A DNA stretch of 64,000 nucleotides from Verrucomicrobiales bacterium (GTDB lineage: Bacteria; Verrucomicrobiota; Verrucomicrobiia; Methylacidiphilales; JAAUTS01). The number at the start of each line of letters is the position of its first letter. Within the stretch, counting starts at the first letter, position 1. Location: positions 6,448 through 70,447 of the forward strand of contig JAISDC010000267.1 in NCBI GenBank assembly GCA_031265105.1. The letters run 5' to 3'. The notes below the pieces were generated by a model. The model saw only the letters and a list, made by a program, of their open reading frames with translations. It was not told the origin of the DNA and searched no databases. A program made the translations under genes and the position numbers. Positions 1 to 64,000 of the stretch are shown in pieces.

Positions 1-2
1 AG

Positions 3-1661
3 TCACCGGCAGCGCCGGCGCCCACCCCCACCCACCGGCCGCCGCTCACGCCCGCCAAACCCGCCGATGCGCGACTGGAACCCGCGGCGGAAACGCTGTT
101 GCCGGAAAGCAATCTCGCCCCGGAACAGTTGCTCACGCTGGAGAATGATTTTTTCCGCGTCATCGCCACCACCCACGGCGGCGGCATCAAGCGCGTCGAG
201 TTGAAAAAGCACCGGTTGACCGGCGACCAGCCGGTGGTGCTCAACCGCGCCGCGCCGCTGCCGGTGTTCAACATCGCGGGCTGGACGGCCAACGCCAACC
301 TGATCGGCTACCAGGTCGCCGACCATGACGCCGTCAGCGTGACCTTCACCCGCGAGTTGCAGCCGGGCATCACGCTGACGCGCAAGTTCACCATCAGCGA
401 CGACTACAGCCTGGCCCTGGAGCAAACCGTCACCAACGCCACGGCGGAAATCAAGGTGTTGCCGCCGTACCGGCTTAGCCTCGGCACGGTCACCGCGTTG
501 CGCCCGGAGAACGGCACGGCGGAAGATCGCTACGTCACGCTGTCCTGGTACACCACCGCCGGCAGTTACGGCGGCGGGCAGCTCGGGCAATTCAGCGACT
601 TCGCGCCGCTGGGCTTCAAACTGTGGTCGGGCAAACAGTTGATAGACAGCGGCGATGCCGCGATTCGCTGGGCAACGATGAAGTCGCAGTTCTTCGCCAT
701 GATTGTTGACTGCCACGGGTTCGACGCCCGGCAGGTGACCGGCGCGCGCCAGTACTTCCCCGAACTCCGCGCCGAACCCAACACCGCCGTGCCGACGGGC
801 ATTGTCGGCGACCTCGCCATCAGCGGCCTGACCGTCAATCCCAACACCAGCGTGGCGCAACAATTCTCGCTGTACGCCGGCCCGAAGGAAAACTCCCGCC
901 TGCAACTGCTGCCGGACGACCAGGCCCGCGTCATGGAATTCGGCTGGTTCGGCATCATCAGCCGCGCGCTGCTGTGGCTGATGAATTGCATCCACGATTT
1001 TGTGCCCAACTACGGCGTGGCGATTGTCTGCGTGACCATCATCCTGCGCGCGATTCTGTGGTGGCCGCAGTCCGCCGCCAACCGCTCCATGAAACGGATG
1101 CAGGCGGTCGCGCCGCTGATGAAGGAAATGCAGGAAAAATTCAAGGGCCAGCCGGAAAAACTCAACCCGGAGATGTTGAAAATTTACAAGGAATACGGCG
1201 TCAACCCGGTCGGCGGCTGCCTGCCAATGCTGATTCAGTTCCCGATTTTCATCGGCTTCTACGGGATGCTGCAAAGCTCCATCGAACTGCGGCACGAGCA
1301 TTTCCTATGGATCAAAGACCTGTCGCAGCCGGACACCGTGTTCCGCCTCGCGCTGGGCGGCGCCTTCTCGCTGCCGCTGAACCCGATGCCGCTGATCATG
1401 ACCGCGACGATGTATCTCTCCATGCGCATCACCCCGCAGCCGCAGGGCGTGGACAATCCGATGGTGAAAATGATGCGCTTCATGCCGCTGTTTTTCCTGT
1501 TGTTCTGCTACAATTTCAGCTCGGCCTTGTCTCTGTACTGGACGGCGCAAAATATTCTCTCCATTATCCAGATGCGTTACAATTTGAAACAGGTCGCGCC
1601 CACGCTGGAAGCCATGAAAGCCCAGGCCCAGGCGCGCAAAAAGCGGCTGCACAAGCGCTGA
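3..1661 (+). CDS. yidC: Membrane protein insertase YidC (5' partial; the frame is open back to nt 3, so the true start is probably upstream of the window)
   Basis: ORF 99..1661 has a periplasmic N-domain followed by a YidC/Oxa1 core (RAILWWP, MQAVAPLMKEMQEKFKG, GVNPVGGCLPMLIQFPIFIGFY, WIKDLSQPD). It is followed by jag, the conserved pairing. Confidence 0.9.
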   Translation, partial: SPAAPAPTPTHRPPLTPAKPADARLEPAAETLLPESNLAPEQLLTLENDFFRVIATTHGGGIKRVELKKHRLTGDQPVVLNRAAPLPVFNIAGWTANANLIGYQVADHDAVSVTFTRELQPGITLTRKFTISDDYSLALEQTVTNATAEIKVLPPYRLSLGTVTALRPENGTAEDRYVTLSWYTTAGSYGGGQLGQFSDFAPLGFKLWSGKQLIDSGDAAIRWATMKSQFFAMIVDCHGFDARQVTGARQYFPELRAEPNTAVPTGIVGDLAISGLTVNPNTSVAQQFSLYAGPKENSRLQLLPDDQARVMEFGWFGIISRALLWLMNCIHDFVPNYGVAIVCVTIILRAILWWPQSAANRSMKRMQAVAPLMKEMQEKFKGQPEKLNPEMLKIYKEYGVNPVGGCLPMLIQFPIFIGFYGMLQSSIELRHEHFLWIKDLSQPDTVFRLALGGAFSLPLNPMPLIMTATMYLSMRITPQPQGVDNPMVKMMRFMPLFFLLFCYNFSSALSLYWTAQNILSIIQMRYNLKQVAPTLEAMKAQAQARKKRLHKR

Positions 1662-1680
1662 CGGTGACAGGCATTGAGTT

Positions 1681-2139
1681 ATGGCATCGGGTTATTCGCC
1701 AAAGGAAACGCTGGAACTGATTCTGGGGCATCTCGGCTTTGTGTTTGAGGTGCGCGAGGAACAGCACCCGACCGGCCTGACCCTGCACATCTTCACCGGC
1801 GAACCCGGTCGCCTGATCGGCAAGAACGGTCGGACGCTGGACGATTTGCAATACCTGCTGAACCGCATCCTGGCCAACGAGGAAGACGAGCCGCAGCGGG
1901 TGACCGTGGACGTCGAGCATTACCGCGAGTGTCAGCAGGCCGATTTGCTGAAAAAAATCACCGCGCTCGCGGCGCAAGTCCTGGCCACCGGCGAGGCGGT
2001 GACGCTGCCGCCGATGAATTCCTTTGACCGCCGCACCGTGCATCACCATTTCGCCAACGACCCGCTGATCATGAGCGTCAGCGAGACCACCGACGCCCGG
2101 CTGAAAAGCATCACGCTCCAGCGCCGACCAGCGGCTTAA
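1681..2139 (+). CDS. jag: Jag/KhpB-like RNA-binding protein (KH + R3H domains)
   Basis: 152-aa ORF 20 nt after yidC. It has a KH-like segment (GRLIGKNGRTLDDLQYLLNRI) and an R3H-like segment (MNSFDRRTVHHHF). Confidence 0.8.
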   Translation: MASGYSPKETLELILGHLGFVFEVREEQHPTGLTLHIFTGEPGRLIGKNGRTLDDLQYLLNRILANEEDEPQRVTVDVEHYRECQQADLLKKITALAAQVLATGEAVTLPPMNSFDRRTVHHHFANDPLIMSVSETTDARLKSITLQRRPAA

Positions 2140-2154
2140 CGCCAAGGGTTAGGA

Positions 2155-2222
2155 TTTTTTACCGGGAGATCATGGAGAGCGTTTTTTGGATTAGCTCTCC
2201 ATGAACTCCATGGTCTCTCTGT
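2155..2222. repeat. REP-like hairpin, family F (GGAGATCATGGAGAGC / GCTCTCCATGAACTCC)
   Basis: Imperfect inverted repeat between the convergent jag and autotransporter genes. A related copy in opposite orientation lies at 35567..35622. Confidence 0.7.
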
Positions 2223-2227
2223 AACAA

Positions 2228-4699
2228 TTAGAACTGGTGCCGGTAGCCCGCTGACAGTCCCCAAGGTTTGTCATACTTGTCGCCGAAGGAGGCTTCGTAG
2301 TCGAGGTGGAGTTGATTGTCAGCGTCGAGTTGCCAGATGATACCGCCACCGAGTTCGGCTCTGGCACCGTCAGTGTTGGCGCGGGTGGATTGATAACCGT
2401 TTCTGATGACGCCGCCGCTGCTGATGGTTTCGACGCCGCTGATCTTGATATAGGGTTGTAACGCGCCGCTGTTGGTGAGGTTGATGGTTCTGCCGAATAT
2501 GCTACCGAGGCGGAGTTGCAGGGCGTCGAGGTCTTGGGCGCTGATGCTCATCGGGCCGGCGGTGTAGTTCTCGGCGAGGATGCGGAGGTAGTTGACTTGG
2601 AACTGAGGTTCCACAAACCAACCATCGGTGAAGGTAAACTTATTACCGATTTCGAGGCTGCCGCCGAGGTTCACGTCGCTGTAGCTGGCTTTGAGTTGAG
2701 TGTTGCCGTAGGGGGCTTTTAGGTCGTTATCGACACTGGCAGCTTTGAAGGTGGCATCGATGTAGAAGCCGCTGGAGTGGAGCCAGGTGGCGTAGAGGCC
2801 GCCGTAGTAGGAGTTGAGTTCACCGTCAGCACCGGGAGTGCGGTAGTCTATATCACTGCGACCATAGCCGGCATAGACGCCCAAGTATAGGTCACTGTCA
2901 GCACTGATGGTGAACTTGTGATCCGTGCCGAGATCGACGCCGTAGATGAGTTGTTCGTAGGCTTTGCCTGCTACTTGGCTGCCGACGTTTAGCTGTTGGC
3001 CGTAGCTTCTTATCCAGATGTTGTCGATGAGGTTATGGAGCGCGGGCGTCCCGCCCGCTGGCGGGCGAGACGCCCGCGCTCCATAGCGCAACTCACCCAT
3101 GCGCTTGAGCAAACTGTTTTGCTGCGCGAACCACATGGCTTGTTGGATCGCTGCGCTGCTGTTCAATACCGCGCCGGCGGGGCTGGTGCCGTTCTTGATG
3201 AAGTGGTCACCGTCTTTGATAAGTTGGTCAATGCCCCAGTCAATCGGATCCCACTGCCAATTTTCCGTGCCGTCGCCGCTGACGATGCCGGGGAGGATTT
3301 TATTCGGGTCGGCCTTGCCATCGCCGGTGGTGTCGAGGTGAACTATGCCGTCACCGTCAGCGGTGCCGGTGATGGTGATGGAACCGCCTTCGCCGGTGTC
3401 GCTGTTGACATTGATGTTGACGGTGCCGCTGTGGGTCATGTTGTCGAAGATGACTTCATAATCGCCGATGTTCCACACGCCATTGTTCTCACCGTAGTTA
3501 CCGTGGCTGTTTTTGTCGAAAGTCCACACGCTATCGCCGCCGGTGATGAGGTTGCCGCCGGTGTAGCCGCCTTGGCCGGTGGCGCCAGTGTCGAGGATGA
3601 CGGTGACGGCAGCTTCATCGTTCTGCGCGATGTCGCCGAGCAGGGTGCTGTCGCTGCCACTGAGGGTGACCTGCAGGGTGGATGAATCGCTGCCGATGAC
3701 GTTGCCGGTCAGGTCGCTGTGGTACAAGTTTACCGTCGTATCGCCGGCATTGGCAGTCGTGATGTCGCCGGTCAAATCGGTGTTGATGAGGATTGCCGTG
3801 TGGACCCCGGAGTCGCTAGCTTTTACCGCCTCATGGGTTTGTGCAATGGTCACATCCTGCAAGATGGCAGTGCTACTTCCGGAGCCTTGAAACCGTATCC
3901 CGGTTGCATCCTCGCCGGTGGCCGTCAAGATCATGTCCGTCAAATAGACCGCGTTATCGCCGTCACCGCCTACCGCCACAAGATTAGCCGCTGACCCGCT
4001 GGTGGTGATGGAGCCGTGTCGGATGGTGATACCGCCTTCCCCCGCACTCCATGACGCCACTCCGTACGCTAACCCACCGCTGGTGTGAATCTCTATATCG
4101 GTAAAATCCGCCAGGCCGCTGCCGCCGATGCCAAAGGCTCGCGATCCCTCGGTGATAATCCGCACATTGGAACCGCTGACGGTGCTATTGCGGCTGCCAC
4201 TATTGTACACCTCGGTTAAAATGCCATAAGAATTCACGTCGCCCGTGGTGTGGATGACGGCGTTATCAATGGTAATGAGCGCGCCGGCACGCGCCCAAAC
4301 CCCATAGGAGGTCGTGCCACTCGTGGTGATGCGCACATCGTCCAACACCATGTGCCCCTGATAGGCAATCAGGCCAAACGCGCCATTGCCGGAGGTATTA
4401 ATGCTCACCGCGCTGCCACTCAGGAAAGAAGCGGCACTGTTGCCAGTGTTACTAATGTACAGGCCGTGACTGATGCTGCCGCTGGTGTCGATGGTCCACT
4501 CGTTAATGCCCGCAATCGTCCCGCCGTTACGCACAATGACGCCATAACCCCAAACCTGTGAGGTAGTGATGGTGCTTGGATTGATCGGCACCCGGTTGGT
4601 GCCGTCAACGGTCACCGTTTGCGCCAGCGCGCCGGTTGCCAGCCAGGGCCAGAGGCCGAGCAAAACGGCCCAGTTGATTAGTGTTAGTTTGGGGTTCAT
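2228..4699 (-). CDS. Autotransporter outer-membrane protein (beta-helix passenger + C-terminal beta-barrel), paralog 1
   Basis: ORF 2228..4849. The start was moved to M51 (4699), where a signal peptide begins (MNPKLTLINWAVLLGLWPWLATGALA). The passenger is G/T/S/N-rich and repetitive. The last ~280 aa form a classical autotransporter barrel ending GYRHQF. Confidence 0.85.
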   Translation of the reverse strand: MNPKLTLINWAVLLGLWPWLATGALAQTVTVDGTNRVPINPSTITTSQVWGYGVIVRNGGTIAGINEWTIDTSGSISHGLYISNTGNSAASFLSGSAVSINTSGNGAFGLIAYQGHMVLDDVRITTSGTTSYGVWARAGALITIDNAVIHTTGDVNSYGILTEVYNSGSRNSTVSGSNVRIITEGSRAFGIGGSGLADFTDIEIHTSGGLAYGVASWSAGEGGITIRHGSITTSGSAANLVAVGGDGDNAVYLTDMILTATGEDATGIRFQGSGSSTAILQDVTIAQTHEAVKASDSGVHTAILINTDLTGDITTANAGDTTVNLYHSDLTGNVIGSDSSTLQVTLSGSDSTLLGDIAQNDEAAVTVILDTGATGQGGYTGGNLITGGDSVWTFDKNSHGNYGENNGVWNIGDYEVIFDNMTHSGTVNINVNSDTGEGGSITITGTADGDGIVHLDTTGDGKADPNKILPGIVSGDGTENWQWDPIDWGIDQLIKDGDHFIKNGTSPAGAVLNSSAAIQQAMWFAQQNSLLKRMGELRYGARASRPPAGGTPALHNLIDNIWIRSYGQQLNVGSQVAGKAYEQLIYGVDLGTDHKFTISADSDLYLGVYAGYGRSDIDYRTPGADGELNSYYGGLYATWLHSSGFYIDATFKAASVDNDLKAPYGNTQLKASYSDVNLGGSLEIGNKFTFTDGWFVEPQFQVNYLRILAENYTAGPMSISAQDLDALQLRLGSIFGRTINLTNSGALQPYIKISGVETISSGGVIRNGYQSTRANTDGARAELGGGIIWQLDADNQLHLDYEASFGDKYDKPWGLSAGYRHQF
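3035..3084. repeat. REP-like palindrome, family C, inserted in frame in autotransporter 1
   Basis: ATGGAGCGCGGGCGTCCCGCCCGCTGGCGGGCGAGACGCCCGCGCTCCAT, with 14-bp perfect outer arms. Related copies lie at 39876..39925 (paralog 2) and 59420..59465 (intergenic). Confidence 0.8.
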
Positions 4700-4936
4700 G
4701 TTGGTTCTTTCGGTTGGTTGTTTGTGGTTGGTTAAAATAAAGGATTGACGCCTGGTCGCTCCCTGAGCGGAGGCGAATGGGCGGGTTGGCTCGGCAATGG
4801 GGCGAGCCGATCCTTCGGCTCTGCTCAGGATGACGGCGAGGCGGGGCACGGTCAGCGGACGGTGTCCTGCCGCATGGGGAATGAAGCGAACAAAACTCGG
4901 CGGGGAAATTAGAGAGTCGGGGCAGGCGTCGTGCTC

Positions 4937-5024
4937 TGAGCGCGTGAGCGCGTGAGCGCGTGAGCGCGTGAGCGCGTGAGCGCGTGAGCGCGTGAGCGCG
5001 TGAGCGCGTGAGCGCGTGAGCGCG
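4937..5024. repeat. Perfect 8-bp tandem repeat (TGAGCGCG)x11, which reads (CGCGCTCA)x11 on the minus strand
   Basis: Eleven contiguous identical units counted directly, about 238 nt upstream of the autotransporter 1 start codon. Confidence 0.95.
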
Positions 5025-5180
5025 ATGCTTTGATTCTATGGCCTATCTCTATCATCTTCAGCGGGTTACCGGGTTCTCGCTTTGATTTAACCACCGTGTT
5101 TTTTTAGTGGCCTGTGTCAGCGGGTACCGATAACAAGGTGAAACGGTATAGAATCAGCCTAACATGTGCAAGGATTTTTT
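4937..5180 (-). repeat. Element E copy 1: ~156-bp conserved module plus the 8-bp tandem tract
   Basis: The reverse complement of 5025..5180 aligns at roughly 75-80 % (by eye) with 59921..60083. Both end in the same octamer repeat. Conserved blocks include CCTGTTATCGG, GGCCAC.AAAAAAACA, GGTGGTTAA, CGCTGAAGATGA and CCATAGAATC. Confidence 0.75.
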
Positions 5181-5285
5181 TAACCACGGGTGAACACGGG
5201 AAAATTCCAAGCTCAAAACCATGACTCGTTATCTAGTTAACTCATCTTTGTGATCCGAGGAATCGGCGGGAAATCATGTTAGAAG

Positions 5286-6422
5286 TCAAAGCCGATCCAG
5301 CAGGCGGGCGACCACTTTCTTCGCGTCAAAAAATTCCTCGGCAATCCGGCGCGCGGCGCGGCGGTGGCGGGCTTCGTCGGCCAGCACGGCGTCCAGCGCC
5401 CGCGCGGCGCTGGCGATGTCGGTGAACGGCAGCAGCCCCTCGCCCGCGGGCAACACTTCACTCCAGCCGGTTTCCTGCACAATCACCGGGCAGCCGAGCG
5501 CCAGGCAGCAGGGACTGCGGTCGCCGAACCAGCCGCAGCGGGAACGGACGTAGCCGTGCTTGGCGGGGCTGAACTCACCTTTGCTGCTGGCGAGAAAATC
5601 ACGGTAAGTCCGCCACGCGCCGCTGACGGTGGCGGCGGCGGACAAGCGCCAGCCTTTGTCAGTGTAACGCCGGTAATCCTCGTGCTCCGGCGGCAAATCG
5701 CCGGCGATTTCCAGCCGGGCGCGGGTGCGCGCGGGCAAGTCAATCAGTCGCTCAAACTCGACGGCCTTGTTATCGTACCACTCGCCCTGGTATTCGACGG
5801 AACCGTAAGCGTACCAGTGCGTGACGGTGGCGAAGGCGTCACCGTCAGCGACGGGATGGAACGGCCAATATTCCAGGTTGACCGGCCACAGCGTCGGCCG
5901 CCATTCGATGCCGAGGCGCGGCGCGCGACAGCGTGGCGACGGCAGTTGCAGGCCGACGGTGAAAAACACGTCATGCCCGGCGAGTCCCATATCAACATGA
6001 TAGACTTCCTGCCAGATTTGCGTGAACGCGGGATCCAGGTCGGCATAAATTCGCCGCCTGGGCCGCCGCAAAATTTCCCGGTCGCGCAACAGGCCGGACA
6101 AATTCAACAACAAGTCACTGCCAGCGGCGAAATCCAGCAATTTTTCCCTGTCAGGCGATTGACCGTCCACCAGCAGCGTCTGGCATTCGGCAAACCCGAA
6201 CTCGCGCATCGTGCGCTGCCAGTGGGCGAGGTTGGCGGATTGCGCCAGGGCGGCGGGCTGACCAGCGGCGTCCCGGAGTTTTTCCGCCGCCAGATTTTCC
6301 ACCAGCCACACGTCCCAGCCGCCGGCGCGGAACGCCAGCGCCCAGTTGAGAAACGCCCAGGTGTTGCCCGCCGAATGCACGGGATAGTTAGCGATGCCAA
6401 CGCCGATGACAATCTTTGGCAT
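5286..6422 (-). CDS. Glycosyltransferase-like protein (CgeB/GT1_2-like C-terminal domain)
   Basis: 378-aa ORF. The C-terminal part (LALGCPVIVQETGW..GEGLLPF..ASAARALDAVLADEARHRRAARRIAEEFF) resembles GT1-type C-terminal domains. The exact family is not certain. Confidence 0.5.
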   Translation of the reverse strand: MPKIVIGVGIANYPVHSAGNTWAFLNWALAFRAGGWDVWLVENLAAEKLRDAAGQPAALAQSANLAHWQRTMREFGFAECQTLLVDGQSPDREKLLDFAAGSDLLLNLSGLLRDREILRRPRRRIYADLDPAFTQIWQEVYHVDMGLAGHDVFFTVGLQLPSPRCRAPRLGIEWRPTLWPVNLEYWPFHPVADGDAFATVTHWYAYGSVEYQGEWYDNKAVEFERLIDLPARTRARLEIAGDLPPEHEDYRRYTDKGWRLSAAATVSGAWRTYRDFLASSKGEFSPAKHGYVRSRCGWFGDRSPCCLALGCPVIVQETGWSEVLPAGEGLLPFTDIASAARALDAVLADEARHRRAARRIAEEFFDAKKVVARLLDRL

Positions 6423-6458
6423 AATAAACCGCCGCCGGCGGCGGAGTCACCGTCAGCG

Positions 6459-6788
6459 TCAGGCCGCCAGGCCGAGTTTTTGTTCAAGGTTGGCCTTGGA
6501 GATCATGCCGACAATCTGGTCCTTGATTTTGCCGTCCTCGAAAATCAACAGGGTCGGAATCGCCCGCACATTGTACTGCGCGGCAATTTCCTGACCCTTG
6601 TCCACATCGACCTTGCCGATGGTCACCTTGCCGACATGGGCGTCCGCGATCTGGTCCAGCAACGGCGCGAGCATCTTGCACGGCCCGCACCACTCCGCCC
6701 AAAAATCCACCAGGACGGTGCCCTTCGTCTGCAAAACTTTCGCGGCAAAATTCCCCGCGTCCAATGTGATTACGTTTTCGCTGGCCAT
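6459..6788 (-). CDS. trxA: Thioredoxin
   Basis: WCGPC active site (DFWAEWCGPCKMLAP). The start was moved to MASENVITLD (6788), giving a typical ~109-aa length. Confidence 0.9.
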   Translation of the reverse strand: MASENVITLDAGNFAAKVLQTKGTVLVDFWAEWCGPCKMLAPLLDQIADAHVGKVTIGKVDVDKGQEIAAQYNVRAIPTLLIFEDGKIKDQIVGMISKANLEQKLGLAA

Positions 6789-6917
6789 AGTCCACGCATG
6801 ATGGACGTTGCCGGTGAAAATGCAAGTTTTGCCAATCAAAAAATTCTATAGCAATTCACTTTGAACTAGCGACGGCCAGGCTCCTCTCGTAGGGCAACTG
6901 TGCATAGCGGTTAAATT

Positions 6918-7862
6918 TTAGCGCTCAAGCTCCGCCGCCTCGCCGTCGGTTAGCGCCAAATCCATCGTGCTCATCACTCCGTCCACCTGCGCCGCGTTGC
7001 GCGCGCCGACGATGGCGCCGGTGACCGCCGGGTTCCGCAACGTCCACGCAATCGCCGCCTGCCCCGCCGACCAGCCGTGCCGCGCCCCGATTTCTTTCAA
7101 CCGGTCCGCGATACGCAAGTTCACCGTCAGCGCCGGCTCGCGAAACGCCGGACTGCGCGCGCGCCAGTCGTCGGCGGGCAACTTCGCAATCCGCTCCCGC
7201 GACATCGCCCCCGTCAGCAACCCTGACCCCATCGGCGAATACACAATCACGCCGATATCGTGCCGCTGACAGTGCGGCAAAATCTCCCGCTCCACGTCAC
7301 GATTGATGAGCGAGTACGGCGGCTGTAACGATGTCACCGGCCCCACCGTCAGCGCCTCGTTGAGTTCCGCCACGTTGAAGTTCGACACGCCGGCCCAGCG
7401 CACCTTGCCGTCCTGGCGCAGCTTGTTCATCGCCTCCCACGCGCCCGCGATTTCGCCAATATCGTCGCTCGGCCAGTGAATCTGGTACAAATCAATCACG
7501 TCAGCCCGCAACCGCCGCAAGCTCGCCTCGCACTCGCCGATGATGGACTCCGGCTCGATGCAATACCCCACCGACCCGTCCACCTTGCCGAACATCCCGC
7601 ACTTGGTGAAAATGTACGGCCGCTGACCGTGCCACGACCGCAACGCGCGCGCGACCACTTTCTCCGAATGCCCGAATCCGTAAATCGCCGCCGTGTCAAT
7701 CCAGTTCACGCCCAACTCCAGCGCCCGATGAATCGCCGCGATGGACTCGCCGTCATCCTGTTTCCCCCAGCCGAATTCCCAGCCGTTGCCTCCCACCGCC
7801 CAAGCCCCGAACCCAATCGGGGTGATTTGCAAATCCGAACCGCCAAGTTTTTTCAGTTTCAT
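6918..7862 (-). CDS. Aldo/keto reductase family oxidoreductase
   Basis: 314 aa with AKR-type motifs (GFGAWAVGG, IDTAAIYGFGHSE, LQPPYSLINR, GVIVYSPMGSGLLTG). Confidence 0.85.
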   Translation of the reverse strand: MKLKKLGGSDLQITPIGFGAWAVGGNGWEFGWGKQDDGESIAAIHRALELGVNWIDTAAIYGFGHSEKVVARALRSWHGQRPYIFTKCGMFGKVDGSVGYCIEPESIIGECEASLRRLRADVIDLYQIHWPSDDIGEIAGAWEAMNKLRQDGKVRWAGVSNFNVAELNEALTVGPVTSLQPPYSLINRDVEREILPHCQRHDIGVIVYSPMGSGLLTGAMSRERIAKLPADDWRARSPAFREPALTVNLRIADRLKEIGARHGWSAGQAAIAWTLRNPAVTGAIVGARNAAQVDGVMSTMDLALTDGEAAELER

Positions 7863-7890
7863 GTGTTCAGTTAACCACCAATGACTAAAA

Positions 7891-7978
7891 AACTCCAGTC
7901 ACGAAGACCCAAAGACGCAAAGTTTTGATTTTGATAAACTAAAACACTTCGTGCCTTGGCGTCTTCGTGACTGGAGTT
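7891..7978. repeat. REP-like hairpin, family G (AACTCCAGTCACGAAGAC ... GTCTTCGTGACTGGAGTT)
   Basis: 18-bp perfect outer arms plus imperfect inner arms. It belongs to the CACGAAGAC..GGCACGAAG family, with a further copy at 38988..39062 and partial copies near 47400 and 63300. Confidence 0.8.
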
Positions 7979-7988
7979 CTAATTTGCG

Positions 7989-8630
7989 TTACCCAAGCAT
8001 CCACTCCGGCATATTTTTCAAATCCTCCGGCGTGTGAAAATTAAACACCGGCGTCCGTCCCAACTCCTCCAAAATCGCCGGATTCGTCACCGCCGCCGCC
8101 AAGTCGTCAACATCAACAGAATAATGATTCACAATCACTCCCGCCAATTCACACCCCGACGCGCGCACGCTTTCAATCGTCAACAGCGTGTGGTTCAACA
8201 TCCCCAGCGTCGCCGGCGCGACAATCGCCACCGGCAGCGCCAACTCCCGCGCCCAATCGCGCACAAAATAATTCACCGTCAGCGGCACCAGCCAACCGCC
8301 GACGCCCTCGACCAAAAACGGTCCGGGAAATTTTGTCATCACCGCCTCAACGCCGTCACGCAACGCGCAAAAATCAAACGTTTTGCCCGCCACCAAACCC
8401 GCCGCATACGGCGACAACGGCGCGGCGAGGTGCACCGGATTAATTTGGTTCAACGTCAGCGTCCCGTCATTGGCAGCGGCGAATTGCTCCGCGTCCTCAC
8501 GCCCCCCGCAGGAAATCGGCTTCAACGCCAGCGCCAACTTCCCGCGTCGCCGCAACTCCCGCGTCCACGCCGCCGTGACAAAAGTCTTCCCCACGCCAGT
8601 CCCCGTCCCCGTGATAAAAATTCCGCGCAT
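7989..8630 (-). CDS. bioD: ATP-dependent dethiobiotin synthetase
   Basis: 213 aa with an N-terminal P-loop (MRGIFITGTGTGVGKTFV) and BioD-like length and layout. Confidence 0.9.
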   Translation of the reverse strand: MRGIFITGTGTGVGKTFVTAAWTRELRRRGKLALALKPISCGGREDAEQFAAANDGTLTLNQINPVHLAAPLSPYAAGLVAGKTFDFCALRDGVEAVMTKFPGPFLVEGVGGWLVPLTVNYFVRDWARELALPVAIVAPATLGMLNHTLLTIESVRASGCELAGVIVNHYSVDVDDLAAAVTNPAILEELGRTPVFNFHTPEDLKNMPEWMLG

Positions 8631-8717
8631 ATAAATTCCAAATCACCATTTCCAACTACCAACTGCGGCTGTCGGCGCAGGTCGCCGGCTTCCTGCCGGA
8701 AGCAATTACGTCCATCA

Positions 8718-9233
8718 TCAGAAGTCCTCCAGTCTCATGGCAAAATCTATTTCGTGCCGGAGCGGTATCCCGTTCTGCCCGATATACGGTATGTCAGGCT
8801 TAAACGATTCCCGCTCCCGGTCTATCGCGCCCAAGTTCAAGCCGACCATGTCAAATCCGCGCTTTTGATAAAAGCCTATCGCGTTGATGTTGTCGTTCGA
8901 GGTCAACAGGCGCAGGATTGTACAACCGTTGGCAATGGCCGTCTGCTTTATATTATCAAGCAAAGCAGTACCAAGCCCGGTGCGTGGGCGTTCACTGTTG
9001 AGCGAAACAATTTCACAGGCATCACCGCGGATAATATAGGTCGCGAGTCCGATTACGTTTTCGCCGGATTCGTCCAACGCGATGAAGCCGGCGATTACGG
9101 CGCAGTCGATGATTTCGCTGCGAATCATTATTTGGGCGGTCTGCCACTTACGGGTGAGGTAAGTTGTCACAAGCTCGCGGGTCTCGGAGGTAATCGGCCT
9201 TATGCCGTGCGCGTTCGTCATATTGTAATTCAA
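8718..9233 (-). CDS. GNAT family N-acetyltransferase
   Basis: 171 aa with an acetyl-CoA-binding region (RPRTGLGTALLDNIKQTAIANG ... FYQKRGF). Visibly lower GC than the flanks. It lies between two copies of the bioD 5' end. Confidence 0.8.
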   Translation of the reverse strand: MNYNMTNAHGIRPITSETRELVTTYLTRKWQTAQIMIRSEIIDCAVIAGFIALDESGENVIGLATYIIRGDACEIVSLNSERPRTGLGTALLDNIKQTAIANGCTILRLLTSNDNINAIGFYQKRGFDMVGLNLGAIDRERESFKPDIPYIGQNGIPLRHEIDFAMRLEDF

Positions 9234-9449
9234 GCCTTTTCGATTCCCTATTTCAATCCTTGTAAATCCTGTTTCTCCGTGATTCCGGTTTTATCAGGTC
9301 GTGGCGGTACCCGTTCAAAGTCTTTGTCAAATCGTCCGGCGCATAAATCTCAAAATTTAAAATACCCGTCGCTGATGGCGCAGGTCAGCAACAGCGGCAA
9401 ATGGCGGCGCCTTGACAATTCACCGCGAATATATAATTCACACTAACAT

Positions 9450-9572
9450 GAAATCGGCTTCAACGCCCGCGCCGCGTTTCCGCGCCGCCGCAATTCCCGC
9501 ACCCACGCCGCCGTGACAAAGTTTTTCCAACGCCCGTGCCCGTGCCTGTGATGAAATTCCGCGCATATAAAT
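9450..9572 (-). pseudogene. Degenerate duplicate of the bioD 5' end (about codons 1-39 plus ~6 nt upstream)
   Basis: 9450..9572 aligns with 8512..8636 at ~80 % identity (by eye), including CCGCGCATATAAAT around the start codon. It is a direct repeat 938 bp from the functional copy. Confidence 0.8.
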
Positions 9573-9622
9573 CCCCAAAAGCCGTCAGCAACAACACTAT
9601 TCATGTGGCAAATCACACTGAC

Positions 9623-9650
9623 AAAAAACCCGTCGCTAACGACGGGTTTT
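9623..9650. terminator. Bidirectional rho-independent-type hairpin
   Basis: AAAAAA-CCCGTCG-CTAA-CGACGGG-TTTT: a 7-bp GC stem flanked by an A-run and a T-run. Confidence 0.5.
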
Positions 9651-9690
9651 GCGCTATAGCTTGGTTACGTTGCCCCAAAAGGCAAGAGGC

Positions 9691-9720
9691 TTGACCAAGC
9701 ATCACAGTTTTGAATATATT
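9691..9720 (+). promoter_or_regulatory. Candidate sigma70-type promoter for the Abi-like gene
   Basis: TTGACC (9691-9696), a 17-18 nt spacer, then ATATAT/TATATT (9714-9720), about 30 nt upstream of the ATG at 9750. Confidence 0.35.
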
Positions 9721-9749
9721 TCACGCGGCAGAACTGTCAAATATAAACT

Positions 9750-10421
9750 ATGGATTTCAATCAATTCCAAAAATTTTTTTCTGCGATGCGGGTTAATCGT
9801 TATTTGCAAGCCGTTCATGGCGAATCGGACGCCGCCATCAAATTATACCGAAACAATCTGAAAATCGCGCGCGCTTTTCATCCCTTGCTTGGCATTGTGG
9901 AAGTGGCATTACGCAACCGTCTCAATGATTTGCTGACGGTATATTTTCATGACGCGGACTGGATTATTAATCAGAAGAATGGATTCATGTCGGATTCGTC
10001 GTTAACCAACAGCTTTTTACGAGACGAGGTAACGCGAGCGGAAAAAAGATTAAAGCGTATGGGCGTGCCAGTAACGGCGGGAAAAATCATCGCTGAACAA
10101 TCATTCGGTTTTTGGTCGGATTTGTTCGCCAAATATCATTACCGGATTTTGCAAGGACGGGTCATCAAAGCATTTGTCAATCTGCCGCCAAACTGCGGGC
10201 GCAAGGAAGTCTATCGCAAGCTCGGGCAAATCAGAAAATTTCGCAACCGCATCAATCATAACGAACCGGTTTGTTTCAAAGGTGACACGGCGGATTTTAC
10301 TGAGGCACTGAAGGTGCATCAATCCATTGTCTGCATTTTGCAATGGCTGGGACCGGAATTATCTGAATTTGTCACGGGACTGGACGAAGTTCGGTATGAA
10401 ATTTCTAGCGCCGCGTCATAG
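9750..10421 (+). CDS. Abi-like protein (Abi_2 / AbiD-AbiF family)
   Basis: 223 aa. The N-terminal pattern (F..FS..R...YL.....D...A..LY..N..IA.AF...L..VEV.LRN) and C-terminal RNRINH-type helix match my recollection of PF07751 proteins. The surrounding island is low-GC. Confidence 0.7.
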   Translation: MDFNQFQKFFSAMRVNRYLQAVHGESDAAIKLYRNNLKIARAFHPLLGIVEVALRNRLNDLLTVYFHDADWIINQKNGFMSDSSLTNSFLRDEVTRAEKRLKRMGVPVTAGKIIAEQSFGFWSDLFAKYHYRILQGRVIKAFVNLPPNCGRKEVYRKLGQIRKFRNRINHNEPVCFKGDTADFTEALKVHQSIVCILQWLGPELSEFVTGLDEVRYEISSAAS

Positions 10422-10449
10422 CGATAAATAAAATTCAAATTTCAAAAAA

Positions 10450-10476
10450 CGCTGACGGTGAAACTCATCGTCAGCG
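10450..10476 (+). terminator. Hairpin formed by an inverted pair of the abundant motif (CGCTGACG-11 nt-CGTCAGCG)
   Basis: 8-bp stem located 29 nt after the Abi-like stop codon and preceded by an A-run. No strong T-tract follows, so terminator function is tentative. Confidence 0.35.
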
Positions 10477-10526
10477 AAGACTAACATTTTCTTGCTCACC
10501 ATCAGCGGCTGGCTATTCTTTGTTGC

Positions 10527-11180
10527 ATGAGCCGAAAATACAAAATATGGATTGTCGTTGGCGCCTGTCTCGTTGTCTTTTGCTATGGTGCGCTGATGCT
10601 CATGCTCGCTTTTGTCCAAAATGACGAAAAATTATCTTTTACCAACGGAGGCTCATCCGTGTTGCGTGTCCCTCGCTTTTGTAAGGTTAGCAGTCAAAAT
10701 TTCGTTTACGCGAATAATCATGTGACCGTCAGCGGTCAAGCTAACACCACCGCCCGCAATTTTATCCCACAGCTTCAGCCGTTATCTTTGAAATTCAACG
10801 AAATGAGATTGCGCGTGACCGATGCCCCCGCTGACGGTGAAGTGATTATTCGCTCTGATTTAAAACTAAGAAAATTCAACTTAAAGTTAAAAACTCTCGT
10901 GGGTGTGCGTTCTTGGCCGCAGCCATCAGCGACGCGCGACACCAAACTGCTCAGCGTCAGCGTGATCATGACGCCTGACGGCCTCCGATTAAACGACGTG
11001 CCATGCACACAGAATGAATTGCCGTCCAAGTTGAGCGAGCTTGCCGCAAAATATTCCAATTCACTCATGCTTAATTTTACCCTGGCGGGCGAGATTCAAT
11101 ACGGCGATTTTTTCAAGGTCTTGCAACAATGCCAAATCCCGGCGTTCGGCAATTTCAGAGTATCTGAACTTCGCCGCTGA
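10527..11180 (+). CDS. Hypothetical membrane-anchored protein (weak ExbD/TolR-like C-terminal region)
   Basis: 217 aa with one N-terminal TM helix (IWIVVGACLVVFCYGALMLMLAF). The tail (VIMTPDGLRLNDVPCTQNELPSKLSELA...GEIQYGDFFKVLQQC) loosely resembles ExbD periplasmic domains. Confidence 0.5.
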   Translation: MSRKYKIWIVVGACLVVFCYGALMLMLAFVQNDEKLSFTNGGSSVLRVPRFCKVSSQNFVYANNHVTVSGQANTTARNFIPQLQPLSLKFNEMRLRVTDAPADGEVIIRSDLKLRKFNLKLKTLVGVRSWPQPSATRDTKLLSVSVIMTPDGLRLNDVPCTQNELPSKLSELAAKYSNSLMLNFTLAGEIQYGDFFKVLQQCQIPAFGNFRVSELRR

Positions 11181-11296
11181 CAGTCACCGTTTTTGCTTTT
11201 TCGGACAGTCGCCCAATTAATTTCCCCAAGGTTAATCTCCGCCGTCAGCGGTGCCTCGCGATATGTGAATGGCAAATGACTCGACACCACCGGTCG

Positions 11297-11324
11297 TTGA
11301 CAGCATGGTCAGCGACATTATACT
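11297..11324 (+). promoter_or_regulatory. Candidate promoter giving a leaderless or near-leaderless lepB mRNA
   Basis: TTGACA (11297-11302), a 16-nt spacer, then TATACT (11319-11324). The ATG lies at 11331, only 6 nt past the -10 element. Confidence 0.35.
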
Positions 11325-11330
11325 TCGCTC

Positions 11331-11939
11331 ATGACCACGCCGCCGCCGCTGCCCGTCCCGTTCCCGCACCGTTGTTCAACCGAAGCGCTTTGGAAAAAAA
11401 CCGTCATTGGATTATGCCTGTTTTCAGCACTTATCGGCACGACACTTTTATTGTTGCGGCTTACCGGAGGGCTGCGCTGTTTCTTTGTGCCGACCAACAG
11501 TATGGCACCGGCGGTCGCTGCCGGTGACCATATCATCATGGACGGCGTTTCATTTTGGTTTCGCGAGCCTCGGCGCGGCGACATCGCCATTTTCAAGACC
11601 GGCGACATTCCCAGATGGCCGGATAATATTTTCGCCCAACGCATTGCCGGTTTGCCGGGTGATAAAATTAAAATCTCCGATGGCAATTTATTCATCAACG
11701 GCGCGCAAGTCTTTTTGTACAATCGCAACGGCAACATCATTTACACCCTGCCGGACCAACGGTCGGATGCCAGGTACCTTACCGAAACAACCGTGCCGCC
11801 GGACTGCTACTTCATGCTGGGCGACAATTCCGCAAACAGCTTCGACAGCCGTTACCGGGGCGTTGTCCCGCGCCGCGCCATCATGGGACGCGCTCTTTAT
11901 TGTTATTATCCGCTCGCCAGAACCGGCGTGATTCAATAA
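11331..11939 (+). CDS. lepB: Signal peptidase I
   Basis: 202 aa with S26 boxes: SMAPAV (catalytic Ser), GDHIIMD, RRGDIAIF, QRIAGLPGDKI and MLGDNSANSFDSRY. Confidence 0.85.
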   Translation: MTTPPPLPVPFPHRCSTEALWKKTVIGLCLFSALIGTTLLLLRLTGGLRCFFVPTNSMAPAVAAGDHIIMDGVSFWFREPRRGDIAIFKTGDIPRWPDNIFAQRIAGLPGDKIKISDGNLFINGAQVFLYNRNGNIIYTLPDQRSDARYLTETTVPPDCYFMLGDNSANSFDSRYRGVVPRRAIMGRALYCYYPLARTGVIQ

Positions 11940-12043
11940 GCGACGACAGCCACAACGTCATCATGACCGACATTTTATTCATCAATTCCCATCCACAAAT
12001 TAATGCTCGCCAAAAATCCGCGCACATCCGCGTAATCTGCGGA

Positions 12044-13411
12044 TTAATTCACAACCTCTTCGATCCCCTTGCACAACGCGCTGACCATGACGTCAACTTC
12101 AGCGGGCGTCGTCGTGTACGGCGGCATCAACAGCAACACATCACGCCCAGCCGGGCGCGTGAGCAGGCCGTGTTTTTTCGCCGCCTCGCACACGCGCGCG
12201 CCGACGCGCAGCGACGGGTCAAACGGCTCGCGCGTGGAAAAATCCTTCACCAATTCGATTGCCAGAATACAGCCCTCCTGCCGCACGTCGCCGACCGCTG
12301 GCAGTGACCAAAATTTTTCATGCGCCGCTGTCAACGCCGCTGCCAATCGCCGCTGACGGTCGGCGCAATTGTCGCTTTGCAAAATATCCAACGTCGCCAG
12401 CGCCGCCGCGCAACCGAGTTGGTTGCCGGTGTAACTGTGACCGTGGAAAAATGTCCGCGTCGCGTCGCCGCGAAAACCGTCAAAAATTTTCTCTGTCAGC
12501 AACGTCACCGCCAGCGGCAGATAACCACCGGTGAGCGCCTTCGCCAGCGCAACCAAATCCGGCGCGACCTGTTCTTTTTGCCACGCGAATATCGCGCCCG
12601 TGCGTCCGAAGCCGGTCATCACTTCGTCGAGAATCACCAGCGCGCCGTGCCGTTGCGCGATGGCGCAGGTTTCCGCCAGATAATTGTCCGGATGCATGAT
12701 GAAGCCCGCCGCCCCTTGCACGCGCGGCTCGACGACCCACGCCGCCGCGCGCGCACCGTCAGCGGCGAATTTTTTCTCCACCGCTGCGATACACTCGCGC
12801 CCGCACCGCGCGTAAGCGCGCGCGTCAGCGCGTTGCGGCGCGGCTTGGTTGAACGGGCAGCGGTAGCAATACGGCACCGGCACCTCGTCCGACTCGAACA
12901 GCATGTTTCTATAACAATGATGAAACAACTTGCTATGCCCGACGCTCATCGCGCCGACCGTGTCCCCGTGATACCCCGCTGACAGTGACACGAATTTTTT
13001 CCGTTGCGGCTCGCCGTTCTGCGCGAAAAACTGATACGTGATTTTCAACGCCGCCTCAATCGCCGTCGCCCCGTCGTCGGAAAAAAAGCAGCGCGTGAGC
13101 CGGTCATCGTCAGCGAGTTCGACCAGCCGTTTCCCCAACACCGGCGCGAGTTCATTGGTCAGCCCAAGGAACGACGAATGAGCAATCCGGTCAAGCTGCG
13201 CCCTAATCGCCCCGCTGACCGTGGCGTTGCGATGCCCGTGAATATTCGTCCAAATGGAAGAATTGCCGTCGAGATATTTATTCCCCTGGTCGTCGCACAA
13301 CCACGACCCGTCCCCGCTGACAATGACCGTCGGCGCATAATCCGCTGCCAGCCAGGCATCCGTCAGCGTGAACGGATGCCACAAATATTTTTTATCCAGC
13401 GCGGCGGGCAT
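12044..13411 (-). CDS. bioA: Adenosylmethionine-8-amino-7-oxononanoate aminotransferase
   Basis: Class-III PLP aminotransferase (YLWHPFT, GNSSIWTNIHGH, SAGYHGDT, ILDEVMTGFGRTG). The start was moved from 13465 to MPAALDKKYLW (13411) because the first 18 ORF codons are REP-A sequence. Confidence 0.9.
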   Translation of the reverse strand: MPAALDKKYLWHPFTLTDAWLAADYAPTVIVSGDGSWLCDDQGNKYLDGNSSIWTNIHGHRNATVSGAIRAQLDRIAHSSFLGLTNELAPVLGKRLVELADDDRLTRCFFSDDGATAIEAALKITYQFFAQNGEPQRKKFVSLSAGYHGDTVGAMSVGHSKLFHHCYRNMLFESDEVPVPYCYRCPFNQAAPQRADARAYARCGRECIAAVEKKFAADGARAAAWVVEPRVQGAAGFIMHPDNYLAETCAIAQRHGALVILDEVMTGFGRTGAIFAWQKEQVAPDLVALAKALTGGYLPLAVTLLTEKIFDGFRGDATRTFFHGHSYTGNQLGCAAALATLDILQSDNCADRQRRLAAALTAAHEKFWSLPAVGDVRQEGCILAIELVKDFSTREPFDPSLRVGARVCEAAKKHGLLTRPAGRDVLLLMPPYTTTPAEVDVMVSALCKGIEEVVN

Positions 13412-13414
13412 CGG

Positions 13415-13452
13415 AAAATTTAACCACAGATTTACACAGATGGACACCGATA
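13415..13452. repeat. REP-A half element (TTAACCACAGATTTACACAGATGGACACCGAT)
   Basis: Member of the GTGTYCATCCGTGTCCATCCGTGGTTAAAA family seen at eight sites in the window. Confidence 0.75.
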
Positions 13453-13526
13453 GTTTGATTTTCAATATTTACAGATAGGAGCCATATAGTGTGTTATCGT
13501 CAGCGTCAGGGCTAGGGCGGCAGGCG

Positions 13527-14386
13527 TTAAAATATGTGTCCCGTATTTTTTTCAATCAGTTGGTCGTCGCGGTAATCGAAGCCGAATGATTTGTGTCCGT
13601 TCGTGGAAACAAAGACATACGTACCGAAATTTTCCCTCACGCCTATCATGATCGCCCAAGTGTCAAATTCGTCGGTGCCGAGCACGACCGCTGGCAAATC
13701 GGCGAATTTTTGCGTGCCGTCGCTGATGAAACGCTCGCCTAGTCGCAGCGCTTGCCAGTCCGCTTCGCTACGGATGACTTGCCATTTGCCGGATCGTTCT
13801 TTTACTGTCAGCGTGCCATAGACCGCGCGCTGCGCATCCCGCCGGTGCCGAGCGTTTCATAACGCGGCGGTCAAAAATATACAGCCGCTGCGGACCACGG
13901 TCAGCGCTTCGTTTGCCGAGTCGGGTTTCGTCAAGCACATCTTCCAGTGCGGCGCGCGCGGTGTCGTCTTTCAGCGCGTCCAGCCCGTTCCGCGTAATCG
14001 CTCACTTGTGTTGCCCATTTGTCAAACTCATCCGTGCCGGCCACCACGGTCTGCGGGCCGAGTTTTTCCCGCCGTTCGCCGGAGACCAATTCCGCCCATT
14101 GGACTTCTGATTTTATCATTTTCCACTGACCGTCATTTTTACTCGTGGTCAGTGTGCCGCTGATGGTGGCGGTCATGCCGGCGTCGGCGGTTTTCTTCAC
14201 CACGCGACGGTCGAGCACGCTGTCCTTGATGTCGCTGGCTTCGTTCAATAACAAACAGTTTTCCAACAGCCGAGCCTGCAACTGGCGGCGGTCTTGCACC
14301 GTCAGGCGTTCGTAGCGTAACGAAAGGATGTCGTCATTTGGCGGGCGGATTAGCGGCCTGACTTTTCGGCCCGGCGGTGTTACCAT
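13527..14386 (-). pseudogene. Hypothetical two-module protein gene disrupted by two +1 frameshifts
   Basis: Three consecutive frames each carry part of a coherent product. Two similar modules are present (GTLTTSKNDGQWKMIKSEVQWAELVSGERREKLGPQTVVAGTDEFDKWA and GTLTVKERSGKWQVIRSEADWQALRLGERFISDGTQKFADLPAVVLGTDEFDTWA). The last segment has no start codon of its own. Confidence 0.45.
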
Positions 14387-14392
14387 CAGCGC

Positions 14393-15286
14393 GTGAAAAT
14401 CCTGACTCCCGGCGACTGGCCGGATTACGAATTGATTGACAGCGGCGGCGGCGAGAAGCTGGAGCGGTTCGGCGCCCGCGTGTTGCGGCGGCCGGAGCCG
14501 AAGGCGGTGTGGGCGCGGTCGCTGCCGGCGGACGAGTGGCGGCGGCTGGCGGACACGACGTTCACGGCGGGCGTCGGCCTCGGCCAGCCGGGGCGGGAGG
14601 ACCGCGGGACGTGGCGCGCGGACGGCGGGCGGCGCGAGCGGTGGTCGGTGCGCTTCCAGTATCAGCGGCTGGATTTGCGCCTGCGGCTGGGGCTGACCGC
14701 GTTCAAGCACGTCGGCGTGTTTCCCGAACAGGCGCCGAACTGGCGGTGGATTTATGACACGACGCGGTCGCTGCCGGTGACCGCGCCGCGGGTGCTGAAC
14801 TTGTTCGCCTACACGGGCGGCGCGTCACTGGCGGCGCGCGCGGCGGGGGCAGCGGTGACGCATGTGGACTCGGTGCGGCAAGTCGTGACCTGGGCGCGGG
14901 AGAACATGACGGCGTCGGGGCTGACGGACATCCGCTGGATTGTGGACGACGCACTGAAGTTCGCGCAACGCGAGGCGCGGCGCGGCAGTGTGTATCACGG
15001 CATCCTGCTCGACCCGCCCGCCTACGGCCACGGCGTTGACGGTCAGCGGTGGAAGCTGGACGAGAATATTTTGGAGTTGCTGCAAACGTGCCGCGCAATC
15101 CTGGCGCCGCGCGACAGTTTCCTGTTGTTGAACTTGTACTCCAACGGCTTCTCCGCGCTGGTGGCGGACACGCTGACGCAGACGGTCTTTGGTCCCGCCC
15201 GCGAGCGCGAGTGCGGGGAGCTGGCGCTGACTGACCGTTTCAACAAGCGTCTGCCGCTGAGTGTGTTTTCGCGGGTGCGATTATAG
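14393..15286 (+). CDS. Class I SAM-dependent methyltransferase (COG1092 / RlmI-like)
   Basis: 297 aa with a GTG start. Motifs include DYELIDSGGGEKLERFG, the SAM-binding VLNLFAYTGGASLAAA, and LLDPPAYG. Confidence 0.8.
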   Translation: MKILTPGDWPDYELIDSGGGEKLERFGARVLRRPEPKAVWARSLPADEWRRLADTTFTAGVGLGQPGREDRGTWRADGGRRERWSVRFQYQRLDLRLRLGLTAFKHVGVFPEQAPNWRWIYDTTRSLPVTAPRVLNLFAYTGGASLAARAAGAAVTHVDSVRQVVTWARENMTASGLTDIRWIVDDALKFAQREARRGSVYHGILLDPPAYGHGVDGQRWKLDENILELLQTCRAILAPRDSFLLLNLYSNGFSALVADTLTQTVFGPARERECGELALTDRFNKRLPLSVFSRVRL

Positions 15287-15343
15287 ACCATCGGGTTGAT
15301 TTTATCTCGCCGGTAAAATCAACTGGCAAACAGGCTATTGTTT

Positions 15344-15547
15344 TTAGGCAACCGGTTTTCTTTTATTGCGAAAACAAAGAATGGCGATGATGAGTCCAAT
15401 GGCTATGGCGACCAGATGTGCCATATATACGGTAACAGTATAATCTCCCGCGGTTTCACCACTGATTAGCTTGGACAGCAAGGCAATTAGGTGTGCAAGA
15501 GCGAATAACGCGGCAAGTGAGCCGATAACATAACGGAGGATTTTCAT
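15344..15547 (-). CDS. Small hypothetical membrane protein (2 TM helices)
   Basis: 67 aa (GSLAALFALAHLIALL ... LVAIAIGLIIAILCF). It sits in a ~345-bp low-GC insert between duplicated methyltransferase 3' ends. Confidence 0.45.
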   Translation of the reverse strand: MKILRYVIGSLAALFALAHLIALLSKLISGETAGDYTVTVYMAHLVAIAIGLIIAILCFRNKRKPVA

Positions 15548-15625
15548 GCTTCATCATGATTTATGGAGAGATTGAGAATTTGTCAAATTTATTTTAAGGA
15601 ATCACCCTGACCGGGCAATTGGCAC

Positions 15626-15774
15626 TTCAACGGTTTTCCGCACTGGCGGCCGACACGCTGACGCTGACCGTCTTCGGTCCCGCCCGCGAGCGCGAGTGCG
15701 GGGAGTTGGCGCTGACCGACCGTTTCAACAAGCGTCTGCCGCTGAGTGTGTTTTCACGGGTGAAGTTCGCGTAA
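15626..15774 (+). pseudogene. Duplicate of the methyltransferase 3' end (last ~45 codons plus an alternative stop)
   Basis: 15626..15762 aligns with 15140..15277 at ~88 % (by eye). It ends ...SRVKFA-TAA, versus ...SRVRL-TAG in the intact gene. Confidence 0.8.
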
Positions 15775-15806
15775 CCTTGCCCTCCAACCGCAAAGCCGCC
15801 GAGGCG

Positions 15807-15904
15807 CGCAGCGCTTTGGAGTGCGGCAGTCCCCTGCCGATTTCTTCGACAGCATACGGAAAAAACCAAAGCGGCACAGGAGTGCCGCATTCCAAAGCGC
15901 TGCG
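15807..15904. repeat. REP-like hairpin, family D (CGCAGCGCTTTGGAGTGCGGCA ... TGCCGCATTCCAAAGCGCTGCG)
   Basis: 22-bp arms with one mismatch and a ~54-nt loop. Confidence 0.8.
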
Positions 15905-15945
15905 CGCTGACCGTGTCCACCCACCGCATGGCAACTGCCATTGAA

Positions 15946-18015
15946 TTACACGTCACTCTTCGACAACAACGCCCGCGCCGCGCTGACGAAGCCGGCGGTG
16001 CCGAGGCCGTATTTGTCGTACAGCTCATCGGCGGTGTAGGCGGATTGGCCGAAGACGCCGGGGATGCCGAGGCTCCGCCCGCTGATGCTCACGCCCGCGT
16101 TGATGAGCGCGTGGAATAATTGCGCGCCGAAGCCGCTGTTCAACTGGTGGTCCTCGGCGACGACGACGCGGCCCTTGGTCTTGCGCACTGCCGCGCTGAT
16201 GGTGGGCAGGTCAATGCGGTTGACGAAGGGGCTGTTGATGACCGTCGCCGACACTCCGTCAGCGGCCAGTTGGTCGGCGGCGGCGAGGGCTTTGCCGACT
16301 AGCGGGCCGTTGGTGACTAGCGTCACGTCCGTGCCTTCGCGCAAAACTTGCGCCCGGCCCCATTCGTACCGCGCGTTGTCCTGCCAGGCCACCGGATAAT
16401 TTTCGCGGCCGAGGAAGAAGACCACCGATTCGCCGTCGCGCCCGGCCTCACGGTCGGCGGCGATGCGTTGAATCGCTTGATAGAGGTACGCCTCGGCCTC
16501 GCCCGCGCACGAGAGCGCGATGACGATGGTGCGCGGGATGGGGCTGACGGCGGCGAAATACGTGCTGGCTTGGTGCGACGCGCCGTCGGCGGCGTCCTGA
16601 AAGCCGGTGTGCGAGAACAGCGCGATGACCGGCGCCTGTGAGATGGCGGTCATGGTCAGCGGCAGCAGGCCCTTGGTGACGCCGAATTGCGCGAAGGTGT
16701 CCACCAGCGGGATGAGGCCGAGTTTCGCCAGGCCGGTCGCGGTGCTGACCATGTTCGCCTCGGCGATGCCCACGTCGAGCGCGCGGTCGGGGTAGGTTTT
16801 TTGGAACGCGGCGATGCCGGTCGAGCCGGCGAGGTCCGCTGACACTGAGAACACGGGGTAGCCGTCCTGCACGGCGCGAATCGCCGCGCGTGACAGGCCC
16901 TCTTGAATCTTGGTCTTTTTCGGCCCGCTGACGGTGACCGGCGGCGCGGCCTTTTTCGCGGCTTCTTTGTCGAGCCACTGCTGGCGCAACGCCCGCGCCC
17001 ACGTGACAAATTCTTCCGGCGCGGCGCCGCTGTAAATTTCGTTAATCCAGTCGGGCAACTTGTCCGCGTTGCCGAGCGGGAAGCCGTGACCGCCGGCGGC
17101 GTTTTCCTCGGTCGCCTTGATGCCGTAGCCCTTGACCGTCTTCAACCACAGCGCGACCGGCTTGTTAGGATTATTTCGCGCCGCTGACAATGCGTCCTCG
17201 AGCGCGTGATACACGGCGGGCAAGTCGTTGCCGCGCGCTTCCTTGATGACGTGCCAGCCGAGCGTCGTCAGCGCCTCAAACGTCGGCGTCATGCTGAACG
17301 AATCCTTGGTGATGCGGCCGCTGAGCTTGGTGTCGTTGTCGCTGATGATGAGCACGAACGGCGCCAGCAACGCTTTGCCCGCCAAGCCGGGGATGGCCGC
17401 GAGCGCCTCCTTCGCCTCGCCCTCCATCGCCGCGCCGTCGGAGAGGATGCACAACGTCGCGCGGTCGCGCCGCAGCAGACCGTCGGCGAGCGCCAGGCCC
17501 TGCGCCTGCGGCAGGCTGGAGCCGAGCGGGCCGTTGCTCAACAACACGCCCTCGGGGTTGAGGTGTGACTCGCCGTGGCCGGTGAGCTTGCTCTTGAGGC
17601 TGCGGAAGTTTTTCAAATCGTCGAACGTCAGCCCGTCGAAGCCGTAGTTGGCGCGCACGGCGTAGATGCCGTTCTCCGCGTGCCCCGCGTCGTTGACGAA
17701 ATTATAAGCGTCAAACCACTCGCGCCCGCTGACGCTGAACATGAGCGCGTGAATGGCGGCGGACGCCTCCGCCAGCGCCGCCGGCCCGCCCCAATGACAG
17801 GCCGCGCCGCCCATGACCGCGTGCATGTCCATCAGCGCGACCAGCGCCCGCGTGGCGCGCGGGTCGGCGACGGTGACCGGCTGGCCGGCGCGGTCACTGA
17901 CGGTGACCGAGTATTTCGGCGGATTTTTCGGCGTCCCCGCGAGGCGCGGTGTGACCTTCAGCGGCTGCAACGGTTTCGCTTCCAATGTTTCCGCAACGAC
18001 GGTGTGTGCTCCCAT
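15946..18015 (-). CDS. Transketolase-family thiamine-diphosphate enzyme
   Basis: 689 aa. The TPP-binding region includes NGPLGSSLPQAQGLA, ILSDGAAMEGEAKEA and ISDNDTKLSG. Pyrimidine-binding and C-terminal transketolase-like domains follow. Confidence 0.75.
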   Translation of the reverse strand: MGAHTVVAETLEAKPLQPLKVTPRLAGTPKNPPKYSVTVSDRAGQPVTVADPRATRALVALMDMHAVMGGAACHWGGPAALAEASAAIHALMFSVSGREWFDAYNFVNDAGHAENGIYAVRANYGFDGLTFDDLKNFRSLKSKLTGHGESHLNPEGVLLSNGPLGSSLPQAQGLALADGLLRRDRATLCILSDGAAMEGEAKEALAAIPGLAGKALLAPFVLIISDNDTKLSGRITKDSFSMTPTFEALTTLGWHVIKEARGNDLPAVYHALEDALSAARNNPNKPVALWLKTVKGYGIKATEENAAGGHGFPLGNADKLPDWINEIYSGAAPEEFVTWARALRQQWLDKEAAKKAAPPVTVSGPKKTKIQEGLSRAAIRAVQDGYPVFSVSADLAGSTGIAAFQKTYPDRALDVGIAEANMVSTATGLAKLGLIPLVDTFAQFGVTKGLLPLTMTAISQAPVIALFSHTGFQDAADGASHQASTYFAAVSPIPRTIVIALSCAGEAEAYLYQAIQRIAADREAGRDGESVVFFLGRENYPVAWQDNARYEWGRAQVLREGTDVTLVTNGPLVGKALAAADQLAADGVSATVINSPFVNRIDLPTISAAVRKTKGRVVVAEDHQLNSGFGAQLFHALINAGVSISGRSLGIPGVFGQSAYTADELYDKYGLGTAGFVSAARALLSKSDV

Positions 18016-18126
18016 AATAAACTCCAGTGTTTGGTTAATTTAGTTCTGACAAAGGCATGATGTTAGCGAGCCATCCTGCCGAGGCAAGTGGGGAATTGGC
18101 TCGGTGCCGCGGTGGTTTTCCCGGTG

Positions 18127-18188
18127 AACGCTGAACTACCCCGTCTGCTTGCGCGGCCATCCCTTCGCGGAAGGGGTAGTTCAGCGTT
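18127..18188. repeat. REP-B hairpin (AACGCTGAACTACCCC ... GGGGTAGTTCAGCGTT)
   Basis: 16-bp perfect stem enclosing CCATCCCTTCGCGGAAGGGG. It lies between the activase and transketolase-like genes. Confidence 0.8.
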
Positions 18189-18219
18189 AGTTTGGAGTTT
18201 TGATTTTGAGATTTGAGAT

Positions 18220-21200
18220 TTAATTGGCATTTGGAGTTTGGCATTTGGAATTTTCCCCGCCGGGAAGACTCGCCGCCGCCAATTCCTCCCTTGCGCTGTG
18301 GATGAGGAAATGCAGCCGGTTGAAAATATTCACCTCACTCACGCCCGGGTCGAAGTCCAGGCACAGCAAATTCAGGCGCGGATACAAATCGCGCAAACGG
18401 CGCTCAATACCCTTGGCGACCAGTTGATTGGCGATGCAGCCGAAGGGTTGCACGCTGACGGCGTGGTGGATGCCGCGTTCGGCGAGGGCGGACAACTCGG
18501 CGGGGATGAGCCAGCCCTCGCCGTATTGCGCGGCGGGGCTGACGAGGCGCGTCGCGGCGGCGTGACCGTCAGCGAGATTTTCCAGCGGTTGCTGATAACG
18601 AAACCCGGCGGCGGCGCGGGTGAATTTTTCGCGGTACAACTCCAGCACTGTTCGCAGCGCGGGGTCTAGCAAATCGCTGACGGTGAGGCGGGACAGGTGC
18701 TGCTCACGGTTGCTGCGGCGGTTGAAAAATTCCTGCAGGAAAAAATCCGCCAGCGGCGGCACGACCGGCTCCACGCCTTGCGCGATGAGCCACTCGACCA
18801 GGTGCCGGTTGCCGGCGGCGTTGTGCTTGACGTAAATCTCGCCGACCACGCCGACGCGCGGGCGCGGCGCTGACGATGGCGTGACGGCGTTGAACTCGCG
18901 CGCGGCGGCGCGCAGCAAGGCGGGCAACGCGGCGGCGTCCCGTCGCCGCACCCGCGCCACCCCGTCGGCGAGATACCGGTCGCGCACCCGCGCGGCGGCG
19001 CCGGGCGCGGTCTCGCGCGGCGCGGCGGCGTGATACATTGACGCGAGACTGTCAGCGTAAAACAGCGCGGCGACGGCGAGCCGGCGGCGCCCGCGCCAAC
19101 GCAGGCGAAAACCGGGCTGCGCGTTGCGCACCGCGCCGGCGGCGGTGCCGATGGCGACCACCGGCACGTCGGCGAAACCGGCGGCGCTGACGGCGCGGCG
19201 GATGAGCGCGGCGTAAGCGGTGGCGCGGCATTGCCCGCCGGTCTGCGTGATGGCGAGGGCGACCTGGTCGCGCCGGTGGCGGCCCGACTCGAGCGCGCGG
19301 ATGAAATCGCCCGCCACCAGCGTCGCCGGATAACACACCTCATTGTTGGCGAACCGCAAGCCGCGCTCGGCGGACGCGGCGTCGGGCGGCGGCAGCGTGA
19401 CGGCGCGGTGCCCCAGCAACTCCAGCAACGGCGCGATGAACGGCGAGTGGCACGCGGAGAAAAACGGCACCAGCAGCGCGCGGTCACGGTCAGCGGCGGT
19501 GTATAATTCCCCTTCCGTGAAGGGGTGGCGGCGCGCGCCGACGGGGTAGTTCAGCGTTTTGCGCTGCGTCCCCTCTAACGCTGAACTACCCCGTCCGCTG
19601 CGCGGCCACCCCTTCGCGGAAGGGGAATTGCCCAAGCCGCAATCACGCGCGGCTTCCAATGACCTTAGCGGAGCGGAACCATTATTATCCGCCGACGGTG
19701 AGGAAAAATTCACCGCCGCTGACGGTGCCACTCGCCGCGCGAGGCTCTCAATCAGCGAGCGCGCGCGCAACCGCAACGCGCCGGGCGTTTGCATATCGTC
19801 CACCTTCAAAACCGTGTGACTCTTGCCCGCGCGCCGCAACCGGTCGCCGACCGAGTCCGTGAGAAACGCGTCCGGCCCGCAACCGAACGACGTGAGTTGC
19901 ACCAACTGCACCTGCGGCGGCGCGGCGGCCACCCACACGGCGGCCTGGCGCAAGCGGTTGGGATACGACCAGCGACCGGCGGCGGGCGCGCCGCCCCGCG
20001 CGACATCCTCGCTGACCACATCGGCGCCGAGCGCGCACAACAACTCGGCGGCGCGGTGCTGTATCAGCGGGTCGGCGTGATACGGCCGCCCCGCGAGCAC
20101 CAGCAGCGGGCGCGAACCGTCATTGCCGGCGACGATGGCGCGCGCGTGCTCCGCCGTCGCCCTGACAAATTCATCCTGCGCGGCGAGCGCTTGCGCGAAG
20201 GCTCGGGCAAAAATCCTCGCGCTAACGTTGAGCGTGCCGACCAAATACTCGCGGCAGGATTTTCGCAACAACCCGACATCGCCGAACGTCAGCACCGGCG
20301 CGTCCAGCGGCACGCCGTGACGGTCGGCGGGATTGATGGCGCTGCGGATGACGTCGGCGTAGCCGCTGACGATGGGGCAGTTGTACGCGCCGTCCCGCTC
20401 GCGCACGGCGAACGGCATCAGGATGCGGTCCACGTCGCGCGCGAGCAAATCGCGGACGTGCCCGTGCGCGAGCTTGGCGGGGAAACAAATGTTGTCCGCC
20501 ATGACGCTCGCCGCGCCGCTCTCCGCCAGCGCGGGCGTGGAGGGCGCGGAGAGCGTGACGCCGCACCCGCCGGCGGTGAGCAGCGTGTGCCAGAACGGAA
20601 AATTCTCGTAGCAACCGAGCGCGCGCGGGATGCCGATGTTCGGTCGCTGACGGTCACGCTCACCGTCAGCGGCGGCGCGGTCGAACAGCAGTTGCAGTTT
20701 GCGCGGGAAAAAATTCGCGCCGCGCCGCCGCCGCTGGCCGCTGTTGGTGAAAATTTTCTCGCACTTGTTGCCGGAACAAAACGCGCCGCCGCCGGCGAAC
20801 CGGCGCAGCGTCACGCGGCAATGATTGTCGCAACCGGGACACACGCGCTCCCCGGCGGTCGAGTTCACCGGCAGCGTCAGTGCCGCCAGTGGGCGCGGCG
20901 GCGCGGTCACCGTCAGCGCGCGCCACGCCGCGCCGTAAGCGCCCATCAGCTCCGGCAGCGGCGCGATGGCGATGGGTTTCCCTAACAACCGCTCCAGCGC
21001 CCGCGCCACGGCGTGATTCCGCATGACGCCGCCCTGCACGACCACGCGCGGGCCGAGTTCGTCCGCGTGTTTGAGCTTGAGCACTTTGTACAAGCAATTT
21101 TTCGCCACCGCGTAGGCCAGGCCGGCGGCGAGGTCGGCGGGCGCGGCGTTCTCGCGCAACGCCTGCCGCACCCTGGAATTCATGAACACCGTGCAGCGCG

Positions 21201-22689
21201 TGCCGAGGTCGCACGGGCGCGCGGCGCGGCACGCCAACGCCGCGAACTCCGCCGCGCCGAGGTTCAGCGCGCGCGCAAAGCCGTCCATGAACGCGCCGCA
21301 GCCCGCCGAGCACGCCTCGTTCAACTCCAGCCGCGTGACCGCGCCGTGCTCGACGAACACGGCTTTCATGTCCTGCCCGCCGATGTCGAGGATGAACGAC
21401 ACGTCCGGCGCGAGCCGCCGCGCCGCCTCGTAGTGCGCGACGGTCTCGACCAGCCCCGCGCCGAGGTTGAACGCCGCGCGAATCAAGTCCTCGCCGTAGC
21501 CGGTGACGACGCTGCCGGTGACGGACAACTCGCCGCGCCCCGCGCGCGCCGCCGCCGCGTGGAAGCGCGCGAGACCGTCACGCGCGGCGGCCAGCGGGTC
21601 GCCGTGGTTGGGCGCGTAGTGCGTGAACAAAATTTCGCCGCTGTCGGTGAGCGCGACGATTTTCGTGGTGGTCGAGCCGGAGTCGATGCCCAGCGCGCAG
21701 CCGCTGCCGGTGAAGTCCGCGAGGTCGCGCGCCGGCGGCGCGTGGCGTTCCTGCTCGCGCCGCCACTGCTCATACTCGCCGCTGTCGGTGAACAACGGCG
21801 GCAGGTGCGGGGTTGCAAGATTGCGCGCGCACATTTCCCGCCGCGCCAGTTTCCCTAACAAGTCGCCGATGGTCACGACGCGCCGCGCGTGACCGTCAGC
21901 GACCGCGCAACCGAGCGCCGGCGCGAGCGCGGCGTGTTCCGGCAAAATACACTCCACCGCGCCGACGCCCAGGCTCCGCCGGCACGCCGCGCGCAAGCCC
22001 GGCAACCACGCCAGCGGTCCGCCGCACAGCAGCAGCGGGGTGGTCAGGTCGCAACCGCGCGCGAGTGTGGTGACGATTTGTTGCGCGACCGCCCGGAACG
22101 CGGCGGCGGCAATGTCAGCGGGCGCGACGCCGCGACTGAGCAAATTCTGGATGTCGGTCTTCGCGAACACGCCGCAGCGCGAGGCGATGACCTGCTCGTG
22201 CCGCGACTCGCGCGCGAGCGTTTCCAGCGCGGCGGTGTCGCCCCCGAGCAGCGTGGCGACCTGGTCGAGAAACGCGCCCGTACCGCCCGCGCAACTACCG
22301 TTCATGCGGATATCCGGCGCGCGCCCCGGCGCGAACAGCACGAGCTTCGCGTCCTCGCCGCCGATGTCGAGCAGCGCGCGCGTCTGCGGATGAAAGCGGC
22401 GCGCCATCGCGACGGCGGCGACGGTTTCCTGCAAAAACGGCAGCCCGCTCGCCTCCGCCAACCCCAGCCCCGCCGAGCCGGTGACGACGAGACTGAGTTC
22501 ACGGTCAGCGCCGAGTCGCGCCGCCGCCAGCGTCAGCGTCTCGCGCAACGCCGCCGCGAGGTCCGCGCGGTGCCGCTGATAGTGGGAAAAAACCAGCCGC
22601 CGGTCGTCGCCGCTGACGATAGCCAATTTCAGCGTAGTCGAACCAAGGTCCAAACCGGCTAACAGCGGAGTTGACGCGACGACATTCAT
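18220..22689 (-). CDS. CoA-substrate-specific enzyme activase / 2-hydroxyacyl-CoA-dehydratase-like fusion protein
   Basis: 1489 aa with two BcrAD/BadFG ATPase modules (GLDLGSTTLKLAIV; GIDSGSTTTKIVAL), a Cys cluster (CPGCDNHC) and a long dehydratase-component-like C-terminal half. Confidence 0.85.
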   Translation of the reverse strand: MNVVASTPLLAGLDLGSTTLKLAIVSGDDRRLVFSHYQRHRADLAAALRETLTLAAARLGADRELSLVVTGSAGLGLAEASGLPFLQETVAAVAMARRFHPQTRALLDIGGEDAKLVLFAPGRAPDIRMNGSCAGGTGAFLDQVATLLGGDTAALETLARESRHEQVIASRCGVFAKTDIQNLLSRGVAPADIAAAAFRAVAQQIVTTLARGCDLTTPLLLCGGPLAWLPGLRAACRRSLGVGAVECILPEHAALAPALGCAVADGHARRVVTIGDLLGKLARREMCARNLATPHLPPLFTDSGEYEQWRREQERHAPPARDLADFTGSGCALGIDSGSTTTKIVALTDSGEILFTHYAPNHGDPLAAARDGLARFHAAAARAGRGELSVTGSVVTGYGEDLIRAAFNLGAGLVETVAHYEAARRLAPDVSFILDIGGQDMKAVFVEHGAVTRLELNEACSAGCGAFMDGFARALNLGAAEFAALACRAARPCDLGTRCTVFMNSRVRQALRENAAPADLAAGLAYAVAKNCLYKVLKLKHADELGPRVVVQGGVMRNHAVARALERLLGKPIAIAPLPELMGAYGAAWRALTVTAPPRPLAALTLPVNSTAGERVCPGCDNHCRVTLRRFAGGGAFCSGNKCEKIFTNSGQRRRRGANFFPRKLQLLFDRAAADGERDRQRPNIGIPRALGCYENFPFWHTLLTAGGCGVTLSAPSTPALAESGAASVMADNICFPAKLAHGHVRDLLARDVDRILMPFAVRERDGAYNCPIVSGYADVIRSAINPADRHGVPLDAPVLTFGDVGLLRKSCREYLVGTLNVSARIFARAFAQALAAQDEFVRATAEHARAIVAGNDGSRPLLVLAGRPYHADPLIQHRAAELLCALGADVVSEDVARGGAPAAGRWSYPNRLRQAAVWVAAAPPQVQLVQLTSFGCGPDAFLTDSVGDRLRRAGKSHTVLKVDDMQTPGALRLRARSLIESLARRVAPSAAVNFSSPSADNNGSAPLRSLEAARDCGLGNSPSAKGWPRSGRGSSALEGTQRKTLNYPVGARRHPFTEGELYTAADRDRALLVPFFSACHSPFIAPLLELLGHRAVTLPPPDAASAERGLRFANNEVCYPATLVAGDFIRALESGRHRRDQVALAITQTGGQCRATAYAALIRRAVSAAGFADVPVVAIGTAAGAVRNAQPGFRLRWRGRRRLAVAALFYADSLASMYHAAAPRETAPGAAARVRDRYLADGVARVRRRDAAALPALLRAAAREFNAVTPSSAPRPRVGVVGEIYVKHNAAGNRHLVEWLIAQGVEPVVPPLADFFLQEFFNRRSNREQHLSRLTVSDLLDPALRTVLELYREKFTRAAAGFRYQQPLENLADGHAAATRLVSPAAQYGEGWLIPAELSALAERGIHHAVSVQPFGCIANQLVAKGIERRLRDLYPRLNLLCLDFDPGVSEVNIFNRLHFLIHSAREELAAASLPGGENSKCQTPNAN
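19505..19629. repeat. REP-B double unit (~125-bp palindrome) inserted in frame inside the activase CDS
   Basis: AATTCCCCTTCCGTGAAGGGGTGG..CGGGGTAGTTCAGCGTT - loop - AACGCTGAACTACCCCG..CCACCCCTTCGCGGAAGGGGAATT. It is translated as ..NSPSAKGWPRSGRGSSALEGTQRKTLNYPVGARRHPFTEGEL.. Confidence 0.8.
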
Positions 22690-22694
22690 GACAG

Positions 22695-23366
22695 TCAGCG
22701 GCGTTTGGTTTGCCGGCGGATTTTTTGGCGTAGTTGCTTGCGTTTGCGCGATTGTTTGCGCGGCGCCAACAACGCGGCGAGCGCCGTCATCAACAGCGGC
22801 TTGCGTTCATCAAGCACGAACGACCGGAACCGCGCCGGGTCGTGGTCGAACACGAGAATATCCAGCAACGGCTTGGCGAGGAACGGGGCGAACAACAGCG
22901 CGTAAACGATGCAGAAAAACTGCGCCAGCGCGCGTTCCGGCGGGACCGCGGCATTGACCTTCGGCGCCAACTCGCGCCGCAGGAACGCGAACAACGCGTC
23001 CGCGTCCCGCTGCCCGCGCACCATTTCCAACAACCCCTGCGGGTCGCGCTGCGCCTCATGCAAGATGAATTGCGGCAGCAGCGGATTATCGAGCAACACG
23101 CGGTGATAGAGGTCGAGGATTTGCTCCAACTTCACCGTCAGCGGCTCCCGGCGTTTGGCGATGCAGGAAAGTTCCGGGAACAACCGCCCCACCGCGCGAG
23201 CGAGAATAGCGCGGAACAGCGCCTCCTTAGTGCGGTGATAATAATGCAGCGACGGCCGACTGAGGCGCGCCTCCCTGGCAATATCGCCCATGCTGGCGGC
23301 ATCGAGTCCGTTGCGAAGAAACACCGTCTGCGCGGCGTTGAGAATGGCGATTTCGGTATCAGTCAT
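22695..23366 (-). CDS. TetR/AcrR family transcriptional regulator
   Basis: 223 aa with an N-terminal HTH (ILNAAQTVFLRNGLDAASMGDIAREARLSRPSLHYYHRTKEALF). Its stop lies 5 nt before the activase start. Confidence 0.85.
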   Translation of the reverse strand: MTDTEIAILNAAQTVFLRNGLDAASMGDIAREARLSRPSLHYYHRTKEALFRAILARAVGRLFPELSCIAKRREPLTVKLEQILDLYHRVLLDNPLLPQFILHEAQRDPQGLLEMVRGQRDADALFAFLRRELAPKVNAAVPPERALAQFFCIVYALLFAPFLAKPLLDILVFDHDPARFRSFVLDERKPLLMTALAALLAPRKQSRKRKQLRQKIRRQTKRR

Positions 23367-23380
23367 GGGGTTAGACTACC

Positions 23381-23404
23381 CTGTTTGACACAACTGTCAA
23401 ACAG
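23381..23404. promoter_or_regulatory. Candidate TetR operator: perfect palindrome CTGTTTGACA-CAAC-TGTCAAACAG
   Basis: 10-bp perfect inverted arms, 15 nt upstream of the TetR start codon. Confidence 0.5.
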
Positions 23405-23432
23405 AAATGTCAGAAAAATAAACCGGGCCAAG

Positions 23433-23586
23433 AACGCTGAACTACCCCGGCGGCTGGCGCCGCCACCCCTTCACGGAAGGGGAATCGCTGGCGCGGAGAC
23501 CAATCCCGCTGACCCTGACCTATGCGCGAGCAAATTCCCCTTCCGTGAAGGGGTGGCCGCGAATGCGGACGGGGTAGTTCAGCGTT
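23433..23586. repeat. REP-B pair in the opposite arrangement (unit - 47 nt - inverted unit)
   Basis: AACGCTGAACTACCCCGG..CCACCCCTTCACGGAAGGGGAAT ... AATTCCCCTTCCGTGAAGGGGTGG..GGGGTAGTTCAGCGTT. Confidence 0.8.
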
Positions 23587-23857
23587 CGGTGCTACCTGAA
23601 AACGACAGAAAAATCAGGCGCAGCCACAAATTGATGACCAACAGCGTCACGGAGCCGAGCAGCCATAACATCACGGTCTTGTCACCGTCAGCGACCGGAT
23701 GGCCGAGCCAATCAAAGCGGATGGGAATTTGTTGCGGCGCGCGGGAATAAACGTGGAGACCATAAAACAAAACTATCGCAAACACCAACCACGCGCCGAT
23801 GACATTAAACCAATCGCGAGCCGTTACCGGCACTTTAATTTTCGGCGGTTGATTCAT
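23579..23857 (-). CDS. Small membrane protein, DUF1648-like
   Basis: ORF 23579..23905; a start at MNQPPKIKVP (23857) is preferred. It has two TM helices and an IPIRFDWLGHPVADGDK motif. The 3' end runs into REP-B. Confidence 0.4.
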   Translation of the reverse strand: MNQPPKIKVPVTARDWFNVIGAWLVFAIVLFYGLHVYSRAPQQIPIRFDWLGHPVADGDKTVMLWLLGSVTLLVINLWLRLIFLSFSGSTER

Positions 23858-23978
23858 GTTTTGATAATGGAAAACCTTGCGCCGTTGCCAAGCAAAACCT
23901 AGCATTACCCGCTAACCGTGAACCGAGACCACGAAGGCACACGCATGTTGCGCCGTCAGCGTCAGCGCCGGATGTATT

Positions 23979-24010
23979 AGTGTTCATTCGTGTCCATTCG
24001 CGGTTAAAAA
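23979..24010. repeat. REP-A half element
   Basis: AGTGTTCATTCGTGTCCATTCGCGGTTAAAAA, immediately upstream of the ABC-F start. Confidence 0.75.
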
Positions 24011-24011
24011 T

Positions 24012-25856
24012 ATGCTCAGTCTCTCCAACATCAGCAAGGCCTTCGCCGGGCGCGTCCTGTTCGCGGACGTGGCGCTGCAAGTCAACCGCGGCGACCGCGT
24101 GGCGTTGGTGGGCGCGAACGGGGCGGGGAAGACGACGCTGTTCGCCATTATCCGGCGCGAGCTGGCGCCGGACACGGGCGGCGTCACGCTGGAGCGCGGG
24201 ACGACGCTGGGGTATTTGCCGCAGGAGACCGCCGCAGTCGGGGACGAGACGGTGCTCGGCCTCGCCACCGGCGGCGCGGGCGCCGATGGTGACCTGTCGC
24301 GGGCGCCGCGCGCCAAGCGCATCCTCAGCGGGCTGGCCTTCCGCGAGCGCGATTTCGACCGCCCCGCGCGCGCGATGAGCGGCGGCTGGGTGATGCGCGC
24401 GCACTTGGCGCGGCTGTTGGTGGCGGCGCCGGATTTGTTGTTGCTCGACGAGCCGACCAATCATCTCGATTTGGAGTCGCTGGTGTGGTTGCAGAATTAT
24501 TTGAAAAATTATGCCGGCGCGCTGTTGATGATTTCCCACGACCGCGCGTTTTTGAACGCATTGACCGACAGTGTGCTGGAAATCCGCCATCAGCGGCTGC
24601 AGCGTTATCGCGGCAATTACGACGACTATCTCCGGCAGCGCGCCGACCGCGAGGCGCAGCAGCGCGCCGCCTATGACAACCAGCAGCGCGAAATCGCCAC
24701 CCTGCAACGCTTCGCCGACCGCTTCCGCGCCAAGGCCAGCAAGGCCTCGCAGGCCCAGAGCAAGTTGAAGCAAATCGCGCGCCTGGAAAAAATCGCCGCG
24801 CCCGACGCCGCCGACCGGCGCATCCACATCAAGTTCCCGCAACCGCCGCGCGGCGGACAGCGCAGCGTCACCCTCAGCGGCGCGCACTTCGCCTACGGCC
24901 CGCTGACGGTGTATCGCGGCATCGACTTCGCGGCGGAGCGCGGGCAGCGCGTCGTGCTGGTCGGGCCGAACGGCGCGGGCAAATCCACGCTGCTGAAGTT
25001 GCTCGCCGGCGTGCTGGCGCCGTCGGCGGGCGAACGGTTGTTAGGGCACAACATTGTCAGCGGCTATTACGCGCAAAACCGCGTGGAGATGCTCGACGTG
25101 CGGCGCACGGTGCTGGCGGAGGCGCTGGACTTGCCAACGCCGGTGCCGGAGCAGACCGTCCGCACCGTGCTCGGCTCCTTCCTGTTCAGCGGCGACGACG
25201 TGTTCAAGCACGTCGGCATCCTCAGCGGCGGCGAGAAATCGCGGCTGGCGCTGGTCAAATTATTGCTCAATCCGCCGAACTTGCTGTTGATGGACGAGCC
25301 GACCACGCACCTCGACATGGCGAGCATCGACGCGCTGCTCGACGCGCTGGCGCAATACCAGGGCACGCTCATCTTCATCAGCCACGACGTGTATTTCATC
25401 CGCGCGCTGGCGAAGAGCGTGCTGAGAATCAGCGCCGGGCAACTCACCCCCTATGCCGGCGACTACGATTATTATTTGTCAAAAACCCAAACCGCCGACG
25501 CCCGCGCCGGCCTGGTCGCGGGTGAAAAACTGTCCGACCACCGCCCCGGGGAAGCCGCTGACGATGCGGTCAAGGCACAGCCGTCCATCTTCAAAACGCG
25601 CGAGGAAAAGAAACAAGCGGCGCAAGACCGCGAGCAGCGCGCCAAGATAAAACGCGCCGCCGCCGCAGACGTCGCGCGCCTGGAGGCGGAAATATTATCC
25701 CTGGAATCGCGGCAAAAGGAATTGTTGGCGGAATTACAAAACCCGAACACCTTCGACTACCAACGCCATCAGGAATACGAGGCGCTGACCGTGACCTTGG
25801 AAACTACCAACCAACGCTGGCACGAAGCCGTGGAAAAACTGGCGGCGCTGCAGTGA
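24012..25856 (+). CDS. ABC-F family ATPase (two ABC cassettes, no TM domain)
   Basis: 614 aa with Walker A motifs GANGAGKTT and GPNGAGKST and two LSGG signatures. It also has an inter-domain linker and a C-terminal coiled-coil tail. Confidence 0.9.
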   Translation: MLSLSNISKAFAGRVLFADVALQVNRGDRVALVGANGAGKTTLFAIIRRELAPDTGGVTLERGTTLGYLPQETAAVGDETVLGLATGGAGADGDLSRAPRAKRILSGLAFRERDFDRPARAMSGGWVMRAHLARLLVAAPDLLLLDEPTNHLDLESLVWLQNYLKNYAGALLMISHDRAFLNALTDSVLEIRHQRLQRYRGNYDDYLRQRADREAQQRAAYDNQQREIATLQRFADRFRAKASKASQAQSKLKQIARLEKIAAPDAADRRIHIKFPQPPRGGQRSVTLSGAHFAYGPLTVYRGIDFAAERGQRVVLVGPNGAGKSTLLKLLAGVLAPSAGERLLGHNIVSGYYAQNRVEMLDVRRTVLAEALDLPTPVPEQTVRTVLGSFLFSGDDVFKHVGILSGGEKSRLALVKLLLNPPNLLLMDEPTTHLDMASIDALLDALAQYQGTLIFISHDVYFIRALAKSVLRISAGQLTPYAGDYDYYLSKTQTADARAGLVAGEKLSDHRPGEAADDAVKAQPSIFKTREEKKQAAQDREQRAKIKRAAAADVARLEAEILSLESRQKELLAELQNPNTFDYQRHQEYEALTVTLETTNQRWHEAVEKLAALQ

Positions 25857-25878
25857 TGGCGCTGATGGTGTGGTGATT

Positions 25879-26577
25879 TCATTCGGGGAAATTAAAATAT
25901 TTCCGTTGAGAGATAACTTCTCCGGCAGCGTTGAATTTCACTTTAACCCACACCCTGTTGTTAGTCGTGGTAATTCCCCATGACGGCGCATGGTCGGCGG
26001 AGATGGCGGCGGAATCAAACAAATGCTCGTGACGCCTGTCAGCGTGTTCGTCGTATGCGTATATCTCCACTGTTTGCGTATGCGGGTTACGGGCTTCGCG
26101 CAACGCCCATGCCGCCACGTCCTCACGCGACTGTCCGCGAAAATCAGGGATTTTGCAATAGGTATATATTGGTTCGGCGAAGGTGTGGTATATTGCAACG
26201 CTGATGATGAGCGCGCAGACCGCGGCGAGTACCGAGGCCACCACCGTCAGCGCCGGATGCGTCAATTTGCTCGGCGCGCGACCGCGATGTTCGCGGATGG
26301 CACGGGCCAGGTAGGCCGCTGATATTGAAAAAACGAGCACCACCGGCACTTCACAAATAATCATGCTGGCCACAGCCAAATCGAATACCCATCCGACAAC
26401 CATATCGAGACCGGCCAAGCACAAAGCCAACACCACCCACAGCACCGTCAGCGCGCTGGTGATGATGAGCGGATAAAACAACAACGAACGGTATTTGAAT
26501 TTCTTACCCCACCACACCACCGCTAACGCGACCAACAAAACAAACATCACCGGCACAGAAACCAAGCAAGTAATCAT
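25879..26577 (-). CDS. Hypothetical polytopic membrane protein
   Basis: ORF 25879..26640; a start at MITCLVSVPV (26577) is preferred. About 5 TM helices are followed by a soluble tail. Confidence 0.5.
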   Translation of the reverse strand: MITCLVSVPVMFVLLVALAVVWWGKKFKYRSLLFYPLIITSALTVLWVVLALCLAGLDMVVGWVFDLAVASMIICEVPVVLVFSISAAYLARAIREHRGRAPSKLTHPALTVVASVLAAVCALIISVAIYHTFAEPIYTYCKIPDFRGQSREDVAAWALREARNPHTQTVEIYAYDEHADRRHEHLFDSAAISADHAPSWGITTTNNRVWVKVKFNAAGEVISQRKYFNFPE

Positions 26578-26651
26578 GCCCCCCAATCTCGCGCCATCCA
26601 CCCTAACCCGCAAGTGCAAAGCTGCCGCTGACGGTGACACTGGTCGCGAAG

Positions 26652-26750
26652 TTTTTTAACCACCGATGAACACGGATGCACACGGATAGTTCGCGGTACC
26701 GCGTAAATTAACATCATCCGTGTCCATCGGTGTTCATCGGTGGTTAAAAT
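26652..26750. repeat. REP-A full inverted pair
   Basis: TTTTTTAACCACCGATGAACACGGATGCACACGGAT ... CATCCGTGTCCATCGGTGTTCATCGGTGGTTAAAAT. Confidence 0.85.
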
Positions 26751-26792
26751 AAAGTTATCATAACCTTGTCAGGCTATGACACAGTGGCGGCG

Positions 26793-28472
26793 TCAACTCC
26801 GGAACAACTGGCCCATCTTCTGCCCCATCAGCCGGGCGGCCAGGTACAGCGCCGCCGCCAGCAGCAGCAGCGCCAGCACGCCGAGGGCGCAGGCGACGTT
26901 CGGGGCGGTCGGGGTGATGCGGCCCATCAGCGAGTAGATGGCTTTGGTAATCGGGTAAAAGCGGCTCTCCTGCGCCAGCATCAGGCTGTTGCTGACATCC
27001 AGCATGGCGAAGGAGAAGGTGAGGATGCTGCCGGCCACCAGGTTGGCCATGATCAGCGGCAGGCTGACGCGGCGAAAGGTCTGCCACGCGCGGGCGCCGA
27101 GGTTGGTCGAGGCTTCTTCCAGCGCGGTGGAGACTTGCTGGAAGCCGGCGTAGGCGGCGCGGACGATGTACGGCAGGCGGTGCATGGCGTAAGCAATCAC
27201 CAGCAGCGGCAGCGGGTTGCCGCGCGGGTCGAGGAACGCCAGCGGCGAGCCGGGCTTGCTGAAGGTGACGTAGTAGGCGAAGGCCAGCACCAGGCCGGGC
27301 AGCGCCAGCGGCAGCATGGCCGCGGTGTCGAGCAGCGCCTTGCCGCGGAATTTTTCCCGCGTCAGCAGCCAGGCGATGGCCAGGCCCAGCACCAGGTCCA
27401 GCGACATCGAGCAAACCGAGTACAGCAGCGAGTTTTTCACGCTCAGCGCGGTGGCGTCGAGCTGGAACACCTCGCGGTAAAACTGCCCGCTCCATTCGGT
27501 CGGCAACGCGGTCATGAACCAGCGCGCCGAGAACGATTGCAGCACCACGCCGAGGTGCGGGATGACGCTGACGGCGACCAGCCCCAGCACGCCGGCGGTG
27601 GCGAGCAGCGCGGGGAGCCGGCCCAGCCGCACGGTCAGCGCCGGCGCGCCGCCGCGCATGGCCGCGGCGTGACCGCCGCCGCCGAGCCGTTTGCCGAGCA
27701 GGAACAGCAGCGCCACCAGCAGCAGGGTCAGCGCCACCAGCGCGTAGCCCAGCGGGTTGTCAGGCTGTGTCACCAGGTTGAAAATCTGCGACGGCACGGT
27801 GGCCTGGAAACTGAACATCAGCGGCACGCCGAGGTCGGTGAACGCGGCGATGAACACGATGGTGGTGCCGGCGAAAATGCCAGGCAGCGCCAGCGGCAGC
27901 GTCACGGTGCGGAACACCCGCCAGCCGCGCGCGCCGAGATTGGCCGCGGCCTCGCGCAGCGCCGGGTCGAGGTTGGCCATCGCCGCCTGCGCGCTGAGGA
28001 ACAGAATCGGGTACAAGTGCAGCGCCTGCAACAGGATGATGCCGTAAAAGCCGCCGGACGCCAGCCAGTCGGGCGGGTCGGCCAAGTTCACCAGGCCGGT
28101 TTTTTCCAGCAACAGGTTCAGCGTGCCGTAGCGGGTGAAGAATTGCCGCAGGCCGATGGCGCCGACGAACGGCGGCAGGATCAGCGGCAGCAGCAACAGC
28201 GAGTTGAGCAGCGTCTTGGCGGGAAACTCGCAGCGGTTGAACAACCAGGCCAGCGGCAGGGCGACGGCCAGCGCGAGCAAGGTTGACCAGACGGCGATCA
28301 GCGCGCTGTTGAGGAAGCACTGGCTGTAGAACGGGTTGTCGAAAATCAACTGAAAATAGCGCAGGGAAAAACGCCCGCTGTCGGTGAACGCGCCCTTGAG
28401 CAATTCCGCGAGCGGCCACGCGAGGAACACGGCGAAGAACAGCGTCACGGTCAGCGGCAAAAGTTTTTTCAT
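26793..28472 (-). CDS. ABC transporter permease (duplicated BPD-type domain, FbpB/ThiP-like)
   Basis: 559 aa with about 12 TM segments. Last gene of the SBP-ATPase-permease operon. Confidence 0.85.
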   Translation of the reverse strand: MKKLLPLTVTLFFAVFLAWPLAELLKGAFTDSGRFSLRYFQLIFDNPFYSQCFLNSALIAVWSTLLALAVALPLAWLFNRCEFPAKTLLNSLLLLPLILPPFVGAIGLRQFFTRYGTLNLLLEKTGLVNLADPPDWLASGGFYGIILLQALHLYPILFLSAQAAMANLDPALREAAANLGARGWRVFRTVTLPLALPGIFAGTTIVFIAAFTDLGVPLMFSFQATVPSQIFNLVTQPDNPLGYALVALTLLLVALLFLLGKRLGGGGHAAAMRGGAPALTVRLGRLPALLATAGVLGLVAVSVIPHLGVVLQSFSARWFMTALPTEWSGQFYREVFQLDATALSVKNSLLYSVCSMSLDLVLGLAIAWLLTREKFRGKALLDTAAMLPLALPGLVLAFAYYVTFSKPGSPLAFLDPRGNPLPLLVIAYAMHRLPYIVRAAYAGFQQVSTALEEASTNLGARAWQTFRRVSLPLIMANLVAGSILTFSFAMLDVSNSLMLAQESRFYPITKAIYSLMGRITPTAPNVACALGVLALLLLAAALYLAARLMGQKMGQLFRS

Positions 28473-28478
28473 AACTAG

Positions 28479-28563
28479 TTTTCAACCACGGATGGACACG
28501 AATGGACACGGATGATGGACGGACGGATCAAGGGATGCTTGAAATAGCTGTATTTATCCGTGT

Positions 28564-28581
<18 letters not shown>
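28479..28581. repeat. REP-A inverted pair
   Basis: TTTTCAACCACGGATGGACACGAATGGACACGGATG ... ATCCGTGTTCATTCGTGGTTAAAAAA. The right arm supplies the last codons (..FFNHE) of the ATPase gene. Confidence 0.85.
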
Positions 28582-29550
<969 letters not shown>

Positions 29551-29554
29551 AGGA

Positions 29555-30916
29555 CTAATGGGTTCCATAGGACTTATGGTACCTATGGATTTCCTGCTCC
29601 AGGTTTTGATAACGCTGCACGGCCTGCTTCATCCAAGACTCCGCCAGGGCGCGCGCCGCGGCGGGATCTTGCCGCCAGCGGGCCGCTGACGCTGACGCCG
29701 CCGCCTCGCTGATGAACGGCGCGGTGAATTTTTCGATGAACGGCCCGCGCTCGGCGGCGGGGACGCTGAGGATGGCCTGCCAGCAGCGGCGCAGTTGCGG
29801 GTGCACGTCGATGACGGTCTGGCCGATCAGGTCGTTGACAAGGTTCCAGCGCCCGCTGCCGAGTTCCGGCCGGTACGGGATGGAATAATTTTGCGCGAAC
29901 GGGTTGAGCAGGCGCGCGCCGCCGGCACCGTCAGCGGCGTAGAGCGCCGGCAGCACGCCCATGCGGGCGATGTCGAACTTGACCGGCCCGCCGGCGGCGC
30001 CGCGCGGTCGCATCCACAGCGACTGGCCGCGCGGCGACAGCACGAAGTCCACGAACATTTCCGCCACACGCAGGTTAGGCGCGCCCTTGAGAATGGCGAT
30101 GCCGTCCGGGTTGATGACCGACAAATCGCGCGGGATGACCAGGCTGAGGTTGTCCCGGCCCAGGAAATTCCGCTGGGTCAGGCCGTAGCTGTCGATGGTC
30201 GGCGCGCAGACGGCGTTGCCCAGGGCAACCTCCTTGGCCGGGCCGCTGGCGTTGTCGAGGAAGGCGGCGACGTTGCCGCTCATGCGGTAAAGCACGCTCC
30301 AGCCGCGCTCCCAGCCGTAGGCTTGCAGGATGATTTCGTAAATCATGTGGAACGCACCGCTTTTGCGCGGGTCGGCGGAGCTGACCCAGCCGCGCAATTC
30401 CGGGCGGCACAAATCCTCCCACGTTTCGGCGCGCGGCTGCATCGTCAGCGCCAGCACGCGGTTGTTTTGCAGGATGCCGAAGGACGCCAGCGCCGCGCCG
30501 TAGAACATGTGGTCGCGGTCAATAATCGGCACCCCGCCGACATTGGCGGGCAGTTGCGACCGGAGGTCGGCGGGCAATTGGTGCGCCAGCAAATGACCGC
30601 GCGCCTTCTGGCTGAGATAGGGGTCCAGCCCGCCGCCGAACAGGATGTCCACCTGCGCCGAGTCGGGGGTGGCCGCGAAGCTGGCGTTGAGCGCTTTTTC
30701 AATCTGCGAGGTGCCGCCGAGGTCGCGCCAGCGGACGCTGACGGTGCGGCCGGTCTGGTCGTGGTAAAATTGTTCAAACGCGCGGCCGAACTCGTAGCGC
30801 ACACCCTCCCAGTGCGGGGAAACGATGATGAGTTCATCGTCAGCGGCGCGGCTCGCCATGGCCGCTGACAGTGACAGCGCGGCCAGCAGGATGACGGTCA
30901 GCGGGCGGGCGGGCAT
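29555..30916 (-). CDS. ABC transporter substrate-binding protein (Fe3+/solute-binding family)
   Basis: 453 aa with a signal peptide (MPARPLTVILLAALSLSAAMASRA). The fold pattern is that of an extracellular solute-binding protein. First gene of the operon. Confidence 0.8.
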   Translation of the reverse strand: MPARPLTVILLAALSLSAAMASRAADDELIIVSPHWEGVRYEFGRAFEQFYHDQTGRTVSVRWRDLGGTSQIEKALNASFAATPDSAQVDILFGGGLDPYLSQKARGHLLAHQLPADLRSQLPANVGGVPIIDRDHMFYGAALASFGILQNNRVLALTMQPRAETWEDLCRPELRGWVSSADPRKSGAFHMIYEIILQAYGWERGWSVLYRMSGNVAAFLDNASGPAKEVALGNAVCAPTIDSYGLTQRNFLGRDNLSLVIPRDLSVINPDGIAILKGAPNLRVAEMFVDFVLSPRGQSLWMRPRGAAGGPVKFDIARMGVLPALYAADGAGGARLLNPFAQNYSIPYRPELGSGRWNLVNDLIGQTVIDVHPQLRRCWQAILSVPAAERGPFIEKFTAPFISEAAASASAARWRQDPAAARALAESWMKQAVQRYQNLEQEIHRYHKSYGTH

Positions 30917-30930
30917 AGCTTTATAAAGGC

Positions 30931-31040
30931 ACCTTCACCGCAGAGGCGCGGAGACGCAGAGGCTTTTTTAACCCGACAGTCTGTTTATTCCATCAAAAAA
31001 CGCGCCTTGCTCCGTGTCTTCGCGTCTCTGCGGTGAAAGT
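30931..31040. repeat. REP-like hairpin (TTCACCGCAGAGGCGCGGAGACGCAGAGG ... TCTTCGCGTCTCTGCGGTGAA)
   Basis: Imperfect long inverted repeat between the ABC operon and the aminotransferase gene. Partial relatives occur near 48955 and 63300. Confidence 0.7.
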
Positions 31041-31049
31041 ATTCCGCGC

Positions 31050-32210
31050 TCAGGAATTCACAAATTTCTTGAGGCGTGCGAGGCCGGTCTCGATTTGGTC
31101 GAGACTGGCGGCGTAGGAAATGCGGACGGTCCGGTCGTCGCCGAACGCGATGCCCGGCACCACCGCCACTTTTTGCTGCTCCAGCAACTTGTCAGCGAAA
31201 CTCACCGAGTCAAGGCCGGTCGCGCTGATGTCGAGCAGCGCGTAGAACGCGCCCCGCGGCTTGACGTATTTGAGGCGGCCGATGTCGTCGAGCAACTCGA
31301 TGACGCGGAGGCGGCGCTTGGCGTACTCGACCACCATTTCGGCGACGCAATCCTGCGGACCTTTGTACGCGGCCAGCGCGCCCTTTTGCGCGAAGGAGGT
31401 GGCGTTGGAAGTGGAATGGCTTTGCAAGGAGTCGATGGCCTTGGCCACGTTCTTCGGCGCGGCGACGTAGCCGAGGCGCCAGCCGGTCATCGCGTAGGGT
31501 TTGCTGAAGCCGTTCACCGTCAGCGTGTGCTCATAGACTTCCTTGCTGAAGCTGGCGATGGAACTGTGCTTCGCCCCGTCGTAAATCAGCTTTTCGTAAA
31601 TCTCGTCGGACAGGATGTAGATGTCGTCGTCGAGGGCCACCTCGGCCAGCGCGGCGAGTTCGTTCTCGGTATAGACGCTGCCGGTGGGGTTGCCGGGGGT
31701 GTTGATGATGACCAGCTTGGTCAGCGGGCTGGTGTATTCGCGGAACAATTCCGGGGTGAGCTTGTAGCCATTGTCAGCGGTCGTGGGGACGATGACCGGC
31801 TCGCCGCCGGCCAGCTTGACCATTTCCGGGTAGCTGACCCAGTACGGGGCGGGAATCAGCACCTCGTCGCCCGGATTGAGGACGGCGAGCAGGGCGTTGA
31901 AGCAGGAATGTTTCGCGCCGCAGTTGACGATGATTTGGGACGGTTCGTAATCGAGGTCATTGTCAGCCTTGAGCTTGTCCGCAATGGCGGCGCGCAATTC
32001 CGGGATGCCGGAGGAAGGCGTGTATTTGGTGAACCCGGCTTCCAGGAATCCCATGGCGGCGGCCTTGATGTGCTCGGGGGTATCGAAGTCAGGTTCACCG
32101 GCGCCGAAGCCGATCACGTCCACTCCCTCGGCCTTCATGGCCTTGGCCTTCGCATCGACGGCGAGCGTCAGGGAAGGCGTCAACTTGCTTGCGCGTTCTG
32201 AAATATCCAT
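31050..32210 (-). CDS. Aspartate/aromatic aminotransferase (class I PLP-dependent)
   Basis: 386 aa with the PLP-lysine motif SFSKPYAMTGWRLGY. NPGNPTG and YPEM-type motifs are also present. Confidence 0.85.
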   Translation of the reverse strand: MDISERASKLTPSLTLAVDAKAKAMKAEGVDVIGFGAGEPDFDTPEHIKAAAMGFLEAGFTKYTPSSGIPELRAAIADKLKADNDLDYEPSQIIVNCGAKHSCFNALLAVLNPGDEVLIPAPYWVSYPEMVKLAGGEPVIVPTTADNGYKLTPELFREYTSPLTKLVIINTPGNPTGSVYTENELAALAEVALDDDIYILSDEIYEKLIYDGAKHSSIASFSKEVYEHTLTVNGFSKPYAMTGWRLGYVAAPKNVAKAIDSLQSHSTSNATSFAQKGALAAYKGPQDCVAEMVVEYAKRRLRVIELLDDIGRLKYVKPRGAFYALLDISATGLDSVSFADKLLEQQKVAVVPGIAFGDDRTVRISYAASLDQIETGLARLKKFVNS

Positions 32211-32423
32211 AGGGGTTGTAGGCTAGACGAGTGCGCGGCGGGACGCCAGTTTTATTTTTATCCGCCGCCGCTGCCGGTGACAGGCCGGGCGGCAGCAAGC
32301 GCCTGACGCATACCGGGCGTCGCCAGAGCAACCAGCGACAAAATCATCGCGCTGACAATGACCCGATTTTTCTGCTAACATGTTAATTAAAACCAACGCT
32401 GACGGTCACGGCCGCCACGATCG

Positions 32424-32633
32424 TCACTTCCGTTCCTTGAGGGTCAGGATATTGGAGCTTCCGTTGATGAATTTCTGCAAGGCATAATTCAGGCTGCGGC
32501 GGATGATATACGTCTTGGGCAAACCGGTCTCGGCGTGGTACTGCTCCAACAGTTCCAACTCTTGGCCAAACAATCGCAAAGGCAGAATAATCGTCTTCTT
32601 TTTCGGCGTGACAGCGGTTTTCATATAACGCAT
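32424..32633 (-). CDS. Small ribbon-helix-helix-like protein
   Basis: 69 aa. A beta-strand plus two helices pattern (KKTIILPLRLFGQELELLEQYHAETGLPKTYIIRRSLNYAL) sits directly downstream of the FecR-like gene. Confidence 0.4.
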   Translation of the reverse strand: MRYMKTAVTPKKKTIILPLRLFGQELELLEQYHAETGLPKTYIIRRSLNYALQKFINGSSNILTLKERK

Positions 32634-32640
32634 TCGAGAT

Positions 32641-33936
32641 TCAAGGCTGGCTCGATGGCCCGGTCGGGGTAATCGGATCCTGCGTCAAGCGCGGTTTAAA
32701 AACTCCCTGCGTCTGATTCAGCAAACTGTCCAAACCTTGTTGCGGTTGGGAACGGGTTGGCCGGCGAATGATTTCCGCCAGCTCCCGGCCCACGGGGGTT
32801 TGGGCATAGGATTGGCTCGGCAGCGCACCGTCAGCGATTTCGCCAGCGGCAGCATCGCGCCCGCGTCGGCGTTCCTCCGCGACGCGAAGCTCCTGACTGG
32901 ACATGGGCGTAAATTCCGGCGGCTGGCCGGTGCTGGCGTACAAACCCTGAACCATGGCATGAATCTTGGTGCCGTCACTGGCTCCGACCACGCCTTCGTA
33001 CACCTGGACAAAGGCGGTGTTCTCCTCCTCGCTGATCGTGACCAGAAAATCGGTGCCAATGGCGGAAAAGATCTGATGCGGGGTTTCGATCTTGTAGTCG
33101 GTCTGGCCGCGGCCCTTGACGTTAAGACTGTTATGCAACTTGCCTTTGGTCAACACACCGGTGAACTTGCGGTCCGGCGCGTCGCCGGGGGTATAGACAT
33201 ACTCGCGAATGAGCAGCACGCTATCCTGATACAGGGTGGCGGTGACATCCGGAAATAATTCCAGCACCGCGGCGCTGTTTTTCTCGGTGCGAATCACCGA
33301 GCCAATCTTGACCACCGAATCGCCGGTCAGCGGTTGCTCACCCTTGCCGTCCGTGTCGATGAACACCCGGCCGGTGACCGGCCCGACCTCAATCGGACCG
33401 CGCGGCACGACCGGCTTGGCGACCACGGCAGGCACGGCAAGTTTGTCAGCGGACGGTTTGGCGGGGGCGGGCGTGTCGGCAACAATCGTGCCGCTGTTGC
33501 TGATGCGCAAAGTCTCCTGCGGCGCCAACTGCTGGCCGCCGACCGTGACCTGACCGAGAATGCCGGATTGCACCAGCGCGCCATTGCCGTCCAGCACGAT
33601 GGTCAGCACGGCTTCCTTGGAAACCGTGAGTTCCTGACTCTGGCAACTGACGGCGAACGGCTGGGGATTCTCCGGATTGGCGTAGAGGATGGCGGTGGCG
33701 CGACCCTGCAAGTCCTTGCCGTAGGAAATCTTGAAGGAGTCCGCGCCGATGCGCACCACTTCGCCGACGCTGCCCATGACCAGGGTCTTGACCGTCTGGC
33801 CGGAAGCATCGGCAACCACCATTTCACCGAGCGGGTTAAGACTGAGCGTGGTGGCGGCAAAGACTTGCCAGCCGGACGCCAGGCCGAGGATGACGCAGCC
33901 CGCGAGCCGGACTGCAATTAGACGCGTTATTTTCAT
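32641..33936 (-). CDS. Secreted FecR-domain protein
   Basis: ORF 32641..33960. A start at MKITRLIAV (33936) gives a clean signal peptide. The central region (GSVIRTEKNSAAVLELFPDVTATLYQDSVLLI) is FecR-like. Confidence 0.55.
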   Translation of the reverse strand: MKITRLIAVRLAGCVILGLASGWQVFAATTLSLNPLGEMVVADASGQTVKTLVMGSVGEVVRIGADSFKISYGKDLQGRATAILYANPENPQPFAVSCQSQELTVSKEAVLTIVLDGNGALVQSGILGQVTVGGQQLAPQETLRISNSGTIVADTPAPAKPSADKLAVPAVVAKPVVPRGPIEVGPVTGRVFIDTDGKGEQPLTGDSVVKIGSVIRTEKNSAAVLELFPDVTATLYQDSVLLIREYVYTPGDAPDRKFTGVLTKGKLHNSLNVKGRGQTDYKIETPHQIFSAIGTDFLVTISEEENTAFVQVYEGVVGASDGTKIHAMVQGLYASTGQPPEFTPMSSQELRVAEERRRGRDAAAGEIADGALPSQSYAQTPVGRELAEIIRRPTRSQPQQGLDSLLNQTQGVFKPRLTQDPITPTGPSSQP

Positions 33937-34171
33937 GTTGTTTCCAATGTTTGGTTTCATTCAAGTTAATATAAAGATAATTGCATTTCAATATTTTTTT
34001 ACATTTTTATGAACCTTATTTTACCCAGCGCATTAGAGTCGCTGGATCAGGTTGCCCAATCGAACGCTGATAATGGGGGTAAGGGCCGCGATAAATTCCC
34101 GCCGCGGCGGGAGTCATTGGCAGCGGCGGATAAGCCGGGCCACACGAGTCTTCGCCTTCGCGCAGGATGAC

Positions 34172-34204
34172 AAAAAACCCCGGAGATTGCTCTCCGGGGT
34201 TTTT
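34172..34204 (-). terminator. Rho-independent terminator after the porin gene
   Basis: AAAAAA-CCCCGGAGA-TTGC-TCTCCGGGG-TTTTT: a 9-bp stem with T-runs on both strands, 22 nt past the porin stop. Confidence 0.7.
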
Positions 34205-34225
34205 GAACCTGTCTTCCAACAGATG

Positions 34226-35428
34226 TTAGAAGGTGTACACGGCCTGCACCGCGGCGGTGTGGGCGATGTCGCCCTCAGTGCTCGTGGTATTGTTGCCAAT
34301 ATCAACACGATATTCCGCGCGAATCACGAGGTTTTCCACCACGTTGAAGCCAGCGGTCAGCGTAAAGCTGGTGTTGTCCTGGGCTAAGAAGTGGCCAGCC
34401 AAAGTGTCCGTGTAGAACACATCCGGGTTGCCAACATGCACATAAGCCACGCGGCCAGCCAAGCTGAACAAATCAGTGAACTGATATTTGGCATAACCAG
34501 CAGCGCTCCACAGTGTTGAAGAAGAGGAACTATCGTTCAGAGTGGTGCCTTCGGCATAACCCAAATCGGCATTAACACCGAGCAAGAGCTTGCCATTGGC
34601 GAACTTAGGCGCCCAATTGAACACCGTGTCATAAATGACCACATTCTCGCTTCCATTGTTAGGGACGCTAGCAATCTCATAAGCCGAGTCCCAGCTATAG
34701 TAAACGCTGTTTTGCCAGTTGGCGTTACCGCCACCGACTTTGTAGTTCACTTTAGCCATAATGCCATAACCATCCCTGTTATCGTCCCAACCGAAGTTAG
34801 TGTCCCTGGCACCATTGCCAATCGCCACACCGACTTCGAGGTTGTTGTTGATCGGATACTCCAGCGAGACACCAGTCATGGTGGCAGGCAGTACCGCGTA
34901 CATCTGGCTGTAGGTAATGTTCAAGTTGGCCGGACGTTCAGTGACTTCATAACCCAGCCAACTGGCGAATTTACCGGCCTTGACGTCAATGCCATTGCCA
35001 TAGGGTGCACGGAAGACCACATAACCTTGTTCCAAGAAAAACTCGGAAGTGGAAGCATGGCCGTTACCGGTGAAGGTCCCGGCATCCTTGCCAAACATAA
35101 GGTCGGTACGGAATCCGGCTTGCCATTCATTTTTATCGGTCAGTGCCTTTTCAATGGTCAATTTAACCATGTTGACGCTGAAGTCACCGGCATTGATGCT
35201 GTCGCTGCCCACACGATTATTTACTTTTGCGTGACCAGTGAAGTTATAGATATAACCCACATCCACATACCCGTTCAGACGAACGCCAGCGACGTCGGTT
35301 TCGACGTAATTGACTTTCTCAACGGCCTTCGACAGGTCTTTCGCGCACGGAGCGGGAGCACCGGCATCGGCAAACGCCGCACCGGACATCAACGCCATGC
35401 CGAACAGACCGGCAATCATTTTTTTCAT
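34226..35428 (-). CDS. Outer-membrane porin / beta-barrel protein
   Basis: The start was moved to MKKMIAGLFGMALMSGAAFA (35428), which is preceded by AAGGAAG. The body has alternating beta-strand character and the protein ends AVQAVYTF. Confidence 0.75.
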   Translation of the reverse strand: MKKMIAGLFGMALMSGAAFADAGAPAPCAKDLSKAVEKVNYVETDVAGVRLNGYVDVGYIYNFTGHAKVNNRVGSDSINAGDFSVNMVKLTIEKALTDKNEWQAGFRTDLMFGKDAGTFTGNGHASTSEFFLEQGYVVFRAPYGNGIDVKAGKFASWLGYEVTERPANLNITYSQMYAVLPATMTGVSLEYPINNNLEVGVAIGNGARDTNFGWDDNRDGYGIMAKVNYKVGGGNANWQNSVYYSWDSAYEIASVPNNGSENVVIYDTVFNWAPKFANGKLLLGVNADLGYAEGTTLNDSSSSSTLWSAAGYAKYQFTDLFSLAGRVAYVHVGNPDVFYTDTLAGHFLAQDNTSFTLTAGFNVVENLVIRAEYRVDIGNNTTSTEGDIAHTAAVQAVYTF

Positions 35429-35566
35429 TTTTATTTCTTCCTTGTATTTTGTTGTTACTGAAGCCGCGGTGTGATCACCGTTAACTTCATTGGGAGCGAA
35501 ATTAGGGAAGATTTGCGCTATTGGCAACATAATTTTTTATCTGTCGCACAAATTTGCGTTTTTTTA

Positions 35567-35622
35567 CAGGGAGATCATGGAGTTCATGAAGGGTTTTCTC
35601 CATGAATTTCCGGTAAAAATGG
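35567..35622. repeat. REP family F copy
   Basis: CAGGGAGATCATGGAGTTCATGAAGGGTTTTCTCCATGAATTTCCGGTAAAAATGG, related to 2155..2222 in inverted orientation. Confidence 0.65.
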
Positions 35623-35691
35623 ACTCATTCAGCCGACGGCCGAGGCGCTGACGGTGACGCGGCCGCTGATGATGCGCTACAACAGCCCGCG

Positions 35692-36786
35692 TCAGGCTGT
35701 GCGCATCGGCATGATGACATACAGGAACGGCTTGTTGTAGCGGATCACGCCCGGGCTGAGTTCGTCGGTAAAATCAAACGAAATTTCCGGGGTGTCGAGG
35801 TTGCGCAACGGGTCGGCCAGATATTCGGGATTGAACGCGGTGGCGAATTCCTTGCCCTTGTAATTGATAGCCAGCGACTCGCGCGCCTCGCCGACATCCG
35901 GGGTGTTGGCGGTAATTTCCAGAATGTTTTTGCCGAAGTTGAGTTTTACCGAATTGGATTTCTCGCTGGAGAGCAGGGCGACTCGCCGCACCGAGTTCAA
36001 AAACAATTCGCGTTCCAAGGTGATGCGCTCCTTGGTTTCGGTGGGAATGACCTGACGGTAATTCGGATAATTTCCCTCGATCAGCTTGGACACCAAAAAG
36101 GTGTCACCAACAGTGAATGAAATTTGGTTGTTAGCGGTGGCAATCACCACTTCCCCCTGGTCGGTCAGAATGTGCTGCAACTCGTTGACCGCTTTGGTCG
36201 GCAGAATCACATCCATCTCGCTGGTTTTCAGCACCTCGATTTCGTGGTCAACCAGCGCCAGCCGGCGTCCGTCCGTCGCCACCAGCGTCAGCTTGTTGTC
36301 CTTGAAACTTAGCAGGGTGCCGTTCAGCACATAACGGCTTTCGTCCGTGGACATCGCGTAGGCGGTTTTTTTCAGCATGTCCCGGAATACCGCCTGCTCA
36401 AGCTTGAACAACTGCGCGCTGTCCGCCTTGGGGAAGGGCGGAAAATCCGTTTCCGCCAGACCCATGATTTTGAAAAAACTGTTGCCGGAACGAATGCTGG
36501 CGTGCAGCTTGGCGTCCACCTCGATGGTGATTTCCGCGGCAGGCAACTCCCTGATGATGCTGAACAAGCGGCGCGCCGGCAGCGTAATCCCGCCGGCTTT
36601 TTCAATGACCGCCTCAACTGTGGTGCGGATGCCGGTGTCAAGGTCAGTGGTGGAAAGCGTCACCGTGCCGTCGCCGGTTTTGATCAGGACGTTGCTTAAT
36701 ACTGGCAGGGTGGTGCGCGTGCTGACCACGCTTTGCACCACTTGCAGCCCCGCAAGGAATTTATCGCGCTGGATGGAGATTTTCAT
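35692..36786 (-). CDS. dnaN: DNA polymerase III beta sliding clamp
   Basis: 364 aa with a three-domain clamp pattern (MKISIQRDKFLAGLQVVQSVV...). It lies downstream of dnaA. Confidence 0.95.
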   Translation of the reverse strand: MKISIQRDKFLAGLQVVQSVVSTRTTLPVLSNVLIKTGDGTVTLSTTDLDTGIRTTVEAVIEKAGGITLPARRLFSIIRELPAAEITIEVDAKLHASIRSGNSFFKIMGLAETDFPPFPKADSAQLFKLEQAVFRDMLKKTAYAMSTDESRYVLNGTLLSFKDNKLTLVATDGRRLALVDHEIEVLKTSEMDVILPTKAVNELQHILTDQGEVVIATANNQISFTVGDTFLVSKLIEGNYPNYRQVIPTETKERITLERELFLNSVRRVALLSSEKSNSVKLNFGKNILEITANTPDVGEARESLAINYKGKEFATAFNPEYLADPLRNLDTPEISFDFTDELSPGVIRYNKPFLYVIMPMRTA

Positions 36787-37029
36787 GTGTGTTGTTTCTA
36801 AGTAGTTCTTTATAGAGAGATAAAAAAAAGTAGCAATAAGCTTGTCAATAAGTCACGAAAAATCCTGCAAGTTTTTTATTATAAGCGGGTTTGCGTGGAA
36901 AACAGGCGGTGAAAAATTCGGGGGCAACGACGGTTAGCGGGGCGAAGTGGCGGGATTACCGGGGTTATTGGCCAGACTTGCATGGGTTATTCGGCACTTG
37001 TTGGTAACGCGGGCGGGCGCTGCCGGTGA
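36787..37029. other. dnaA-dnaN spacer with an unusually AT-rich stretch (36797-36890): candidate oriC/DUE, or simply the dnaN promoter region
   Basis: The AT-rich run TCTAAGTAGTTCTTTATAGAGAGATAAAAAAAAGTAGCAATAAGCTTGTCAATAAG stands out in a GC-rich genome. Only 7/9 DnaA-box-like sites are present (TGTCAATAA, CGTGGAAAA). Confidence 0.3.
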
Positions 37030-38403
37030 CTAGCGGGCGGTTTCCAGTTTTTGCAGCAGGAAGTTGATTTGCTGGCGCAGGTGTTCATTGCGCGCCATGT
37101 CGGCCTCGGTTTTTTTGCAGGCATGCAGGACGGTGCCGTGGTCGCGACCGCCAAAAGCCGCGCCGATTTCCTGCAAGGATTTCTGGGTCAGCCGGCGGCA
37201 CAGGTACATGGCCGCCATGCGCGGGATGGCGATGTTATTCGGGCGGCGCTTGCTGGTCATGTCGGTCATGCGGATATCGAAGGTTTCCGCCACCTTCTGC
37301 TGAATGGTTTCGATGGTCAGCATGTTGCGGGCTTCCTGCTGGATGAAATCTTTCAGCAGTTCCTCGACCTGCGCCTGGGTCAGTTTTTTATCGTTGAGCG
37401 CGGCCCAGGCCGCGACCCGGTTGAGCGCGCCCTCGAGCCGGCGGATGTTGGCCTTGACGCGCTCGGCGATGAACAGCAGCACCCCGTCGCCCAGCCGGAC
37501 TTCCAGCTTGGCGGCCTTGGCCTTCAGGATGGCCAGCCGGGTCTCGATGTCCGGCGGCGCCAACTCGGCCGCCAAGCCCCACTCGAAGCGGGACACCAGG
37601 CGCTGTTCCAGGTTCTTGACCTCGGACGGCGGACTGTCGCAGGTTAGGATGATCTGCTTGCTGCCGTCAAACAGGGCGTTGAAAGTGTGAAAGAATTCCT
37701 CCTGCGAGCGTTCCTTGCCGGCGAAAAACTGGATGTCGTCAATCAGCAGCAGATCCGCCTGGCGAAAGCGTTTGCGAAACTTGACGATTTCGCCGTGCTG
37801 GATGGCGGAGATGAATTCGTTGGTGAATTGCTCGGAAGTGACATAGACCACCTTGGGCGGCTTGCCGCCTTTTTTGGTTTTGACGATTTGGTGGCCGATG
37901 GCGTGCATCAGGTGCGTCTTGCCCAACCCGACCGCGCCATGGATAAACAGCGGGTTGTAAATTCTGGCGGGCGACTTGGCCACCGCTTTGGCGGCCGCGG
38001 TGGCGAATTCGTTATTGGCGCCGACGACAAAGGTTTCAAACACGTAACGCGGAATCAGGTCGCTGACGGTCGTCGCTTTGGCGCTGTGGGGGCGCTCCTC
38101 GGCAGGCGGCTCCTTGGCGGCGGATTCCCTGGCGCCCCGGTTGGCGGCCACCTCAAAGACCACGTCGAGGTACTGCCCGGCGGCCAGCGCCAGCGATTCC
38201 TTGAGCTGCGTGGTGTAGTTTTCCTCAATCCAGAACGGGTAGATGGAATTATCCACGCCCAGCACCAGGCGCCCGGCTTCCAGGGACAGCGGCTTGACGG
38301 GTGCGAACCAGCGGCGAAACGCATCGGGAGAAATCAATTTCTGCAATTCCTGGCAGGTCTTCTGCCAAAGTTCCTGCGGATCGCTGATGAAGGGTGCTTC
38401 CAT
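37030..38403 (-). CDS. dnaA: Chromosomal replication initiator protein DnaA
   Basis: 457 aa with AAA+ motifs (GAVGLGKTHLMHAIG, LLLIDDIQF) and a C-terminal DNA-binding domain (FGGRDHGTVLHACKK). Confidence 0.95.
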   Translation of the reverse strand: MEAPFISDPQELWQKTCQELQKLISPDAFRRWFAPVKPLSLEAGRLVLGVDNSIYPFWIEENYTTQLKESLALAAGQYLDVVFEVAANRGARESAAKEPPAEERPHSAKATTVSDLIPRYVFETFVVGANNEFATAAAKAVAKSPARIYNPLFIHGAVGLGKTHLMHAIGHQIVKTKKGGKPPKVVYVTSEQFTNEFISAIQHGEIVKFRKRFRQADLLLIDDIQFFAGKERSQEEFFHTFNALFDGSKQIILTCDSPPSEVKNLEQRLVSRFEWGLAAELAPPDIETRLAILKAKAAKLEVRLGDGVLLFIAERVKANIRRLEGALNRVAAWAALNDKKLTQAQVEELLKDFIQQEARNMLTIETIQQKVAETFDIRMTDMTSKRRPNNIAIPRMAAMYLCRRLTQKSLQEIGAAFGGRDHGTVLHACKKTEADMARNEHLRQQINFLLQKLETAR

Positions 38404-38528
38404 GTCGAAGGCTATAGATTAGAAACCGCTGAAATCCCGCGGCAAGTACAAAAGCGCAAAATTAACCAAACCCGCGCGCCACACCGTCAGCGGCTGACCG
38501 ACGGGCTGGCGCCCGGCGCGCGAACCGG

Positions 38529-38894
<366 letters not shown>

Positions 38895-38987
38895 TTAAAG
38901 AACGGGCACCATAGGTTAAAAGCGCGGGGTGCGCCAGAAATAATTTGTAAAATTCACCGTTTATTAACCGCCGCGGCGCGAAGAAAA

Positions 38988-39062
38988 TTGAACCACGAAG
39001 ACACAAAGGCACGAAGATTTGTTTAAAAAAACACTTTGTGTCTTGGTGCCTTAGTGGTTCAA
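38988..39062. repeat. REP family G hairpin (TTGAACCACGAAGACACAAAGGCACGAAG ... CTTTGTGTCTTGGTGCCTTAGTGGTTCAA)
   Basis: Long imperfect inverted repeat between glnB and autotransporter 2. Confidence 0.8.
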
Positions 39063-39068
39063 ATTGTT

Positions 39069-41174
39069 TTAGAACTGGTGACGGTAGCCCGCGGTCAGGC
39101 CCCAGGGTTTGTCGTACTTGTTGCCGAAGGAGGCTTCGTAGTCCAAGTGCAACTGATTGTTGGTGTCGAGTTGCCAGATGAGGCCGGCGCCGAGTTCGGC
39201 TCTGGCACCGTCAGTGTTAGCGCGGGTGGATTGATAGCCGTTTCTGATGGCGCCACCGCTGCTGATGGTTTCGACGCCGCTGATCTTGATATAGGGTTGT
39301 AACGCGCCGCTGTTGGTGAGTTTAATGGTTCTGCCAAACAAGCTACCGATGCGGAGTTGCAGGGCGTCGAGGTCTTGGGCGCTGATGGTCAAGGGAGCGG
39401 CGCTGTAATTCTCGGCGAGGATGTGGAGGTAGTTTACTTGGAGTTGTGGCTCGATGAACCAGTCATCGGTGAAGGTGAATTTGTTGCCAATCTCAATGCT
39501 GCCACCGATATTCACGTCGCTGTAGTTGGCTTTGAGTTGGGTGGTGCCGTAAGGGGCTTTCAGGTTGTTGTTGACACTGGCAGCCTTGAAAGTGGCATCT
39601 ATATAGAAGCCGCTGGAGTGGAGCCAAGTGGCGTAGAGGCCGCCGTAGTAGCTGTTGAGTTCACCGTCAGTGCCGGGGGTGCGGTAGTCGAGGTCGCTGC
39701 GACCATAGCCGGCATACACTCCAAGATACAAGTCACTGTCAGCGCTGATGGTGAACTTGTGATCCGTGCCGAGATCGACGCCGTAGATGAGTTGTTCGTA
39801 GGCTTTGCCTGCTACTTGGCTGCCGACGTTTAATTGTTGGCCGTAGCTTCTGAGCCAGAGGTTGTCGATGAGGTTATGGAACGCGGGCGTCTCGCCCGCC
39901 AGCGGGCGGGACGCCCGCGCTCCATAGCGCAGTTCACCCATGCGTTTGAGCAAACTGTTTTGCTGCGCGAACCACATGGCTTGTTGGATGGCCACGCTGC
40001 TGTTGAGGACGGCGCCGGCGGGGCTGGTACCGTTTTTCACGAAGTAGTCGCCGTCTTTGATGACGGTGTCGATGCCCCAGTCGATGGGATCCCACTGCCA
40101 GTGCTCCGTGCCCTCGCCGCTGACGATGCCGGGCAGTACGTCGTTGGGATTGAGTTGGCCGTTGCCGGTGGTGTCGCTGTGGACTTTGCCTTCACCGTCA
40201 GCGGTATCGGTTATGTGGATGGAGCCACCCTCGCCGGTGTCGCTGTTGACGTTGATGTTGATGGTGCCGGTGTGGGTCAGGTTGTCGAAGATGACTTCGT
40301 AGTCGCCGATGTTCCACACGCCGTGGTTCTCGCCGTAGTTGCCGTGGCTGTTTTTGTTGAAGGTCCACGCGCTGTCCTCGCCGGTGATGAGGTTGCCGCC
40401 GGCGAAGCCGCCGCTGCCGATGGCGCCGGTGTCAAGGATGACGGTGATGGTGCTGTCGTCGTGTTGCGCGATGTCGCCGGTGAAGCTGCTGCCGGGGCCG
40501 CTGACGGTGACATCGATGGTGGCGGTGCCGCTGGCGGTGAGGTCACCGATGATGCCGCTATTTTTGCCATTGATGGTTAGGGAACCATCGTTGGTGTTAG
40601 CGCTGTTACCGGTCAGATTGGTGTCGTCCAAATTAATGGTAATATTTCCGTGACCGTTATTAACCACATCGCCGATGATGCCGCTGCCGTTGTTGACATT
40701 GACGGTCATGTCGCCTTGCGCGCCACTGCCAGCGGTGAGACCGCCAGCTTGCGTGGCGTCCGCGTGGTCCAGTGTCAGCGTGACGGTGCCGCCGGTGGTG
40801 ACTTCATCATTAATCAGGCCGTTGGTTATTAATCTGGCGCCATCACTGACGGTCACGTGCATCGTGTTGGCGCTGCCGTTGCCGTTGGTTGAGGTGTTAA
40901 TCAGCGGCGTATTGGGCGCGTCAATCGTGCCGCCGATGATTTCCACAGTTTTGACGCCATTGCGACCGACCACGGTGAAAATACCGGCCGCCGTGTCGGT
41001 TTCTATCGTGGGATTTTCCAAATGCAGCAACGCATTGCCACCGTCAGCGAAACGTACCGCATAGTCGGTGCCGCGATAGATGATACGTGTGTTGCTGCCC
41101 GTCACGGTTCCGCCCGCACCGGTATAACCAATCACCCGTAACCTCGATGAATCAATCGTGGCGCCGGTACCCAA
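39069..41174 (-). CDS. Autotransporter paralog 2, C-terminal 701 aa (passenger repeats + beta-barrel); lacks its own signal peptide
   Basis: The last ~470 aa are ~90 % identical (by eye) to paralog 1. The ORF begins at a TTG inside a 7-nt tandem duplication and continues the upstream ORF 41152..41946 if one repeat unit is removed. Confidence 0.8.
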   Translation of the reverse strand: MGTGATIDSSRLRVIGYTGAGGTVTGSNTRIIYRGTDYAVRFADGGNALLHLENPTIETDTAAGIFTVVGRNGVKTVEIIGGTIDAPNTPLINTSTNGNGSANTMHVTVSDGARLITNGLINDEVTTGGTVTLTLDHADATQAGGLTAGSGAQGDMTVNVNNGSGIIGDVVNNGHGNITINLDDTNLTGNSANTNDGSLTINGKNSGIIGDLTASGTATIDVTVSGPGSSFTGDIAQHDDSTITVILDTGAIGSGGFAGGNLITGEDSAWTFNKNSHGNYGENHGVWNIGDYEVIFDNLTHTGTININVNSDTGEGGSIHITDTADGEGKVHSDTTGNGQLNPNDVLPGIVSGEGTEHWQWDPIDWGIDTVIKDGDYFVKNGTSPAGAVLNSSVAIQQAMWFAQQNSLLKRMGELRYGARASRPLAGETPAFHNLIDNLWLRSYGQQLNVGSQVAGKAYEQLIYGVDLGTDHKFTISADSDLYLGVYAGYGRSDLDYRTPGTDGELNSYYGGLYATWLHSSGFYIDATFKAASVNNNLKAPYGTTQLKANYSDVNIGGSIEIGNKFTFTDDWFIEPQLQVNYLHILAENYSAAPLTISAQDLDALQLRIGSLFGRTIKLTNSGALQPYIKISGVETISSGGAIRNGYQSTRANTDGARAELGAGLIWQLDTNNQLHLDYEASFGNKYDKPWGLTAGYRHQF
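39876..39925. repeat. REP-C palindrome in frame in autotransporter 2
   Basis: ATGGAACGCGGGCGTCTCGCCCGCCAGCGGGCGGGACGCCCGCGCTCCAT. Confidence 0.8.
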
Positions 41175-41946
41175 CTCCCAACTCCAAAGCGCCGCCTTCG
41201 ATGTTAATAGTATGACTACTGCCGCCGTTCATGTGGGTCAGTTGCAGGTTGTTGCCAAAGGTCAGGCGGGCGGCGCGCGCCACGGTTATAGCTAGTTTAT
41301 AGGTGAGGATTTCCGCCTCATTGCCAACGGTCACTTGACTATTATTCAGGACGTTAAGCATGGCATAGGGACCAGTATGAGAACCGCTGATTTGGAATCG
41401 GTCGCCGATTGTGACGACGGCATTGGTGGCGCTCAAAGCTGCGCCTGCGCCAGTGTTAGCGACGACATTGGAGTTAGTGTTGATAATCCGCACATCGTCG
41501 CCAAGGGAGGCGTAGCTGTCACGGATGTTAATTCTCGTCGCATCCTTGGAAGCGACATTGATCGTCAGCCCGCCGGTCACCGTCAGCGTGCCGCCATTGG
41601 TCACGAGCATACCGGTGGTATTTTGCGTGTAGGAATTTATCGTGCCACCCGCCTGAATACGCAAAAACGCCGCATCCACGGACACCACCGGCCCCCAACG
41701 GTCGCCGGTTTGCGCGGAATTAAAGACGCTGGCGGTATCCACCGTGTATTTGGTATCCGCGTTAACGACTTCCAAGGCGATGTCAGATGCGCCCGTCTTT
41801 GCGGTCAGGTTCAATGCCCCGTCGCTGACGGTGGTGCCGGAGGTGATGCTGGAGGTTGCCGCTGCCATTGCACTCAACGGCAACACCGCCATGCCGCTGA
41901 CAGTCAGCAACAATGCGGTCCAGTTTGATATGATATTGTTATTCAT
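41152..41946 (-). CDS. Autotransporter paralog 2, N-terminal fragment (signal peptide + passenger start)
   Basis: A start at MNNNIISNWTALLLTVSGMAVLPLSAMA (41946) is preferred. The ORF ends 8 codons after the 7-nt duplication. Confidence 0.7.
   Translation of the reverse strand: MNNNIISNWTALLLTVSGMAVLPLSAMAAATSSITSGTTVSDGALNLTAKTGASDIALEVVNADTKYTVDTASVFNSAQTGDRWGPVVSVDAAFLRIQAGGTINSYTQNTTGMLVTNGGTLTVTGGLTINVASKDATRINIRDSYASLGDDVRIINTNSNVVANTGAGAALSATNAVVTIGDRFQISGSHTGPYAMLNVLNNSQVTVGNEAEILTYKLAITVARAARLTFGNNLQLTHMNGGSSHTINIEGGALELGVGYRRHD
41171..41185. repeat. 7-nt tandem duplication (coding sense GGAGTTG GGAGTTG) that frameshifts autotransporter 2
   Basis: The plus strand reads CCAACTC CCAACTC. 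Deleting one unit fuses ..INIEGGALEL to GTGATIDSSRLRVIGYTG.. in frame. Confidence 0.85.
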
Positions 41947-42085
41947 TTTGATTTTTTGGTTATCTATCACCACACTATTACGAGCATGGAGCTCGTATTT
42001 ATAAACGGCCCCGCGTTAAGGGGCAAGATTTTTTTGCGAGCCTGGTGCTCGTAATTAATCGCCGGTCTGTTGGCATCCTAGAAAT

Positions 42086-42298
42086 GTGCTGCCTCATTAC
42101 CAAATTCTGGGAAACAATATCAGACGATTGCGTGTCGGCATGAAGTTGACACAGGAACGGCTGGCTGAGGATGCCGATTTGGCGTTGCGTTATATTCAGG
42201 AAATTGAGGCTGGTGAAAAAGGCCCCAGTCTGGCGGCTTTGCTGCGTATCCGAAAGGTACTGCGCTGCCGGTGGGATAATTTGCTGGCGAAATTGTAA
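42086..42298 (+). CDS. XRE-family helix-turn-helix regulator
   Basis: 70 aa with a GTG start and an HTH segment (MKLTQERLAEDADLALRYIQEIEAGEK). It is a paralog of 42985..43200. Confidence 0.6.
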   Translation: MLPHYQILGNNIRRLRVGMKLTQERLAEDADLALRYIQEIEAGEKGPSLAALLRIRKVLRCRWDNLLAKL

Positions 42299-42338
42299 AC
42301 CGCCCGCTGCCGGTGCCTCTAAAACTCTTAGAGCCTGT

Positions 42339-42593
42339 TCATAATCTTTTGAGGAGCAAGGCAAGTAGGGCGAGGACGGCGAATTGGAGTGAGGAGTTGA
42401 GGAGCCGTTCGCAGTTTTTCCAGCGGCGGCGATGTTTTTCCAACCAGGCAAAGGTGCATTCAACGATCCAGCGTTTGGGCAGCACCACGAAGGCGGCTGG
42501 TTCCGCACGCTTGACGATTTGCACCTTGGCGCGCGGCAAGCAGTGGTTGACCTCCTGGGCAAAGGTGGCGCCACTGTAGCCGTGGTCGGCGCC
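42339..42593 (-). mobile_element. IS5/IS4-superfamily transposase 3' remnant (no intact IS)
   Basis: The conserved C-terminal block PKRWIVE.TFAWL...RR..K..ER is present. No N-terminal transposase part or terminal inverted repeats were recognised. Confidence 0.55.
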
Positions 42594-42821
42594 AGTGCCG
42601 GTGAGGGTGAGGTTGCTGCCGGTGAAATTCCAGGTGCTACTGTTGGTGAGGGCAGCTTGGCTGGCACTGTTTTCATAATGAGTGCCGCTGACGGTGGTGT
42701 TGGAGGTGACGACGAAGTTCTGCGCGAACACGTTCAACGCAGTGACGCTGAGGGTGCAGAGGAGGGTTAAGATCAGGGTTAGTTTTTTCATCTTGGGGGT
42801 TTTCATAAGTTTGGGGTTCAT
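42339..42821 (-). pseudogene. Chimeric ORF: signal peptide and passenger-like N-terminus fused to an IS5-family transposase C-terminal remnant
   Basis: The N-terminus (MNPKLMKTPKMKKLTLILTLLCTLSVTALNVFA ... SNLTLTGTG) switches at about aa 78 to DHGYSG...VQIVKR...VLPKRWIVECTFAWLEKHRRRWKNCERL. Confidence 0.6.
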
Positions 42822-42984
42822 AAAAATTTGGGGTTAACACCCGGTTTCCGTGCCAACGTCATCCCTTGGTTTGTTATTTCCAAAATCATCGGTTGAAAGA
42901 TTTATCGGAAAATAGATTAATGTAAAGCAAAAAGCGTAGTATGCTTCGCTTTCAGATTTTCGCTGCCGTGCATTCTTTGGACTG

Positions 42985-43200
42985 GTGAAAACAACCAGTA
43001 GCAAAGCCTTTGGTAAAAATATTTGCAAATTCCGTACCAGTGCCGGCGTCACCCAGGAGCAACTTGCGGAACAGGCGGATATCAGCCGCCGATATGTCCA
43101 GCTTATCGAGGCTGGAACCTACACGCCCACCGTGACGGTGGCCGCCCGCTTGCGCCGCGCCCTGGGTATCACTTGGCACGACCTCATGCGCGGTGTTTGA
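42985..43200 (+). CDS. XRE-family helix-turn-helix regulator
   Basis: 71 aa with a GTG start and an HTH segment (GVTQEQLAEQADISRRYVQLIEAGTYTP). Confidence 0.6.
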   Translation: MKTTSSKAFGKNICKFRTSAGVTQEQLAEQADISRRYVQLIEAGTYTPTVTVAARLRRALGITWHDLMRGV

Positions 43201-43267
43201 ACTGCGCGCTGACGATGAGTCGGTTTCGCGATTCTTCGGTGATTATGCCGGTTGAATTACCAATCTT

Positions 43268-43367
43268 ATTTTGTGACTCATCTATGCGATGCAACGATAT
43301 TTGTGACTCAAAAAATCGTATCTATGAGACACAAGGTAGCTTGTATCGCACAGATGAGTCACAAAAT
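43268..43367. repeat. 100-bp unit bounded by 16-bp perfect inverted repeats (ATTTTGTGACTCATCT / AGATGAGTCACAAAAT) with a third TTTGTGACTCA copy inside
   Basis: Arms at 43268-43283 and 43352-43367, with an internal copy at 43310-43320. The right arm overlaps the Fic stop codon. Confidence 0.8.
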
Positions 43368-44486
43368 AAATTCTTTTCCTTCGGCTATGTTCAAAAGCTC
43401 CTTAAATGCGTAAATACCTGACTGTCTGCCTCTTCCTTCGCGAACAGTGGCCAGGATTTGCTTTCCACGCATCAAATTAAGTATGCGGGTCGCGGTTGGT
43501 TTGGGTATTCCTGAGTGTTTAGGATTAGTAAAATGTGAAGCCGAAAAAATAGGTGTCTTAAAAATAAAATCAACCGCACGGATGGCATGTTGTGAGTGGG
43601 TAAAATCAGGAGATTCCGCTTTTAGCCGGTGGTAAAGGGATAAAATGGTTCGTGCCTTACGTTCATTTTCCTCAGCCTGTTGGATGATGCCTTGCAGAAA
43701 AAAGGCACACCAGCCAGTCCAGTCGTTATCGCGGGAAACCGCTCGTAACCGTTCTTGATATTCTTCACGATTAGCTTCCAAGTAGCCGCTCATATAAAAA
43801 TCCGGGCTGGAAAGCAGTTTGTGTTGCAGTAAAAACAATGGGAGTAACATCCTGCCCAAGCGCCCGTTGCCGTCCTGAAACGGATGTAAAGCCTCAAACT
43901 CCACATGCAAAACGGCAAGCTGAATGAGTTTGTCCGGTTCTTTCTCGCTACCGAAATATTTTTCCCATAAATCCATTCCCGATTGCAGATGAGCAAGGTC
44001 AATGGGCATAAAACTTGCCGCTTGGATGGAACAACCGCGAGGACCAATCCAATTTTGGTCGGCACGATATTGTCCCGGGGTTTTGTCCTGTCCTCTCACA
44101 CCGCGCATCAGCAAAGCGTGGGCCGAGCGCAGAATCTGCTGTGAAAAAGGGCGTTGTTTCAGTTCACCCGCGCAAGCTTGCATGGCTTTGCGGTAATTCA
44201 ATACCTCCTCGACATCATCACGCTTGGCTTGGGAAAACAACTCGGGTTGCCCACCGGCTTCCACTTCCAACACTTCGCTCATGGTGACATGTGTGTCCTC
44301 GATTTTGGAAGACAAAACGGCTTCCTGCGTGGTCATGGGGGCCAACAAAACATGGGCATTGGGAATTGCCGAGAGCAAGCCTTCGTAACGCGCCAGCCCC
44401 GCGTTCGCCGGTCCAATCAGCGGGATGAGTTTGTCCCAATCCAGACTGGGAGGTGGAAACTTTCCTTGGTGGTATTGAACTGGCAT
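43359..44486 (-). CDS. Fic family protein (AMPylase-type, Fic_N + Fic + C-terminal wHTH)
   Basis: 375 aa with the catalytic motif HPFQDGNGRLGR. The N-terminal SSKIED corresponds to the autoinhibitory (S/T)xxxE(G/N) helix with D in place of G/N. Confidence 0.9.
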   Translation of the reverse strand: MPVQYHQGKFPPPSLDWDKLIPLIGPANAGLARYEGLLSAIPNAHVLLAPMTTQEAVLSSKIEDTHVTMSEVLEVEAGGQPELFSQAKRDDVEEVLNYRKAMQACAGELKQRPFSQQILRSAHALLMRGVRGQDKTPGQYRADQNWIGPRGCSIQAASFMPIDLAHLQSGMDLWEKYFGSEKEPDKLIQLAVLHVEFEALHPFQDGNGRLGRMLLPLFLLQHKLLSSPDFYMSGYLEANREEYQERLRAVSRDNDWTGWCAFFLQGIIQQAEENERKARTILSLYHRLKAESPDFTHSQHAIRAVDFIFKTPIFSASHFTNPKHSGIPKPTATRILNLMRGKQILATVREGRGRQSGIYAFKELLNIAEGKEFIL

Positions 44487-44649
44487 AACTTGAAATTGTA
44501 ACAGGGGTTTGCAAAAAAGTCTAACCAGTAGGTCTTGCTCAGCGATTCCCGTTGAAGACCGCCCCCTGTTTCCATTGTCAGCGGCAGCGAAGGCTCAACC
44601 CGTTGACGCGCGGGGCTTCACCTCACCGGCTCCAGCACCAACGAAGTAT

Positions 44650-44904
44650 TCATATCCGGCGGCCGGCGTTAATCAAATCCTTGGTAGTTTCGCCTTTGGG
44701 CAGTGGTTTGATAGTTGCGCGTAACGCAAACAACCGTTCCATTACTTCGTGGATGCCCATCTTTTCTTCGGGCTGCGGGATGGGCGTGACTTTGGCGAAA
44801 GGTTTGCTGCGGCGGGAGATGATGACTTCCCGGCCTTTGGCGACTTGCCGCGACAACGCCGACCAACGCGCCTCGCTGACACTGACTGTTTTCAATGCGG
44901 CCAT
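44650..44904 (-). CDS. Phd/YefM-family type II antitoxin (no intact partner toxin)
   Basis: MAALKTVSVSEARWSALSRQVAKGREVIISRRSKPFAKVTPI. The ATG at 44904 is preferred over the GTG at 44907. Confidence 0.65.
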   Translation of the reverse strand: MAALKTVSVSEARWSALSRQVAKGREVIISRRSKPFAKVTPIPQPEEKMGIHEVMERLFALRATIKPLPKGETTKDLINAGRRI

Positions 44905-44989
44905 CACTATAAGCTACGTAATTCACGCTGACGGTCAAATGTTGTCGAAAAACAAACCTCCACGAACTCCATGTTCTCCCTGTAAAAAT

Positions 44990-46525
44990 TCAAAATGGAA
45001 ACTCATCGGCGGCGGCTTTGACTTTTTCCTGTTTGAGGACCTGGGCGGTCTCGTGGGTGCGCAGGCCGCTGATGGTGATGGCTTTTTTCGGCAACGCGGG
45101 GCAGGCGTATTGGCAGGCGCCGCAGCCGATGCAGTATTGCTCGTCAACCACCGGCAGCGGGTCGCGGAATTTGTCCGTCTTTCTGATTTGCAGCGCCGCC
45201 GTCGGGCAGTGCTCGGCGCAGGCACCGCAGGCGGTGCCGTCGCGGTAGATGATGCACTCTTGGTGGTCGAAGACGGCGAGGCCGATGCGGGCGGTTTGTT
45301 TTTGCGCCACGGTCAGCGGCAACAAGGCGCCGTCGGGGCAGACTTCGCCGCAGGTGACGCAGTTGATGTTGCAGAAGCTGTGGTTGAAATTCAGTCGCGG
45401 TTTCATGAAGCCGCTGACGCTGGCGTATTCGAGGAAGGACGGCTCCAACACGTGGCTGGGGCAGGCGCTGACGCACAACTGGCAGGCGGTGCAGCGGACG
45501 AGGAAGCGGTCGCGGTTTTGCGCGCCGGGCGGCATGACGGCGTGGCCGAATTTACCGCCGTCGGCGTTGCGCGTGCCAACGGCCACGGTGCCGCTGACGG
45601 TGGCGACGAGGAAGTGGCGACGGTCAAGGTTCACGTCACCGTCAGCGGGAGTTTGGCGCGCGCGAAAATATTTCAGCGGATTTTGGAAACGGTACTTGAT
45701 GCCGTGTTCGTCACAGACGGCAACGCAGTTGTAACACGCGACGCAGCGTGAGAAATCAATCTCCCCCGCCCGCAAATTGATGCACTGCGCTTTGCACGCG
45801 CGGAGGCAGTCGCCGCATTTTTTACAAGCGGCTTGGTCAATGGTGAGTTTCCACAACGAAAATTTCGCGACGAGGCCGAGCAGCGCGCCGACCGGGCAAA
45901 TGGTGTTGCAATACAAGCGTCCGCGCCACACGGCCAGCGCCACGACCGCGGCGGTCACCATCAGCGTCGCCGCCAGTACGGCGGGCGGCACCCAGTGGAC
46001 GGTCACGCGCGGCACGGCGTCGGTGCCGAGCGCCCGCAGCGCCTCGCTCGCGAGATTGTTGCCGCTGACGATGAGCGGGCGCAGCACATTGCCGGCGAGG
46101 CGGCCGAAATTGCTATACGGGTCGAGCCACGCCAGCACCGCGCCGCCCGCGCCCGCCGCGACGCTGACGCTGACGCTGACGGCGGCGAGGATGCTATAGC
46201 GCAATTTATTGGCCGGCTTTTTATAACCGAGGAATTTTTTCTTACGCCGGAACAAATTCGCCGCGCGCATGACAATGTCCTGCAAAATCCCCAGCGGGCA
46301 AACGACCGAGCAATACACGCGCCCGACCAGCGCGCTGACGATGAGGATGGCCAGCGCTGCACCGCTGACGGCGAGGGCGGCGGGGACGAATTGCATCATC
46401 GTCAGCGCGTGCTTGAACGCCGCCGACAGCCAGTCGCGGTAGTCGAGAAACGCGAGGCTGACGCCGACCATGACCAGCGCGGCAAGGATGATTCTGACGC
46501 GGCGGAGAATATTACGGTGTTTCAT
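44990..46525 (-). CDS. Membrane-bound polyferredoxin (4Fe-4S binding protein, NapH/YccM-like)
   Basis: 511 aa with N-terminal TM helices carrying CxxCP (YCSVVCPLG; YCNTICPVG). Several CxxCxxCxxxCP clusters lie in the C-terminal half. Confidence 0.75.
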   Translation of the reverse strand: MKHRNILRRVRIILAALVMVGVSLAFLDYRDWLSAAFKHALTMMQFVPAALAVSGAALAILIVSALVGRVYCSVVCPLGILQDIVMRAANLFRRKKKFLGYKKPANKLRYSILAAVSVSVSVAAGAGGAVLAWLDPYSNFGRLAGNVLRPLIVSGNNLASEALRALGTDAVPRVTVHWVPPAVLAATLMVTAAVVALAVWRGRLYCNTICPVGALLGLVAKFSLWKLTIDQAACKKCGDCLRACKAQCINLRAGEIDFSRCVACYNCVAVCDEHGIKYRFQNPLKYFRARQTPADGDVNLDRRHFLVATVSGTVAVGTRNADGGKFGHAVMPPGAQNRDRFLVRCTACQLCVSACPSHVLEPSFLEYASVSGFMKPRLNFNHSFCNINCVTCGEVCPDGALLPLTVAQKQTARIGLAVFDHQECIIYRDGTACGACAEHCPTAALQIRKTDKFRDPLPVVDEQYCIGCGACQYACPALPKKAITISGLRTHETAQVLKQEKVKAAADEFPF

Positions 46526-46578
46526 AAGCAGGTCACTAATTCTCTCACCAGCGGTGAGAGTTTTTATGCTTATCTAGC

Positions 46579-47064
46579 TTAATTTTGATTTTTTTCAGCG
46601 TCGGAATTGGACAAAGCAGGCGGACGAAAACCGTACACCGCCGACGCCACCAGCCATGCCACCCCGATTAGCGCCCACAACCAGCCGGAAATCGGCTTGT
46701 CATTCAACAACAGTAGCGTGCCGCACAAAATCGCGGCAATGGACAGCAAGGCACCCAGCAGCATGGAAATAATCTTTCCCACCCGTTGTCCTTTCCAATC
46801 CTCGGCCCGCATGGACTGCTCTTTGGCAATCCAGCCGTGCCGCGCCTGTTGCTCCGTTCTGGCGCCTTCTAGTAAAAACGCGCGTACATCCGGCGAGTAT
46901 TTGTTAAACTCTTCGGCAGGCGGCAGGCTGACCTCGGGCGGTAAGTTGATTTGAAAATTATTCTGTGTATTGCTGGACAAATGAATACTAGGGCTTTTGC
47001 CATGGCTATGCGGCAGATTTAACTCCTTTTGCCCGTCGGTCGGGGGACTAGGATTATTTTCCAT
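46579..47064 (-). CDS. DUF2335-like membrane protein
   Basis: 161 aa with LPPAEEFNKYSPDVRAFLLEGARTEQQARH followed by two TM helices. Confidence 0.5.
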   Translation of the reverse strand: MENNPSPPTDGQKELNLPHSHGKSPSIHLSSNTQNNFQINLPPEVSLPPAEEFNKYSPDVRAFLLEGARTEQQARHGWIAKEQSMRAEDWKGQRVGKIISMLLGALLSIAAILCGTLLLLNDKPISGWLWALIGVAWLVASAVYGFRPPALSNSDAEKNQN

Positions 47065-47284
47065 GCAACGTCAACTCCATTTGTTCCGAGCGATTTCGGC
47101 GCGCGGTGACGCTGGTTTGCAAATCACCGGCCGCACGATAAATATCACCTGCCATCTCCCGATTGCCAAACAACAAATGTTCCCGTGTTGCCAAATGGTC
47201 AATGGGACGATAACCGAGCAACACCTCATGTGTGCCACGCAACAAGTTTAGAACGAACCGTGCCATGAAAATAATTTGCGGCAA
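47054..47284 (-). CDS. Hypothetical small protein
   Basis: 76-aa ORF overlapping the DUF2335 gene start by 11 nt, suggesting possible coupling. No recognisable motif. Confidence 0.3.
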   Translation of the reverse strand: MPQIIFMARFVLNLLRGTHEVLLGYRPIDHLATREHLLFGNREMAGDIYRAAGDLQTSVTARRNRSEQMELTLHGK

Positions 47285-47478
47285 GCCCTTGTTTCTGTCA
47301 ATCAGTTTACCGGCTGTGGCGCGGTTGCAAGGAACAGATAAACAAAATGGCGACCAACGCGAATGACAAGCATTACACCGTCAGCGCCGCAGTTTCGTGT
47401 TTGCGCTTAAACACGAAGAATATTTTTATCAAAACTTTGTGCCTGCAGGTTTTCATGACCGGAGTTTTCCAAATAAAT

Positions 47479-48426
47479 TTACGAAATCTTGATGCGCTCG
47501 ATTTGCAGGTTATCCAAATCGCAGCGGCCTAGGTTCGCGGAGGCGGCGAGTTTCACGTAGCCGATGCCGTCGTTGGCGTGGCCGAGCAGTTTGCTGCCGG
47601 CGGCGTCAATCGCCACTTGGTCGCGCGACGCCAGCAGCGTCTTCACGTTCGGGATGAGGTCGTCCACGCTCTTGCCGCGCGGGCCGTTGCGCATCATCGG
47701 GGTGTAGGCGTCGGTGATGTTCAAGTCGGGCGCGCGACGGTGGCGGATGAAGTCGGCGATGCACTGGTGCAGGTCGTTCTTGTGCCAGAAGCCGCGGTCC
47801 CAGATGATGCCCATGTGGTTTTTCATCGCGGCGGTCATGGTCGCGCCGCCGTGGTGTTTGAGCACGGGGACGTTGAACCACACGTCGCTGTCGAGCACCA
47901 ACTGGTGCACCTTCAGCGCGTGCAATTTTTCGCCGCCGCTGACGGTGACTTCGCGGTAATAGGTCTCGTCGTTGCCGGGCACCATTTTGCCGCCGGCTTT
48001 TTCCACCGCGGCCTTGATGCCGCTGTTGGTGTAGGCTTTTTCCCAGGCGTCGCAGGTGTGGTCGAAGACGCTGACGCTGGCGGCGCCGGCGGCCAGGCAC
48101 AGCTCGGTGAGGCGGCCGACGAGGTCCGGGTGGGTGTTGGCGGCGCGTTCGGGCGAGCAGTCCCAGCCGATGTTCGGCTTGATGAGCACGGTCTGGCCCT
48201 TCTTGACAAACGCGCCGATGCCGCCGAGCGCCTCGATGGCGCGGTCGAGCATGGTCACGCGGTCGCCGTCACGCACAGCGACGAGATAGGGTTTGCCGTC
48301 GGGGTCGGCGAGTAATTCACTGTCAGCGGCCCGTGTTTCGCGCGTGAAGAAGCCGCTCAAATCCGCCAATGAAAACGCCGCGCCAATGGCGAAGCCCTTT
48401 TTGATGAAGTCGCGTCTGGTGTGCAT
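47479..48426 (-). CDS. DUF362 domain protein with Tat-type signal
   Basis: The start was moved to MHTRRDFIKKGFAIGAAF (48426) because the upstream ORF codons are REP-A. The DUF362 core includes VLIKPNIGW and PVLKHHGGATMTAAMKNHMG. Confidence 0.8.
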   Translation of the reverse strand: MHTRRDFIKKGFAIGAAFSLADLSGFFTRETRAADSELLADPDGKPYLVAVRDGDRVTMLDRAIEALGGIGAFVKKGQTVLIKPNIGWDCSPERAANTHPDLVGRLTELCLAAGAASVSVFDHTCDAWEKAYTNSGIKAAVEKAGGKMVPGNDETYYREVTVSGGEKLHALKVHQLVLDSDVWFNVPVLKHHGGATMTAAMKNHMGIIWDRGFWHKNDLHQCIADFIRHRRAPDLNITDAYTPMMRNGPRGKSVDDLIPNVKTLLASRDQVAIDAAGSKLLGHANDGIGYVKLAASANLGRCDLDNLQIERIKIS

Positions 48427-48453
48427 GTCGAGGTCCTTTGTTGTTTTTAAAAT

Positions 48454-48545
48454 TTTTTTCAACCACGGATGGACGCTAATGAACACGGATGACCGTCAGC
48501 GTTGGCAAATTATCTGTGTTCATTAGCGTCCATCCGTGGTTGAAA
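48454..48545. repeat. REP-A inverted pair with the abundant motif (GACCGTCAGCG) in its loop
   Basis: TTTTTTCAACCACGGATGGACGCTAATGAACACGGAT ... ATCTGTGTTCATTAGCGTCCATCCGTGGTTGAAA. Confidence 0.85.
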
Positions 48546-48950
48546 GTTTTCTGCAATTCGCCAAGGCATACGGAAACAGTCTTCGTTGAACAACGCATAG
48601 TCGGCGCTGCCGTTGATGGCGAATGTCTTGATTGCACGCGCGGCGCTGAGCAGGTGCCTGGCAAAGGCGATGGTGGTGCCGGTCTTGACGCGGTCGTCGG
48701 CGAGCAGGACGCGCTTGCCGGCACAGTCGAAGCCAAGCGGGCGCAGCAGCACCGGCTGCGGGCCGCGCGGCGCATGGTCAGCGTCGCGGAAATTGATGTG
48801 CAATAAATCGAAGGGCAGCCGCAGGCGTTCGTTCAGCAAGGCGCCGGGGATGATGCCGCCGCTGGCGATGGCGACTAACAAATCGAAGGATTCCGGGATG
48901 TCAATTTCCCGGAGCCGGCGGTGAATGTCCTCGAACGATTTGGCGGCCAT
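48510..48950 (-). CDS. Phosphoribosyltransferase family protein
   Basis: PRPP-binding motif VLLADDRVKTGTT. A start at MAAKSFEDIH (48950) is preferred. The last 13 codons (ENFQPRMDANEHR) are REP-A sequence. Confidence 0.7.
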   Translation of the reverse strand: MAAKSFEDIHRRLREIDIPESFDLLVAIASGGIIPGALLNERLRLPFDLLHINFRDADHAPRGPQPVLLRPLGFDCAGKRVLLADDRVKTGTTIAFARHLLSAARAIKTFAINGSADYALFNEDCFRMPWRIAENFQPRMDANEHR

Positions 48951-48988
48951 AAGAGTTTCAACGCGGAGACGCGGAGCGCGCGGAGTTT

Positions 48989-49510
48989 TTATTGGGATTG
49001 TTTGCGCCACAATTTCAACACCAGCCAGCTGCCGAACAGTTGTACCAACAGGCCGGGCCAGCCGAGCCGGAAGTCAGCGAACGCGGCGGCGGGCGCGACG
49101 GTCAGCGCCTCAAGCACGCTTCCTAACAGTTGATAACTAATCACGGTCAGCGCCAGCGCCGGCAGCAGGGCGAATTTTCTCACCAGCAGCGGCGCGAGGC
49201 CGGCGATGAGCAATGATTTCACGAGAATCACCGGCAGCGCCGCGGTCGGCGGCATGGCGAACAGCGCGTGATTGAGCAGCGGCGAGAGCAGCGCCGTCAA
49301 CGTCCCGACCTGCCAGCCGTAGCGGGCGGCGGCGAGCAGCGTGCAAAAGTAAATCGGCAGCCAGACCGGCCCGCCCAGCGCGGCGAGGTGGCAGAGTTGA
49401 GGCAGCGCGAGGTTGCCGAGAATGAACACGGCGCTCCACAGGTAAAATTCTTTGTCGCGCAGGCCGAGTGGCGCGACCGGACGGTTGGCAATGGCGGTTG
49501 GATTGTTCAT
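48989..49510 (-). CDS. Polytopic membrane protein (ECF-transporter S-component-like)
   Basis: 173 aa with 5-6 TM helices. The function is inferred only from topology and the PRTase neighbour. Confidence 0.45.
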   Translation of the reverse strand: MNNPTAIANRPVAPLGLRDKEFYLWSAVFILGNLALPQLCHLAALGGPVWLPIYFCTLLAAARYGWQVGTLTALLSPLLNHALFAMPPTAALPVILVKSLLIAGLAPLLVRKFALLPALALTVISYQLLGSVLEALTVAPAAAFADFRLGWPGLLVQLFGSWLVLKLWRKQSQ

Positions 49511-49640
49511 GGCGGGATTGATGGTTATGATTAAATTACCAACATCGGAACTTATTGTAAAACTTAAATTGATGCGCTGACAGTATTTCGGCTCGCCATA
49601 AATGGCCCGCTGGTTATATTCACCATCAGCGACTTTGGCG

Positions 49641-49720
49641 TTTTTTTAACCACGGATGGACACCGATGAACACGGATTTGATTTTTATCTGTGTGAATCT
49701 GTGTCCATCCGTGGTTAAAA
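49641..49720. repeat. REP-A inverted pair in the divergent spacer before mnmG
   Basis: TTTTTTTAACCACGGATGGACACCGATGAACACGGAT ... ATCTGTGTGAATCTGTGTCCATCCGTGGTTAAAA. Confidence 0.85.
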
Positions 49721-49749
49721 CTTTATAAGTAATTTATACTAAACAAGTT

Positions 49750-51609
49750 ATGTTCATTTATCCAACGGTGTACGATGTCGCGGTAGTGGGCGCCGGTCAC
49801 GCTGGCTGTGAAGCGGCATTGGCAGCGGCGCGGATGGGTTGCCGGACGCTGCTGCTGACCATGAACCTGGATACGGTGGCGCAGATGAGCTGCAATCCGG
49901 CCATCGGCGGGCTGGCCAAGGGGCATATCGTGCGGGAAATTGACGCGCTCGGCGGGGCGATGGCGCTGAACACGGACGCCACCGGCATCCAGTTCCGCAT
50001 GTTGAACACCAAAAAGGGGCCGAGTGTGCGGGCGCCGCGGGCGCAATGCGACAAGAAGGCTTACCAGTTTCGCATGAAAGCGCTGCTGGAGCGCGCCGCC
50101 AATCTCGACCTGCAACAAGGTACTATCGCGGATGTCGAAGTGGCCGCTGACCGTGTGACGGCGCTAACCACCACGATGGGTGTGCGCTACCGCACGCGGG
50201 CGCTGATTGTGACCACCGGCACCTTTTTAAAAGGGTTGATGCACGTCGGCTTACAAAATGCCGTCGGCGGGCGCATGGGCGACGCTGCCAGTGACTTTTC
50301 CGACTGCCTGCGGCGGCTCGGCTTCAGCGTCGAGCGACTCAAAACCGGCACACCTCCGCGCCTCAATGGCAGAACCATTAACTTTGCCAAGTGTCAGCGG
50401 CAGGACGGCGACGTGCCACCACCAGCGTTTAGTTACATGGCCGACATCGTCAGCGCCGCTGACAATGAAATTTTCACCCTCAATAGCTGGAAACCGGGCA
50501 TGTTCCACGTGGAACAAATCCCCTGTTGGATTACGCACACGAACGCCAAAACCGCTGAAATCATCCGCGCTAATCTTGACAAATCGCCGCTTTATTGCGG
50601 AATTATCCAAGGCGTCGGGCCGCGTTATTGTCCATCACTTGAGGATAAAATTGTGCGTTTTGCCCACAAGGAGTCGCACCAGATTTTTCTTGAGCCGGAA
50701 GGCCGGCACACGGACGAGTATTATGTCAACGGTTGTTCCACTTCCCTGCCATTCGAGGCGCAAGTCGCTTTCATTCGCAGCATCAGCGGCCTGGAAAACG
50801 CCGAGATTATGCGCGCCGGCTACGCGGTGGAATATGATTTTTGCCCTCCTACCCAGCTTGATTCGACGCTGATGACGAAGCGCGTCGAAGGATTGTTTTT
50901 CGCCGGGCAAATCAACGGCACTTCCGGCTATGAGGAAGCCGCTGCGCAGGGATTGCTGGCCGGCGCAAATGCGGCGCTGTGGTTGGCGCAAAAACCGCCG
51001 CTGATGTTGGGGCGTCACGAAGCCTATGTCGGCGTGCTGGTGGATGATTTGGTGACAAAAGGCACGAAAGAGCCTTACCGCATGTTCACGTCACGCGCCG
51101 AATACCGGCTGCTGCTGCGGCAGGACAATGCCGATTTGCGCCTGACCAAACGCGCTGCTGACGTTGGCTTGGTGTCCGCTGACCGTGTGGCGCGGGTGGA
51201 GGAAAAATTACGGCAAATCGAGGCGCTGACCATGCGATTGAGTCAGGCGCGATCAGGCGGTCTGACGCTGGCCGAGCTGTTGAAACGTCCCGACATAACT
51301 TGGGCCGACCTGCCGGAGGAATTTGCCAACGCTGACTGTGAGGTCACCGCGCAAGTCGAGACCGACATCAAATACGCCGGTTACATCGCCCGCGAACTGG
51401 CGCACATCGACCGCGCCCGCGCCCAGGAAGAAGCCTGCATTCCTGACTGGGTGGATTATCACACCGTCAGCGGCCTGAAAACCGAGGCCCGGCAAAAGCT
51501 GGACGCCGTGCGCCCGCGAACCTTCGGCCAGGCCGCCAGAGTCAGCGGCATCACTCCGTCCGATGTGGCCATCCTCAGCGTATGGGTGCGGCGCGGTAAC
51601 AAATCCTGA
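49750..51609 (+). CDS. mnmG: tRNA uridine-5-carboxymethylaminomethyl modification enzyme MnmG (GidA)
   Basis: 619 aa with the FAD-binding motif YDVAVVGAGHAGCEAALAAARMG and full-length GidA similarity. Confidence 0.95.
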   Translation: MFIYPTVYDVAVVGAGHAGCEAALAAARMGCRTLLLTMNLDTVAQMSCNPAIGGLAKGHIVREIDALGGAMALNTDATGIQFRMLNTKKGPSVRAPRAQCDKKAYQFRMKALLERAANLDLQQGTIADVEVAADRVTALTTTMGVRYRTRALIVTTGTFLKGLMHVGLQNAVGGRMGDAASDFSDCLRRLGFSVERLKTGTPPRLNGRTINFAKCQRQDGDVPPPAFSYMADIVSAADNEIFTLNSWKPGMFHVEQIPCWITHTNAKTAEIIRANLDKSPLYCGIIQGVGPRYCPSLEDKIVRFAHKESHQIFLEPEGRHTDEYYVNGCSTSLPFEAQVAFIRSISGLENAEIMRAGYAVEYDFCPPTQLDSTLMTKRVEGLFFAGQINGTSGYEEAAAQGLLAGANAALWLAQKPPLMLGRHEAYVGVLVDDLVTKGTKEPYRMFTSRAEYRLLLRQDNADLRLTKRAADVGLVSADRVARVEEKLRQIEALTMRLSQARSGGLTLAELLKRPDITWADLPEEFANADCEVTAQVETDIKYAGYIARELAHIDRARAQEEACIPDWVDYHTVSGLKTEARQKLDAVRPRTFGQAARVSGITPSDVAILSVWVRRGNKS

Positions 51610-51816
51610 TTATATACAAAATATAACAAATATATTTAAAAACCACATGAAAAGTCAAACTATGGAGAAATTGGAGGCGGGCCTTTGGTTGCATCAAACC
51701 TTGGCTTAATTAACAAGGGGTTTGCCTGGTTCAGCGGGGTTTGATTGTTTGCAAACGCATACAAAAGAGCCTTTGTCTCGCTGATGGTGAGTGGCATTAT
51801 CAGCGGGATAAAAATT

Positions 51817-52662
51817 ATGGCACCGGAAACCGCAATCAAGTTGTTTGAAACGAAAAAAGTCCGCACCGTGTGGGACGAGGAACGGGAAAAATGGTTTTTT
51901 TCCGTCGTGGATGTCATCGAGGCGCTGACGGCGAGCGGGCGTCCCCGTAAATATTGGGACGACTTGAAACGCAAGCTGCAAGCCGAAGGAAGTGAGTTGT
52001 CCGAAAAAATCGGACAACTGAAAATGCCCGCTGCCGATGACAAATTTTACAAAACTGATGTCGCTGACGTTGAGCAAGTGTTCCGGTTGATTCAATCCAT
52101 CCCGTCACCAAAAGCGGAGCCGTTCAAGCTGTGGCTGGCGCAAGTGGCGAAGGAGCGGCTCGACCAGTTGCAAGACCCGGAGTTATCCATCGAGCAAGCC
52201 ATGACCGATTACCGGCGACTGGGTTATTCCGAAAGCTGGATCAATCAACGCCTCAAAAGCATCGAAATCCGCAAGGAGTTGACCGATGAATGGAAGCGCC
52301 ACGGCTTGCAGGAAGGCGGGCCATTCGCCTCGCTGACCGACATCATCTACCAAACTTGGGCGGGCAAAACCGCGAAGGAATACAAGCAATTCAAAGGCTT
52401 GAAAAAGGAAAGTTTGCGCGACAATATGACCAACAAGGAATTGGTAATCAATATGTTGGCGGAATTATCCACCAAGGAAATCTCCGCCGTCTCCACGCCC
52501 GCGACGATGGCTGAACATGAAAACATCGCCCGGCGCGGCGGCAACGTCGCCCGTGAAGCGCGGTTGAAACTTGAAGCCGAGACTGGCAAAAAAGTGGTCA
52601 CACCGCTGAATGCGAAACATTTGTTGGGCGTTAAAAATGAATCACGCAAATTAACCCGCTGA
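51817..52662 (+). CDS. BRO-N domain protein (DinD/antirepressor-like)
   Basis: A start at MAPETAIKLFE is preferred. The Bro-N pattern is FETKKVRTVWDEEREKWFFSVVDVIEAL. The stop TGA lies inside a motif variant. Confidence 0.65.
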   Translation: MAPETAIKLFETKKVRTVWDEEREKWFFSVVDVIEALTASGRPRKYWDDLKRKLQAEGSELSEKIGQLKMPAADDKFYKTDVADVEQVFRLIQSIPSPKAEPFKLWLAQVAKERLDQLQDPELSIEQAMTDYRRLGYSESWINQRLKSIEIRKELTDEWKRHGLQEGGPFASLTDIIYQTWAGKTAKEYKQFKGLKKESLRDNMTNKELVINMLAELSTKEISAVSTPATMAEHENIARRGGNVAREARLKLEAETGKKVVTPLNAKHLLGVKNESRKLTR

Positions 52663-52683
52663 CCGTGACGGTCACCATCAGCG
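52657..52683 (+). terminator. Imperfect hairpin built from two motif variants (CGCTGACCGTGAC / GTCACCATCAGCG)
   Basis: It overlaps the BRO-N gene stop codon. The stem is 6+5 bp with an internal mismatch. Function is uncertain. Confidence 0.3.
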
Positions 52684-52726
52684 ATAACATTTTGACATCA
52701 CTACGAAGTGATGTTATTTTTACAGC

Positions 52727-53023
52727 ATGGTCAGAACACAAATCCAATTGCCGGAAGAAATGTATGCAGAATTGAAAGCCCTGGCGAAGGAACGCGAAAT
52801 TTCCATTGCCGAACTCATCCGGCGCGGCGCGGAGTATATGCTGGATATTTTGCCGCGATTAAAAAATAAAAAGCCGCGTGCAATCCCAGTATTTGACTTG
52901 GGTCCGTGGCGTGGTTTGAGTCATGCCGAACTCAAAGAAATCGCCCAAAAAACCGCTACCGAAGAACGGTTGATGGAAGAAATGCAAAGACCACCACAAA
53001 AAGCAGTCGCTGAAAAAATTTAA
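52727..53023 (+). CDS. vapB: Ribbon-helix-helix antitoxin (VapB/CopG-like)
   Basis: 98 aa (MVRTQIQLPEEMYAELKALAKEREISIAELIRRG), located 14 nt upstream of the PIN gene. Confidence 0.7.
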   Translation: MVRTQIQLPEEMYAELKALAKEREISIAELIRRGAEYMLDILPRLKNKKPRAIPVFDLGPWRGLSHAELKEIAQKTATEERLMEEMQRPPQKAVAEKI

Positions 53024-53036
53024 CCCGCGAGTTGTT

Positions 53037-53483
53037 ATGCTGTCCATTGACACTAACATTTTGTTTTATGCCAGTTATGAGTCATCCCCTTTCTACGCCG
53101 CTGCCCGTGACTGGTTACAGTCCATCAGCAGCAGCGACGATGTGATAATTTCCGAGTTCGCGCTGACGGAGTTGTACGGACTGTTCCGCAATCGTGCTTC
53201 CACCGCCAAACCACTGACAGCGGGCAATGCGGTACATGCTATCAACTATTACCGCACTCACCCGCGCTGGCGCTTGGTCGGGTTTACCGCTGACAGCCGC
53301 AAATTACACGACAAACTTTGGTCACTGTCAGCGACGGAAAATTTCCCCTACCGCAAAATCTACGACGCGCGCCTGGCGCTGACGTTGCAACACCACGGCG
53401 TCACCCGTTTCGCCACTGTCAACGAAAAAGATTTCGCCGGTCTCGGCTTCGCCAGAGTTTGGAACCCGCTCGTCCTCCGCTGA
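53037..53483 (+). CDS. vapC: PIN-domain ribonuclease toxin VapC
   Basis: 148 aa. The N-terminal sequence is SIDTNIL. Later acidic residues (SEFALTE, DARLA) fit a PIN fold. Confidence 0.8.
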   Translation: MLSIDTNILFYASYESSPFYAAARDWLQSISSSDDVIISEFALTELYGLFRNRASTAKPLTAGNAVHAINYYRTHPRWRLVGFTADSRKLHDKLWSLSATENFPYRKIYDARLALTLQHHGVTRFATVNEKDFAGLGFARVWNPLVLR

Positions 53484-53537
53484 CACTGACAACTTTCTGC
53501 TTCCAACTTTCCGCTTTCCCTTTTATAACGGTTTACT

Positions 53538-55034
53538 ATGAACACCAAATGTCTGGTCGCCCTCGCCACCGCCGTCACCGTCAGCGGCGCGCTCGGGGCG
53601 GAAAATGACGACGACACCCGCGCCGCCGCCTTGCAAAACCTCGCCATCGAAAACGGCACCATCCTCAGCGTCACGCGCGACGCCTCGCCCACGTTCACCT
53701 TCCCCGATGGCAAAACCCGCGACAATGTGCCCCCGCGCACCATCGTCAAACTCGCCCTCCGCCCCGGCCCCGGCTCCGACATCCGCGTCGAGGTCTGCCT
53801 CCCCGACGCCGCGCGGTGGAACGGCAAATTCCTCGGCCTCGGCAACGGCGGTGCCGCCGGCAGCATCGGCGCGGGCTTCTTCCTCGGCCCGCTGACACAG
53901 GGTTACGCAGTCGCCTGCACCGACCTCGGCACCACGCGTGGCGGCACCGTCAGCGCCGACCGCAGCGGCATTGACCACCCCGACGTGTGGCGCGACTTCG
54001 GCTTCCGCGCCACGCATCTAATGACCGTCAGTGGCAAGCTGTTAGTGGAAAAATTCTACGGCCGCCCACCCGCGTTCTCGTATTTCAACGGCTCCTCCAC
54101 CGGCGGCCAGCAGGCGCTCGCGCTCGCCCAGCGCCACCCCGCTGACTATGACGGCATCCTCGCCGGCATCCCCGCGCACTGCCGCGCGCCGCTGCACGCC
54201 TACTTCGTCTGGAACGAGCAAATCCTCGCCAAATGCCCGTTCACCAAGGAGCAAATGGAAACGGTCGCCGCCGCCGGGGTCGAGCATTTCGGCAAACATG
54301 AACCGCCCGCCCTCGCCGGCAAAATCATCACCGCGCCCGGCTGGACGGACGCTGACATTGACGCCGTCATCGCCCTCGCGCGCGCGAAAGACCCGACGCT
54401 GACCGTCACGCACGCCGACGCGCTGCGGCAGTTGTTCAACGGCCCGCGCACCCCCGCCGGCGAGCGCGTGTTCAACGGCATCCCGCCCGGCGCGCTGCTC
54501 GACGGCGCGCGCGGCGGCGGTTTCTACTACCTGTTCCGCTGGGTGTTCGGCGAAAAATTCGACCCGCTGAAATTCGACTTCGGCGCCGACCTTGACACCT
54601 ACACCGCCGCGCTCGCCCCGTTCCTCAACGCTGAGCATGATGACCTGCGCGAGTTCAAGCAACGCGGCGGCAAGCTGCTAATGTTCAGCGGCGCCGCCGA
54701 CGCCATCGTCCCGTGGCACGCGACCGCCGATTACTACGACCGCGCCGTCGAGCGCAACGGCGGCCTCGCGGCCACGCGGGAATTTTTCCGCTACTACATC
54801 TTGCCCGGCTGGCAGCACGGCTGGAGTCCCGTCATCAACCGCATCACGCCTGACTTCTTCCGCGCGCTGGTCGCCTGGCGCGAACAAGGCGAGACCCCCG
54901 GCGCCTTTCACTGTCAGCGGGTGATTGATAACAAAGTCGAGCTGGACGCTGTCGTTGACCCCTACGCCCCCGACCCCGCGCGCGCCGGCAAAGAGCGCGT
55001 CGCCGACCGTCTGCGCCCGCCGGCGCGGGAATAA
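53538..55034 (+). CDS. Tannase/feruloyl esterase family alpha/beta hydrolase (secreted)
   Basis: 498 aa with a signal peptide. The nucleophile elbow is FNGSSTGGQQALALAQRHPADYDGILAGIPA. Confidence 0.75.
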   Translation: MNTKCLVALATAVTVSGALGAENDDDTRAAALQNLAIENGTILSVTRDASPTFTFPDGKTRDNVPPRTIVKLALRPGPGSDIRVEVCLPDAARWNGKFLGLGNGGAAGSIGAGFFLGPLTQGYAVACTDLGTTRGGTVSADRSGIDHPDVWRDFGFRATHLMTVSGKLLVEKFYGRPPAFSYFNGSSTGGQQALALAQRHPADYDGILAGIPAHCRAPLHAYFVWNEQILAKCPFTKEQMETVAAAGVEHFGKHEPPALAGKIITAPGWTDADIDAVIALARAKDPTLTVTHADALRQLFNGPRTPAGERVFNGIPPGALLDGARGGGFYYLFRWVFGEKFDPLKFDFGADLDTYTAALAPFLNAEHDDLREFKQRGGKLLMFSGAADAIVPWHATADYYDRAVERNGGLAATREFFRYYILPGWQHGWSPVINRITPDFFRALVAWREQGETPGAFHCQRVIDNKVELDAVVDPYAPDPARAGKERVADRLRPPARE

Positions 55035-55087
55035 CGCGGGAAAATCCTTGCCCTCGCCGCTGACTGTGAGACAATCAGCGCCACCTT

Positions 55088-55720
55088 ATGAACAAACCCA
55101 GCGTCCTGTTAATCAACGGCAGCCCGCACCGCAATGGCTGCACTTACACCGCGCTGACCGAGGTCGCCGGACCACTCCACGCGCAAAGAATTAACACCCG
55201 CATTTTTCAACTCGGCAAAAAACCCGTGCGTGGTTGCACCGCGTGCCGCTATTGCAAAACGCACGGGCATTGCGCGTTCAACGACGACACCGTGAATGAA
55301 GTCATCGCGCTCATCACCGCCGCTGACGGGCTGGTCATCGGCTCGCCCGTGCATTACGCCTCGCCGAACGGGGCGTTGCTGGCATTGCTCGACCGCGTGT
55401 TCTACGCCGGCGGCGGTCACTTCGCCTACAAACCCGCCGCCGCCGTGGTCAGTTGCCGGCGCGGGGGCGGCACCGCGTCGTTCGATGTGTTGAACAAATA
55501 CTTCACCATCTCGCAAATGCCCGTCGTCTCCTCGCAATACTGGAACATCGTCCACGGCAACACGCCCGACGAAGTGCGCCAGGACGCCGAGGGCTTGCAA
55601 ATCATGCGGACGCTGGGTCGCAACATGGCCTGGCTCATCAAATCCCTCGCCGCCGCGCGTGACACCGTCCCGCTGCCGGTGACCGAACCGGTCGCCCAAC
55701 GCACCAATTTCATCCGCTGA
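55088..55720 (+). CDS. Flavodoxin-like FMN reductase (iron-sulfur flavoprotein type)
   Basis: 210 aa with LLINGSPHRNGCT, a Cys cluster (CTACRYCKTHGHC) and GSPVHYASPNG. Confidence 0.8.
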   Translation: MNKPSVLLINGSPHRNGCTYTALTEVAGPLHAQRINTRIFQLGKKPVRGCTACRYCKTHGHCAFNDDTVNEVIALITAADGLVIGSPVHYASPNGALLALLDRVFYAGGGHFAYKPAAAVVSCRRGGGTASFDVLNKYFTISQMPVVSSQYWNIVHGNTPDEVRQDAEGLQIMRTLGRNMAWLIKSLAAARDTVPLPVTEPVAQRTNFIR

Positions 55721-55785
55721 CGGTGACGGAATTTTTTATTGAAAATTGATCATTGCGGTAATCCGACGTATATATTTCACGGCAT

Positions 55786-56772
55786 ATGTTTCACCGACAG
55801 CGAGTGTTCGCGGGATTGATAATAGTGTTTATTTATGGCGTGTTGGGCACGGTCAGCGTGCCTGCCCGGGCCGCCGGGGACGACCCGGATAAACTGGCGC
55901 AAACAATTGTCAGGGAATTGCGCGGCCAATTCAGTAATTTGACTGGCTATGAATTGTCCGCGACCCGAGCCATTTGGCAGAATCCGGAATTAATCAAGCC
56001 GCTGCTGGCGCCGCCACTGGCAGGCAAATTATCGCTCGCGCTCTCGGGTACCAGGTTCTATTTGCATGATCAACTGGCTTTTGGCCCGGCAGGGGAAAAA
56101 AATTTCCGGATGGCCGCCTATGACGGGGAATATTATCAAGTCCTGACCACGCATACCGGTTATCTTTACCTTAAAAAAACCGCTCAACCGCCGCGGGAAT
56201 ATTTCCGCAGGTATCTTGACGAATACCTAAGGCCGTTGGAATTTTTTTCCGAGCTAACCAAGGACGATGACAGTCAGTTCACGATATTGGCTGACTTGCA
56301 ACAGGCGGCGAATTGGGAGTTGTTTGCCAAAAGAATCAGCAATGCCGGGTATGTGGAGGTGGCCGGCAAAAAAATGGCGCGCTTTGAAGTGAAATCCGGG
56401 ATTGAATATACCACCGCCCAAAAATCCCATTATGTGGTGCTGGCGGATCCCGACCGCGCGTTTTTTCCCGTCCAATGGGAAAGAATCGCGGATGAGACGG
56501 CCAAACCGATTTACGTTTATCGGATCACGGAAGTTGGCTGTCAGCAACTGGCAAATCAAAAAATTTATTACCCGGCGCGCGCGGAACTTGATTTTCACGG
56601 GGGCGTCGGGAAAAAGGCCGCTTATTCCAATACCCCGAGAAGCAAGCTCACCATAAACATAAAGCTGCTGTTCAATCCTTCGTTGGAGGACGAGCAATTT
56701 ACCCTCGACCCTTCCATGGCCAGACATATCTGGGATGCGGATGGTCAGGCGCTGATCGCCGTGCCTCACTAG
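55786..56772 (+). CDS. Hypothetical secreted protein
   Basis: 328 aa with an N-terminal signal/anchor (VFAGLIIVFIYGVLGTVSVPARA). No family was recognised. Confidence 0.5.
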   Translation: MFHRQRVFAGLIIVFIYGVLGTVSVPARAAGDDPDKLAQTIVRELRGQFSNLTGYELSATRAIWQNPELIKPLLAPPLAGKLSLALSGTRFYLHDQLAFGPAGEKNFRMAAYDGEYYQVLTTHTGYLYLKKTAQPPREYFRRYLDEYLRPLEFFSELTKDDDSQFTILADLQQAANWELFAKRISNAGYVEVAGKKMARFEVKSGIEYTTAQKSHYVVLADPDRAFFPVQWERIADETAKPIYVYRITEVGCQQLANQKIYYPARAELDFHGGVGKKAAYSNTPRSKLTINIKLLFNPSLEDEQFTLDPSMARHIWDADGQALIAVPH

Positions 56773-56834
56773 GCTGATGAAACGGCCGGCCGGGGCCGAC
56801 GCTGACGGTGAGTTGGATGTGAGGCCGGATAAGC

Positions 56835-58067
56835 TTACCACGCCCGCACCAGTTCCATCGCGATTTGCTCCCAGCGGACGAGATTTTCCAGGCGGTAGGA
56901 GGCGCTGCTGATGTCCTTCAGCACGATGTCGCAATTGGCGTGGTTCCGCCGCGCCGCGTCAAGAATTCGGCCCAGTTCCTTCCGCAGACCGTCCTCGTCC
57001 AGCGAGCCGACGGCGACCGAGGCGGGGTTGGGCTTCACGGCCATCACGTATTTGTCGCCCATAAACTCGGCCATCACGTCCAGGTCGGCCCACGGGGTGA
57101 CGCCGATTTTGCGCAGATGCGGCATTTTCACCAAGGCGTCCAGTTTCTGATGCAACGGCTCGCAACAGCCGTAGTACACCAAGCCGAACGGCGCGAACAA
57201 TTTTTGCGTGTACTGGAATTCAAATTCTTCCTGCATCTCCTTCGACACCGAGCCGAGGATTTGCGCGGCGCCCCGGCACCAGATATTTTTGCGTTGCGCG
57301 CCGGCGGCGGGGTCGGGCGCGGGGAGGTCGTCGGTCAGCGCGCTGACGCAGTGGATGGTCTCGGGACCGTATTCGTACAGGCCGAGTTTTTCGTACTGCT
57401 CGGTGACGCTGATGCGGATGTCGTACAGGCGCTTGACCAGCGCGTGCATGAATTCCTCGCGGTCAATCAAGTCGATCAACAGGCTCGACACGCCGCGGTA
57501 GGATGAAATTTCGTCCCAAATCATGCTGTAGATGTATTGCACGCCGCCGATTTTCACCGGGATGATATCGCCCACCTGGTCGGCGACCAGTTGATAGCGG
57601 CGCATGGTCTCCGCGTGGTCGTAGCTGATCACCGGCTCTCTGAGCTTCTGCAAATCCTCGTCGCGCGCGAACTGGTCAACGTACCCGTGCGAGGAAATAT
57701 GATTGGCGGCGTCCAAGTTGATAGTTTCCTCTTCGACCGTGATGCCGATGCCGGTTGAGTTGATGACTTTGCCGACGCGCAGGTGCGGCGGGACAATCAT
57801 GTCGGCGGGGAAGTGGCGCCATTTGAAGATGGTTTTTCGCAAGTAATCCTCGACGCCGCGCAGGAACGGGTCGGCGCAGCGCAGTGTCAGCGAGCCGTCC
57901 ACGTTTAATTCATGGAACGGAATCTCGTCCAGCAGGACGACGGGGCGGATTTGGCGCAAATCATTGACCGCGCGGTACAACGCGGCGTTCTCGGCGTTGC
58001 GCGGGTGGCGGCTGTATTCGGCGTAAATGTGGGCGAGTTCCCGCAGGATTTGACGGTCTGGATTCAT
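56835..58067 (-). CDS. Conserved hypothetical protein (possible URO-D-like TIM-barrel)
   Basis: A start at MNPDRQILRE (58067) is preferred. The ORF is long and codon-consistent. The family assignment is a weak impression only. Confidence 0.5.
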   Translation of the reverse strand: MNPDRQILRELAHIYAEYSRHPRNAENAALYRAVNDLRQIRPVVLLDEIPFHELNVDGSLTLRCADPFLRGVEDYLRKTIFKWRHFPADMIVPPHLRVGKVINSTGIGITVEEETINLDAANHISSHGYVDQFARDEDLQKLREPVISYDHAETMRRYQLVADQVGDIIPVKIGGVQYIYSMIWDEISSYRGVSSLLIDLIDREEFMHALVKRLYDIRISVTEQYEKLGLYEYGPETIHCVSALTDDLPAPDPAAGAQRKNIWCRGAAQILGSVSKEMQEEFEFQYTQKLFAPFGLVYYGCCEPLHQKLDALVKMPHLRKIGVTPWADLDVMAEFMGDKYVMAVKPNPASVAVGSLDEDGLRKELGRILDAARRNHANCDIVLKDISSASYRLENLVRWEQIAMELVRAW

Positions 58068-58201
58068 AATCGGTGTGGCTGATATAATCAGAATTTCGCA
58101 AGCTATGACAAGGCGGAATGAAGTCAATCAAATAACCCCCGGCCAGCAACGCGGACGGGCGGATAAAAAAGCGTGTTTTCCACCGCCGGCGCAATGGTAG
58201 C

Positions 58202-59335
58202 ATGGCGGCCATGTCTTCCCTCGAACACGAGTTGCGCGCGCGGCTGGCCGCTGATGCCGAAGCGCGGCTGGAACGCGCGCTGACGGTGACGCCGGAGTCA
58301 CTGGTGTCGTTCGCGGACAACGACTATCTCGGTTTGGCGCGGCATCCGCTGCTAGTGGACGCCGCCGTCAGCGCCCTGCGCGAAGGTCGCGTCGGCGGCG
58401 GGGCGGCGCGGCTCATCAGCGGGAATTTTTCCCACCATCAGCGGCTGGAGGAGCGGCTCGCGGTATTCAAGAACAGTGCGGCGGCGCTGGTGTTCCCGAC
58501 GGGTTACGCGGTGCCGTGCGGCGTCATTCCGGCGCTGATGATGAAGCCGGATTTTGTCGTGCTCGACAAACTCTGCCACGCCGCGCTGTTCGACGGCGCG
58601 AAATTATCCGGCGCGCGCCGCGTGATTTTTCAACACAACGACGCCAATCACCTCGCGGAAATTCTGACGGAAATTCGCTCGCGCAGCGCGGCGGCGAAAA
58701 TCCTTGTCGTGGTCGAGTCGGTGTACTCAATGGACGGCGACCTCGCGCCGCTGACGGTGATTTGCGATTTGAAGGATAAATTCGGCGCGTGGCTGATGGT
58801 GGACGAGGCGCACGCGACCGGCGTGTTCGGCGCTGACGGTCAGGGCTTGTGCGCGCAACGCGGCGTCGCGTCGCGCGTGGAAATCCAAATGGGCACGCTC
58901 GGCAAGGCGCTCGGTGTCAGCGGCGGCTACGTCGCGTGCGCGCTGACGGTGAGACAATATCTCCTGCAACACGCCCGTTCCTTCATTTTCACCACCGCGC
59001 CGCCGCCGTGCCTCGCCGCCGCGTTGACCGTGGCGCTGGACATCGTCAGCGGCGCCGAGGGAAAATGCCTGCGGCAAAAGTTGTGGGATAATATCGCCTT
59101 GCTCAACACGCTGACATTGAACCGTACCAACCCCGCTAGCCCTATCATCCCGCTGATACTCGGCGCGGCGGACGCGGCGCTGTCAGCGTCAGCGCGCCTG
59201 CGCGCCGCCGGTTTGTTTGTCCCCGCCGTGCGTTACCCCACCGTCCCCCGTCACGCCGCCCGCCTGCGCGTCACCCTCAGCGCAAGACATACGCGGGAGC
59301 AGATAGAGTTGCTGGCAAAAAACCTGCTGATATAG
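58202..59335 (+). CDS. bioF: 8-amino-7-oxononanoate synthase
   Basis: 377 aa alpha-oxoamine synthase with FADNDYLGL, VESVYSMDGD, DEAHATGVFG and the PLP lysine in GTLGKALG. Confidence 0.9.
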   Translation: MAAMSSLEHELRARLAADAEARLERALTVTPESLVSFADNDYLGLARHPLLVDAAVSALREGRVGGGAARLISGNFSHHQRLEERLAVFKNSAAALVFPTGYAVPCGVIPALMMKPDFVVLDKLCHAALFDGAKLSGARRVIFQHNDANHLAEILTEIRSRSAAAKILVVVESVYSMDGDLAPLTVICDLKDKFGAWLMVDEAHATGVFGADGQGLCAQRGVASRVEIQMGTLGKALGVSGGYVACALTVRQYLLQHARSFIFTTAPPPCLAAALTVALDIVSGAEGKCLRQKLWDNIALLNTLTLNRTNPASPIIPLILGAADAALSASARLRAAGLFVPAVRYPTVPRHAARLRVTLSARHTREQIELLAKNLLI

Positions 59336-59419
59336 AATATTTCACCTTGAGATAGCGACAAATTCTTCTTCATGGAAAGGGAATTACTGTCGCCAAGTCA
59401 AAACGAAACACTACGGCAT

Positions 59420-59465
59420 ATGGAGCGCGGACTGTCCGCTGGCGGACGAGACGTCCGCGCTCCAT
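59420..59465. repeat. REP-C palindrome, intergenic copy
   Basis: ATGGAGCGCGGACTGTCCGCTGGCGGACGAGACGTCCGCGCTCCAT. Confidence 0.8.
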
Positions 59466-59538
59466 ACGCTGAAAATCACGTCCTTAACGCTAACGGTGAG
59501 TAAACTGGCTTGCGGGCGATGATAACACCGCGTTAATG

Positions 59539-59805
59539 CTACCGACGCGCGGCGGTCTTTTTGGGCGTCGCGTCGCTTGCTTCAAGTTCGGCAAGGCGTT
59601 TCCGCAACGCGGACAACTCCCGTTGCGGTATCAACGTGAAGGGCATGGTAATCTGCCCGTGTTCCTCGACGTAGTCGATGATTAGTTTGGTGGCGAGCCG
59701 CAGAATGTTGGTGAACGTGATATTGGTTTTACCTTCCACCCAAACCGCCTTTTCCTTCATGGTCTCGCTGACCTTGAAACTGATAGTCTGGTTCTTTTTG
59801 TCCAT
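59539..59805 (-). CDS. Small ribbon-helix-helix-like protein
   Basis: A start at MDKKNQTISFKVSETMKEKA (59805) is preferred. It has a beta-strand plus helices pattern and a basic tail. Confidence 0.4.
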   Translation of the reverse strand: MDKKNQTISFKVSETMKEKAVWVEGKTNITFTNILRLATKLIIDYVEEHGQITMPFTLIPQRELSALRKRLAELEASDATPKKTAARR

Positions 59806-59920
59806 GCTAATATTTAAGCGCGAAATGTTGCCGGCGTAAATACTCTCTATGTTCAGGTGTAGCGTCACCCGTTATGACCAGCTCATCGAGGTATATATGA
59901 AATTTGTGGACGAGGCCTAA

Positions 59921-60134
59921 AAAAATCAAAAGAACTTGCGTAAGTTAGGCGGATAAGATACCATCTCATCCTGTTATCGGCGCAAGCTGGCACTGGCCAC
60001 CAAAAAAACATGGGTGGTTAAGCAAAGGCAAAAAACTGGTAACTCGCTGAAGATGACCGAGATAGCCCATAGAATCGAATCATCGCGCTCACGCGCTCAC
60101 GCGCTCACGCGCTCACGCGCTCACGCGCTCACGC
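59921..60134 (+). repeat. Element E copy 2: ~163-bp conserved module plus (CGCGCTCA)x6.4
   Basis: Inverted homolog of 4937..5180. It lies 371 nt upstream of the low-GC operon starting at 60506. Confidence 0.75.
60084..60134. repeat. 8-bp tandem repeat (CGCGCTCA), 6 full units plus CGC
   Basis: Counted directly. The unit is the same as at 4937..5024 but the copy number differs. Confidence 0.95.
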
Positions 60135-60505
60135 CTGAGCCGGATAGTTTTTGCCAAAAATATTCCTGATACGGTTCAACCGCGTCACTGGACTCCCAAG
60201 TCAGCCTGTTTTGCCCCGATGTCACATGGCATTGGGTTAATACCGCCTGTCGTAAAATCAGCGCCCGACCCAATGGAACATCAGCGTCAGCCTGTTCCAG
60301 GAGCTGTGAACACAAACGAGAACACCAGCATAGTACCGGCAATTCCACTGATAATGGGACAGGAGCTAATAAAGTAACCAAGCCTTGCCCAAGTAACTTT
60401 AGATTTTTTTGAGCATGAAAATTTCAAAGAATGTCACTATCAGCGATGAGTTGTCGCCCTTGGTGATGATTCCTTGGAAAAACAAATAATATAGAAAGGT
60501 AAATT

Positions 60506-61024
60506 ATGAAAGAATCACTAAATAAAATATATGAATCAGAACTCAAGGTTTTTATTATAACACTTATCCAGAGTTCACAACTATTTAGGTCACTTGGAGC
60601 AAAGAGAAAAAAATTATCTGAATTGGCTAAAAAAGAACTGAAAAGAAAATTACTAGATTTCAGTATTGAATTAATAAAAGAAGCTGATAGTGGAACATTG
60701 AAAAATAGTAAAATTCACAAAAAAATAGAAGAGCTGACTAAAATTAACAAATTGATTTCCTTTGGTCGAGCGCAAAAGGCATTGAATATTGTTTTGAAAT
60801 CTTATTGCATCATTACCCGGAAAAAACAGGGAATTTTGCGAGAATTGGATTGCCCTCTTGATAGCAGAACAATGAAACACTGTGGGATTCCTGAAAATAG
60901 ATTACTTGATGTCGAAAAAAATGATTATTTGTGCTATCAGAAAAAATTTGAAGAAGAGGAATTGAGAATATTTGAAGACTATAAAGCTTATAATGAGAAC
61001 AGAATCAATAAATTTATAAAATGA
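60506..61024 (+). CDS. Hypothetical Lys/Glu-rich protein (low GC)
   Basis: 172 aa preceded by AAAGG 8 nt upstream. It contains an FGRAQKALNIVLKSY ... LDCPLDS block that I cannot assign to a named family. Confidence 0.5.
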   Translation: MKESLNKIYESELKVFIITLIQSSQLFRSLGAKRKKLSELAKKELKRKLLDFSIELIKEADSGTLKNSKIHKKIEELTKINKLISFGRAQKALNIVLKSYCIITRKKQGILRELDCPLDSRTMKHCGIPENRLLDVEKNDYLCYQKKFEEEELRIFEDYKAYNENRINKFIK

Positions 61025-61752
61025 TAAAAAATCAAAATTTGTTGCTAACAATGATAGTCATTGTCAGCTGTAAGTCAATATTTATGAAGGCAATATTACT
61101 AATAACCTTACTGGCGGTAACAACTTCATTTGCGGTCGTTCAAACCAAAAACAATGAAATTAAAAAACCTGTCTTGGACAAGAACAAGATATCTACATGG
61201 AGACAAGTGACGCTTGCGGATGGAACGGTTGAGAAGTGGGACACGATTTACTCCATCAAACCATACGGTATCGGTGTTGGTGGGACAAATGGTGTCAAAA
61301 CCATCTATTTCAAGAGCTTACCAGAAAAGCTCCAAAAGGAAATAGGATACAATTCAGCTATTGTGGCCCCTACAATCCCTGACGTCGATATTAAGCCAAT
61401 CAAGTCTTACGATAATGATATTACGCGGCTTGCTGATATTGAAAAGAAGTTAGAGGCGTTGCGGGAAACAAATACCTTGATAGGAATCCGACTTCTGGAA
61501 CTTGGTTCAGGCCGCACCTCTATTGGGGACTCGTATGGCACAACGAGTAATGGGGAGTCGTACGTCATAACGAGTCGTCGTCGCCGTGGTTCTTCCCAGC
61601 CCTTGATGGAGCGTATTGAGGCTCTTGAGAAAGACAAAGAGACGCATGAACTTTTGAATGCTAAAAGGGCGAATGATGAGACTGCAAGGCTATTGTGGTT
61701 TGAGAAAAACAATATCCTAAAACGGAAAGCCAAGCTCGCAGATAACCCCTAA
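61021..61752 (+). CDS. Hypothetical secreted/coiled-coil protein (low GC)
   Basis: 243 aa with an ATGA overlap with the previous gene. The signal-like segment is MKAILLITLLAVTTSFA (alternative start 61084). The C-terminal half is coiled-coil-like. Confidence 0.5.
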   Translation: MIKNQNLLLTMIVIVSCKSIFMKAILLITLLAVTTSFAVVQTKNNEIKKPVLDKNKISTWRQVTLADGTVEKWDTIYSIKPYGIGVGGTNGVKTIYFKSLPEKLQKEIGYNSAIVAPTIPDVDIKPIKSYDNDITRLADIEKKLEALRETNTLIGIRLLELGSGRTSIGDSYGTTSNGESYVITSRRRRGSSQPLMERIEALEKDKETHELLNAKRANDETARLLWFEKNNILKRKAKLADNP

Positions 61753-61873
61753 ACAATGCCAGTATCGGTATCGCTCTTGTTGAGATTTTCTATAAGAGCT
61801 TTGGTAAGAGTAACTTTTACACACGTCAAAGTTTCCAACGAAACCCCACTGCTGGTTGGTCAGTTTATCAAAC

Positions 61874-61972
61874 CATCAGTGTCCATCTGTGTTAATCCGT
61901 GGTTAAAATTTTCAATGCCTTCTGCGCTGGATAAAACACATTCACGCCGACGGATGTCTGGCTGTCAGCGGT
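61874..61972 (+). pseudogene. bioA 5' fragment 1: REP-A half element plus the first ~57 nt of bioA with an ~11-nt deletion
   Basis: It aligns with the reverse complement of 13340..13452. Homology stops at GGCTGTCAGCGG, which also contains the MNT gene stop codon. Confidence 0.75.
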
Positions 61973-62267
61973 GGAAAAAATCCATGCTTTTTTCGTCAAT
62001 GTGTTGGCGCAGATTTTGATTGGTGATTTGGTTGTAAACGACCAAGTCCACTGCCATTGGCAGCGCGTGTTCTTCCAGCGCCACGCGCAGTTTCGCCAGG
62101 TCGCTGATGGTGAGCTGCTCGCCGAACAGGGCGAGGTCAATGTCCGAGGCGGGTTGAAACACGCCCAGAGCGCGCGAGCCGAACAGCACGGCGCGGGTGA
62201 CTCGCGGGTGCGCCGACAACACGCTGACGATGGCGGCGCGCTGGCGTTCTGACAGGCCGTCATTCAT
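61965..62267 (-). CDS. Nucleotidyltransferase-domain protein (MNT-type antitoxin)
   Basis: 100 aa with the motifs LFGSRALG and ASDIDLALFG. It overlaps the HEPN gene by 4 nt. Confidence 0.8.
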   Translation of the reverse strand: MNDGLSERQRAAIVSVLSAHPRVTRAVLFGSRALGVFQPASDIDLALFGEQLTISDLAKLRVALEEHALPMAVDLVVYNQITNQNLRQHIDEKSMDFFHR

Positions 62268-62665
62268 GCCGCCGTCAATGCGTTAAGCCGGTCAACGCAT
62301 CCGTCAAGCAGCGGCGCGTACTTATTCTTAATCAAATTTAGCGCTTGCCGACTGATGGCGTCATCGTAAGTGTGCGTAAATAAATTACGGCTCTCCAGCG
62401 CTTCCAGCCATGTCTCGCCGTCAGTGACCATGCCCGCCTGAAACGCTTGCCGAATGGTCTCGCGTGGGCTGTTGACCTGATAACCGTCGAAGAGCAATTT
62501 GTCGCGTAGCGTCTTCCAACATAGCTCAAACGTGAATTCGTAAGTTTGCACCAGCCCGGCGATTTCCAACTCGCTGTAATTGGTTTGCGCGCAAGCCGCC
62601 ACCAGACGCGCGCGGGCTTTGTTCAAGTTTTCGAGGCGCTGCCGCCAGCGGTCGGGATTTTGCAT
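62264..62665 (-). CDS. HEPN-domain protein, HI0074 family (nucleotidyltransferase substrate-binding protein; toxin of HEPN-MNT pair)
   Basis: The Rx4H motif is ESRNLFTHTYD. The ATG at 62665 is preferred because GGAGA lies 8 nt upstream. The ORF track starts at the GTG at 62680. Confidence 0.8.
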   Translation of the reverse strand: MQNPDRWRQRLENLNKARARLVAACAQTNYSELEIAGLVQTYEFTFELCWKTLRDKLLFDGYQVNSPRETIRQAFQAGMVTDGETWLEALESRNLFTHTYDDAISRQALNLIKNKYAPLLDGCVDRLNALTAA

Positions 62666-62750
62666 GGCATAATTCTCCACATTTCACCGTCAGCGTCAAC
62701 GGCGTGTTTTTCAGATGTTCATGATAGTTGGTTGCGGCTAGATTTTTTGC

Positions 62751-62973
62751 ATGTTTGCCGCGCTGGACAAAAAATATTTGTGGCATCCGTTCACGCCGAC
62801 AGATGCTTGGCTGGCGGCGGATTATGCGCCGACGGTCATTGTCAGCGGGGACGGGTCGTGGTTGTGCGACGACAAGGGGAATAAATATCTCGACGGGAAT
62901 TCTTCCATTTGGACGAATATTCACGGGCATCGCAATGCCACTGTCAGCGGGGTATCACGGGGACACGGTCAGC
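62751..62973 (+). pseudogene. bioA 5' fragment 2: nt 1-~188 of bioA (~94 % identity) joined to 18 nt from bioA codons ~146-151
   Basis: MFAALDKKYLWHPFTPTDAWLAADYAPTVIVSGDGSWLCDDKGNKYLDGNSSIWTNIHGHRNATVSG, followed in another frame by SAGYHGDTV. It is inverted relative to the intact bioA at 12044..13411. Confidence 0.85.
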
Positions 62974-63198
62974 TTTAACGCGCTGATGGAATTGCGGGAA
63001 GATTTGTACAGCTACGCCGGTGTGCTGGAAAGTTTCGAGCGCGCCGGGCGACTGTTCCCGATGGCGGCTCACTAATCCGCCCGCGCGGGTGACCGGCTGC
63101 CGTCACTCGACGAAAGCTGTTCGTCACCCCGTTTTTATCAACTTAAACCCAATATAAAACCTCAACCAAAAGGAACCCCGATGTCCATGCGGCTTATT

Positions 63199-63225
63199 AA
63201 ATTCCCCTTCATGGAAGGGGAATTT
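63199..63225. repeat. REP-B core hairpin (AAATTCCCCTTCATGGAAGGGGAATTT)
   Basis: Perfect palindrome matching the inner part of REP-B units. Confidence 0.7.
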
Positions 63226-63363
63226 GCTCACGCCGGAGAATTAGTCATGAGTGAAGAATTAAAATCTACCGCTAATCGCGGGCTTGGTCTTTACTCCGCC
63301 TCGCAGCGTCTCCGCGCGAACATAAAAACGCTTCGCGCCTTCGCGTCTTCGTGGCCGGAGTTT

Positions 63364-64000
63364 TCAGAGCAACTCCCGCGCCACCGCCGCCGAGTACTTG
63401 CTGGCGATGCCTGCCACGAAGGCGGGGAAATCCACCGGCGACTGCTCATCGGCCGCGTCGCTGATGGTGCGGATGACGGTGCACGGGACGCCGTGCTCGT
63501 GGCACACTTGCGCGACCGCCGCGCCCTCCATCTCCACGCACAACACCGACGGCAACGCCAGCGTCAGCGCCACCTTGTCGGCGTGGCGGGAGAAAAATTG
63601 GTCGCCGCTGGCGATGTCGCCGACGTGCAGGCGCGGTTTGGTGATGCCGAACTTTCGCAACTCACCATCAGCGGCCAGCCGCCCGCTGCCGATGAGTTTC
63701 TCAACCGCGTCAATCGCGCGCCGCAACCGCGCGGGCGGGGTCTCCAGCCAGGTCCGGCCCAGTAACGGGATTTCGTAGCGCGGGACGAGCGGGCGCGCGT
63801 CGAGGTCGTGTTGCACCAGGCGCCGCGCCAGCACGATGTCGCCGATGGCCAGCGCGTCGCTGACCGCGCCCGCGACACCGGTGAAAATGATTTCCGTCAC
63901 GCCGAACTCCAGCAGCAGCGTCGCGGCGGTGGCGGCGGCGGCCACCTTGCCCCAGCGCGAAAACACCACCACGACGCGCCGCCCGCCGACGCTGCCGGTG
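63364..64000 (-). CDS. mtnN: 5'-methylthioadenosine/S-adenosylhomocysteine nucleosidase (5' end beyond window)
   Basis: FTGVAGA, GDIASGDQF and CVEMEGAAVAQVC motifs. The reading frame remains open to the window edge. Confidence 0.85.
   Translation of the reverse strand, partial: TGSVGGRRVVVVFSRWGKVAAAATAATLLLEFGVTEIIFTGVAGAVSDALAIGDIVLARRLVQHDLDARPLVPRYEIPLLGRTWLETPPARLRRAIDAVEKLIGSGRLAADGELRKFGITKPRLHVGDIASGDQFFSRHADKVALTLALPSVLCVEMEGAAVAQVCHEHGVPCTVIRTISDAADEQSPVDFPAFVAGIASKYSAAVARELL

What the first reader, a model, noticed from the sequence alone, without database searches (positions are those of the whole stretch)
1..64000. Hyper-abundant dodecamer cGCTGACGGTGAc in both orientations (about one core per 0.8 kb): an uptake-signal- or Chi-like genome signature
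Reading the window by eye I logged roughly 80 exact 8-mer cores, about 40 in each orientation.
- Forward GCTGACGG examples: 1657, 5622, 10451, 16927, 26627, 35647, 55716, 58279.
- Reverse CCGTCAGC examples: 3354, 5842, 6450, 7124, 8276, 23135, 29231, 53578.
- The flanks converge on cGCTGACGGTGAc. Many one-off variants also occur (GCTGACAGTG, GCTGACCGTG, GCTGACGATG).

For a roughly 60-65 % GC sequence I estimate only 2-3 chance occurrences per strand in 64 kb.

The motif sits inside CDSs in several reading frames (..LTV.., ..ADG.., ..TVS.., ..PSA..), so the constraint is on DNA rather than on a peptide. It supplies the TGA stop of yidC (1659), the BRO-N gene (52660), the flavodoxin gene (55718) and the MNT gene (61965-61967, minus strand). 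Inverted pairs form hairpins just past gene ends (10450-10476, 52657-52683) and once inside a CDS (20645-20671).

It looks depleted in low-GC islands (15.29-15.62, 43.4-44.5 and 60.4-61.8 kb). Orientation shows no strong switch across the window. This is how DUS/USS behave in Neisseriaceae and Pasteurellaceae. I am not aware of a described equivalent with this sequence.
Basis: partly seen in the sequence, partly recalled or inferred. Interest (0 to 1): 0.8.

Follow-up and report, generated by a model that had tools for sequence, protein, structure and literature searches.

The report
Uptake-sequence-like 12-mer in Verrucomicrobia genomes
A 12-base DNA word (CGCTGACGGTGA) is scattered through this uncultured Verrucomicrobia chromosome about a hundred times more often than chance, and it behaves like the 'DNA uptake sequences' that let Neisseria and Haemophilus recognise their own DNA, which are known so far only from those two bacterial families.

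Summary
GCTGACGG occurs 81 times (41 +, 40 -) against 3 expected. The 11-mer CGCTGACGGTG occurs 51 times against under 1 expected. The full signal is a graded motif, g-n-CGCTG-ACGG-TG-a, with a near-invariant CGCTG. CGCTG-N4-TG has 307 copies, or 4.8 per kb.

It is a DNA-level signal. It is not a peptide, a codon-usage by-product or a mobile element. It uses three reading frames and survives codon and synonymous shuffles. Its flanks are unrelated. It sits in about 40 different genes.

The window is the dnaA/dnaN/yidC/mnmG region of an uncultured Verrucomicrobiota genome. Orientation shows no skew, so Chi and KOPS are rejected.

Six related genomes carry the same motif at the same density. A nested sister clade has replaced it with a 'dialect', CGCTAAYGRCGA. 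More distant relatives have neither.

- An orthologous terminator hairpin is built from each lineage's own dialect.
- The dialect is absent from a Tn7-like transposon of equal GC content.
- Motif columns are three times more conserved than their surroundings.

Best explanation (about 0.55): an independently evolved DNA uptake sequence system. Uptake itself and the receptor are untested.

The parts
1..64000 (.). Population of motif copies. There are 81 GCTGACGG cores (41 +, 40 -) and 51 exact CGCTGACGGTG. A further 133 copies have one mismatch. The degenerate form CGCTG-N4-TG has 307 copies.
   Evidence: The 8-mer is expected 3.0 times under dinucleotide shuffles. The 11-mer is expected 0.06-0.6 times.
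1656..1667 (+). Exact CGCTGACGGTGA whose TGA is the stop codon of yidC.
10450..10476 (.). Inverted motif pair CGCTGACGGTGA / CATCGTCAGCG. It forms a 12-bp-stem hairpin 29 nt after the stop of the Abi_2 gene.
   Evidence: fold about -25 kcal/mol for the 100-nt context.
20645..20671 (.). Inverted pair CGCTGACGGTC / CACCGTCAGCG inside the BcrAD/CoA-activase CDS.
52657..52683 (.). Inverted pair of one-mismatch copies, CGCTGACCGTG / CACCATCAGCG. The first copy supplies the Bro-N stop codon. Together they form a hairpin at the gene end.
55715..55726 (+). Exact CGCTGACGGTGA whose TGA is the stop codon of the FMN-reductase gene.
38465..38495 (-). Motif plus inverted partial copy (CCGTCGGTCAGC-C-GCTGACGGTG) in the terminator position after the P-II gene, upstream of dnaA. 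The orthologous hairpin in relatives is built from their own dialect.
61960..61970 (-). Degenerate copy (CGCTGACAGCC) that supplies the TGA stop of the nucleotidyltransferase gene.
35692..38403 (-). dnaN and dnaA. They mark the chromosomal origin region and were used as phylogenetic markers. Both are motif-poor: 0 and 1 copies with at most one mismatch.
59489..62101 (.). Motif-free stretch of 2.6 kb over a low-GC island (GC 0.29-0.42 in its ORFs).
43208..44925 (.). Motif-free stretch over the Fic gene (GC 0.49), next to a DDE transposase fragment.

Best explanation
CGCTGACGGTGA is the genomic footprint of sequence-biased DNA uptake. It would be a third, independently evolved analogue of the DUS of Neisseriaceae and the USS of Pasteurellaceae, here in an uncultured Verrucomicrobiota clade.

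Proposed mechanism, all steps inferred:
1. A surface DNA receptor of the competence machinery, most likely a type IV minor pilin, prefers DNA that carries CGCTG-N4-TG. The best-fitting centre is ACGG.
2. Fragments from relatives that carry the motif are imported more often and recombine into the chromosome.
3. Any mutation that improves a match therefore spreads (molecular drive).
4. Copies accumulate wherever protein function tolerates them. That is why there are three cheap reading frames, many near-matches and few copies in highly constrained genes.
5. Because the motif contains TGA, it is reused as a stop codon. Inverted pairs are reused as terminator hairpins.
6. When the receptor's specificity changed in one sub-clade, the genome was rewritten to CGCTAAYGRCGA.

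Shown: the statistics, the DNA-level constraint, the phyletic pattern, the dialect switch and the absence from mobile DNA.
Inferred: uptake bias, the receptor and recombination.
For: 1. **Enrichment.** The 11-mer is over 100-fold enriched. Enrichment declines with mismatch load: 118x, 13x and 2.8x for 0, 1 and 2 mismatches. Bakkali 2007 (PMC1939737) reports the same pattern for DUES.
2. **Orientation.** 41 + against 40 -. There is no switch across dnaA or across the gene-strand switch. Relative to gene strand the split is 37 same against 29 antisense.
3. **DNA-level constraint.**
   - There are 66 copies in CDS. Codon-order shuffling gives 4.3 and synonymous shuffling gives 13.6.
   - 16 of 27 ADG tripeptides are encoded GCTGACGGT, against 0.24 expected from codon usage.
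   - The tripeptides themselves are inflated 3- to 6-fold.
4. **Position-specific constraint.** CGCTG is almost never mismatched, even at synonymous third positions. Positions 6 to 9 vary freely. This resembles the core and periphery of DUS (PMC3630211).
5. **Phylogeny.**
   - The same motif occurs at 3.8-5.3 CGCTGA per kb in the window, in 3 relatives sampled through DnaA (L123, L125, L127) and in 3 MAGs.
   - Outgroups have 0.3-1.1 per kb.
   - A nested clade (L119, L120, L131) has CGCTAAY at 1.2 per kb against about 0.15 expected. CGCTGAC is not enriched there.
6. **Shared terminator.** The orthologous P-II terminator hairpin is made of CGCTAACGACGA pairs in L119 and CGCTAATGGTGG pairs in L131. 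In L127 and the window it is made of CGCTGAC.. pairs.
7. **Mobile DNA.** In L119 the dialect is at 1.56 per kb in core DNA. It has 0 copies in 5.2 kb of a Tn7-like element and 1 copy in 3.3 kb of its cargo, at equal GC content (p=3e-4).
8. **Conservation.** Between the window and L123 (94.4% identical), motif columns differ at 1.8% against 5.7% elsewhere (p=0.002).
9. **Gene ends.** 8 of 52 genes end in CGCTGA, and hairpins lie at gene ends.
10. **Pilus genes.** A motif-bearing relative encodes a minor-pilin operon with GspH/FimT-like, GFTLVE and GFSLVE pilins.
Against: - No uptake or transformation data exist, and the organisms are uncultured.
- No comEC, comEA, dprA, pilQ or ComP-like gene lies in the 64-kb window or in the roughly 150 kb of related loci examined. 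A whole genome could not be searched.
- Only 18% of copies are intergenic, roughly the non-coding share of the window. About half of all DUES lie in predicted terminators in the known families (10.1101/2025.10.24.684340).
- The density of the degenerate form (4.8 per kb) and the 2.6:1 ratio of one-mismatch to perfect copies are higher than in Neisseria.
- Spacing is not regular (CV 1.18).
- Any slow, lineage-specific intracellular drive would leave the same footprints, including absence from recently acquired DNA.
- Natural competence has not been reported for Verrucomicrobiota in the papers searched.
Confidence: 0.55

Rival explanations
1. The motif is maintained or driven inside the cell, without any role in DNA uptake. 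Two examples: thousands of binding sites for an abundant chromosome-organising or self-marking protein, or a sequence-specific repair or gene-conversion bias that converts near-matches into matches. The second would resemble what has been proposed for the HIP1 octamer of cyanobacteria (my own knowledge, not checked in papers here).
For: - Hyper-abundance, equal orientation, occurrence in CDS, lineage-specific change and absence from recently acquired DNA all follow from any lineage-specific drive.
- No competence genes were seen.
- The very high density of the degenerate form, 4.8 per kb, exceeds known uptake sequences.
- A DNA methylase gene lies in one motif-rich MAG locus (L106).
Against: - No known nucleoid protein or repair system produces a 100-fold excess of a non-palindromic 11-mer inside genes at the cost of amino-acid changes.
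- Selection on thousands of individually dispensable sites is weak. That is the classical argument for a drive through recombination.
- Known repair-linked biases involve short, mostly palindromic methylation sites and give enrichment of less than 2-fold.
- The clean dialect replacement, including at a shared terminator, is documented only for uptake sequences (PMC3630211).
Confidence: 0.25
2. The motif's primary role is at gene ends, as a combined stop codon and terminator-hairpin module. On this view the intragenic copies are decayed or incidental.
For: - 8 of 52 genes end in CGCTGA.
- Hairpins lie at 10450, 52657, 55058 and 38482.
- Terminator pairs occur in relatives.
Against: - 81% of cores lie inside CDS, in both orientations and in-frame.
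- Single copies cannot form hairpins.
- Intergenic density (1.5 per kb) is barely above coding density (1.2 per kb).
- Intragenic copies are the better conserved ones.
- In DUS and USS genomes, terminator use is regarded as secondary co-option.
Confidence: 0.07
3. A Chi-like recombination hotspot, or a KOPS/SRS-like polar signal read by RecBCD/AddAB or FtsK.
For: The motif is a short, over-represented, non-palindromic oligomer in an origin-proximal region.
Against: - Orientation is 41:40 overall.
- It is 24:29 left and 17:11 right of dnaA (Fisher p=0.24), and 32:35 against 9:5 around the gene-strand switch (p=0.38).
- Enrichment of 100-fold or more, and 1-5 copies per kb, are far above known Chi or KOPS (my knowledge of E. 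coli Chi, about 1 per 4.5 kb).
Confidence: 0.03
4. A by-product of codon usage, of a repeated peptide or of a dispersed mobile element (MITE or REP).
For: - The encoded tripeptides (ADG, LTV, TVS) are made of common amino acids.
- CTG, ACG, GTG, ACC, GTC and AGC are favoured codons in a genome with GC3 near 0.8.
Against: - Codon-order and synonymous shuffles give 4.3 and 13.6 against 66 observed.
- The ADG frame uses disfavoured GCT and GGT codons.
- Flanks carry no information beyond about 14 nt.
- About 40 unrelated genes are hit.
- Relatives with similar GC content and codon usage lack the motif.
Confidence: 0.01

Closest known systems
DUS (DNA uptake sequence, 5'-ATGCCGTCTGAA-3' and its dialects) of Neisseriaceae, bound by the minor pilin ComP
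   Same: - A 10- to 12-nt non-palindromic word at about 1-2.5 per kb, in both orientations.
- It lies inside genes in preferred frames, and inverted pairs act as terminators.
- It has a functionally critical core plus weaker flanks.
- It has clade-specific dialects congruent with phylogeny.
- It is under-represented in mobile DNA (PMC3630211; 10.1101/2025.10.24.684340).
   Different: - The sequence is different. The reverse complement TCACCGTCAGCG shares only CCGTC.G with AT-DUS, 6 of 12 positions by my own alignment, which is probably chance.
- The phylum is different (Verrucomicrobiota).
- No ComP was identified.
- Only about 18% of copies are intergenic.
- There are many more one-mismatch copies (2.6 per perfect copy, against a 21% increase in K. 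oralis).
- Uptake is untested.
USS (uptake signal sequence, Hin-type AAGTGCGGT and Apl-type ACAAGCGGT) of Pasteurellaceae
   Same: - Copies are mostly intragenic.
- The encoded tripeptides are inflated in the proteome.
- Two sub-clade types differ by a few bases.
- Conservation is graded by position, and mismatched forms are also enriched.
- A molecular-drive explanation applies (PMC1626085; PMC1939737).
   Different: - There are no AT-rich flanking segments.
- The motif is GC-rich and contains a stop codon.
- The phylum is different.
- The receptor is unknown. In Pasteurellaceae the receptor is also only predicted (ComN; 10.1101/2025.06.16.659825, listed).
HIP1 (GCGATCGC) of cyanobacteria
   Same: A hyper-abundant octamer found inside genes in all usable frames. 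It is lineage-specific and has no proven function (my own knowledge).
   Different: HIP1 is a perfect palindrome linked to methyltransferase sites. The motif here is non-palindromic and 11-12 nt long, and it has a polar core.
Chi (GCTGGTGG in E. coli) and KOPS (GGGNAGGG)
   Same: Short, over-represented, non-palindromic chromosomal words.
   Different: Both are strongly co-oriented with replication and only a few-fold enriched. Here there is no skew and the enrichment is 100-fold or more.

Membership tests
DNA uptake enhancing sequences (DUS/USS kind) | Short non-palindromic word, hugely over-represented, at about 1 per kb genome-wide | tested here: met
   81 cores against 3.0 expected, and 51 copies of the 11-mer against under 1 expected. 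That is 1.27 and 0.8 per kb. Similar densities occur in 6 other genomes of the clade. Only 64 kb plus about 100 kb of relatives were sampled, not a whole genome.
DNA uptake enhancing sequences (DUS/USS kind) | Both orientations about equally frequent, with no replichore polarity | tested here: met
   41:40 overall. No switch around dnaA or around the strand switch at 49.6 kb.
DNA uptake enhancing sequences (DUS/USS kind) | Constraint acts on DNA: copies lie in CDS in a biased subset of frames, and the encoded peptides are inflated | tested here: met
   Three frames hold 62 of the 66 CDS copies. Shuffles give 4.3 and 13.6 against 66 observed. The ADG, LTV and TVS tripeptides are 3- to 6-fold enriched.
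DNA uptake enhancing sequences (DUS/USS kind) | Over-representation decays gradually with mismatch load, with a conserved core and weaker periphery | tested here: met
   Enrichment is 118x, 13x and 2.8x for 0, 1 and 2 mismatches. CGCTG is near-invariant and positions 6 to 9 are loose. Compare PMC1939737.
DNA uptake enhancing sequences (DUS/USS kind) | Inverted pairs serve as transcription terminators, with about half of all copies in terminators | tested here: inconclusive
   Hairpins at gene ends exist and 8 of 52 stop codons lie in the motif. However, only 15 of 81 cores are intergenic or at a gene edge. No terminator predictor or transcript data were used.
DNA uptake enhancing sequences (DUS/USS kind) | Clade-specific dialects congruent with phylogeny | tested here: met
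   CGCTGACGGTGA against CGCTAAYGRCGA in a nested clade. The DnaA+DnaN tree has bootstrap support of 83-100%. An orthologous terminator is rewritten in each lineage.
DNA uptake enhancing sequences (DUS/USS kind) | Scarce in recently acquired or mobile DNA | tested here: met
   L119: 20 copies in 12.85 kb of core DNA, against 1 copy in 8.5 kb of a Tn7-like element plus cargo at equal GC content (p=3e-4). The low-GC islands of the window are empty but confounded by composition.
DNA uptake enhancing sequences (DUS/USS kind) | Motif-bearing DNA is preferentially bound and taken up by competent cells | not testable with these tools
   This needs an uptake or transformation competition assay. The organisms are uncultured.
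DNA uptake enhancing sequences (DUS/USS kind) | Genome encodes competence machinery (ComEC, DprA, ComEA, type IV pilus with secretin) and a sequence-specific receptor | not tested
   - None lies in the window or in 30 ORFs of MAG loci.
- A minor-pilin operon lies in relative L127.
Neisseriaceae DUS proper / Pasteurellaceae USS proper | Sequence related to GCCGTCTGAA or AAGTGCGGT, and a host in those families | tested here: not met
   DnaA is 99% identical to a protein that NCBI names as coming from a 'Verrucomicrobiales bacterium' MAG. The motif is unrelated apart from a 6-of-12 chance-level overlap. So this is an analogue, not a member.
Chi / KOPS polar motifs | Strong co-orientation with replication direction (above 70-75%) | tested here: not met
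   51% + overall. The + share is 45% left and 61% right of dnaA, which is not significant.
REP / MITE dispersed repeats | Conserved sequence beyond the core, intergenic location, palindromic unit | tested here: not met
   Information content is about 0 outside 14 nt and 81% of copies are in CDS. Separate REP-like and MITE-like repeats do exist in the window, but they are different sequences.

The most novel reading that the evidence does not exclude
The motif is not an uptake signal. It would instead be the footprint of a so-far undescribed intracellular system that writes or maintains a 12-nt 'self' word throughout the chromosome. Candidates are a sequence-specific gene-conversion or repair drive, or a chromosome-wide protein-binding code. 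Its specificity can switch between sister lineages (CGCTGACGGTGA to CGCTAAYGRCGA), with the whole genome then rewritten.
Probability: 0.25. Interest if true: 0.9.

Novelty: new variant of a known kind. Interest (0 to 1): 0.8.

Why it matters
Sequence-specific DNA uptake has been a two-family curiosity for 40 years, confined to Neisseriaceae and Pasteurellaceae. Both families are Proteobacteria and both are host-associated.

A third, independently evolved system in an uncultured Verrucomicrobiota clade would matter in four ways:
1. It would show that self-biased transformation evolves repeatedly.
2. It would give a natural pair of dialects, with an inferred direction of change, for finding the receptor by co-variation.
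3. It would predict natural competence and a species barrier in organisms known only from metagenomes.
4. It would provide a simple k-mer marker for binning these genomes and for spotting foreign DNA in them.

If the motif is not about uptake, it points to an unknown genome-wide drive. That would be more surprising still.

Tried and rejected
- **Literature search for the sequence.** A full-text search for the 11-mer in either orientation found only incidental matches in unrelated papers.
- **Rfam.** A scan of the window found nothing.
- **Genome-collection scan.** I scanned with the inverted-pair pattern (10+10 nt). Most of the 117 hits were chance matches in GC-rich genomes. Only 8 loci, from 3 Verrucomicrobiales MAGs, were motif-dense.
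- **Metagenome scan.** I used DnaA homologues and their contigs instead.
- **Viral scan.** It returned one conserved hairpin locus in a group of similar-looking viral contigs and no motif-dense contigs. It was uninformative.
- **oriC.** A DnaA-box search did not reveal a clear oriC, and GC skew is weak. The replichore test therefore rests on two landmarks: dnaA and the gene-strand switch.
- **Source environment.** A search for sample or MAG codes in papers found nothing relevant, so the environment is not established.
- **Competence genes.** Pfam scans of about 80 ORFs in the window and related loci found none. They found only a minor-pilin operon in L127.
- **Explanations considered and rejected.** Peptide repeat, codon-usage artefact, MITE/REP, and Chi/KOPS.

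Full report

Yes. Dinucleotide-preserving shuffles give 3.0 +/- 1.8 copies, with a maximum of 9.

Markov expectations of order 0 to 3 are 3.5 to 16 for the 8-mer. For CGCTGACGGTG they are 0.06 to 0.6, against 51 observed. Even an order-5 model, which absorbs much of the motif itself, predicts only 8.

Aligning the 81 copies gives g-n-C-GCTGACGG-T-G-a. Beyond about 14 nt the flanks carry no information, so this is a free-standing oligomer and not part of a longer repeat.

**2. The motif is graded and polar.**

Around CGCTGACGGTG there are 133 one-mismatch copies (10 expected) and 224 two-mismatch copies (81 expected). Enrichment therefore falls from 118x to 13x to 2.8x.

The mismatches are not spread evenly:

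| Positions | Bases | One-mismatch variants |
|---|---|---|
| 1-5 | CGCTG | 8 in total |
| 6-9 | ACGG | 103 |
| 10-11 | TG | 22 |

Anchoring on CGCTG alone gives 700 copies. Of these, 307 have TG exactly four bases later, which is 4.8 CGCTG-N4-TG per kb. In CDS there are 261 such copies, against 24 after codon-order shuffling and 52 after synonymous shuffling.

The near-invariance of G5 and T4 holds even where they are synonymous third positions (CTG in the LTV frame, GCT in the ADG frame, GTC in the TVS frame). The constraint is therefore on the DNA itself.

**3. It is not a peptide or codon artefact.**

With a gene map supported by Pfam, 66 cores lie in CDS and 15 are intergenic or at a gene edge. 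The coding fraction is 0.84.
- In CDS the motif uses three frames: ADG (18), LTV (19) and antisense TVS (25). PSA and RQR have 2 each. The sixth frame contains TGA.
- Shuffling codon order within genes leaves 4.3 +/- 2.0 copies.
- Keeping every protein and shuffling synonymous codons leaves 13.6 +/- 3.6 copies.
- 16 of 27 ADG tripeptides are written GCTGACGGT, using two disfavoured T-ending codons. Codon usage predicts 0.24.
- The three tripeptides are themselves 3- to 6-fold more frequent than amino-acid composition predicts.

So the DNA word has reshaped the proteins.

Copies are missing from dnaN, P-II, thioredoxin and the BBP2 porin. They are also missing from genes with a mobile or defence flavour (Abi_2, Fic) and from two low-GC ORFs.

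**4. Where the window comes from, and the polarity test.**

The window carries yidC, jag/khpB, dnaN, dnaA, P-II and mnmG, so it is the chromosomal origin region. Its DnaA is 99% identical to a protein that NCBI names as coming from a 'Verrucomicrobiales bacterium' MAG. All close homologues that carry a source name are from Verrucomicrobiota MAGs. I could not establish the source environment.

Neither a DnaA-box cluster nor GC skew pins down oriC. Two landmarks are available, and motif orientation is flat across both:
- Around dnaA: 24+/29- on the left and 17+/11- on the right (p=0.24).
- Around the gene-strand switch at 49.6 kb: 32+/35- against 9+/5- (p=0.38).

Chi-like and KOPS-like readings are rejected.

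**5. Relatives: same motif, a dialect, or nothing.**

A scan of one genome per species with an inverted-pair pattern returned mostly chance hits. Eight motif-dense loci came from three Verrucomicrobiales MAGs: Gx481_bin94, Gx481_bin192 and Pc512_bin95. Their genes are ordinary housekeeping genes such as gyrA/B, lpxC-fabZ, hisS, purB, hemH and eutBC.

Loci sampled without reference to the motif, through DnaA homologues, give this pattern:

| Group (DnaA identity to the window) | CGCTGA per kb | CGCTAA per kb |
|---|---|---|
| Window | 5.1 | 0.38 |
| L123 (99%) | 3.9 | 0.08 |
| L125 (78%) | 4.8 | 0.29 |
| L127 (75%) | 4.5 | 0.27 |
| L119 + L131 (85-86%) | 0.75 | 1.34 |
| L129 (84%) | 0.88 | 0.68 |
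| L121 (77%) | 1.03 | 0.09 |
| L130 (76%) | 0.27 | 0.00 |
| L122 (71%) | 1.08 | 0.05 |

- L119, L120 and L131 lack the window's motif. They have their own over-represented word: CGCTAAY occurs 41 times in 33.7 kb against about 5 expected. Its logo is g-c-CGCTAA-Y-G-R-C-G-A, and CGCTGAC is at its chance level there.
- L129 shows the same word only weakly.
- L121, L130 and L122 have neither word.

A DnaA+DnaN tree places all motif-bearing lineages in one clade with 100% bootstrap support. GA-type lineages sit on both sides of its basal split. The AA-type clade is nested next to the window with 83% support. The GA word is therefore ancestral and the AA word is a derived dialect.

**6. Three tests that bear on mechanism.**

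*(a) Orthologous rewriting.* The terminator hairpin just after the P-II gene uses each lineage's own word:
- L119: CCGCTAACGACGA...TCGTCGTTAGCGG.
- L131: CCGCTAATGGTGG...CCGCCATTAGCGG.
- L127: GCCGCTGACGGTCAGCGAC.
- Window: CCGTCGGTCAGC-C-GCTGACGGTG.

*(b) Mobile DNA.* In L119 the dialect is at 1.56 per kb in 12.85 kb of core genes. It has 0 copies in 5.2 kb of a Tn7-like element (TnsA/B-, TniB- and TniQ-like genes) and 1 copy in 3.3 kb of the adjacent RND efflux genes. GC content is 0.535, 0.524 and 0.513 respectively (p=3e-4). This removes the composition confound that affects the window's own low-GC islands.

*(c) Conservation.* The window and L123 are 94.4% identical over 12.2 kb. Columns inside motif copies differ at 1.8% (5 of 275), against 5.7% elsewhere (p=0.002).

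In addition, 8 of 52 window genes end in CGCTGA. Several intergenic copies pair with a degenerate inverted partner.

**7. Interpretation.**

Every sequence-level property that defines the DUS of Neisseriaceae and the USS of Pasteurellaceae is present:
- density near 1 per kb;
- equal orientation;
- a restricted set of frames;
- proteome distortion;
- a mismatch gradient with a critical core;
- use as stop codons and terminators;
- dialects congruent with phylogeny;
- scarcity in mobile DNA.

These properties are described in PMC3630211, PMC1939737 and 10.1101/2025.10.24.684340. The same sources treat such sequences as confined to those two families. My searches found no report for Verrucomicrobia.

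The most economical mechanism is the one accepted for DUS and USS. A surface receptor takes up motif-bearing DNA preferentially. Recombination then fixes better matches, which is molecular drive. The genome follows the receptor when its specificity changes. I give this a probability of about 0.55.

**8. What is not shown.**

- No competence gene or receptor lies in the window or in about 150 kb of related loci. The only relevant find is a minor-pilin operon in L127, with a GspH/FimT-like pilin and two GF[ST]LVE pilins.
- Whole genomes could not be retrieved.
- Only 18% of copies are intergenic, near-matches are unusually abundant, and spacing is irregular (CV 1.18).
- A purely intracellular, lineage-specific drive or binding code would predict the same footprints. 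I keep it at about 0.25.
- A primary terminator or stop-codon role (0.07), Chi/KOPS (0.03) and codon, peptide or MITE artefacts (0.01) are disfavoured by the tests above.

**9. Membership and novelty.**

This is not a member of the DUS or USS families. The sequence differs, the phylum differs and no ComP was found. The reverse complement shares only CCGTC.G with AT-DUS, 6 of 12 positions by my own alignment, which is probably chance.

It works like those families by every computational criterion. I rate it a new variant of a known kind, with high interest. It would be the first uptake-sequence system outside Proteobacteria. It also comes with a built-in dialect pair for finding the receptor.

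**10. Other things seen.**

- Perfect octanucleotide arrays occur upstream of an autotransporter gene and at 60.1 kb.
- There is a REP-like 26-mer family.
- There is a MITE-like inverted-repeat element of about 125 nt, one copy of which lies inside a 1489-aa ORF.

Details are in the list of items noticed in passing.

Noticed in passing
window 4937-5024 and 60084-60134; L017 6574-6790: Perfect octanucleotide tandem arrays. TGAGCGCG x11 lies about 90 nt upstream of the start of the autotransporter gene 2228-4849 (- strand). CGCGCTCA x6.4 lies at 60.1 kb. The first array and its flank are also present in a related MAG locus. It looks like a slipped-strand phase-variation (contingency) repeat.
   Followed up: partly
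window 23980-24005, 26658-26745, 28484-28509, 48461-48541, 49648-49716, 61879-61904: A REP-like 26-mer, AACCACGGATGGACRCNRATGAACAC, has 9 copies against 0 expected. Most are inverted pairs in intergenic DNA. The pair at 48461/48516 forms a stem of about 30 bp whose loop contains a CGCTGACGGTC motif copy.
   Followed up: partly
window 18126-18181, 19505-19629, 23432-23587; L007 4-138 and 5390-5580: An element of about 55 nt (AACGCTGAACTACCCCG...GCCACCCCTTCRCGGAAGGGGAAT) occurs as inverted pairs, giving MITE-like units of 125-155 nt. One unit lies inside the 1489-aa BcrAD/CoA-activase ORF (18220-22689) without breaking the frame. The element is shared with a related MAG.
   Followed up: partly
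window 2228-4849 and 39069-41174 (- strand): Two autotransporter genes with beta-barrel domains lie near the origin. The second is among the most motif-dense genes, at 8.1 degenerate copies per kb.
   Followed up: no
L119 13025-18002: A Tn7-like transposon (TnsA/B-like, TniB and TniQ genes) is inserted immediately downstream of dnaN in the sister lineage, followed by RND/CzcB efflux genes. It is free of the host's dialect motif.
   Followed up: partly
L127 12011-18182: A five-gene operon sits close to dnaN in a motif-bearing relative. It encodes a GspH/FimT-like minor pilin (GFTLVE), a second pilin (GFSLVE), a third protein with a weak N-methylation motif, a 1127-aa protein and a 248-aa protein. 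It is a candidate place to look for a DNA receptor.
   Followed up: partly
L129 (whole locus, 10.2 kb): A different abundant word, CTTGGAGACGCGC / ATCCCCGCCT, occurs 8-12 times against under 0.3 expected. It may be a dispersed or tandem repeat. I did not examine it.
   Followed up: no
window 9750-10421, 43359-44486, 51745-53483, 61965-62680: A scatter of defence or toxin-antitoxin-type genes lies around the origin region: Abi_2, Fic, Bro-N, a PIN gene with a small upstream ORF, and a nucleotidyltransferase with its substrate-binding partner (a HEPN/MNT-like pair). There is also a DDE transposase fragment at 42339-42821.
   Followed up: no
L106 1175-2539: An N6/N4 DNA methylase gene lies in a motif-dense MAG locus. 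It is relevant to the methylation- or repair-linked rival explanation. I did not study it further.
   Followed up: no

Follow-up and report, generated by a model that had tools for sequence, protein, structure and literature searches.

A dispersed octamer-repeat cassette with a putative frame-switching leader upstream of surface-protein genes in termite-gut Verrucomicrobiales

Two octamer tracts and the modules that carry them

The DNA analysed (64,000 nt from a Verrucomicrobiales bacterium; hereafter, the window) contains two tandem arrays of the octamer CGCGCTCA. Copy 1 reads on the minus strand (positions 4937–5024) and copy 2 on the plus strand (60084–60134). Tandem Repeats Finder scored them at 11.0 and 6.4 copies respectively, in both cases with a period of 8 and 100% matches. 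These calls agree with a direct reading of the window and with the unit numbers (11 and 6.4) of a first-pass annotation made from the sequence alone. When the 16-mer CGCGCTCACGCGCTCA was sought with up to two mismatches, 15 occurrences were found in the window, all of them within the two tracts, against 0.28 expected by chance. No sense frame of the repeat contains a stop codon, so that the 11 units of copy 1 are stop-free in all three, while the antisense strand contains TGA.

Each copy is oriented towards its own downstream gene. The end of the copy 1 tract lies 238 nt from the ATG (at 4699) of the gene for autotransporter 1 (2228–4699, minus strand; 823 aa), which copy 1 would control. The protein matches the Pfam autotransporter beta-domain (PF03797, E = 1.1e-39); its relatives are found almost only in Verrucomicrobiales metagenome-assembled genomes (MAGs), and no exact or near-identical copy of it is on record. 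Copy 2 ends 371 nt before the ATG at 60506, the first of three low-GC ORFs (172, 243 and 87 aa; 60506–62019, plus strand; GC 0.38–0.42) for which no Pfam, PADLOC or NCBIfam match was obtained. Both distances are those reported earlier. Both sites had been described as secreted-protein loci; after copy 2, a signal-peptide-like N-terminus was seen only in the second ORF (61021–61752, 243 aa).

Approximately 150 nt of unique sequence 5′ of each tract could be aligned between the copies. Mean column identity was 77% across the whole 360-nt aligned stretch, which includes long invariant blocks; the earlier estimate was 75–80%. A 29-base conserved pattern, CGCTGAAGATGAnnGAGATAGnCCATAGAATC, matched the window exactly twice, with 0.00 matches expected. 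The module had been delimited as ∼160 bp ending in the tract: the ∼150-nt portion before the tract is as described, but the conserved element continues past it. In copy 1 it extends at least 75 nt beyond the tract, to about position 4862, and this extension is kept across the cassette family described below; in copy 2 part of the segment is deleted. The copy 1 post-tract segment (4862–4936, minus strand, defined by the family alignment) includes the blocks GCCCCGACTCTCTAATTTCCCCGCCGAGTTTT and TTCATTCCCCATGCGG, and is rich in C and poor in G (30 C versus 17 G in the first 78 nt; family means 35% C and 17.5% G). The sole match in the window to a pattern derived from this segment was copy 1 itself.

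Read 5′ to 3′, the cassette is composed of A-tracts, a −35-like TTGC, a 17-nt spacer, a −10-like TAnnnT, a variable hairpin, the invariant CTGAAGATGA, the octamer tract and the C-rich conserved segment. The layout of A-tract, TTGC, 17–18 nt and TAnnnT is conserved in ∼43 family members, the tract starting 61–140 nt downstream of the −10-like hexamer. This conservation suggests sigma-70-like promoters at 5143–5183 for copy 1 (minus strand; A7 at 5181–5175, TTGCAC at 5171–5166, a 17-nt spacer and TACCGT at 5148–5143) and at 59919–59964 for copy 2 (plus strand; A-rich stretch at 59919–59934, TTGCGT at 59936–59941, a 17-nt spacer and TACCAT at 59959–59964). A sigma-70 consensus scan of both window copies and two MAG loci found no promoter on the cassette strand; that of copy 1 was missed because each of its hexamers fits the consensus at only three of six positions. 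Since the scan missed them, the promoters are proposed from conservation of the layout. A REP-like half palindrome (5176–5211) adjoins the putative copy 1 promoter on its upstream side.

The predicted leader hairpin of copy 1 (5065–5134, minus strand) has an outer stem formed by GTTATCGG (5134–5127) and CCGGTAAC (5072–5065), and an inner stem of the form GGCCAC...GGTGGTT. In copy 2 (59973–60043, plus strand), GTTATCGG (59973–59980) would pair with CTGGTAAC (60036–60043). For 12 members of the copy 1 subclass, RNAalifold returned 18 pairs, with changes that were mostly one-sided and compensatory in two pairs; in other subclasses the hairpin located here is much shorter or has a different form. 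A candidate long-range pairing of CCGCTGAAGATG with the downstream CATTCCCCATSCGG was rejected, as inspection revealed no supporting covariation.

A family of cassettes in termite-gut genomes

Searching 185,579 species genomes for three consecutive CGCGCTCA units gave at least 79 loci. Fifty of these, carrying 52 tracts, belong to three termite-gut Verrucomicrobiales MAGs, and 48 of the tracts to a single one (Gx481_bin192). Every tract in the three MAGs for which upstream sequence is available shows the window's module, and all read CGCGCTCA towards the downstream gene; the module was absent from the 29 matches from other phyla among the matches listed. The window modules thus belong to a family of scattered cassettes that numbers at least 52. 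Wherever enough downstream sequence is available to tell, the copy is directed towards a gene, and its distance from that gene is constrained. The first-pass annotation had suggested looking for further copies genome-wide and listing the genes that follow them; the copies do bear a positional relation to genes, and these mostly specify surface proteins. Autotransporters, PEP-CTERM and PATR proteins predominate, many being paralogous autotransporters with 83–90% DNA identity to the window gene, and CsgG-like proteins also occur.

The two window modules had originally been regarded as an inverted pair. They are only two of the more than 50 copies in the family, and nothing indicates that the pair works as a unit. 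The idea that they form one structure, either terminating an element or bordering an invertible segment, was rejected since the family is dispersed and each copy points to its own gene. The inverted orientation is probably a consequence of a large rearrangement in the biotin operon region.

The repeat is perfect and in sense orientation in all of the 50-plus copies, which have from 3 up to at least 14 units (24 to >112 bp). One strain provides a close comparison: locus L085, 98.2% identical to the window over 2.25 kb, carries 3 units (two being CGCGCTCT) versus the window's 11, although its post-tract sequence also differs and the assembly may be chimeric. Logan contigs of runs SRR14710921 and SRR14710922 end at the tract or just before it. 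JGI metagenomes gave no matches, whether scanned for the cassette together with its tract or for a cassette pattern lacking it. The organism is uncultured and known from metagenomes.

The leader reading frame as a candidate switch

In 46 of 49 cassettes an ATG within CTGAAGATGA is found 31 nt ahead of the tract, despite many indels further upstream, and positional entropy across this motif is about 0, i.e. it is essentially invariant. In copy 1, CTGAAGATGA occupies 5052–5061 (minus strand), with the putative leader ATG at 5055–5053. As assembled, this ATG would open a leader ORF of 48 codons (4909–5055, minus strand) ending at a TAA (4911–4909) 25 nt past the tract. In copy 2, the ATG at 60053–60055, again 31 nt before the tract, would open an ORF of 38 codons (60053–60169, plus strand) closed by a TGA at 60167–60169. 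Predicted leader peptides would include RSRAHALT repeats.

In most family members two of the frames are closed shortly after the repeat, by a TGA (in TTATGAC) and a TAA (in CTnTAATTT), the conserved stops lying 3 and ∼23 nt past the tract. The third frame has no stop for 160–580 nt; it terminates at the main start codon itself or a short way ahead of it, often through an ATGA overlap. Such an overlap was found at L006, both copies of L008, L009, L029, L066, L069, L077 and L051, and stop-codon contexts suggest it also at L030 and L021; in about 10 further loci the long-frame stop lies 8–42 nt before the main start. Over 29 loci (5846 nt of leader), the open frame contains 24 stops, nearly all of them terminal, compared with 74 and 124 in the other two frames. 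The long open frame persists even through leaders that are non-homologous between loci, including those with different 21-nt arrays. The invariant ATG 31 nt before the tract and the frame-specific stops after it indicate that the key variable is most probably the reading frame of the leader ORF.

The window copies depart somewhat from this canonical layout. In copy 1 the TGA stop is lost, the second frame being open to a point 92 nt inside the main ORF, and the long frame has become one with the autotransporter ORF, in the same phase; a tract of 10 or 13 units would put the leader ATG in the family's long open frame, reading without a stop into the autotransporter. In copy 2, adding one unit would bring the ATG into phase with a frame that has no stop for 240 nt, until a TAA at 60375–60377, which is 131 nt before the main ATG. 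Both copies are read as being, as assembled, in the short-frame (predicted OFF) state, one unit away from the long frame.

Repeat numbers are also biased with respect to frame. Of 38 loci assessed by the longest-open-frame criterion, 3 have the leader in the long frame. A subset of 27 loci is distributed over the three frames as 1, 7 and 19 (chi-square P = 9e-5, the paralogous loci not being statistically independent), and in the largest subfamily n runs 4, 4, 4 ... 7, 7, 7, i.e. in frame-preserving steps of three units. A non-coding spacer would have no reason for such a bias. The many MAG copies with n = 4 could, instead of frame selection, reflect recent duplication together with the low mutability of short tracts.

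The one argument that the leader may be translated is the openness of this frame. The leader ATG lacks a well-spaced Shine-Dalgarno sequence (a GAAG abuts it), while the main ORFs have GAAAGAA or GGAG 7–10 nt upstream of their start. Variable positions did not recur with a period of three bases in the 10 pre-tract codons or in the post-tract segment, so conservation of the latter acts on nucleotides; the sequence of the leader peptide itself is probably unimportant.

We propose that the modules are portable promoter-plus-leader cassettes that switch the downstream gene ON or OFF in a frame-dependent manner, via translational coupling or polarity, a reading to which we assign a probability of about 0.6. 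A sigma-70-like promoter would start an mRNA whose 5′ leader contains the hairpin followed by CTGAAGATGA, the ATG of which would open a short leader ORF running straight through the tract. Each 8-nt unit gained or lost by replication slippage would shift the leader frame. In two frames ribosomes would stop 3 or ∼23 nt past the tract, yielding a short leader peptide and leaving the long C-rich leader RNA untranslated; in the third they would read 160–580 nt to a stop overlapping (ATGA), or just before, the main start. Only this long-frame state would permit expression of the downstream surface protein. The coupling could occur by termination-reinitiation, by shielding of the leader from Rho-type polarity or from a structure that masks the ribosome-binding site, or by a mixture of these. 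A simple scan of both window copies and two MAG loci found no intrinsic terminator on the leader strand (Rho-dependent termination is invisible in sequence). As each genome has dozens of such loci, the mix of autotransporters and other surface proteins shown by a population would keep changing. The fuller form of this proposal is that one portable cassette, placed genome-wide before more than 50 unrelated surface-protein genes of termite-gut Verrucomicrobiales, flips independently at each locus by slippage and gates a long leader (at some loci 120–190 codons, by way of 21-nt hairpin arrays) that hands over to the main gene at ATGA; we would give this form slightly less than even odds.

A slipped-strand phase-variation switch had been suggested at the outset. 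That part of the suggestion agrees with the data, given perfect repeats of a non-triplet unit, n values from 3 to at least 14, the association with surface-protein genes and the 3 versus 11 units in a 98%-identical strain (whose assembly may be chimeric); the mechanism offered for it, a change in spacing, does not. The perfect repeat, a unit that is not a multiple of three and the association with surface genes are hallmarks of contingency loci, to which an in silico feature, the position of the tract inside a conserved leader ORF with frame-specific stops, can be added.

Tract length might act without any translation of the leader, by altering the structure, stability or protein binding of the 5′ UTR and so grading expression. 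Repeats upstream of autotransporter or adhesin genes that act in this graded, frame-independent way, at the level of transcription or mRNA, are known: (TAAA)n at Neisseria nadA, the 7-bp repeats upstream of Haemophilus influenzae hmw1A and hmw2A, and (AGAT)n in the 5′ UTR of Moraxella catarrhalis uspA2, the last two being of the UTR type. The tract does lie downstream of the putative promoter, conservation around it is on nucleotides rather than codons, and the leader ATG has no good Shine-Dalgarno sequence. Moreover, the leader folds somewhat better than shuffled controls (z = −2.7 and −2.6; whole-leader folds were otherwise uninformative), and in the largest subfamily the complementary AAGTCATAA and TTATGACTT flank the tract. 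This cross-tract helix was nevertheless rejected as a defining feature, since it is confined to that subfamily and is absent from both window copies. Tuning of the UTR also leaves unexplained why an ATG is invariant 31 nt ahead of the tract, why two frames have conserved stops, why the third is open for 160–580 nt and ends on the main start, and why n shows a three-unit periodicity and a frame bias. The start codon, stops and frame statistics thus set the cassette apart from nadA, hmw and uspA2 and point to a translational frame switch; we consider UTR tuning unlikely, if the least so of the alternatives.

It is rather less probable that the cassette is no more than a promoter and 5′ UTR shared by the members of a gene family that expanded recently, the octamer tract being a tolerated, drifting microsatellite with no regulatory role. 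The paralogous autotransporters could indeed have acquired part of their shared upstream sequence by duplication, and many copies have the same n = 4. However, the cassette is also found before unrelated genes (those for PEP-CTERM and PATR proteins, a CsgG-like lipoprotein and unknown proteins of 220–245 aa, and the low-GC foreign operon of the window). Neutral drift would also have to accommodate tracts that are perfect and sense-oriented in every copy, strongly non-random frame usage and a long open frame kept through non-homologous leaders.

The presence of the same octamer in dozens of leaders of one genome might also mean that a single antisense small RNA or protein binds the tract in ∼50 leaders, its length setting the strength of control. 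A length-dependent leader target has a precedent in Helicobacter pylori, where, according to PMC8295292, the small RNA RepG acts on a variable G-repeat of the tlpB leader. Among the loci fetched, however, no (TGAGCGCG)n tract was found that did not face a gene, no candidate regulator was identified, and the frame features would be left unexplained; we regard such a factor as very unlikely.

Still more improbable is that the module is an independent small-RNA gene, as the first-pass annotation had contemplated, or a transposable element (MITE) unlinked to the downstream gene. The copies are many and dispersed, and REP-like palindromes adjoin them, but neither the window nor four related loci gave an Rfam 15 match at gathering score, the terminator scan found nothing downstream of the tract, inspection by eye of alignments of 37–48 copies showed neither terminal inverted repeats nor target duplications, a viral-contig scan gave no matches, and all judgeable copies keep their constrained distance to a gene. 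A tRNA/tmRNA scan found nothing, and nothing supported the regulator-binding array that had been offered as a further option. The least probable explanation is the spacing switch originally favoured, of the type known for Neisseria nadA and Bordetella fim, in which unit number would alter the distance between promoter elements or from an activator site to the core promoter: 8 bp do not make up a whole number of helical turns, but promoter-like hexamers are conserved only ahead of the tract, where the spacer between them is a constant 17 nt, no second conserved −35/−10 pair follows the tract, and a tract of 24 to >112 bp exceeds the range of any spacer.

Relation to known switches and significance

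The closest known system to the proposed cassette is the leader-peptide switch of Streptococcus gallolyticus, in which (GCAGA)n repeats in the leader-peptide genes of pil1 and pil3 act through transcription attenuation, as demonstrated experimentally (Danne et al. 2014, PMC3894217). In pil1, as in the putative cassette organization, a promoter is followed by a small leader ORF holding a simple repeat whose unit is not a multiple of three; the repeat frame decides between a short and a long leader (in the cassette, stops at +3 and ∼+23 nt versus 160–580 nt), and the long leader leads to high expression of downstream surface-structure genes, as would be the case here. Each system uses its own repeat at more than one genomic locus. 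There is no sequence similarity between them and the units differ in length (5 versus 8 nt). The stem-loop terminator located between the short-leader stop and the gene in pil1 was not found in the cassette (both window copies and two MAG loci), the long frame of which, unlike that of pil1, typically ends on the main start; this points to translational coupling or Rho-type polarity rather than to terminator melting. The cassette family comprises about 50 loci per genome (48 tracts in Gx481_bin192) as against two in S. gallolyticus, and its host is a Gram-negative Verrucomicrobiales gut symbiont rather than a streptococcus. A literature search on the octamer, or on phase variation in Verrucomicrobia or termite symbionts, yielded general reviews and the S. 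gallolyticus paper but nothing else of relevance.

In classical contingency loci of one kind the repeat lies inside the ORF, as with (CTCTT)n in the signal-peptide coding region of the Neisseria opa genes, (CAAT)n in H. influenzae lic1 and poly-G in the Chlamydia pneumoniae pmp autotransporter genes. As proposed for the cassette, slippage there shifts the frame within a surface-protein multigene family, most copies being out of frame at any one time. The opa, lic1 and pmp repeats form part of the structural gene, whereas the cassette repeat would sit in a separate upstream ORF that leaves the protein and its signal peptide untouched; being outside the structural gene, such a switch could be placed before unrelated genes.

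Control of a downstream gene by translation of a leader ORF is well known in the E. coli tna operon (tnaC with Rho), and adjacent genes with ATGA overlaps are coupled by termination-reinitiation. As proposed here, a translated leader decides downstream expression in the former and stop and start codons overlap in the latter; tna also resembles the cassette in having a C-rich, G-poor stretch that is left untranslated after early stops. The input differs, being a metabolite or ribosome stalling in tna and a heritable repeat length in the cassette. Base composition is what suggests a possible involvement of Rho, and the criteria used for translational coupling were those of PMC3711429.

Any leader ORF of this type will be missed by gene callers. 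In addition, short-read assemblies break or mis-join at octamer tracts, and the MAGs of this lineage are therefore probably fragmented at cassette loci.

Repeat-driven contingency loci are mainly known from host-adapted pathogens, and the repeat is usually part of the structural gene or of its promoter. In the present case it appears to occupy a separate leader ORF, so that the protein is untouched and the switch is transferable between genes. Within an uncultured member of the phylum Verrucomicrobiota that lives as an insect-gut symbiont, the cassette appears to have been disseminated to dozens of genes for surface proteins. If this reading is true, it would represent combinatorial surface variation at the level of leader translation, outside the pathogens with known contingency loci and on a scale well beyond that of the leader-peptide repeat switches known to date. 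Confirmation would extend the sole experimentally described switch of this class, that of S. gallolyticus pil1, to another phylum, to another coupling mechanism and to a genome-wide scale, and would suggest that gut symbionts vary their surface proteins stochastically much as pathogens do.

Repeat modules in the window and their relatives

Both octamer tracts of the window, that of copy 1 (4937-5024; plus strand TGAGCGCG, minus strand CGCGCTCA) and that of copy 2 (60084-60134), were called by Tandem Repeats Finder as perfect 8-nt repeats, with 11.0 and 6.4 copies, respectively. Fifteen near-matches to two units were found in the window (0.28 expected), all within these tracts. In the CGCGCTCA direction, the ∼150 nt 5′ of each tract are alignable and contain long invariant blocks, and a 29-base pattern taken from these blocks matches the window only at the two modules. 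Copy 1 ends 238 nt upstream of the ATG (4699) of an autotransporter gene (Autotransporter beta-domain, PF03797, E = 1e-39), and copy 2 ends 371 nt upstream of a low-GC ORF at 60506. The repeat calls, the alignment and the pattern matches show the module pair described in the first-pass annotation to be real, and its distances to the downstream genes agree; the 75–80% identity with conserved blocks that it gave for the unique parts was measured as a mean column identity of 77% across the whole 360-nt aligned stretch.

Further copies, which the annotation had proposed seeking, form a large dispersed family. A search for three units in 185,579 species, each represented by one genome, gave at least 79 loci, of which 50 among those listed are from Verrucomicrobiales: at least 46 (48 tracts) in the termite-gut MAG Verrucomicrobiales bacterium Gx481_bin192, three in Gx481_bin94 and one in Pc512_bin95. 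The other 29 loci listed, from unrelated genomes of high GC content (Streptomyces, Sorangium and others), have short tracts without common flanks. Among the matches listed, the window-type module is present at every Verrucomicrobiales tract having upstream sequence, and most of these loci also have in common ∼75 nt 3′ of the tract, as in copy 1; their repeats are perfect, with 3 to at least 14 units per tract. Scanning JGI metagenomes with cassette patterns, and viral contigs with the cassette pattern, gave no matches. The window itself derives from a member of the Verrucomicrobiales: its glycosyltransferase-like protein shares 75% identity with proteins from Verrucomicrobiales MAGs, and relatives of the autotransporter are almost confined to such MAGs.

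One related locus, L085, comes from a different JGI sample and matches the window at 98.2% identity across 2.25 kb that take in the glycosyltransferase-like gene and the module. Its tract has three units (CGCGCTCT CGCGCTCT CGCGCTCA) against the 11 of copy 1 (L085 2227-2378, window 4860-5024), and the leader that follows the tract is similar to that of another family member, L037. This junction reflects either between-strain recombination at the cassette, swapping the downstream genes, or a chimeric assembly. Logan contigs ended at the tract every time.

Cassette architecture and the leader reading frame

The anatomy of the cassette was read from an alignment of about 48 copies. Its 5′ end often carries a REP-like long palindrome (AACCACGGATGGACACGGATG...) that probably serves the upstream gene as its terminator, followed by two A-tracts and by the promoter-like hexamers TTGC(G/A)(C/T) and TA(T/C/A)(C/A)(G/A)T, spaced 17–18 nt apart. 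About 7 nt further on lies a hairpin that varies in length and in its long form is closed by GTTATCGG pairing with CCGATAAC; RNAalifold gave 18 pairs for 12 members, mostly kept by one-sided changes (2 compensatory), and in other subfamilies the inner stem differs or there is just a short hairpin. Then come the nearly invariant AACCCGCTGAAGATGA, an indel-free 27 nt, the tract and, directly 3′ of it, (T)TATGACTnCTGCCCCGAyTCTTTAATTTCCCnGCnGAGTTTTACCCnTTTCATTCCCCATsCGG; a locus-specific leader of 100–500 nt extends from this segment to the start codon of the main gene. The hexamers retain key sigma-70 positions (TTG, TAnnnT, 17-nt spacer), with an A-rich UP-like stretch 5′ of them. Since they fit the E. 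coli consensus too poorly to be called by a sigma-70 consensus scan, it is from their conservation that we infer a promoter here. If correct, the tract starts 61–140 nt into the transcript.

An ATG within CTGAAGATGA lies 31 nt 5′ of the tract in 46 of 49 copies, a distance that also holds in divergent ones. The tract is stop-free in all sense frames. In most copies, one frame ends 3 nt after it at a TGA (in TTATGAC) and a second about 23 nt after it at a TAA (in CTnTAATTT), while the third, long frame stays open for 160–580 nt. The stop of this long frame overlaps the main start as ATGA at L006, both L008 copies, L009, L029, L066, L069, L077 and L051; the contexts of the stop codons point to such an overlap at L030 and L021 as well, and at about ten further loci the stop lies 8–42 nt upstream of the main start. 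From the conserved segment to the main ATG, 29 loci (5846 nt) contain 24 stops in the long frame, nearly all terminal, and 74 and 124 in the other two. The leaders are unrelated in sequence from locus to locus, and the long frame is kept open across them. No three-base periodicity of variation was detected before or after the tract; what is selected seems to be the act of translation and its frame, not the peptide.

When loci were classed by their longest open frame, 3 of 38 had the long one in use. Among 27 loci selected more strictly, the three frames were used 1, 7 and 19 times (chi-square p = 9e-5, the paralogues not being independent). The largest subfamily has four units in eight copies, seven in three and nine in one; the step from four to seven is of three units and preserves the frame, and the shared four may partly be inherited.

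Arrays of a 21-nt palindromic unit (9–17 copies) were seen 100–530 nt after the tract in 14 of the related loci (L005, L006, L012, L013, L021, L023, L025, L037, L041, L043, L048, L060, L062 and L080). They sit within the long frame and read as 7-codon repeats; the unit sequence differs per locus, whereas period and position are shared. One possibility is that they form hairpin arrays and so make the OFF state tighter.

The window copies and their surroundings

At 11 units, the leader ORF of copy 1 (minus strand) runs 48 codons from the ATG at 5055->5053 to a TAA at 4911->4909; a tract of 10 or 13 units would instead bring the ATG into the long frame of the family, whose terminal stop has been lost here, leaving that frame fused to the autotransporter ORF. 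Compared with the nearest relative, L070, a T-to-A change has also removed the TGA that usually follows the tract, so that the third frame runs to 92 nt inside the main ORF. In copy 2 (plus strand), the 51-nt tract gives 38 codons from the ATG at 60053-60055 to a TGA at 60167-60169. One more unit would open a frame of 240 nt to a TAA at 60375-60377, 131 nt short of the main ATG; the conserved post-tract segment is partly deleted. Both copies are predicted from these frames to be OFF, one unit from the long frame. As both depart from the canonical layout, the frame-switch model rests more on the family.

Genes after cassettes encode autotransporters (PF03797), PEP-CTERM proteins, PATR-repeat proteins, a CsgG-like lipoprotein with TPR repeats and several 220–245-aa proteins without a family match. 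No cassette lies upstream of the window's second autotransporter (39069 to about 42822, minus), a paralogue split into three ORFs; a 52-nt palindrome, TATGGAGCGCGGGCGTCCCGCCCGCTGGCGGGCGAGACGCCCGCGCTCCATA, occurs in both autotransporter genes (3034-3085 and 39875-39926).

The window has two low-GC islands (GC 0.38–0.48), one at 9000-11500 with an Abi_2 protein and one at 60200-62000 with unannotated ORFs downstream of copy 2. Near copy 2 are a weak RelB/DinJ-like antitoxin match (59539-59805) and a nucleotidyltransferase plus NTase_sub_bind pair (61965-62680); given this island and these neighbours, copy 2 may drive horizontally acquired genes. An inverted duplicate of the first ∼209 nt (13210-13418) of bioA (Aminotran_3, 12044-13465, minus) lies at 62744-62952, with 93% identity. 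About 45 kb separate bioA and bioD (7989-8630), both on the minus strand, from a class I/II aminotransferase gene on the plus strand (58202-59335); in L082, a related contig, the three are adjacent and collinear, with the aminotransferase gene upstream of bioA, so that it is possibly bioF. The opposite facing of the two cassettes probably reflects a large inversion or rearrangement.

Other repeats are dispersed through the window. REP-like intergenic palindromes, with AACCACGGATG(G/A)ACACGGATG units, lie at 5176-5211, 13416-13451, 26652-26749, 28478-28581, 48455-48545, 49642-49724 and 61873-61912 and are probably bidirectional terminators; one abuts the copy 1 promoter, and many MAG cassettes have one directly upstream. 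A second palindromic family of ∼55 nt (AACGCTGAACTACCCCG...CCCCTTCACGGAAGGGGAAT) is found at 18126-18181, 19506-19558, 23432-23485 and 23534-23587, with related sequence in the leader of locus L061. The 12-mer CGCTGACGGTGA occurs 31 times in the 64 kb (15 plus, 16 minus; e.g. 8273-8285, 20660-20672, 28595-28607 and 53575-53587), an abundance resembling that of a DNA uptake sequence, and the 10-mer CGCTGACGGT 61 times. The cassette's invariant CCGCTGAAGATGA, only 2–3 bases away from the CGCTGACGGTGA motif, has 59 near-matches against 1.35 expected, mostly that motif.

A proposed frame-dependent switch and its alternatives

We favour, with a probability of about 60%, the reading that the repeat in the leader ORF acts as a frame-dependent switch of the downstream gene. 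The ATGA overlaps point to termination-reinitiation coupling, by which the long frame would hand over to the main gene. In the 78 nt that follow the tract, C is abundant and G scarce (family mean C 35%, G 17.5%; 30 C versus 17 G in copy 1), a composition that is that of Rho-loading sites; an early end of the leader peptide could thus leave the RNA open to Rho, with polarity as the result. A scan of both window copies and two MAG loci found no intrinsic terminator. Through such a coupling or polarity step, we infer, the long frame would turn the gene on.

Frame-independent tuning of the UTR by the tract is unlikely, and a neutral microsatellite in a shared leader somewhat less likely still: the frame bias of repeat numbers is not expected of a non-coding spacer. 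That the tract is a common target of a trans-acting RNA or protein is improbable. A small-RNA gene or mobile element is more improbable still; no Rfam family or tRNA was found at the two modules. None of these, nor a promoter-spacing switch, explains the start codon, the stops, the open frame and the frame bias jointly. The slipped-strand phase variation proposed in the first-pass annotation appears to have been right in kind but wrong in mechanism: a change of promoter spacing by the octamer is the least credible alternative, being impossible for a tract inside the transcript, as it is if the promoter is correctly placed.

The closest known system is the pil1/pil3 switch of S. gallolyticus, in which leader length depends on (GCAGA)n within a leader-peptide gene, and a terminator is disrupted when the leader is long (PMC3894217). 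In both systems the repeat lies within a leader ORF, and the long leader, which is ON in pil1/pil3, is predicted to be ON here. In contrast to pil1/pil3, the cassette has an 8-nt unit and no sequence similarity, no terminator was found in the four leaders scanned, its long frame typically ends on the main start codon, there are at least 50 loci per genome rather than two, and the host phylum differs. Differing in the placement of the repeat from the classical in-gene repeats of opa, lic1 and chlamydial pmp, and from the promoter or UTR repeats of nadA, hmw and uspA2, the cassettes have their biology in common with both.

Follow-up and report, generated by a model that had tools for sequence, protein, structure and literature searches.

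An insertion scar upstream of bioD in a Verrucomicrobiales genome as a probable product of one-sided recombination with imported DNA

Results

The gene for dethiobiotin synthase (bioD) in a 64-kb stretch of Verrucomicrobiales DNA (64,000 nucleotides, analyzed as a whole and referred to below as the window) is preceded by a second, incomplete copy of its own 5' end, and a gene for a GNAT acetyltransferase lies between the two copies. Comparison with related genomes indicates that the incomplete copy is a remnant of the resident bioD, while the working gene begins with sequence of another lineage. In our interpretation, imported DNA was added here by one-sided recombination of the kind known as homology-facilitated illegitimate recombination (HFIR), and the locus is the scar of that event. 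We assign this reading a probability of about 0.6.

Gene organization and the repeat pair

The bioD gene occupies positions 7989-8630 on the minus strand. Its product matches the Pfam family AAA_26 (PF13500, E = 2.4e-31) over residues 2-195, that is, over the full length of the domain, and is 93% identical to BioD of the closest relative found (L007). The domain, the intact reading frame and the biotin-gene context in relatives (a bioF-bioA-bioD arrangement in L002 and L003) all agree with the assignment to dethiobiotin synthases. A repeat search, MAFFT alignment and self-blastn of the window identified a direct repeat on the same strand, in which 9447-9578 corresponds to 8509-8642 with 83.6% identity over 134 columns (E = 3e-32 within the window). 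The starts of the two copies are 936-938 nt apart, and the only gaps in the alignment are two single-base ones, both in the upstream copy (9447-9578). The repeat extends from ~11-12 nt 5' of the bioD ATG to codon 39-40, the ATG being located at 8630 in the working gene and at 9567 in the upstream copy. The same-orientation repeat of the bioD start described in the initial annotation is thus real, and the doubt raised there, that the similarity might be insignificant, is dispelled by the E-value.

The GNAT gene (8718-9233, minus strand, likely start at 9221; Pfam Acetyltransf_1, E = 2e-11) is the sole sizeable open reading frame (ORF) between the copies, all others within 8631-9446 being at most 25 aa long. 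It is on the same strand as bioD, 87 nt upstream of it, and the two genes may be co-transcribed. GC content is 0.49-0.54 over 8600-9500 versus 0.58-0.63 in bioD. On the other side of the upstream copy is the native Abi2-bioD intergenic region (9579-9749, minus strand), which aligns with positions 7302-7491 of L007. A promoter-like site (9740-9713, score 11/12) occurs in this region, and a hairpin followed by a T tract, in minus-strand sense, can be read straight from the sequence at 9623-9654.

An empty site in the closest relative

L007 is ~95.6% identical to the window: 95.6% over 13405-9452 (a 3963-nt alignment) and 95.3% over 8642-7549. Its gene order is Abi2, 190 bp of intergenic DNA, an intact bioD and an AKR gene. 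GNAT, the duplicate and the cargo fragment termed X below are all missing; nothing in L007 is equivalent to 9446-8631 of the window, and the intact bioD stands where the window has the incomplete copy. By this alignment, the L007 locus represents the empty site. A bioD without GNAT, which the initial annotation recommended looking for, was therefore found, and its proviso that all relatives might share the same layout does not apply, as the closest one lacks the layout entirely. The bioD duplicate is absent from L001, L002 and L003 as well. We also considered that L007 might be a revertant, produced by repeat-by-repeat deletion. This is ruled out by 13 of 133 sites differing between L007 and the window over 8376-8508.

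A resident stump and a mosaic working gene

The upstream copy (9447-9578, minus strand) comprises ~11 nt of the bioD leader and codons 1-40, is colinear with the start of L007 bioD and occupies the native position, with the Abi2 start 182 nt away. It is a pseudogene with two frameshifts, each due to the loss of 1 nt from a T run. Of the 13 sites that distinguish L007 from the full copy, 11 have the L007 state in this copy. From these alignments we identify it as the 5' stump of the resident gene itself. The stump and the full copy differ at 2/3/13 sites by codon position, a pattern which indicates that the alleles diverged while functional and not by decay after duplication. Compared with L007, the stump shows differences of 3/2/5 by codon position plus two indels. 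Its divergence from L007 is ~10% versus 4.4% regionally, which suggests that the insertion event is not recent.

The working bioD, in turn, is a mosaic in which the leader and the first ~85 codons are L001-like rather than L007-like, and the remainder is of the L007 type. The comparison covers ~97 informative sites and no more than the two reference lineages that these sites discriminate. The L001-like state was found at 20 of 32 sites over 8664-8382 and at 4 of 65 sites downstream, the best breakpoint being located between 8382 and 8370 (Fisher p = 4.6e-9). Over 8376-8664 the gap in identity is modest (91.3% to L001 versus 87.9% to L007), and over 7989-8375 it is reversed (80.4% versus 95.9%), with identity to L007 climbing to 97-100% through 7549. 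The donor-type tract on the minus strand accordingly includes the bioD leader (8631-8664; 82% identical to the L001 leader, 71% to that of L007) and codons 1 to ~85 (8376-8630), which take in the repeat copy (8509-8630) and pass the end of the repeat by ~130 nt. The resident-type 3' part (7989-8375, minus strand) runs on into the spacer and the AKR gene. The initial annotation had suggested that the copies stem from different lineages, and the allele typing agrees: the stump is of the L007 type and the full copy of the donor type.

Composite cargo and tight junctions

According to the initial annotation, the 808 bp between the copies carried only a lower-GC GNAT gene. Such a gene is indeed there, but so are fragment X, a Firmicutes-like chunk and the donor-type leader. 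Fragment X (9353-9446, minus strand) consists of 94 nt of verrucomicrobial intergenic DNA ~80% identical to L001 4260-4345, which lies directly upstream of an ORF for a 160-aa membrane protein. X is absent from L007 and does not occur a second time in the window. It is joined to bioD codon 40 at a microhomology patch, ATTTCATG, whose CAT corresponds to the start codon of the L001 membrane-protein ORF. The stump/X junction reads ...GCCGATTTCATG|TTAGTG... in the window and ...AAATTTCATG|TTAGTG... at the ORF start in L001. Resident bioD has ATT-(G/T)CC-TG at the join, a match of 6-7 out of 8 nt in which only ATT.C.TG is common to both.

Next to X lies the Firmicutes-like chunk of 685 bp (8667-9352, minus strand), the boundaries of which were derived from pairwise alignments. 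Besides the whole GNAT gene and a spacer, it contains the final ~30 nt of a small ORF at one end and the opening ~16 codons of a GrpB-like gene at the other. The chunk thus ends inside genes on both sides, pointing to a random fragment rather than a cassette. In blastn, 9340-8669 is 85% identical to L005 and 9261-8697 is 87% identical to L004, an Oscillospiraceae metagenome-assembled genome (MAG) in which the GNAT gene is flanked by YjbQ and GrpB genes; GNAT differs from its L004 counterpart at 12/9/40 sites by codon position. The GNAT protein is 89% identical at the amino acid level to P0001, from an Oscillospiraceae MAG, and its other homologs are from Clostridia. Judging from these matches, the GNAT chunk is of Firmicutes affinity and the cargo is composite, with junctions of at most 6 nt.

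Pfam and NCBIfam searches of the insert gave acetyltransferase matches only and no recombinase. We considered a GNAT-toxin/RHH-antitoxin module and rejected it: there is no ORF longer than 25 aa upstream of GNAT, the Oscillospiraceae neighbors are YjbQ and GrpB, and the NCBIfam matches to GNAT toxins are far under the family cut-offs. A template/variable pair like that of diversity-generating retroelements would be conceivable for the 15138/15624 repeat pair described below. At bioD, by contrast, the repeated sequence is the beginning of a housekeeping gene, most differences between the copies are synonymous changes in third codon positions, and no reverse transcriptase gene was detected among the scanned ORFs near bioD. 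Rfam (gathering thresholds) and ARAGORN searches of the whole window gave no indication that a tRNA, tmRNA or riboswitch is involved. The short extra repeats listed in the initial annotation do exist: GGCGCAGGTC at 8674 and 9377, GTCAGCAACA at 9387 and 9586, and CACACT(A/G)AC at 9440 and 9614. None of them is at a junction, and their number is not clearly above chance (3 exact repeated 10-mers observed versus 0.75 expected, P ~0.08), so that we discarded a role for them in the joins.

Origin of the locus

In the scenario that we favor, the starting point would be an L007-like chromosome with the order bioA-SPase-hyp217-Abi2-bioD-AKR. The incoming DNA, ~1.07 kb (about 1.1 kb) long and derived from a related verrucomicrobial lineage, would have consisted of X, the Firmicutes-derived GNAT chunk, the bioD leader and bioD codons 1 to ~85 or more. 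Its right end would have been resolved by homologous recombination inside bioD, between 8382 and 8370, where the sequence switches to the L007 type. The left end would have been joined illegitimately at a microhomology of 6-8 nt (ATTTCATG versus ATT-G/TCC-TG) to resident bioD codons 39-41. Resident codons 41 to ~85 would thereby have been replaced, and the resident leader with codons 1-40 would have been stranded upstream as a stump that has since gained two frameshifts. The gene presumably remained intact because the incoming DNA carried its own leader and 5' end. The features by which HFIR is recognized have counterparts here, namely a homologous crossover within a shared anchor, an illegitimate join at short microhomology (the stump/X junction), cargo missing from the unrecombined relative, and replacement of the recipient DNA between the joins (8376-8508 is not of the L007 type). 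The DNA probably arrived in a single step as a linear molecule, and natural transformation would be a plausible route of entry, to which an uptake-sequence-like motif present at ~1 per kb (see below) points circumstantially. No donor genome with the X-GNAT-leader-bioD arrangement was found among the GNAT or BioD homologs, and for this reason the single-step import is inferred rather than shown. A metagenome contig collection scanned with BioD peptides and with the 23-nt junction between the GNAT chunk and the leader gave no match, but L007 was not returned either; exact-product look-ups with the 171-aa and 167-aa forms of GNAT were also negative.

The initial annotation gave preference to a small circular molecule with a ~130-bp bioD patch integrated by one Campbell-type crossover, and named HFIR as an alternative; in the light of the present data the order should be reversed. 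A circle carrying a bioD 5' segment, X and GNAT would indeed leave the whole insert bracketed by direct repeats, as observed (8509-8642 and 9447-9578). Moreover, in E. coli conjugation experiments (PMC3240628), deletion of target DNA was predicted for HFIR proper, and the target duplications of 109-950 bp that were observed had instead arisen when circular molecules integrated by a single crossover, so that a duplication by itself points towards Campbell-type events. The repeats of the bioD locus, of the same order as those flanking inserts in the lacZ duplications (100-900 bp; PMC3240628), are nevertheless not reciprocal hybrids. Since the stump is resident-type (11/13) and the full copy donor-type throughout the repeat, the crossover would have to fall within the last ~25 nt. 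An 18-nt identical block is found at that end, but it is conserved in all orthologs and hence not diagnostic. Donor-type sites are not confined to the repeat but run ~130 nt past it, and at the stump/cargo junction microhomology links the stump to DNA that in L001 begins an unrelated membrane-protein gene. At least one additional event would be required, for instance a deletion at microhomology that shortened the first copy to codon 40, or a gene conversion that lengthened the donor tract. We therefore regard a circular intermediate as rather unlikely, if the most serious competitor. A series of independent events (an older stump-X rearrangement, a separate illegitimate insertion of the Firmicutes-like chunk and an unrelated allelic replacement of the bioD 5' part by homologous recombination) is less probable still. 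The three sources of the cargo would suit such a series, and the ~10% divergence of the stump against 4.4% regionally would leave time for multiple steps. Yet the donor leader, the donor 5' part of bioD and X, in its L001-like position, are contiguous and fill exactly the interval missing in L007, and one import accounts for all three together.

The remaining explanations carry very little weight. Integrase-borne islands at the ends of tRNA or protein genes carry a replacement gene end and leave a stump, the cargo and a restored gene, a layout resembling that seen at bioD. A site-specific islet of this kind is nonetheless quite improbable, since neither an integrase or other recombinase nor a tRNA, Rfam feature or att/attC-type core lies within or adjoining the insert, the cargo consists of a randomly cut piece of chromosome, and recombinant sequence reaches into the gene beyond the repeat. 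The same low likelihood applies to a chimera assembled from two strains. The sequence probably stems from a metagenome contig, which would favor a chimera, but the stump is frameshifted and its junction unique, and at the relevant end the identity between the copies spans no more than ~18 nt, which is shorter than the k-mers usual in assembly. Least credible of all is a tandem duplication of the bioD 5' end that arose locally long ago, with decay of the upstream copy and later insertion of GNAT. The stump-X junction is shaped like a duplication junction and the stump is frameshifted, as such a history would have it. We rejected it on the codon-position pattern (2/3/13, with non-synonymous variants also present in orthologs) and on allele typing, L007 being matched by the stump and not by the full copy. 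In addition, L007 is without the duplication and is no revertant.

Discussion

HFIR has been described, in the accounts cited in PMC5361080 and PMC3240628, for naturally transformable Acinetobacter, Streptococcus pneumoniae and Pseudomonas stutzeri. The bioD locus would share with it the combination of one homologous anchor crossover and one illegitimate microhomology join, the addition of heterologous DNA beside the anchor and the replacement of a recipient stretch (here codons 41 to ~85). It differs in that the recipient sequence to the left of the illegitimate join has a homolog within the heterologous tail, which gives the outcome the look of a 130-bp duplication instead of a simple insertion-deletion. 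Furthermore, unlike the experimental products, the bioD locus is a natural scar. HFIR-like models have also been proposed for orphan gene ends in the T6SS arrays of Vibrio cholerae (PMC5361080). In T6SS, Rhs and CDI arrays, incoming DNA with homology on one side displaces part of a resident gene and leaves a stump beside the new module, much as at bioD, and repeated events accumulate several scars, as in the window. What those loci retain from polymorphic toxins are immunity genes or 3' ends, whereas in the window housekeeping genes (bioD, bioA and an rRNA-methyltransferase-like gene) are the targets and a working gene is restored.

The underlying recombination process is already known, and the locus adds an example of it, not a principle or a new kind of element. 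Its value is that of an unusually legible natural record of the gain of a foreign gene without mobile-element machinery: the sequence reveals the empty site and the resident stump, marks out the donor tract together with both junctions, and shows that the cargo originated in another phylum. It suggests that an essential gene can survive an insertion at its 5' end if the incoming DNA supplies a replacement start, and that stump scars may serve as a practical marker of one-sided recombination in metagenome-assembled genomes. New leads could come from the recurrence of such scars and from an uptake-sequence-like motif.

Further scars and an uptake-sequence-like motif

Stump-cargo-gene scars occur three times in the 64-kb window: at bioD, at bioA and at the rRNA-methyltransferase-like gene. 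The second scar (61867-62973, plus strand) is built in the same way. Here, a decayed bioA 5' stump (61867-61971, plus strand) is followed by a MntA/HEPN-type toxin-antitoxin pair (61965-62680, minus strand) as cargo and by a second bioA 5' end (62757-62973, plus strand), which is truncated in the window. L007 has the stump-MNT-HEPN arrangement followed by an intact bioA. In the third scar (15138-15762, plus strand) it is the 3' end of the rRNA-methyltransferase-like gene that is repeated. The copies (15138-15277 and 15624-15762) are 91% identical with a 1-nt deletion, and the 337-bp, low-GC insert contains a membrane ORF of ~67 aa on the minus strand.

The two extra scars, together with a motif resembling an uptake sequence, fit a lineage that often recombines imported DNA. 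To our knowledge, Neisseriaceae and Pasteurellaceae are the only groups in which the existence of specific DNA uptake sequences is well established. We tentatively raise the possibility, which we consider rather doubtful, that the lineage is naturally transformable with an uptake sequence of its own and that stump-leaving recombination is a recurrent route of gene gain beside housekeeping genes. If so, small accessory or defence genes, even from another phylum, would be gained next to such genes. A literature search for the 11-mer motif gave only incidental primer-type matches. The candidate, (T)CACCGTCAGCG(G), also written TCACCGTCAGCG, is found on both strands of the window as a non-palindromic, strand-symmetric 10-12-mer. 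It occurs ~1 time per kb, and known DNA uptake sequences likewise occur about once per kb. The more distant relative L002 has a motif of the GCCGTTAGCG type, which may represent a 'dialect' of the candidate.

Repeat of the bioD start and the empty site

The bioD gene (7989-8630, minus strand; Pfam AAA_26, E = 2.4e-31) is accompanied by a direct duplicate of its own start. A segment comprising ~12 nt of leader and the first 40 codons (8509-8642) is present again at 9447-9578 in the same orientation (134 columns, 83.6% identity, in-window blastn E = 3e-32; two single-base gaps, both in the upstream copy). Between the copies there is one real ORF, a GNAT acetyltransferase gene (8718-9233, likely start 9221; Pfam Acetyltransf_1, E = 2e-11), in DNA of lower GC content (0.49-0.54 vs 0.58-0.63 in bioD). 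Both the duplicate and the low-GC gene had been pointed out in the initial annotation and hold up. The additional 9-10-nt repeats that it placed around the junctions do exist, but none lies at a junction and their number is not in excess over chance (three repeated 10-mers observed vs 0.75 expected, P ~0.08).

A genome scan with BioD retrieved three Verrucomicrobiales MAGs (L001, L002 and L003), and a protein search retrieved a far closer relative, P0121 (93% amino acid identity), encoded on a JGI contig (L007). L007 is colinear with the window on both sides of the insert (L007 3646-7608 vs window 13405-9452, 95.6%; L007 7480-8574 vs window 8642-7549, 95.3%). Its gene order is MNT-HEPN-bioA-SPase-hyp217-Abi2, 190 bp, intact bioD and AKR, and its colinear locus has neither the GNAT gene nor the duplicate nor any match to window 9446-8643. 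An empty site, which the initial annotation had proposed to look for, is therefore available, and the layout cannot be one common to all relatives. We also considered L007 as a revertant that had lost the insert by repeat-by-repeat deletion. A deletion product of this kind should match the window past the repeat end; L007 departs from it there at 13 of 133 positions, and this explanation was rejected.

An Abi_2-family gene, a 217-aa hypothetical gene and a signal peptidase I gene separate bioA from bioD in both the window (9750-11939) and L007. In L002 and L003 bioA adjoins bioD within a contiguous bioF-bioA-bioD, followed directly by the AKR gene in L002. In L001, bioD is preceded by the same hypothetical gene and a small, partly frameshifted toxin-antitoxin-like pair (L001 4390-5561), and is separated from AKR by a Bro-N domain gene. 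The biotin locus as a whole has the look of a hotspot for small defence or accessory genes.

Origin of the two bioD copies

The upstream copy sits at the position of the bioD start in L007 (182 vs 190 nt from the Abi2 start) and has the same leader. At the 13 sites within the repeat that differ between L007 and the full copy, it is L007-type at 11 and full-copy-type at two. It breaks off at codon 40 and lacks two single nucleotides in T runs. Its native position, shared leader and L007-type sites identify the upstream copy as the 5' stump of the resident bioD. Differences between the stump and the full copy are distributed 2/3/13 by codon position, and the non-synonymous changes (T23V, K31N, L32A) recur as variants in L001 or L003. 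This pattern and the variants shared with orthologs indicate that most of the 16% divergence arose while both copies still belonged to functional genes in separate lineages; a different-lineage origin had also been suspected initially. Between the stump and L007 the distribution is flatter (3/2/5, plus indels), the pattern that decay following the event should produce. Since the stump diverges from L007 more than the region does (~10% vs 4.4%), the insertion is not recent.

Between the old bioD start and a promoter-like site (9740-9713) there is a strong hairpin with a T tract after it (9623-9654; CCCGTCG-TTAG-CGACGGG-TTTTTT in the minus-strand sense), which is conserved in L007. This structure may serve as a terminator or attenuator ahead of bioD, or may be left over from the Abi2 insertion.

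We then typed the working bioD at sites discriminating L007 from L001. From 8664 to 8382, 20 sites are L001-like and 12 L007-like; from 8370 to 7990, the respective numbers are 4 and 61. The best breakpoint falls between 8382 and 8370 (Fisher p = 4.6e-9). Identities agree: 8376-8664 is 87.9% identical to L007 and 91.3% to L001, 7989-8375 is 95.9% and 80.4% identical, respectively, and identity to L007 reaches 97-100% further into AKR. The 34-nt bioD leader (8631-8664) is likewise closer to L001 (82% vs 71% to L007). The working bioD is thus a mosaic. Because allele type and identity switch only at 8382-8370, the imported tract passes the repeat end (8509) and runs ~130 nt further into bioD. 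The donor is a third lineage, in this segment nearer L001 than L007 and identical to neither.

Composition of the cargo

Read in the bioD direction, the stump ends with ...GCCGATTTCATG and is followed by TTAGTGTGAATT... The sequence from 9454 to ~9353 is ~80% identical to L001 4260-4345, an intergenic region adjoining a 160-aa membrane-protein ORF, the start codon of which is the CAT of the junction patch. As the resident bioD reads ATT-(G/T)CC-TG there, the stump is joined within an 8-nt patch with 6-7 matches, typical of an illegitimate microhomology junction.

The L001-like DNA gives way within <=6 nt to DNA resembling a JGI contig (L005; 85% identity over window 9340-8669) and an Oscillospiraceae MAG contig (L004; 87% over 9261-8697). 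The GNAT protein is 89% identical to an Oscillospiraceae protein, and the next homologs are all from Clostridia. This chunk includes the last ~30 nt of a small upstream ORF, a spacer, the whole GNAT gene and the first ~16 codons of a downstream GrpB-like gene. The partial genes at both ends mark it as a random piece of a Firmicutes-type chromosome rather than a cassette equipped with recombination sites of its own. By codon position, GNAT and L004 differ at 12/9/40 sites, which shows that the gene has evolved as a functional one. The chunk ends at ~8667, and the L001-like bioD leader starts ~3-5 nt on, at 8664. No donor genome was found among GNAT or BioD homologs or in the metagenome contig scan; the Firmicutes chunk may have been part of the donor beforehand or have been picked up during the event itself.

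GNAT and bioD share a strand, with GNAT 87 nt upstream, and the spacer yielded no terminator-like site. They are probably transcribed together, starting either in the verrucomicrobial fragment adjoining the stump (9353-9446) or in the region of the old bioD promoter. Occasional recombination between the 84%-identical repeats could delete the GNAT gene.

Mechanism of insertion

The simplest history would be one import of ~1.07 kb (9446 to ~8376) into an L007-like chromosome by homology-facilitated illegitimate recombination, with a homologous crossover inside bioD at 8382-8370 and an illegitimate microhomology join at resident codons 39-41. Donor DNA would replace resident codons 41 to ~85. Because the donor tail carries its own bioD leader and codons 1-40, the gene would stay intact and the product would resemble a 130-bp duplication flanking cargo. 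This process was the second option of the initial annotation, and the event matches it in having one anchor and one microhomology join. To explain orphan gene ends in Vibrio cholerae T6SS arrays, a similar displacement has been put forward (PMC5361080). The bioD site is a well-resolved natural scar, probably of this known process, and records cross-phylum gene gain beside a housekeeping gene.

The explanation favored initially, a Campbell-type single crossover of a circle with a ~130-bp bioD patch, remains the main rival, because in E. coli experiments target duplications of 109-950 bp came from single crossovers of circles, whereas homology-facilitated illegitimate recombination proper was expected to delete (PMC3240628). 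However, such a crossover should keep donor sequence within the repeats and make the two repeats reciprocal hybrids; the donor tract extends beyond the repeats, which are not reciprocal hybrids. Only a longer original homology followed by a microhomology deletion would rescue it. A decayed tandem duplication was rejected on the 2/3/13 codon pattern and the L007-type stump (11/13 sites). No integrase, tRNA or Rfam feature was found near the insert, and an integrase island was rejected. An integron cassette does not fit random chromosomal cargo devoid of its own recombination sites, nor does a GNAT toxin module fit, as no antitoxin-sized ORF adjoins the GNAT gene.

Further scars in the window

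The stump-cargo-gene design appears twice more in the window, at bioA and at an rRNA-methyltransferase-like gene. The bioA scar of L007 (2747-3841) consists of a 5' stump (2747-2860), an MntA/HEPN-type toxin-antitoxin pair and an intact bioA, whose leader and first codons differ from those of the stump. Its window counterpart (61867-62973, plus strand) has an orthologous stump (61867-61971), more decayed and with internal deletions, the same MntA/HEPN pair (61965-62680) and a second-type bioA start. Being common to the window and L007, this scar predates the split of their lineages. The second-type start (62757-62952) is 95.4% identical to 13210-13405 (196 bp), inverted and 49 kb apart; it is truncated and fused to a piece (62936-62973) matching 12953-12990. 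The working bioA (12044-13411) has the stump-type leader. In the window, bioF (58202-59335) and the MNT/HEPN pair accompany one bioA 5'-end copy, and the working bioA-SPase-hyp217-Abi2-bioD accompanies the second; L007 has bioF, MNT/HEPN and bioA-SPase-hyp217-Abi2-bioD all in colinear arrangement. Inverted bioA copies 49 kb apart, set against this colinearity, imply an inversion or translocation with a breakpoint in bioA.

In the third scar (15138-15762, plus strand), the last 140 nt (15138-15277) of the rRNA-methyltransferase-like gene (14393-15286) recur 486 nt downstream at 15624-15762 (91%, one 1-nt deletion). The copies enclose a low-GC insert of 337 bp, whose minus strand carries a ~67-aa membrane ORF. 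What seem to be the original stop codon and a long terminator hairpin are preserved in the downstream copy.

Uptake-sequence-like motif and other repeats

A non-palindromic 10-12-mer, (T)CACCGTCAGCG(G), is strikingly over-represented across the window. Its 10-mer core has 61 copies in 64 kb, split 31 to 30 between the plus and minus strands; for CCGTCAGCGG, 31 copies were counted vs 0.31 expected. Positions include 8275, 10450, 10725, 10829, 12351, 12755 and 62686; some copies are paired in inverted orientation downstream of genes (e.g. 10449-10476, behind Abi2). The motif is present in L001, L003 and L007 and was not found in the Firmicutes loci or in L002, where the commonest 10-mers are of a related type, GCCGTTAGCG. 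It resembles known DNA uptake sequences in density and strand symmetry, which makes such a role a possible lead; we found no literature on this motif. Together with the recurring scars, it is worth pursuing.

An inverted repeat pair, 81% identical, at 4974-5182 (minus) and 59918-60134 (plus), also present at L007 558-757, contains a run of 5-7 copies of the 8-nt CGCTCACG; one member of the pair sits downstream of bioF, its partner beside the glycosyltransferase gene. Two autotransporter beta-domain genes (2228-4849 and 39069-41174, both minus) share 1.5 kb at 85.7% identity (2228-3718 vs 39069-40559) and are ordinary paralogs. Several families of short palindromic or hairpin repeats (REP- or MITE-like) are mainly intergenic: 7891-7978 and 63325-63362; 18126-18176, 19505-19629 and 23432-23587 (also L001 611-816); 3034-3085, 39875-39926 and 59419-59466; and 26654-26749, 43266-43369, 48457-48545 and 49644-49720. 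One such repeat makes up the bioD-AKR spacer and is conserved in L007.
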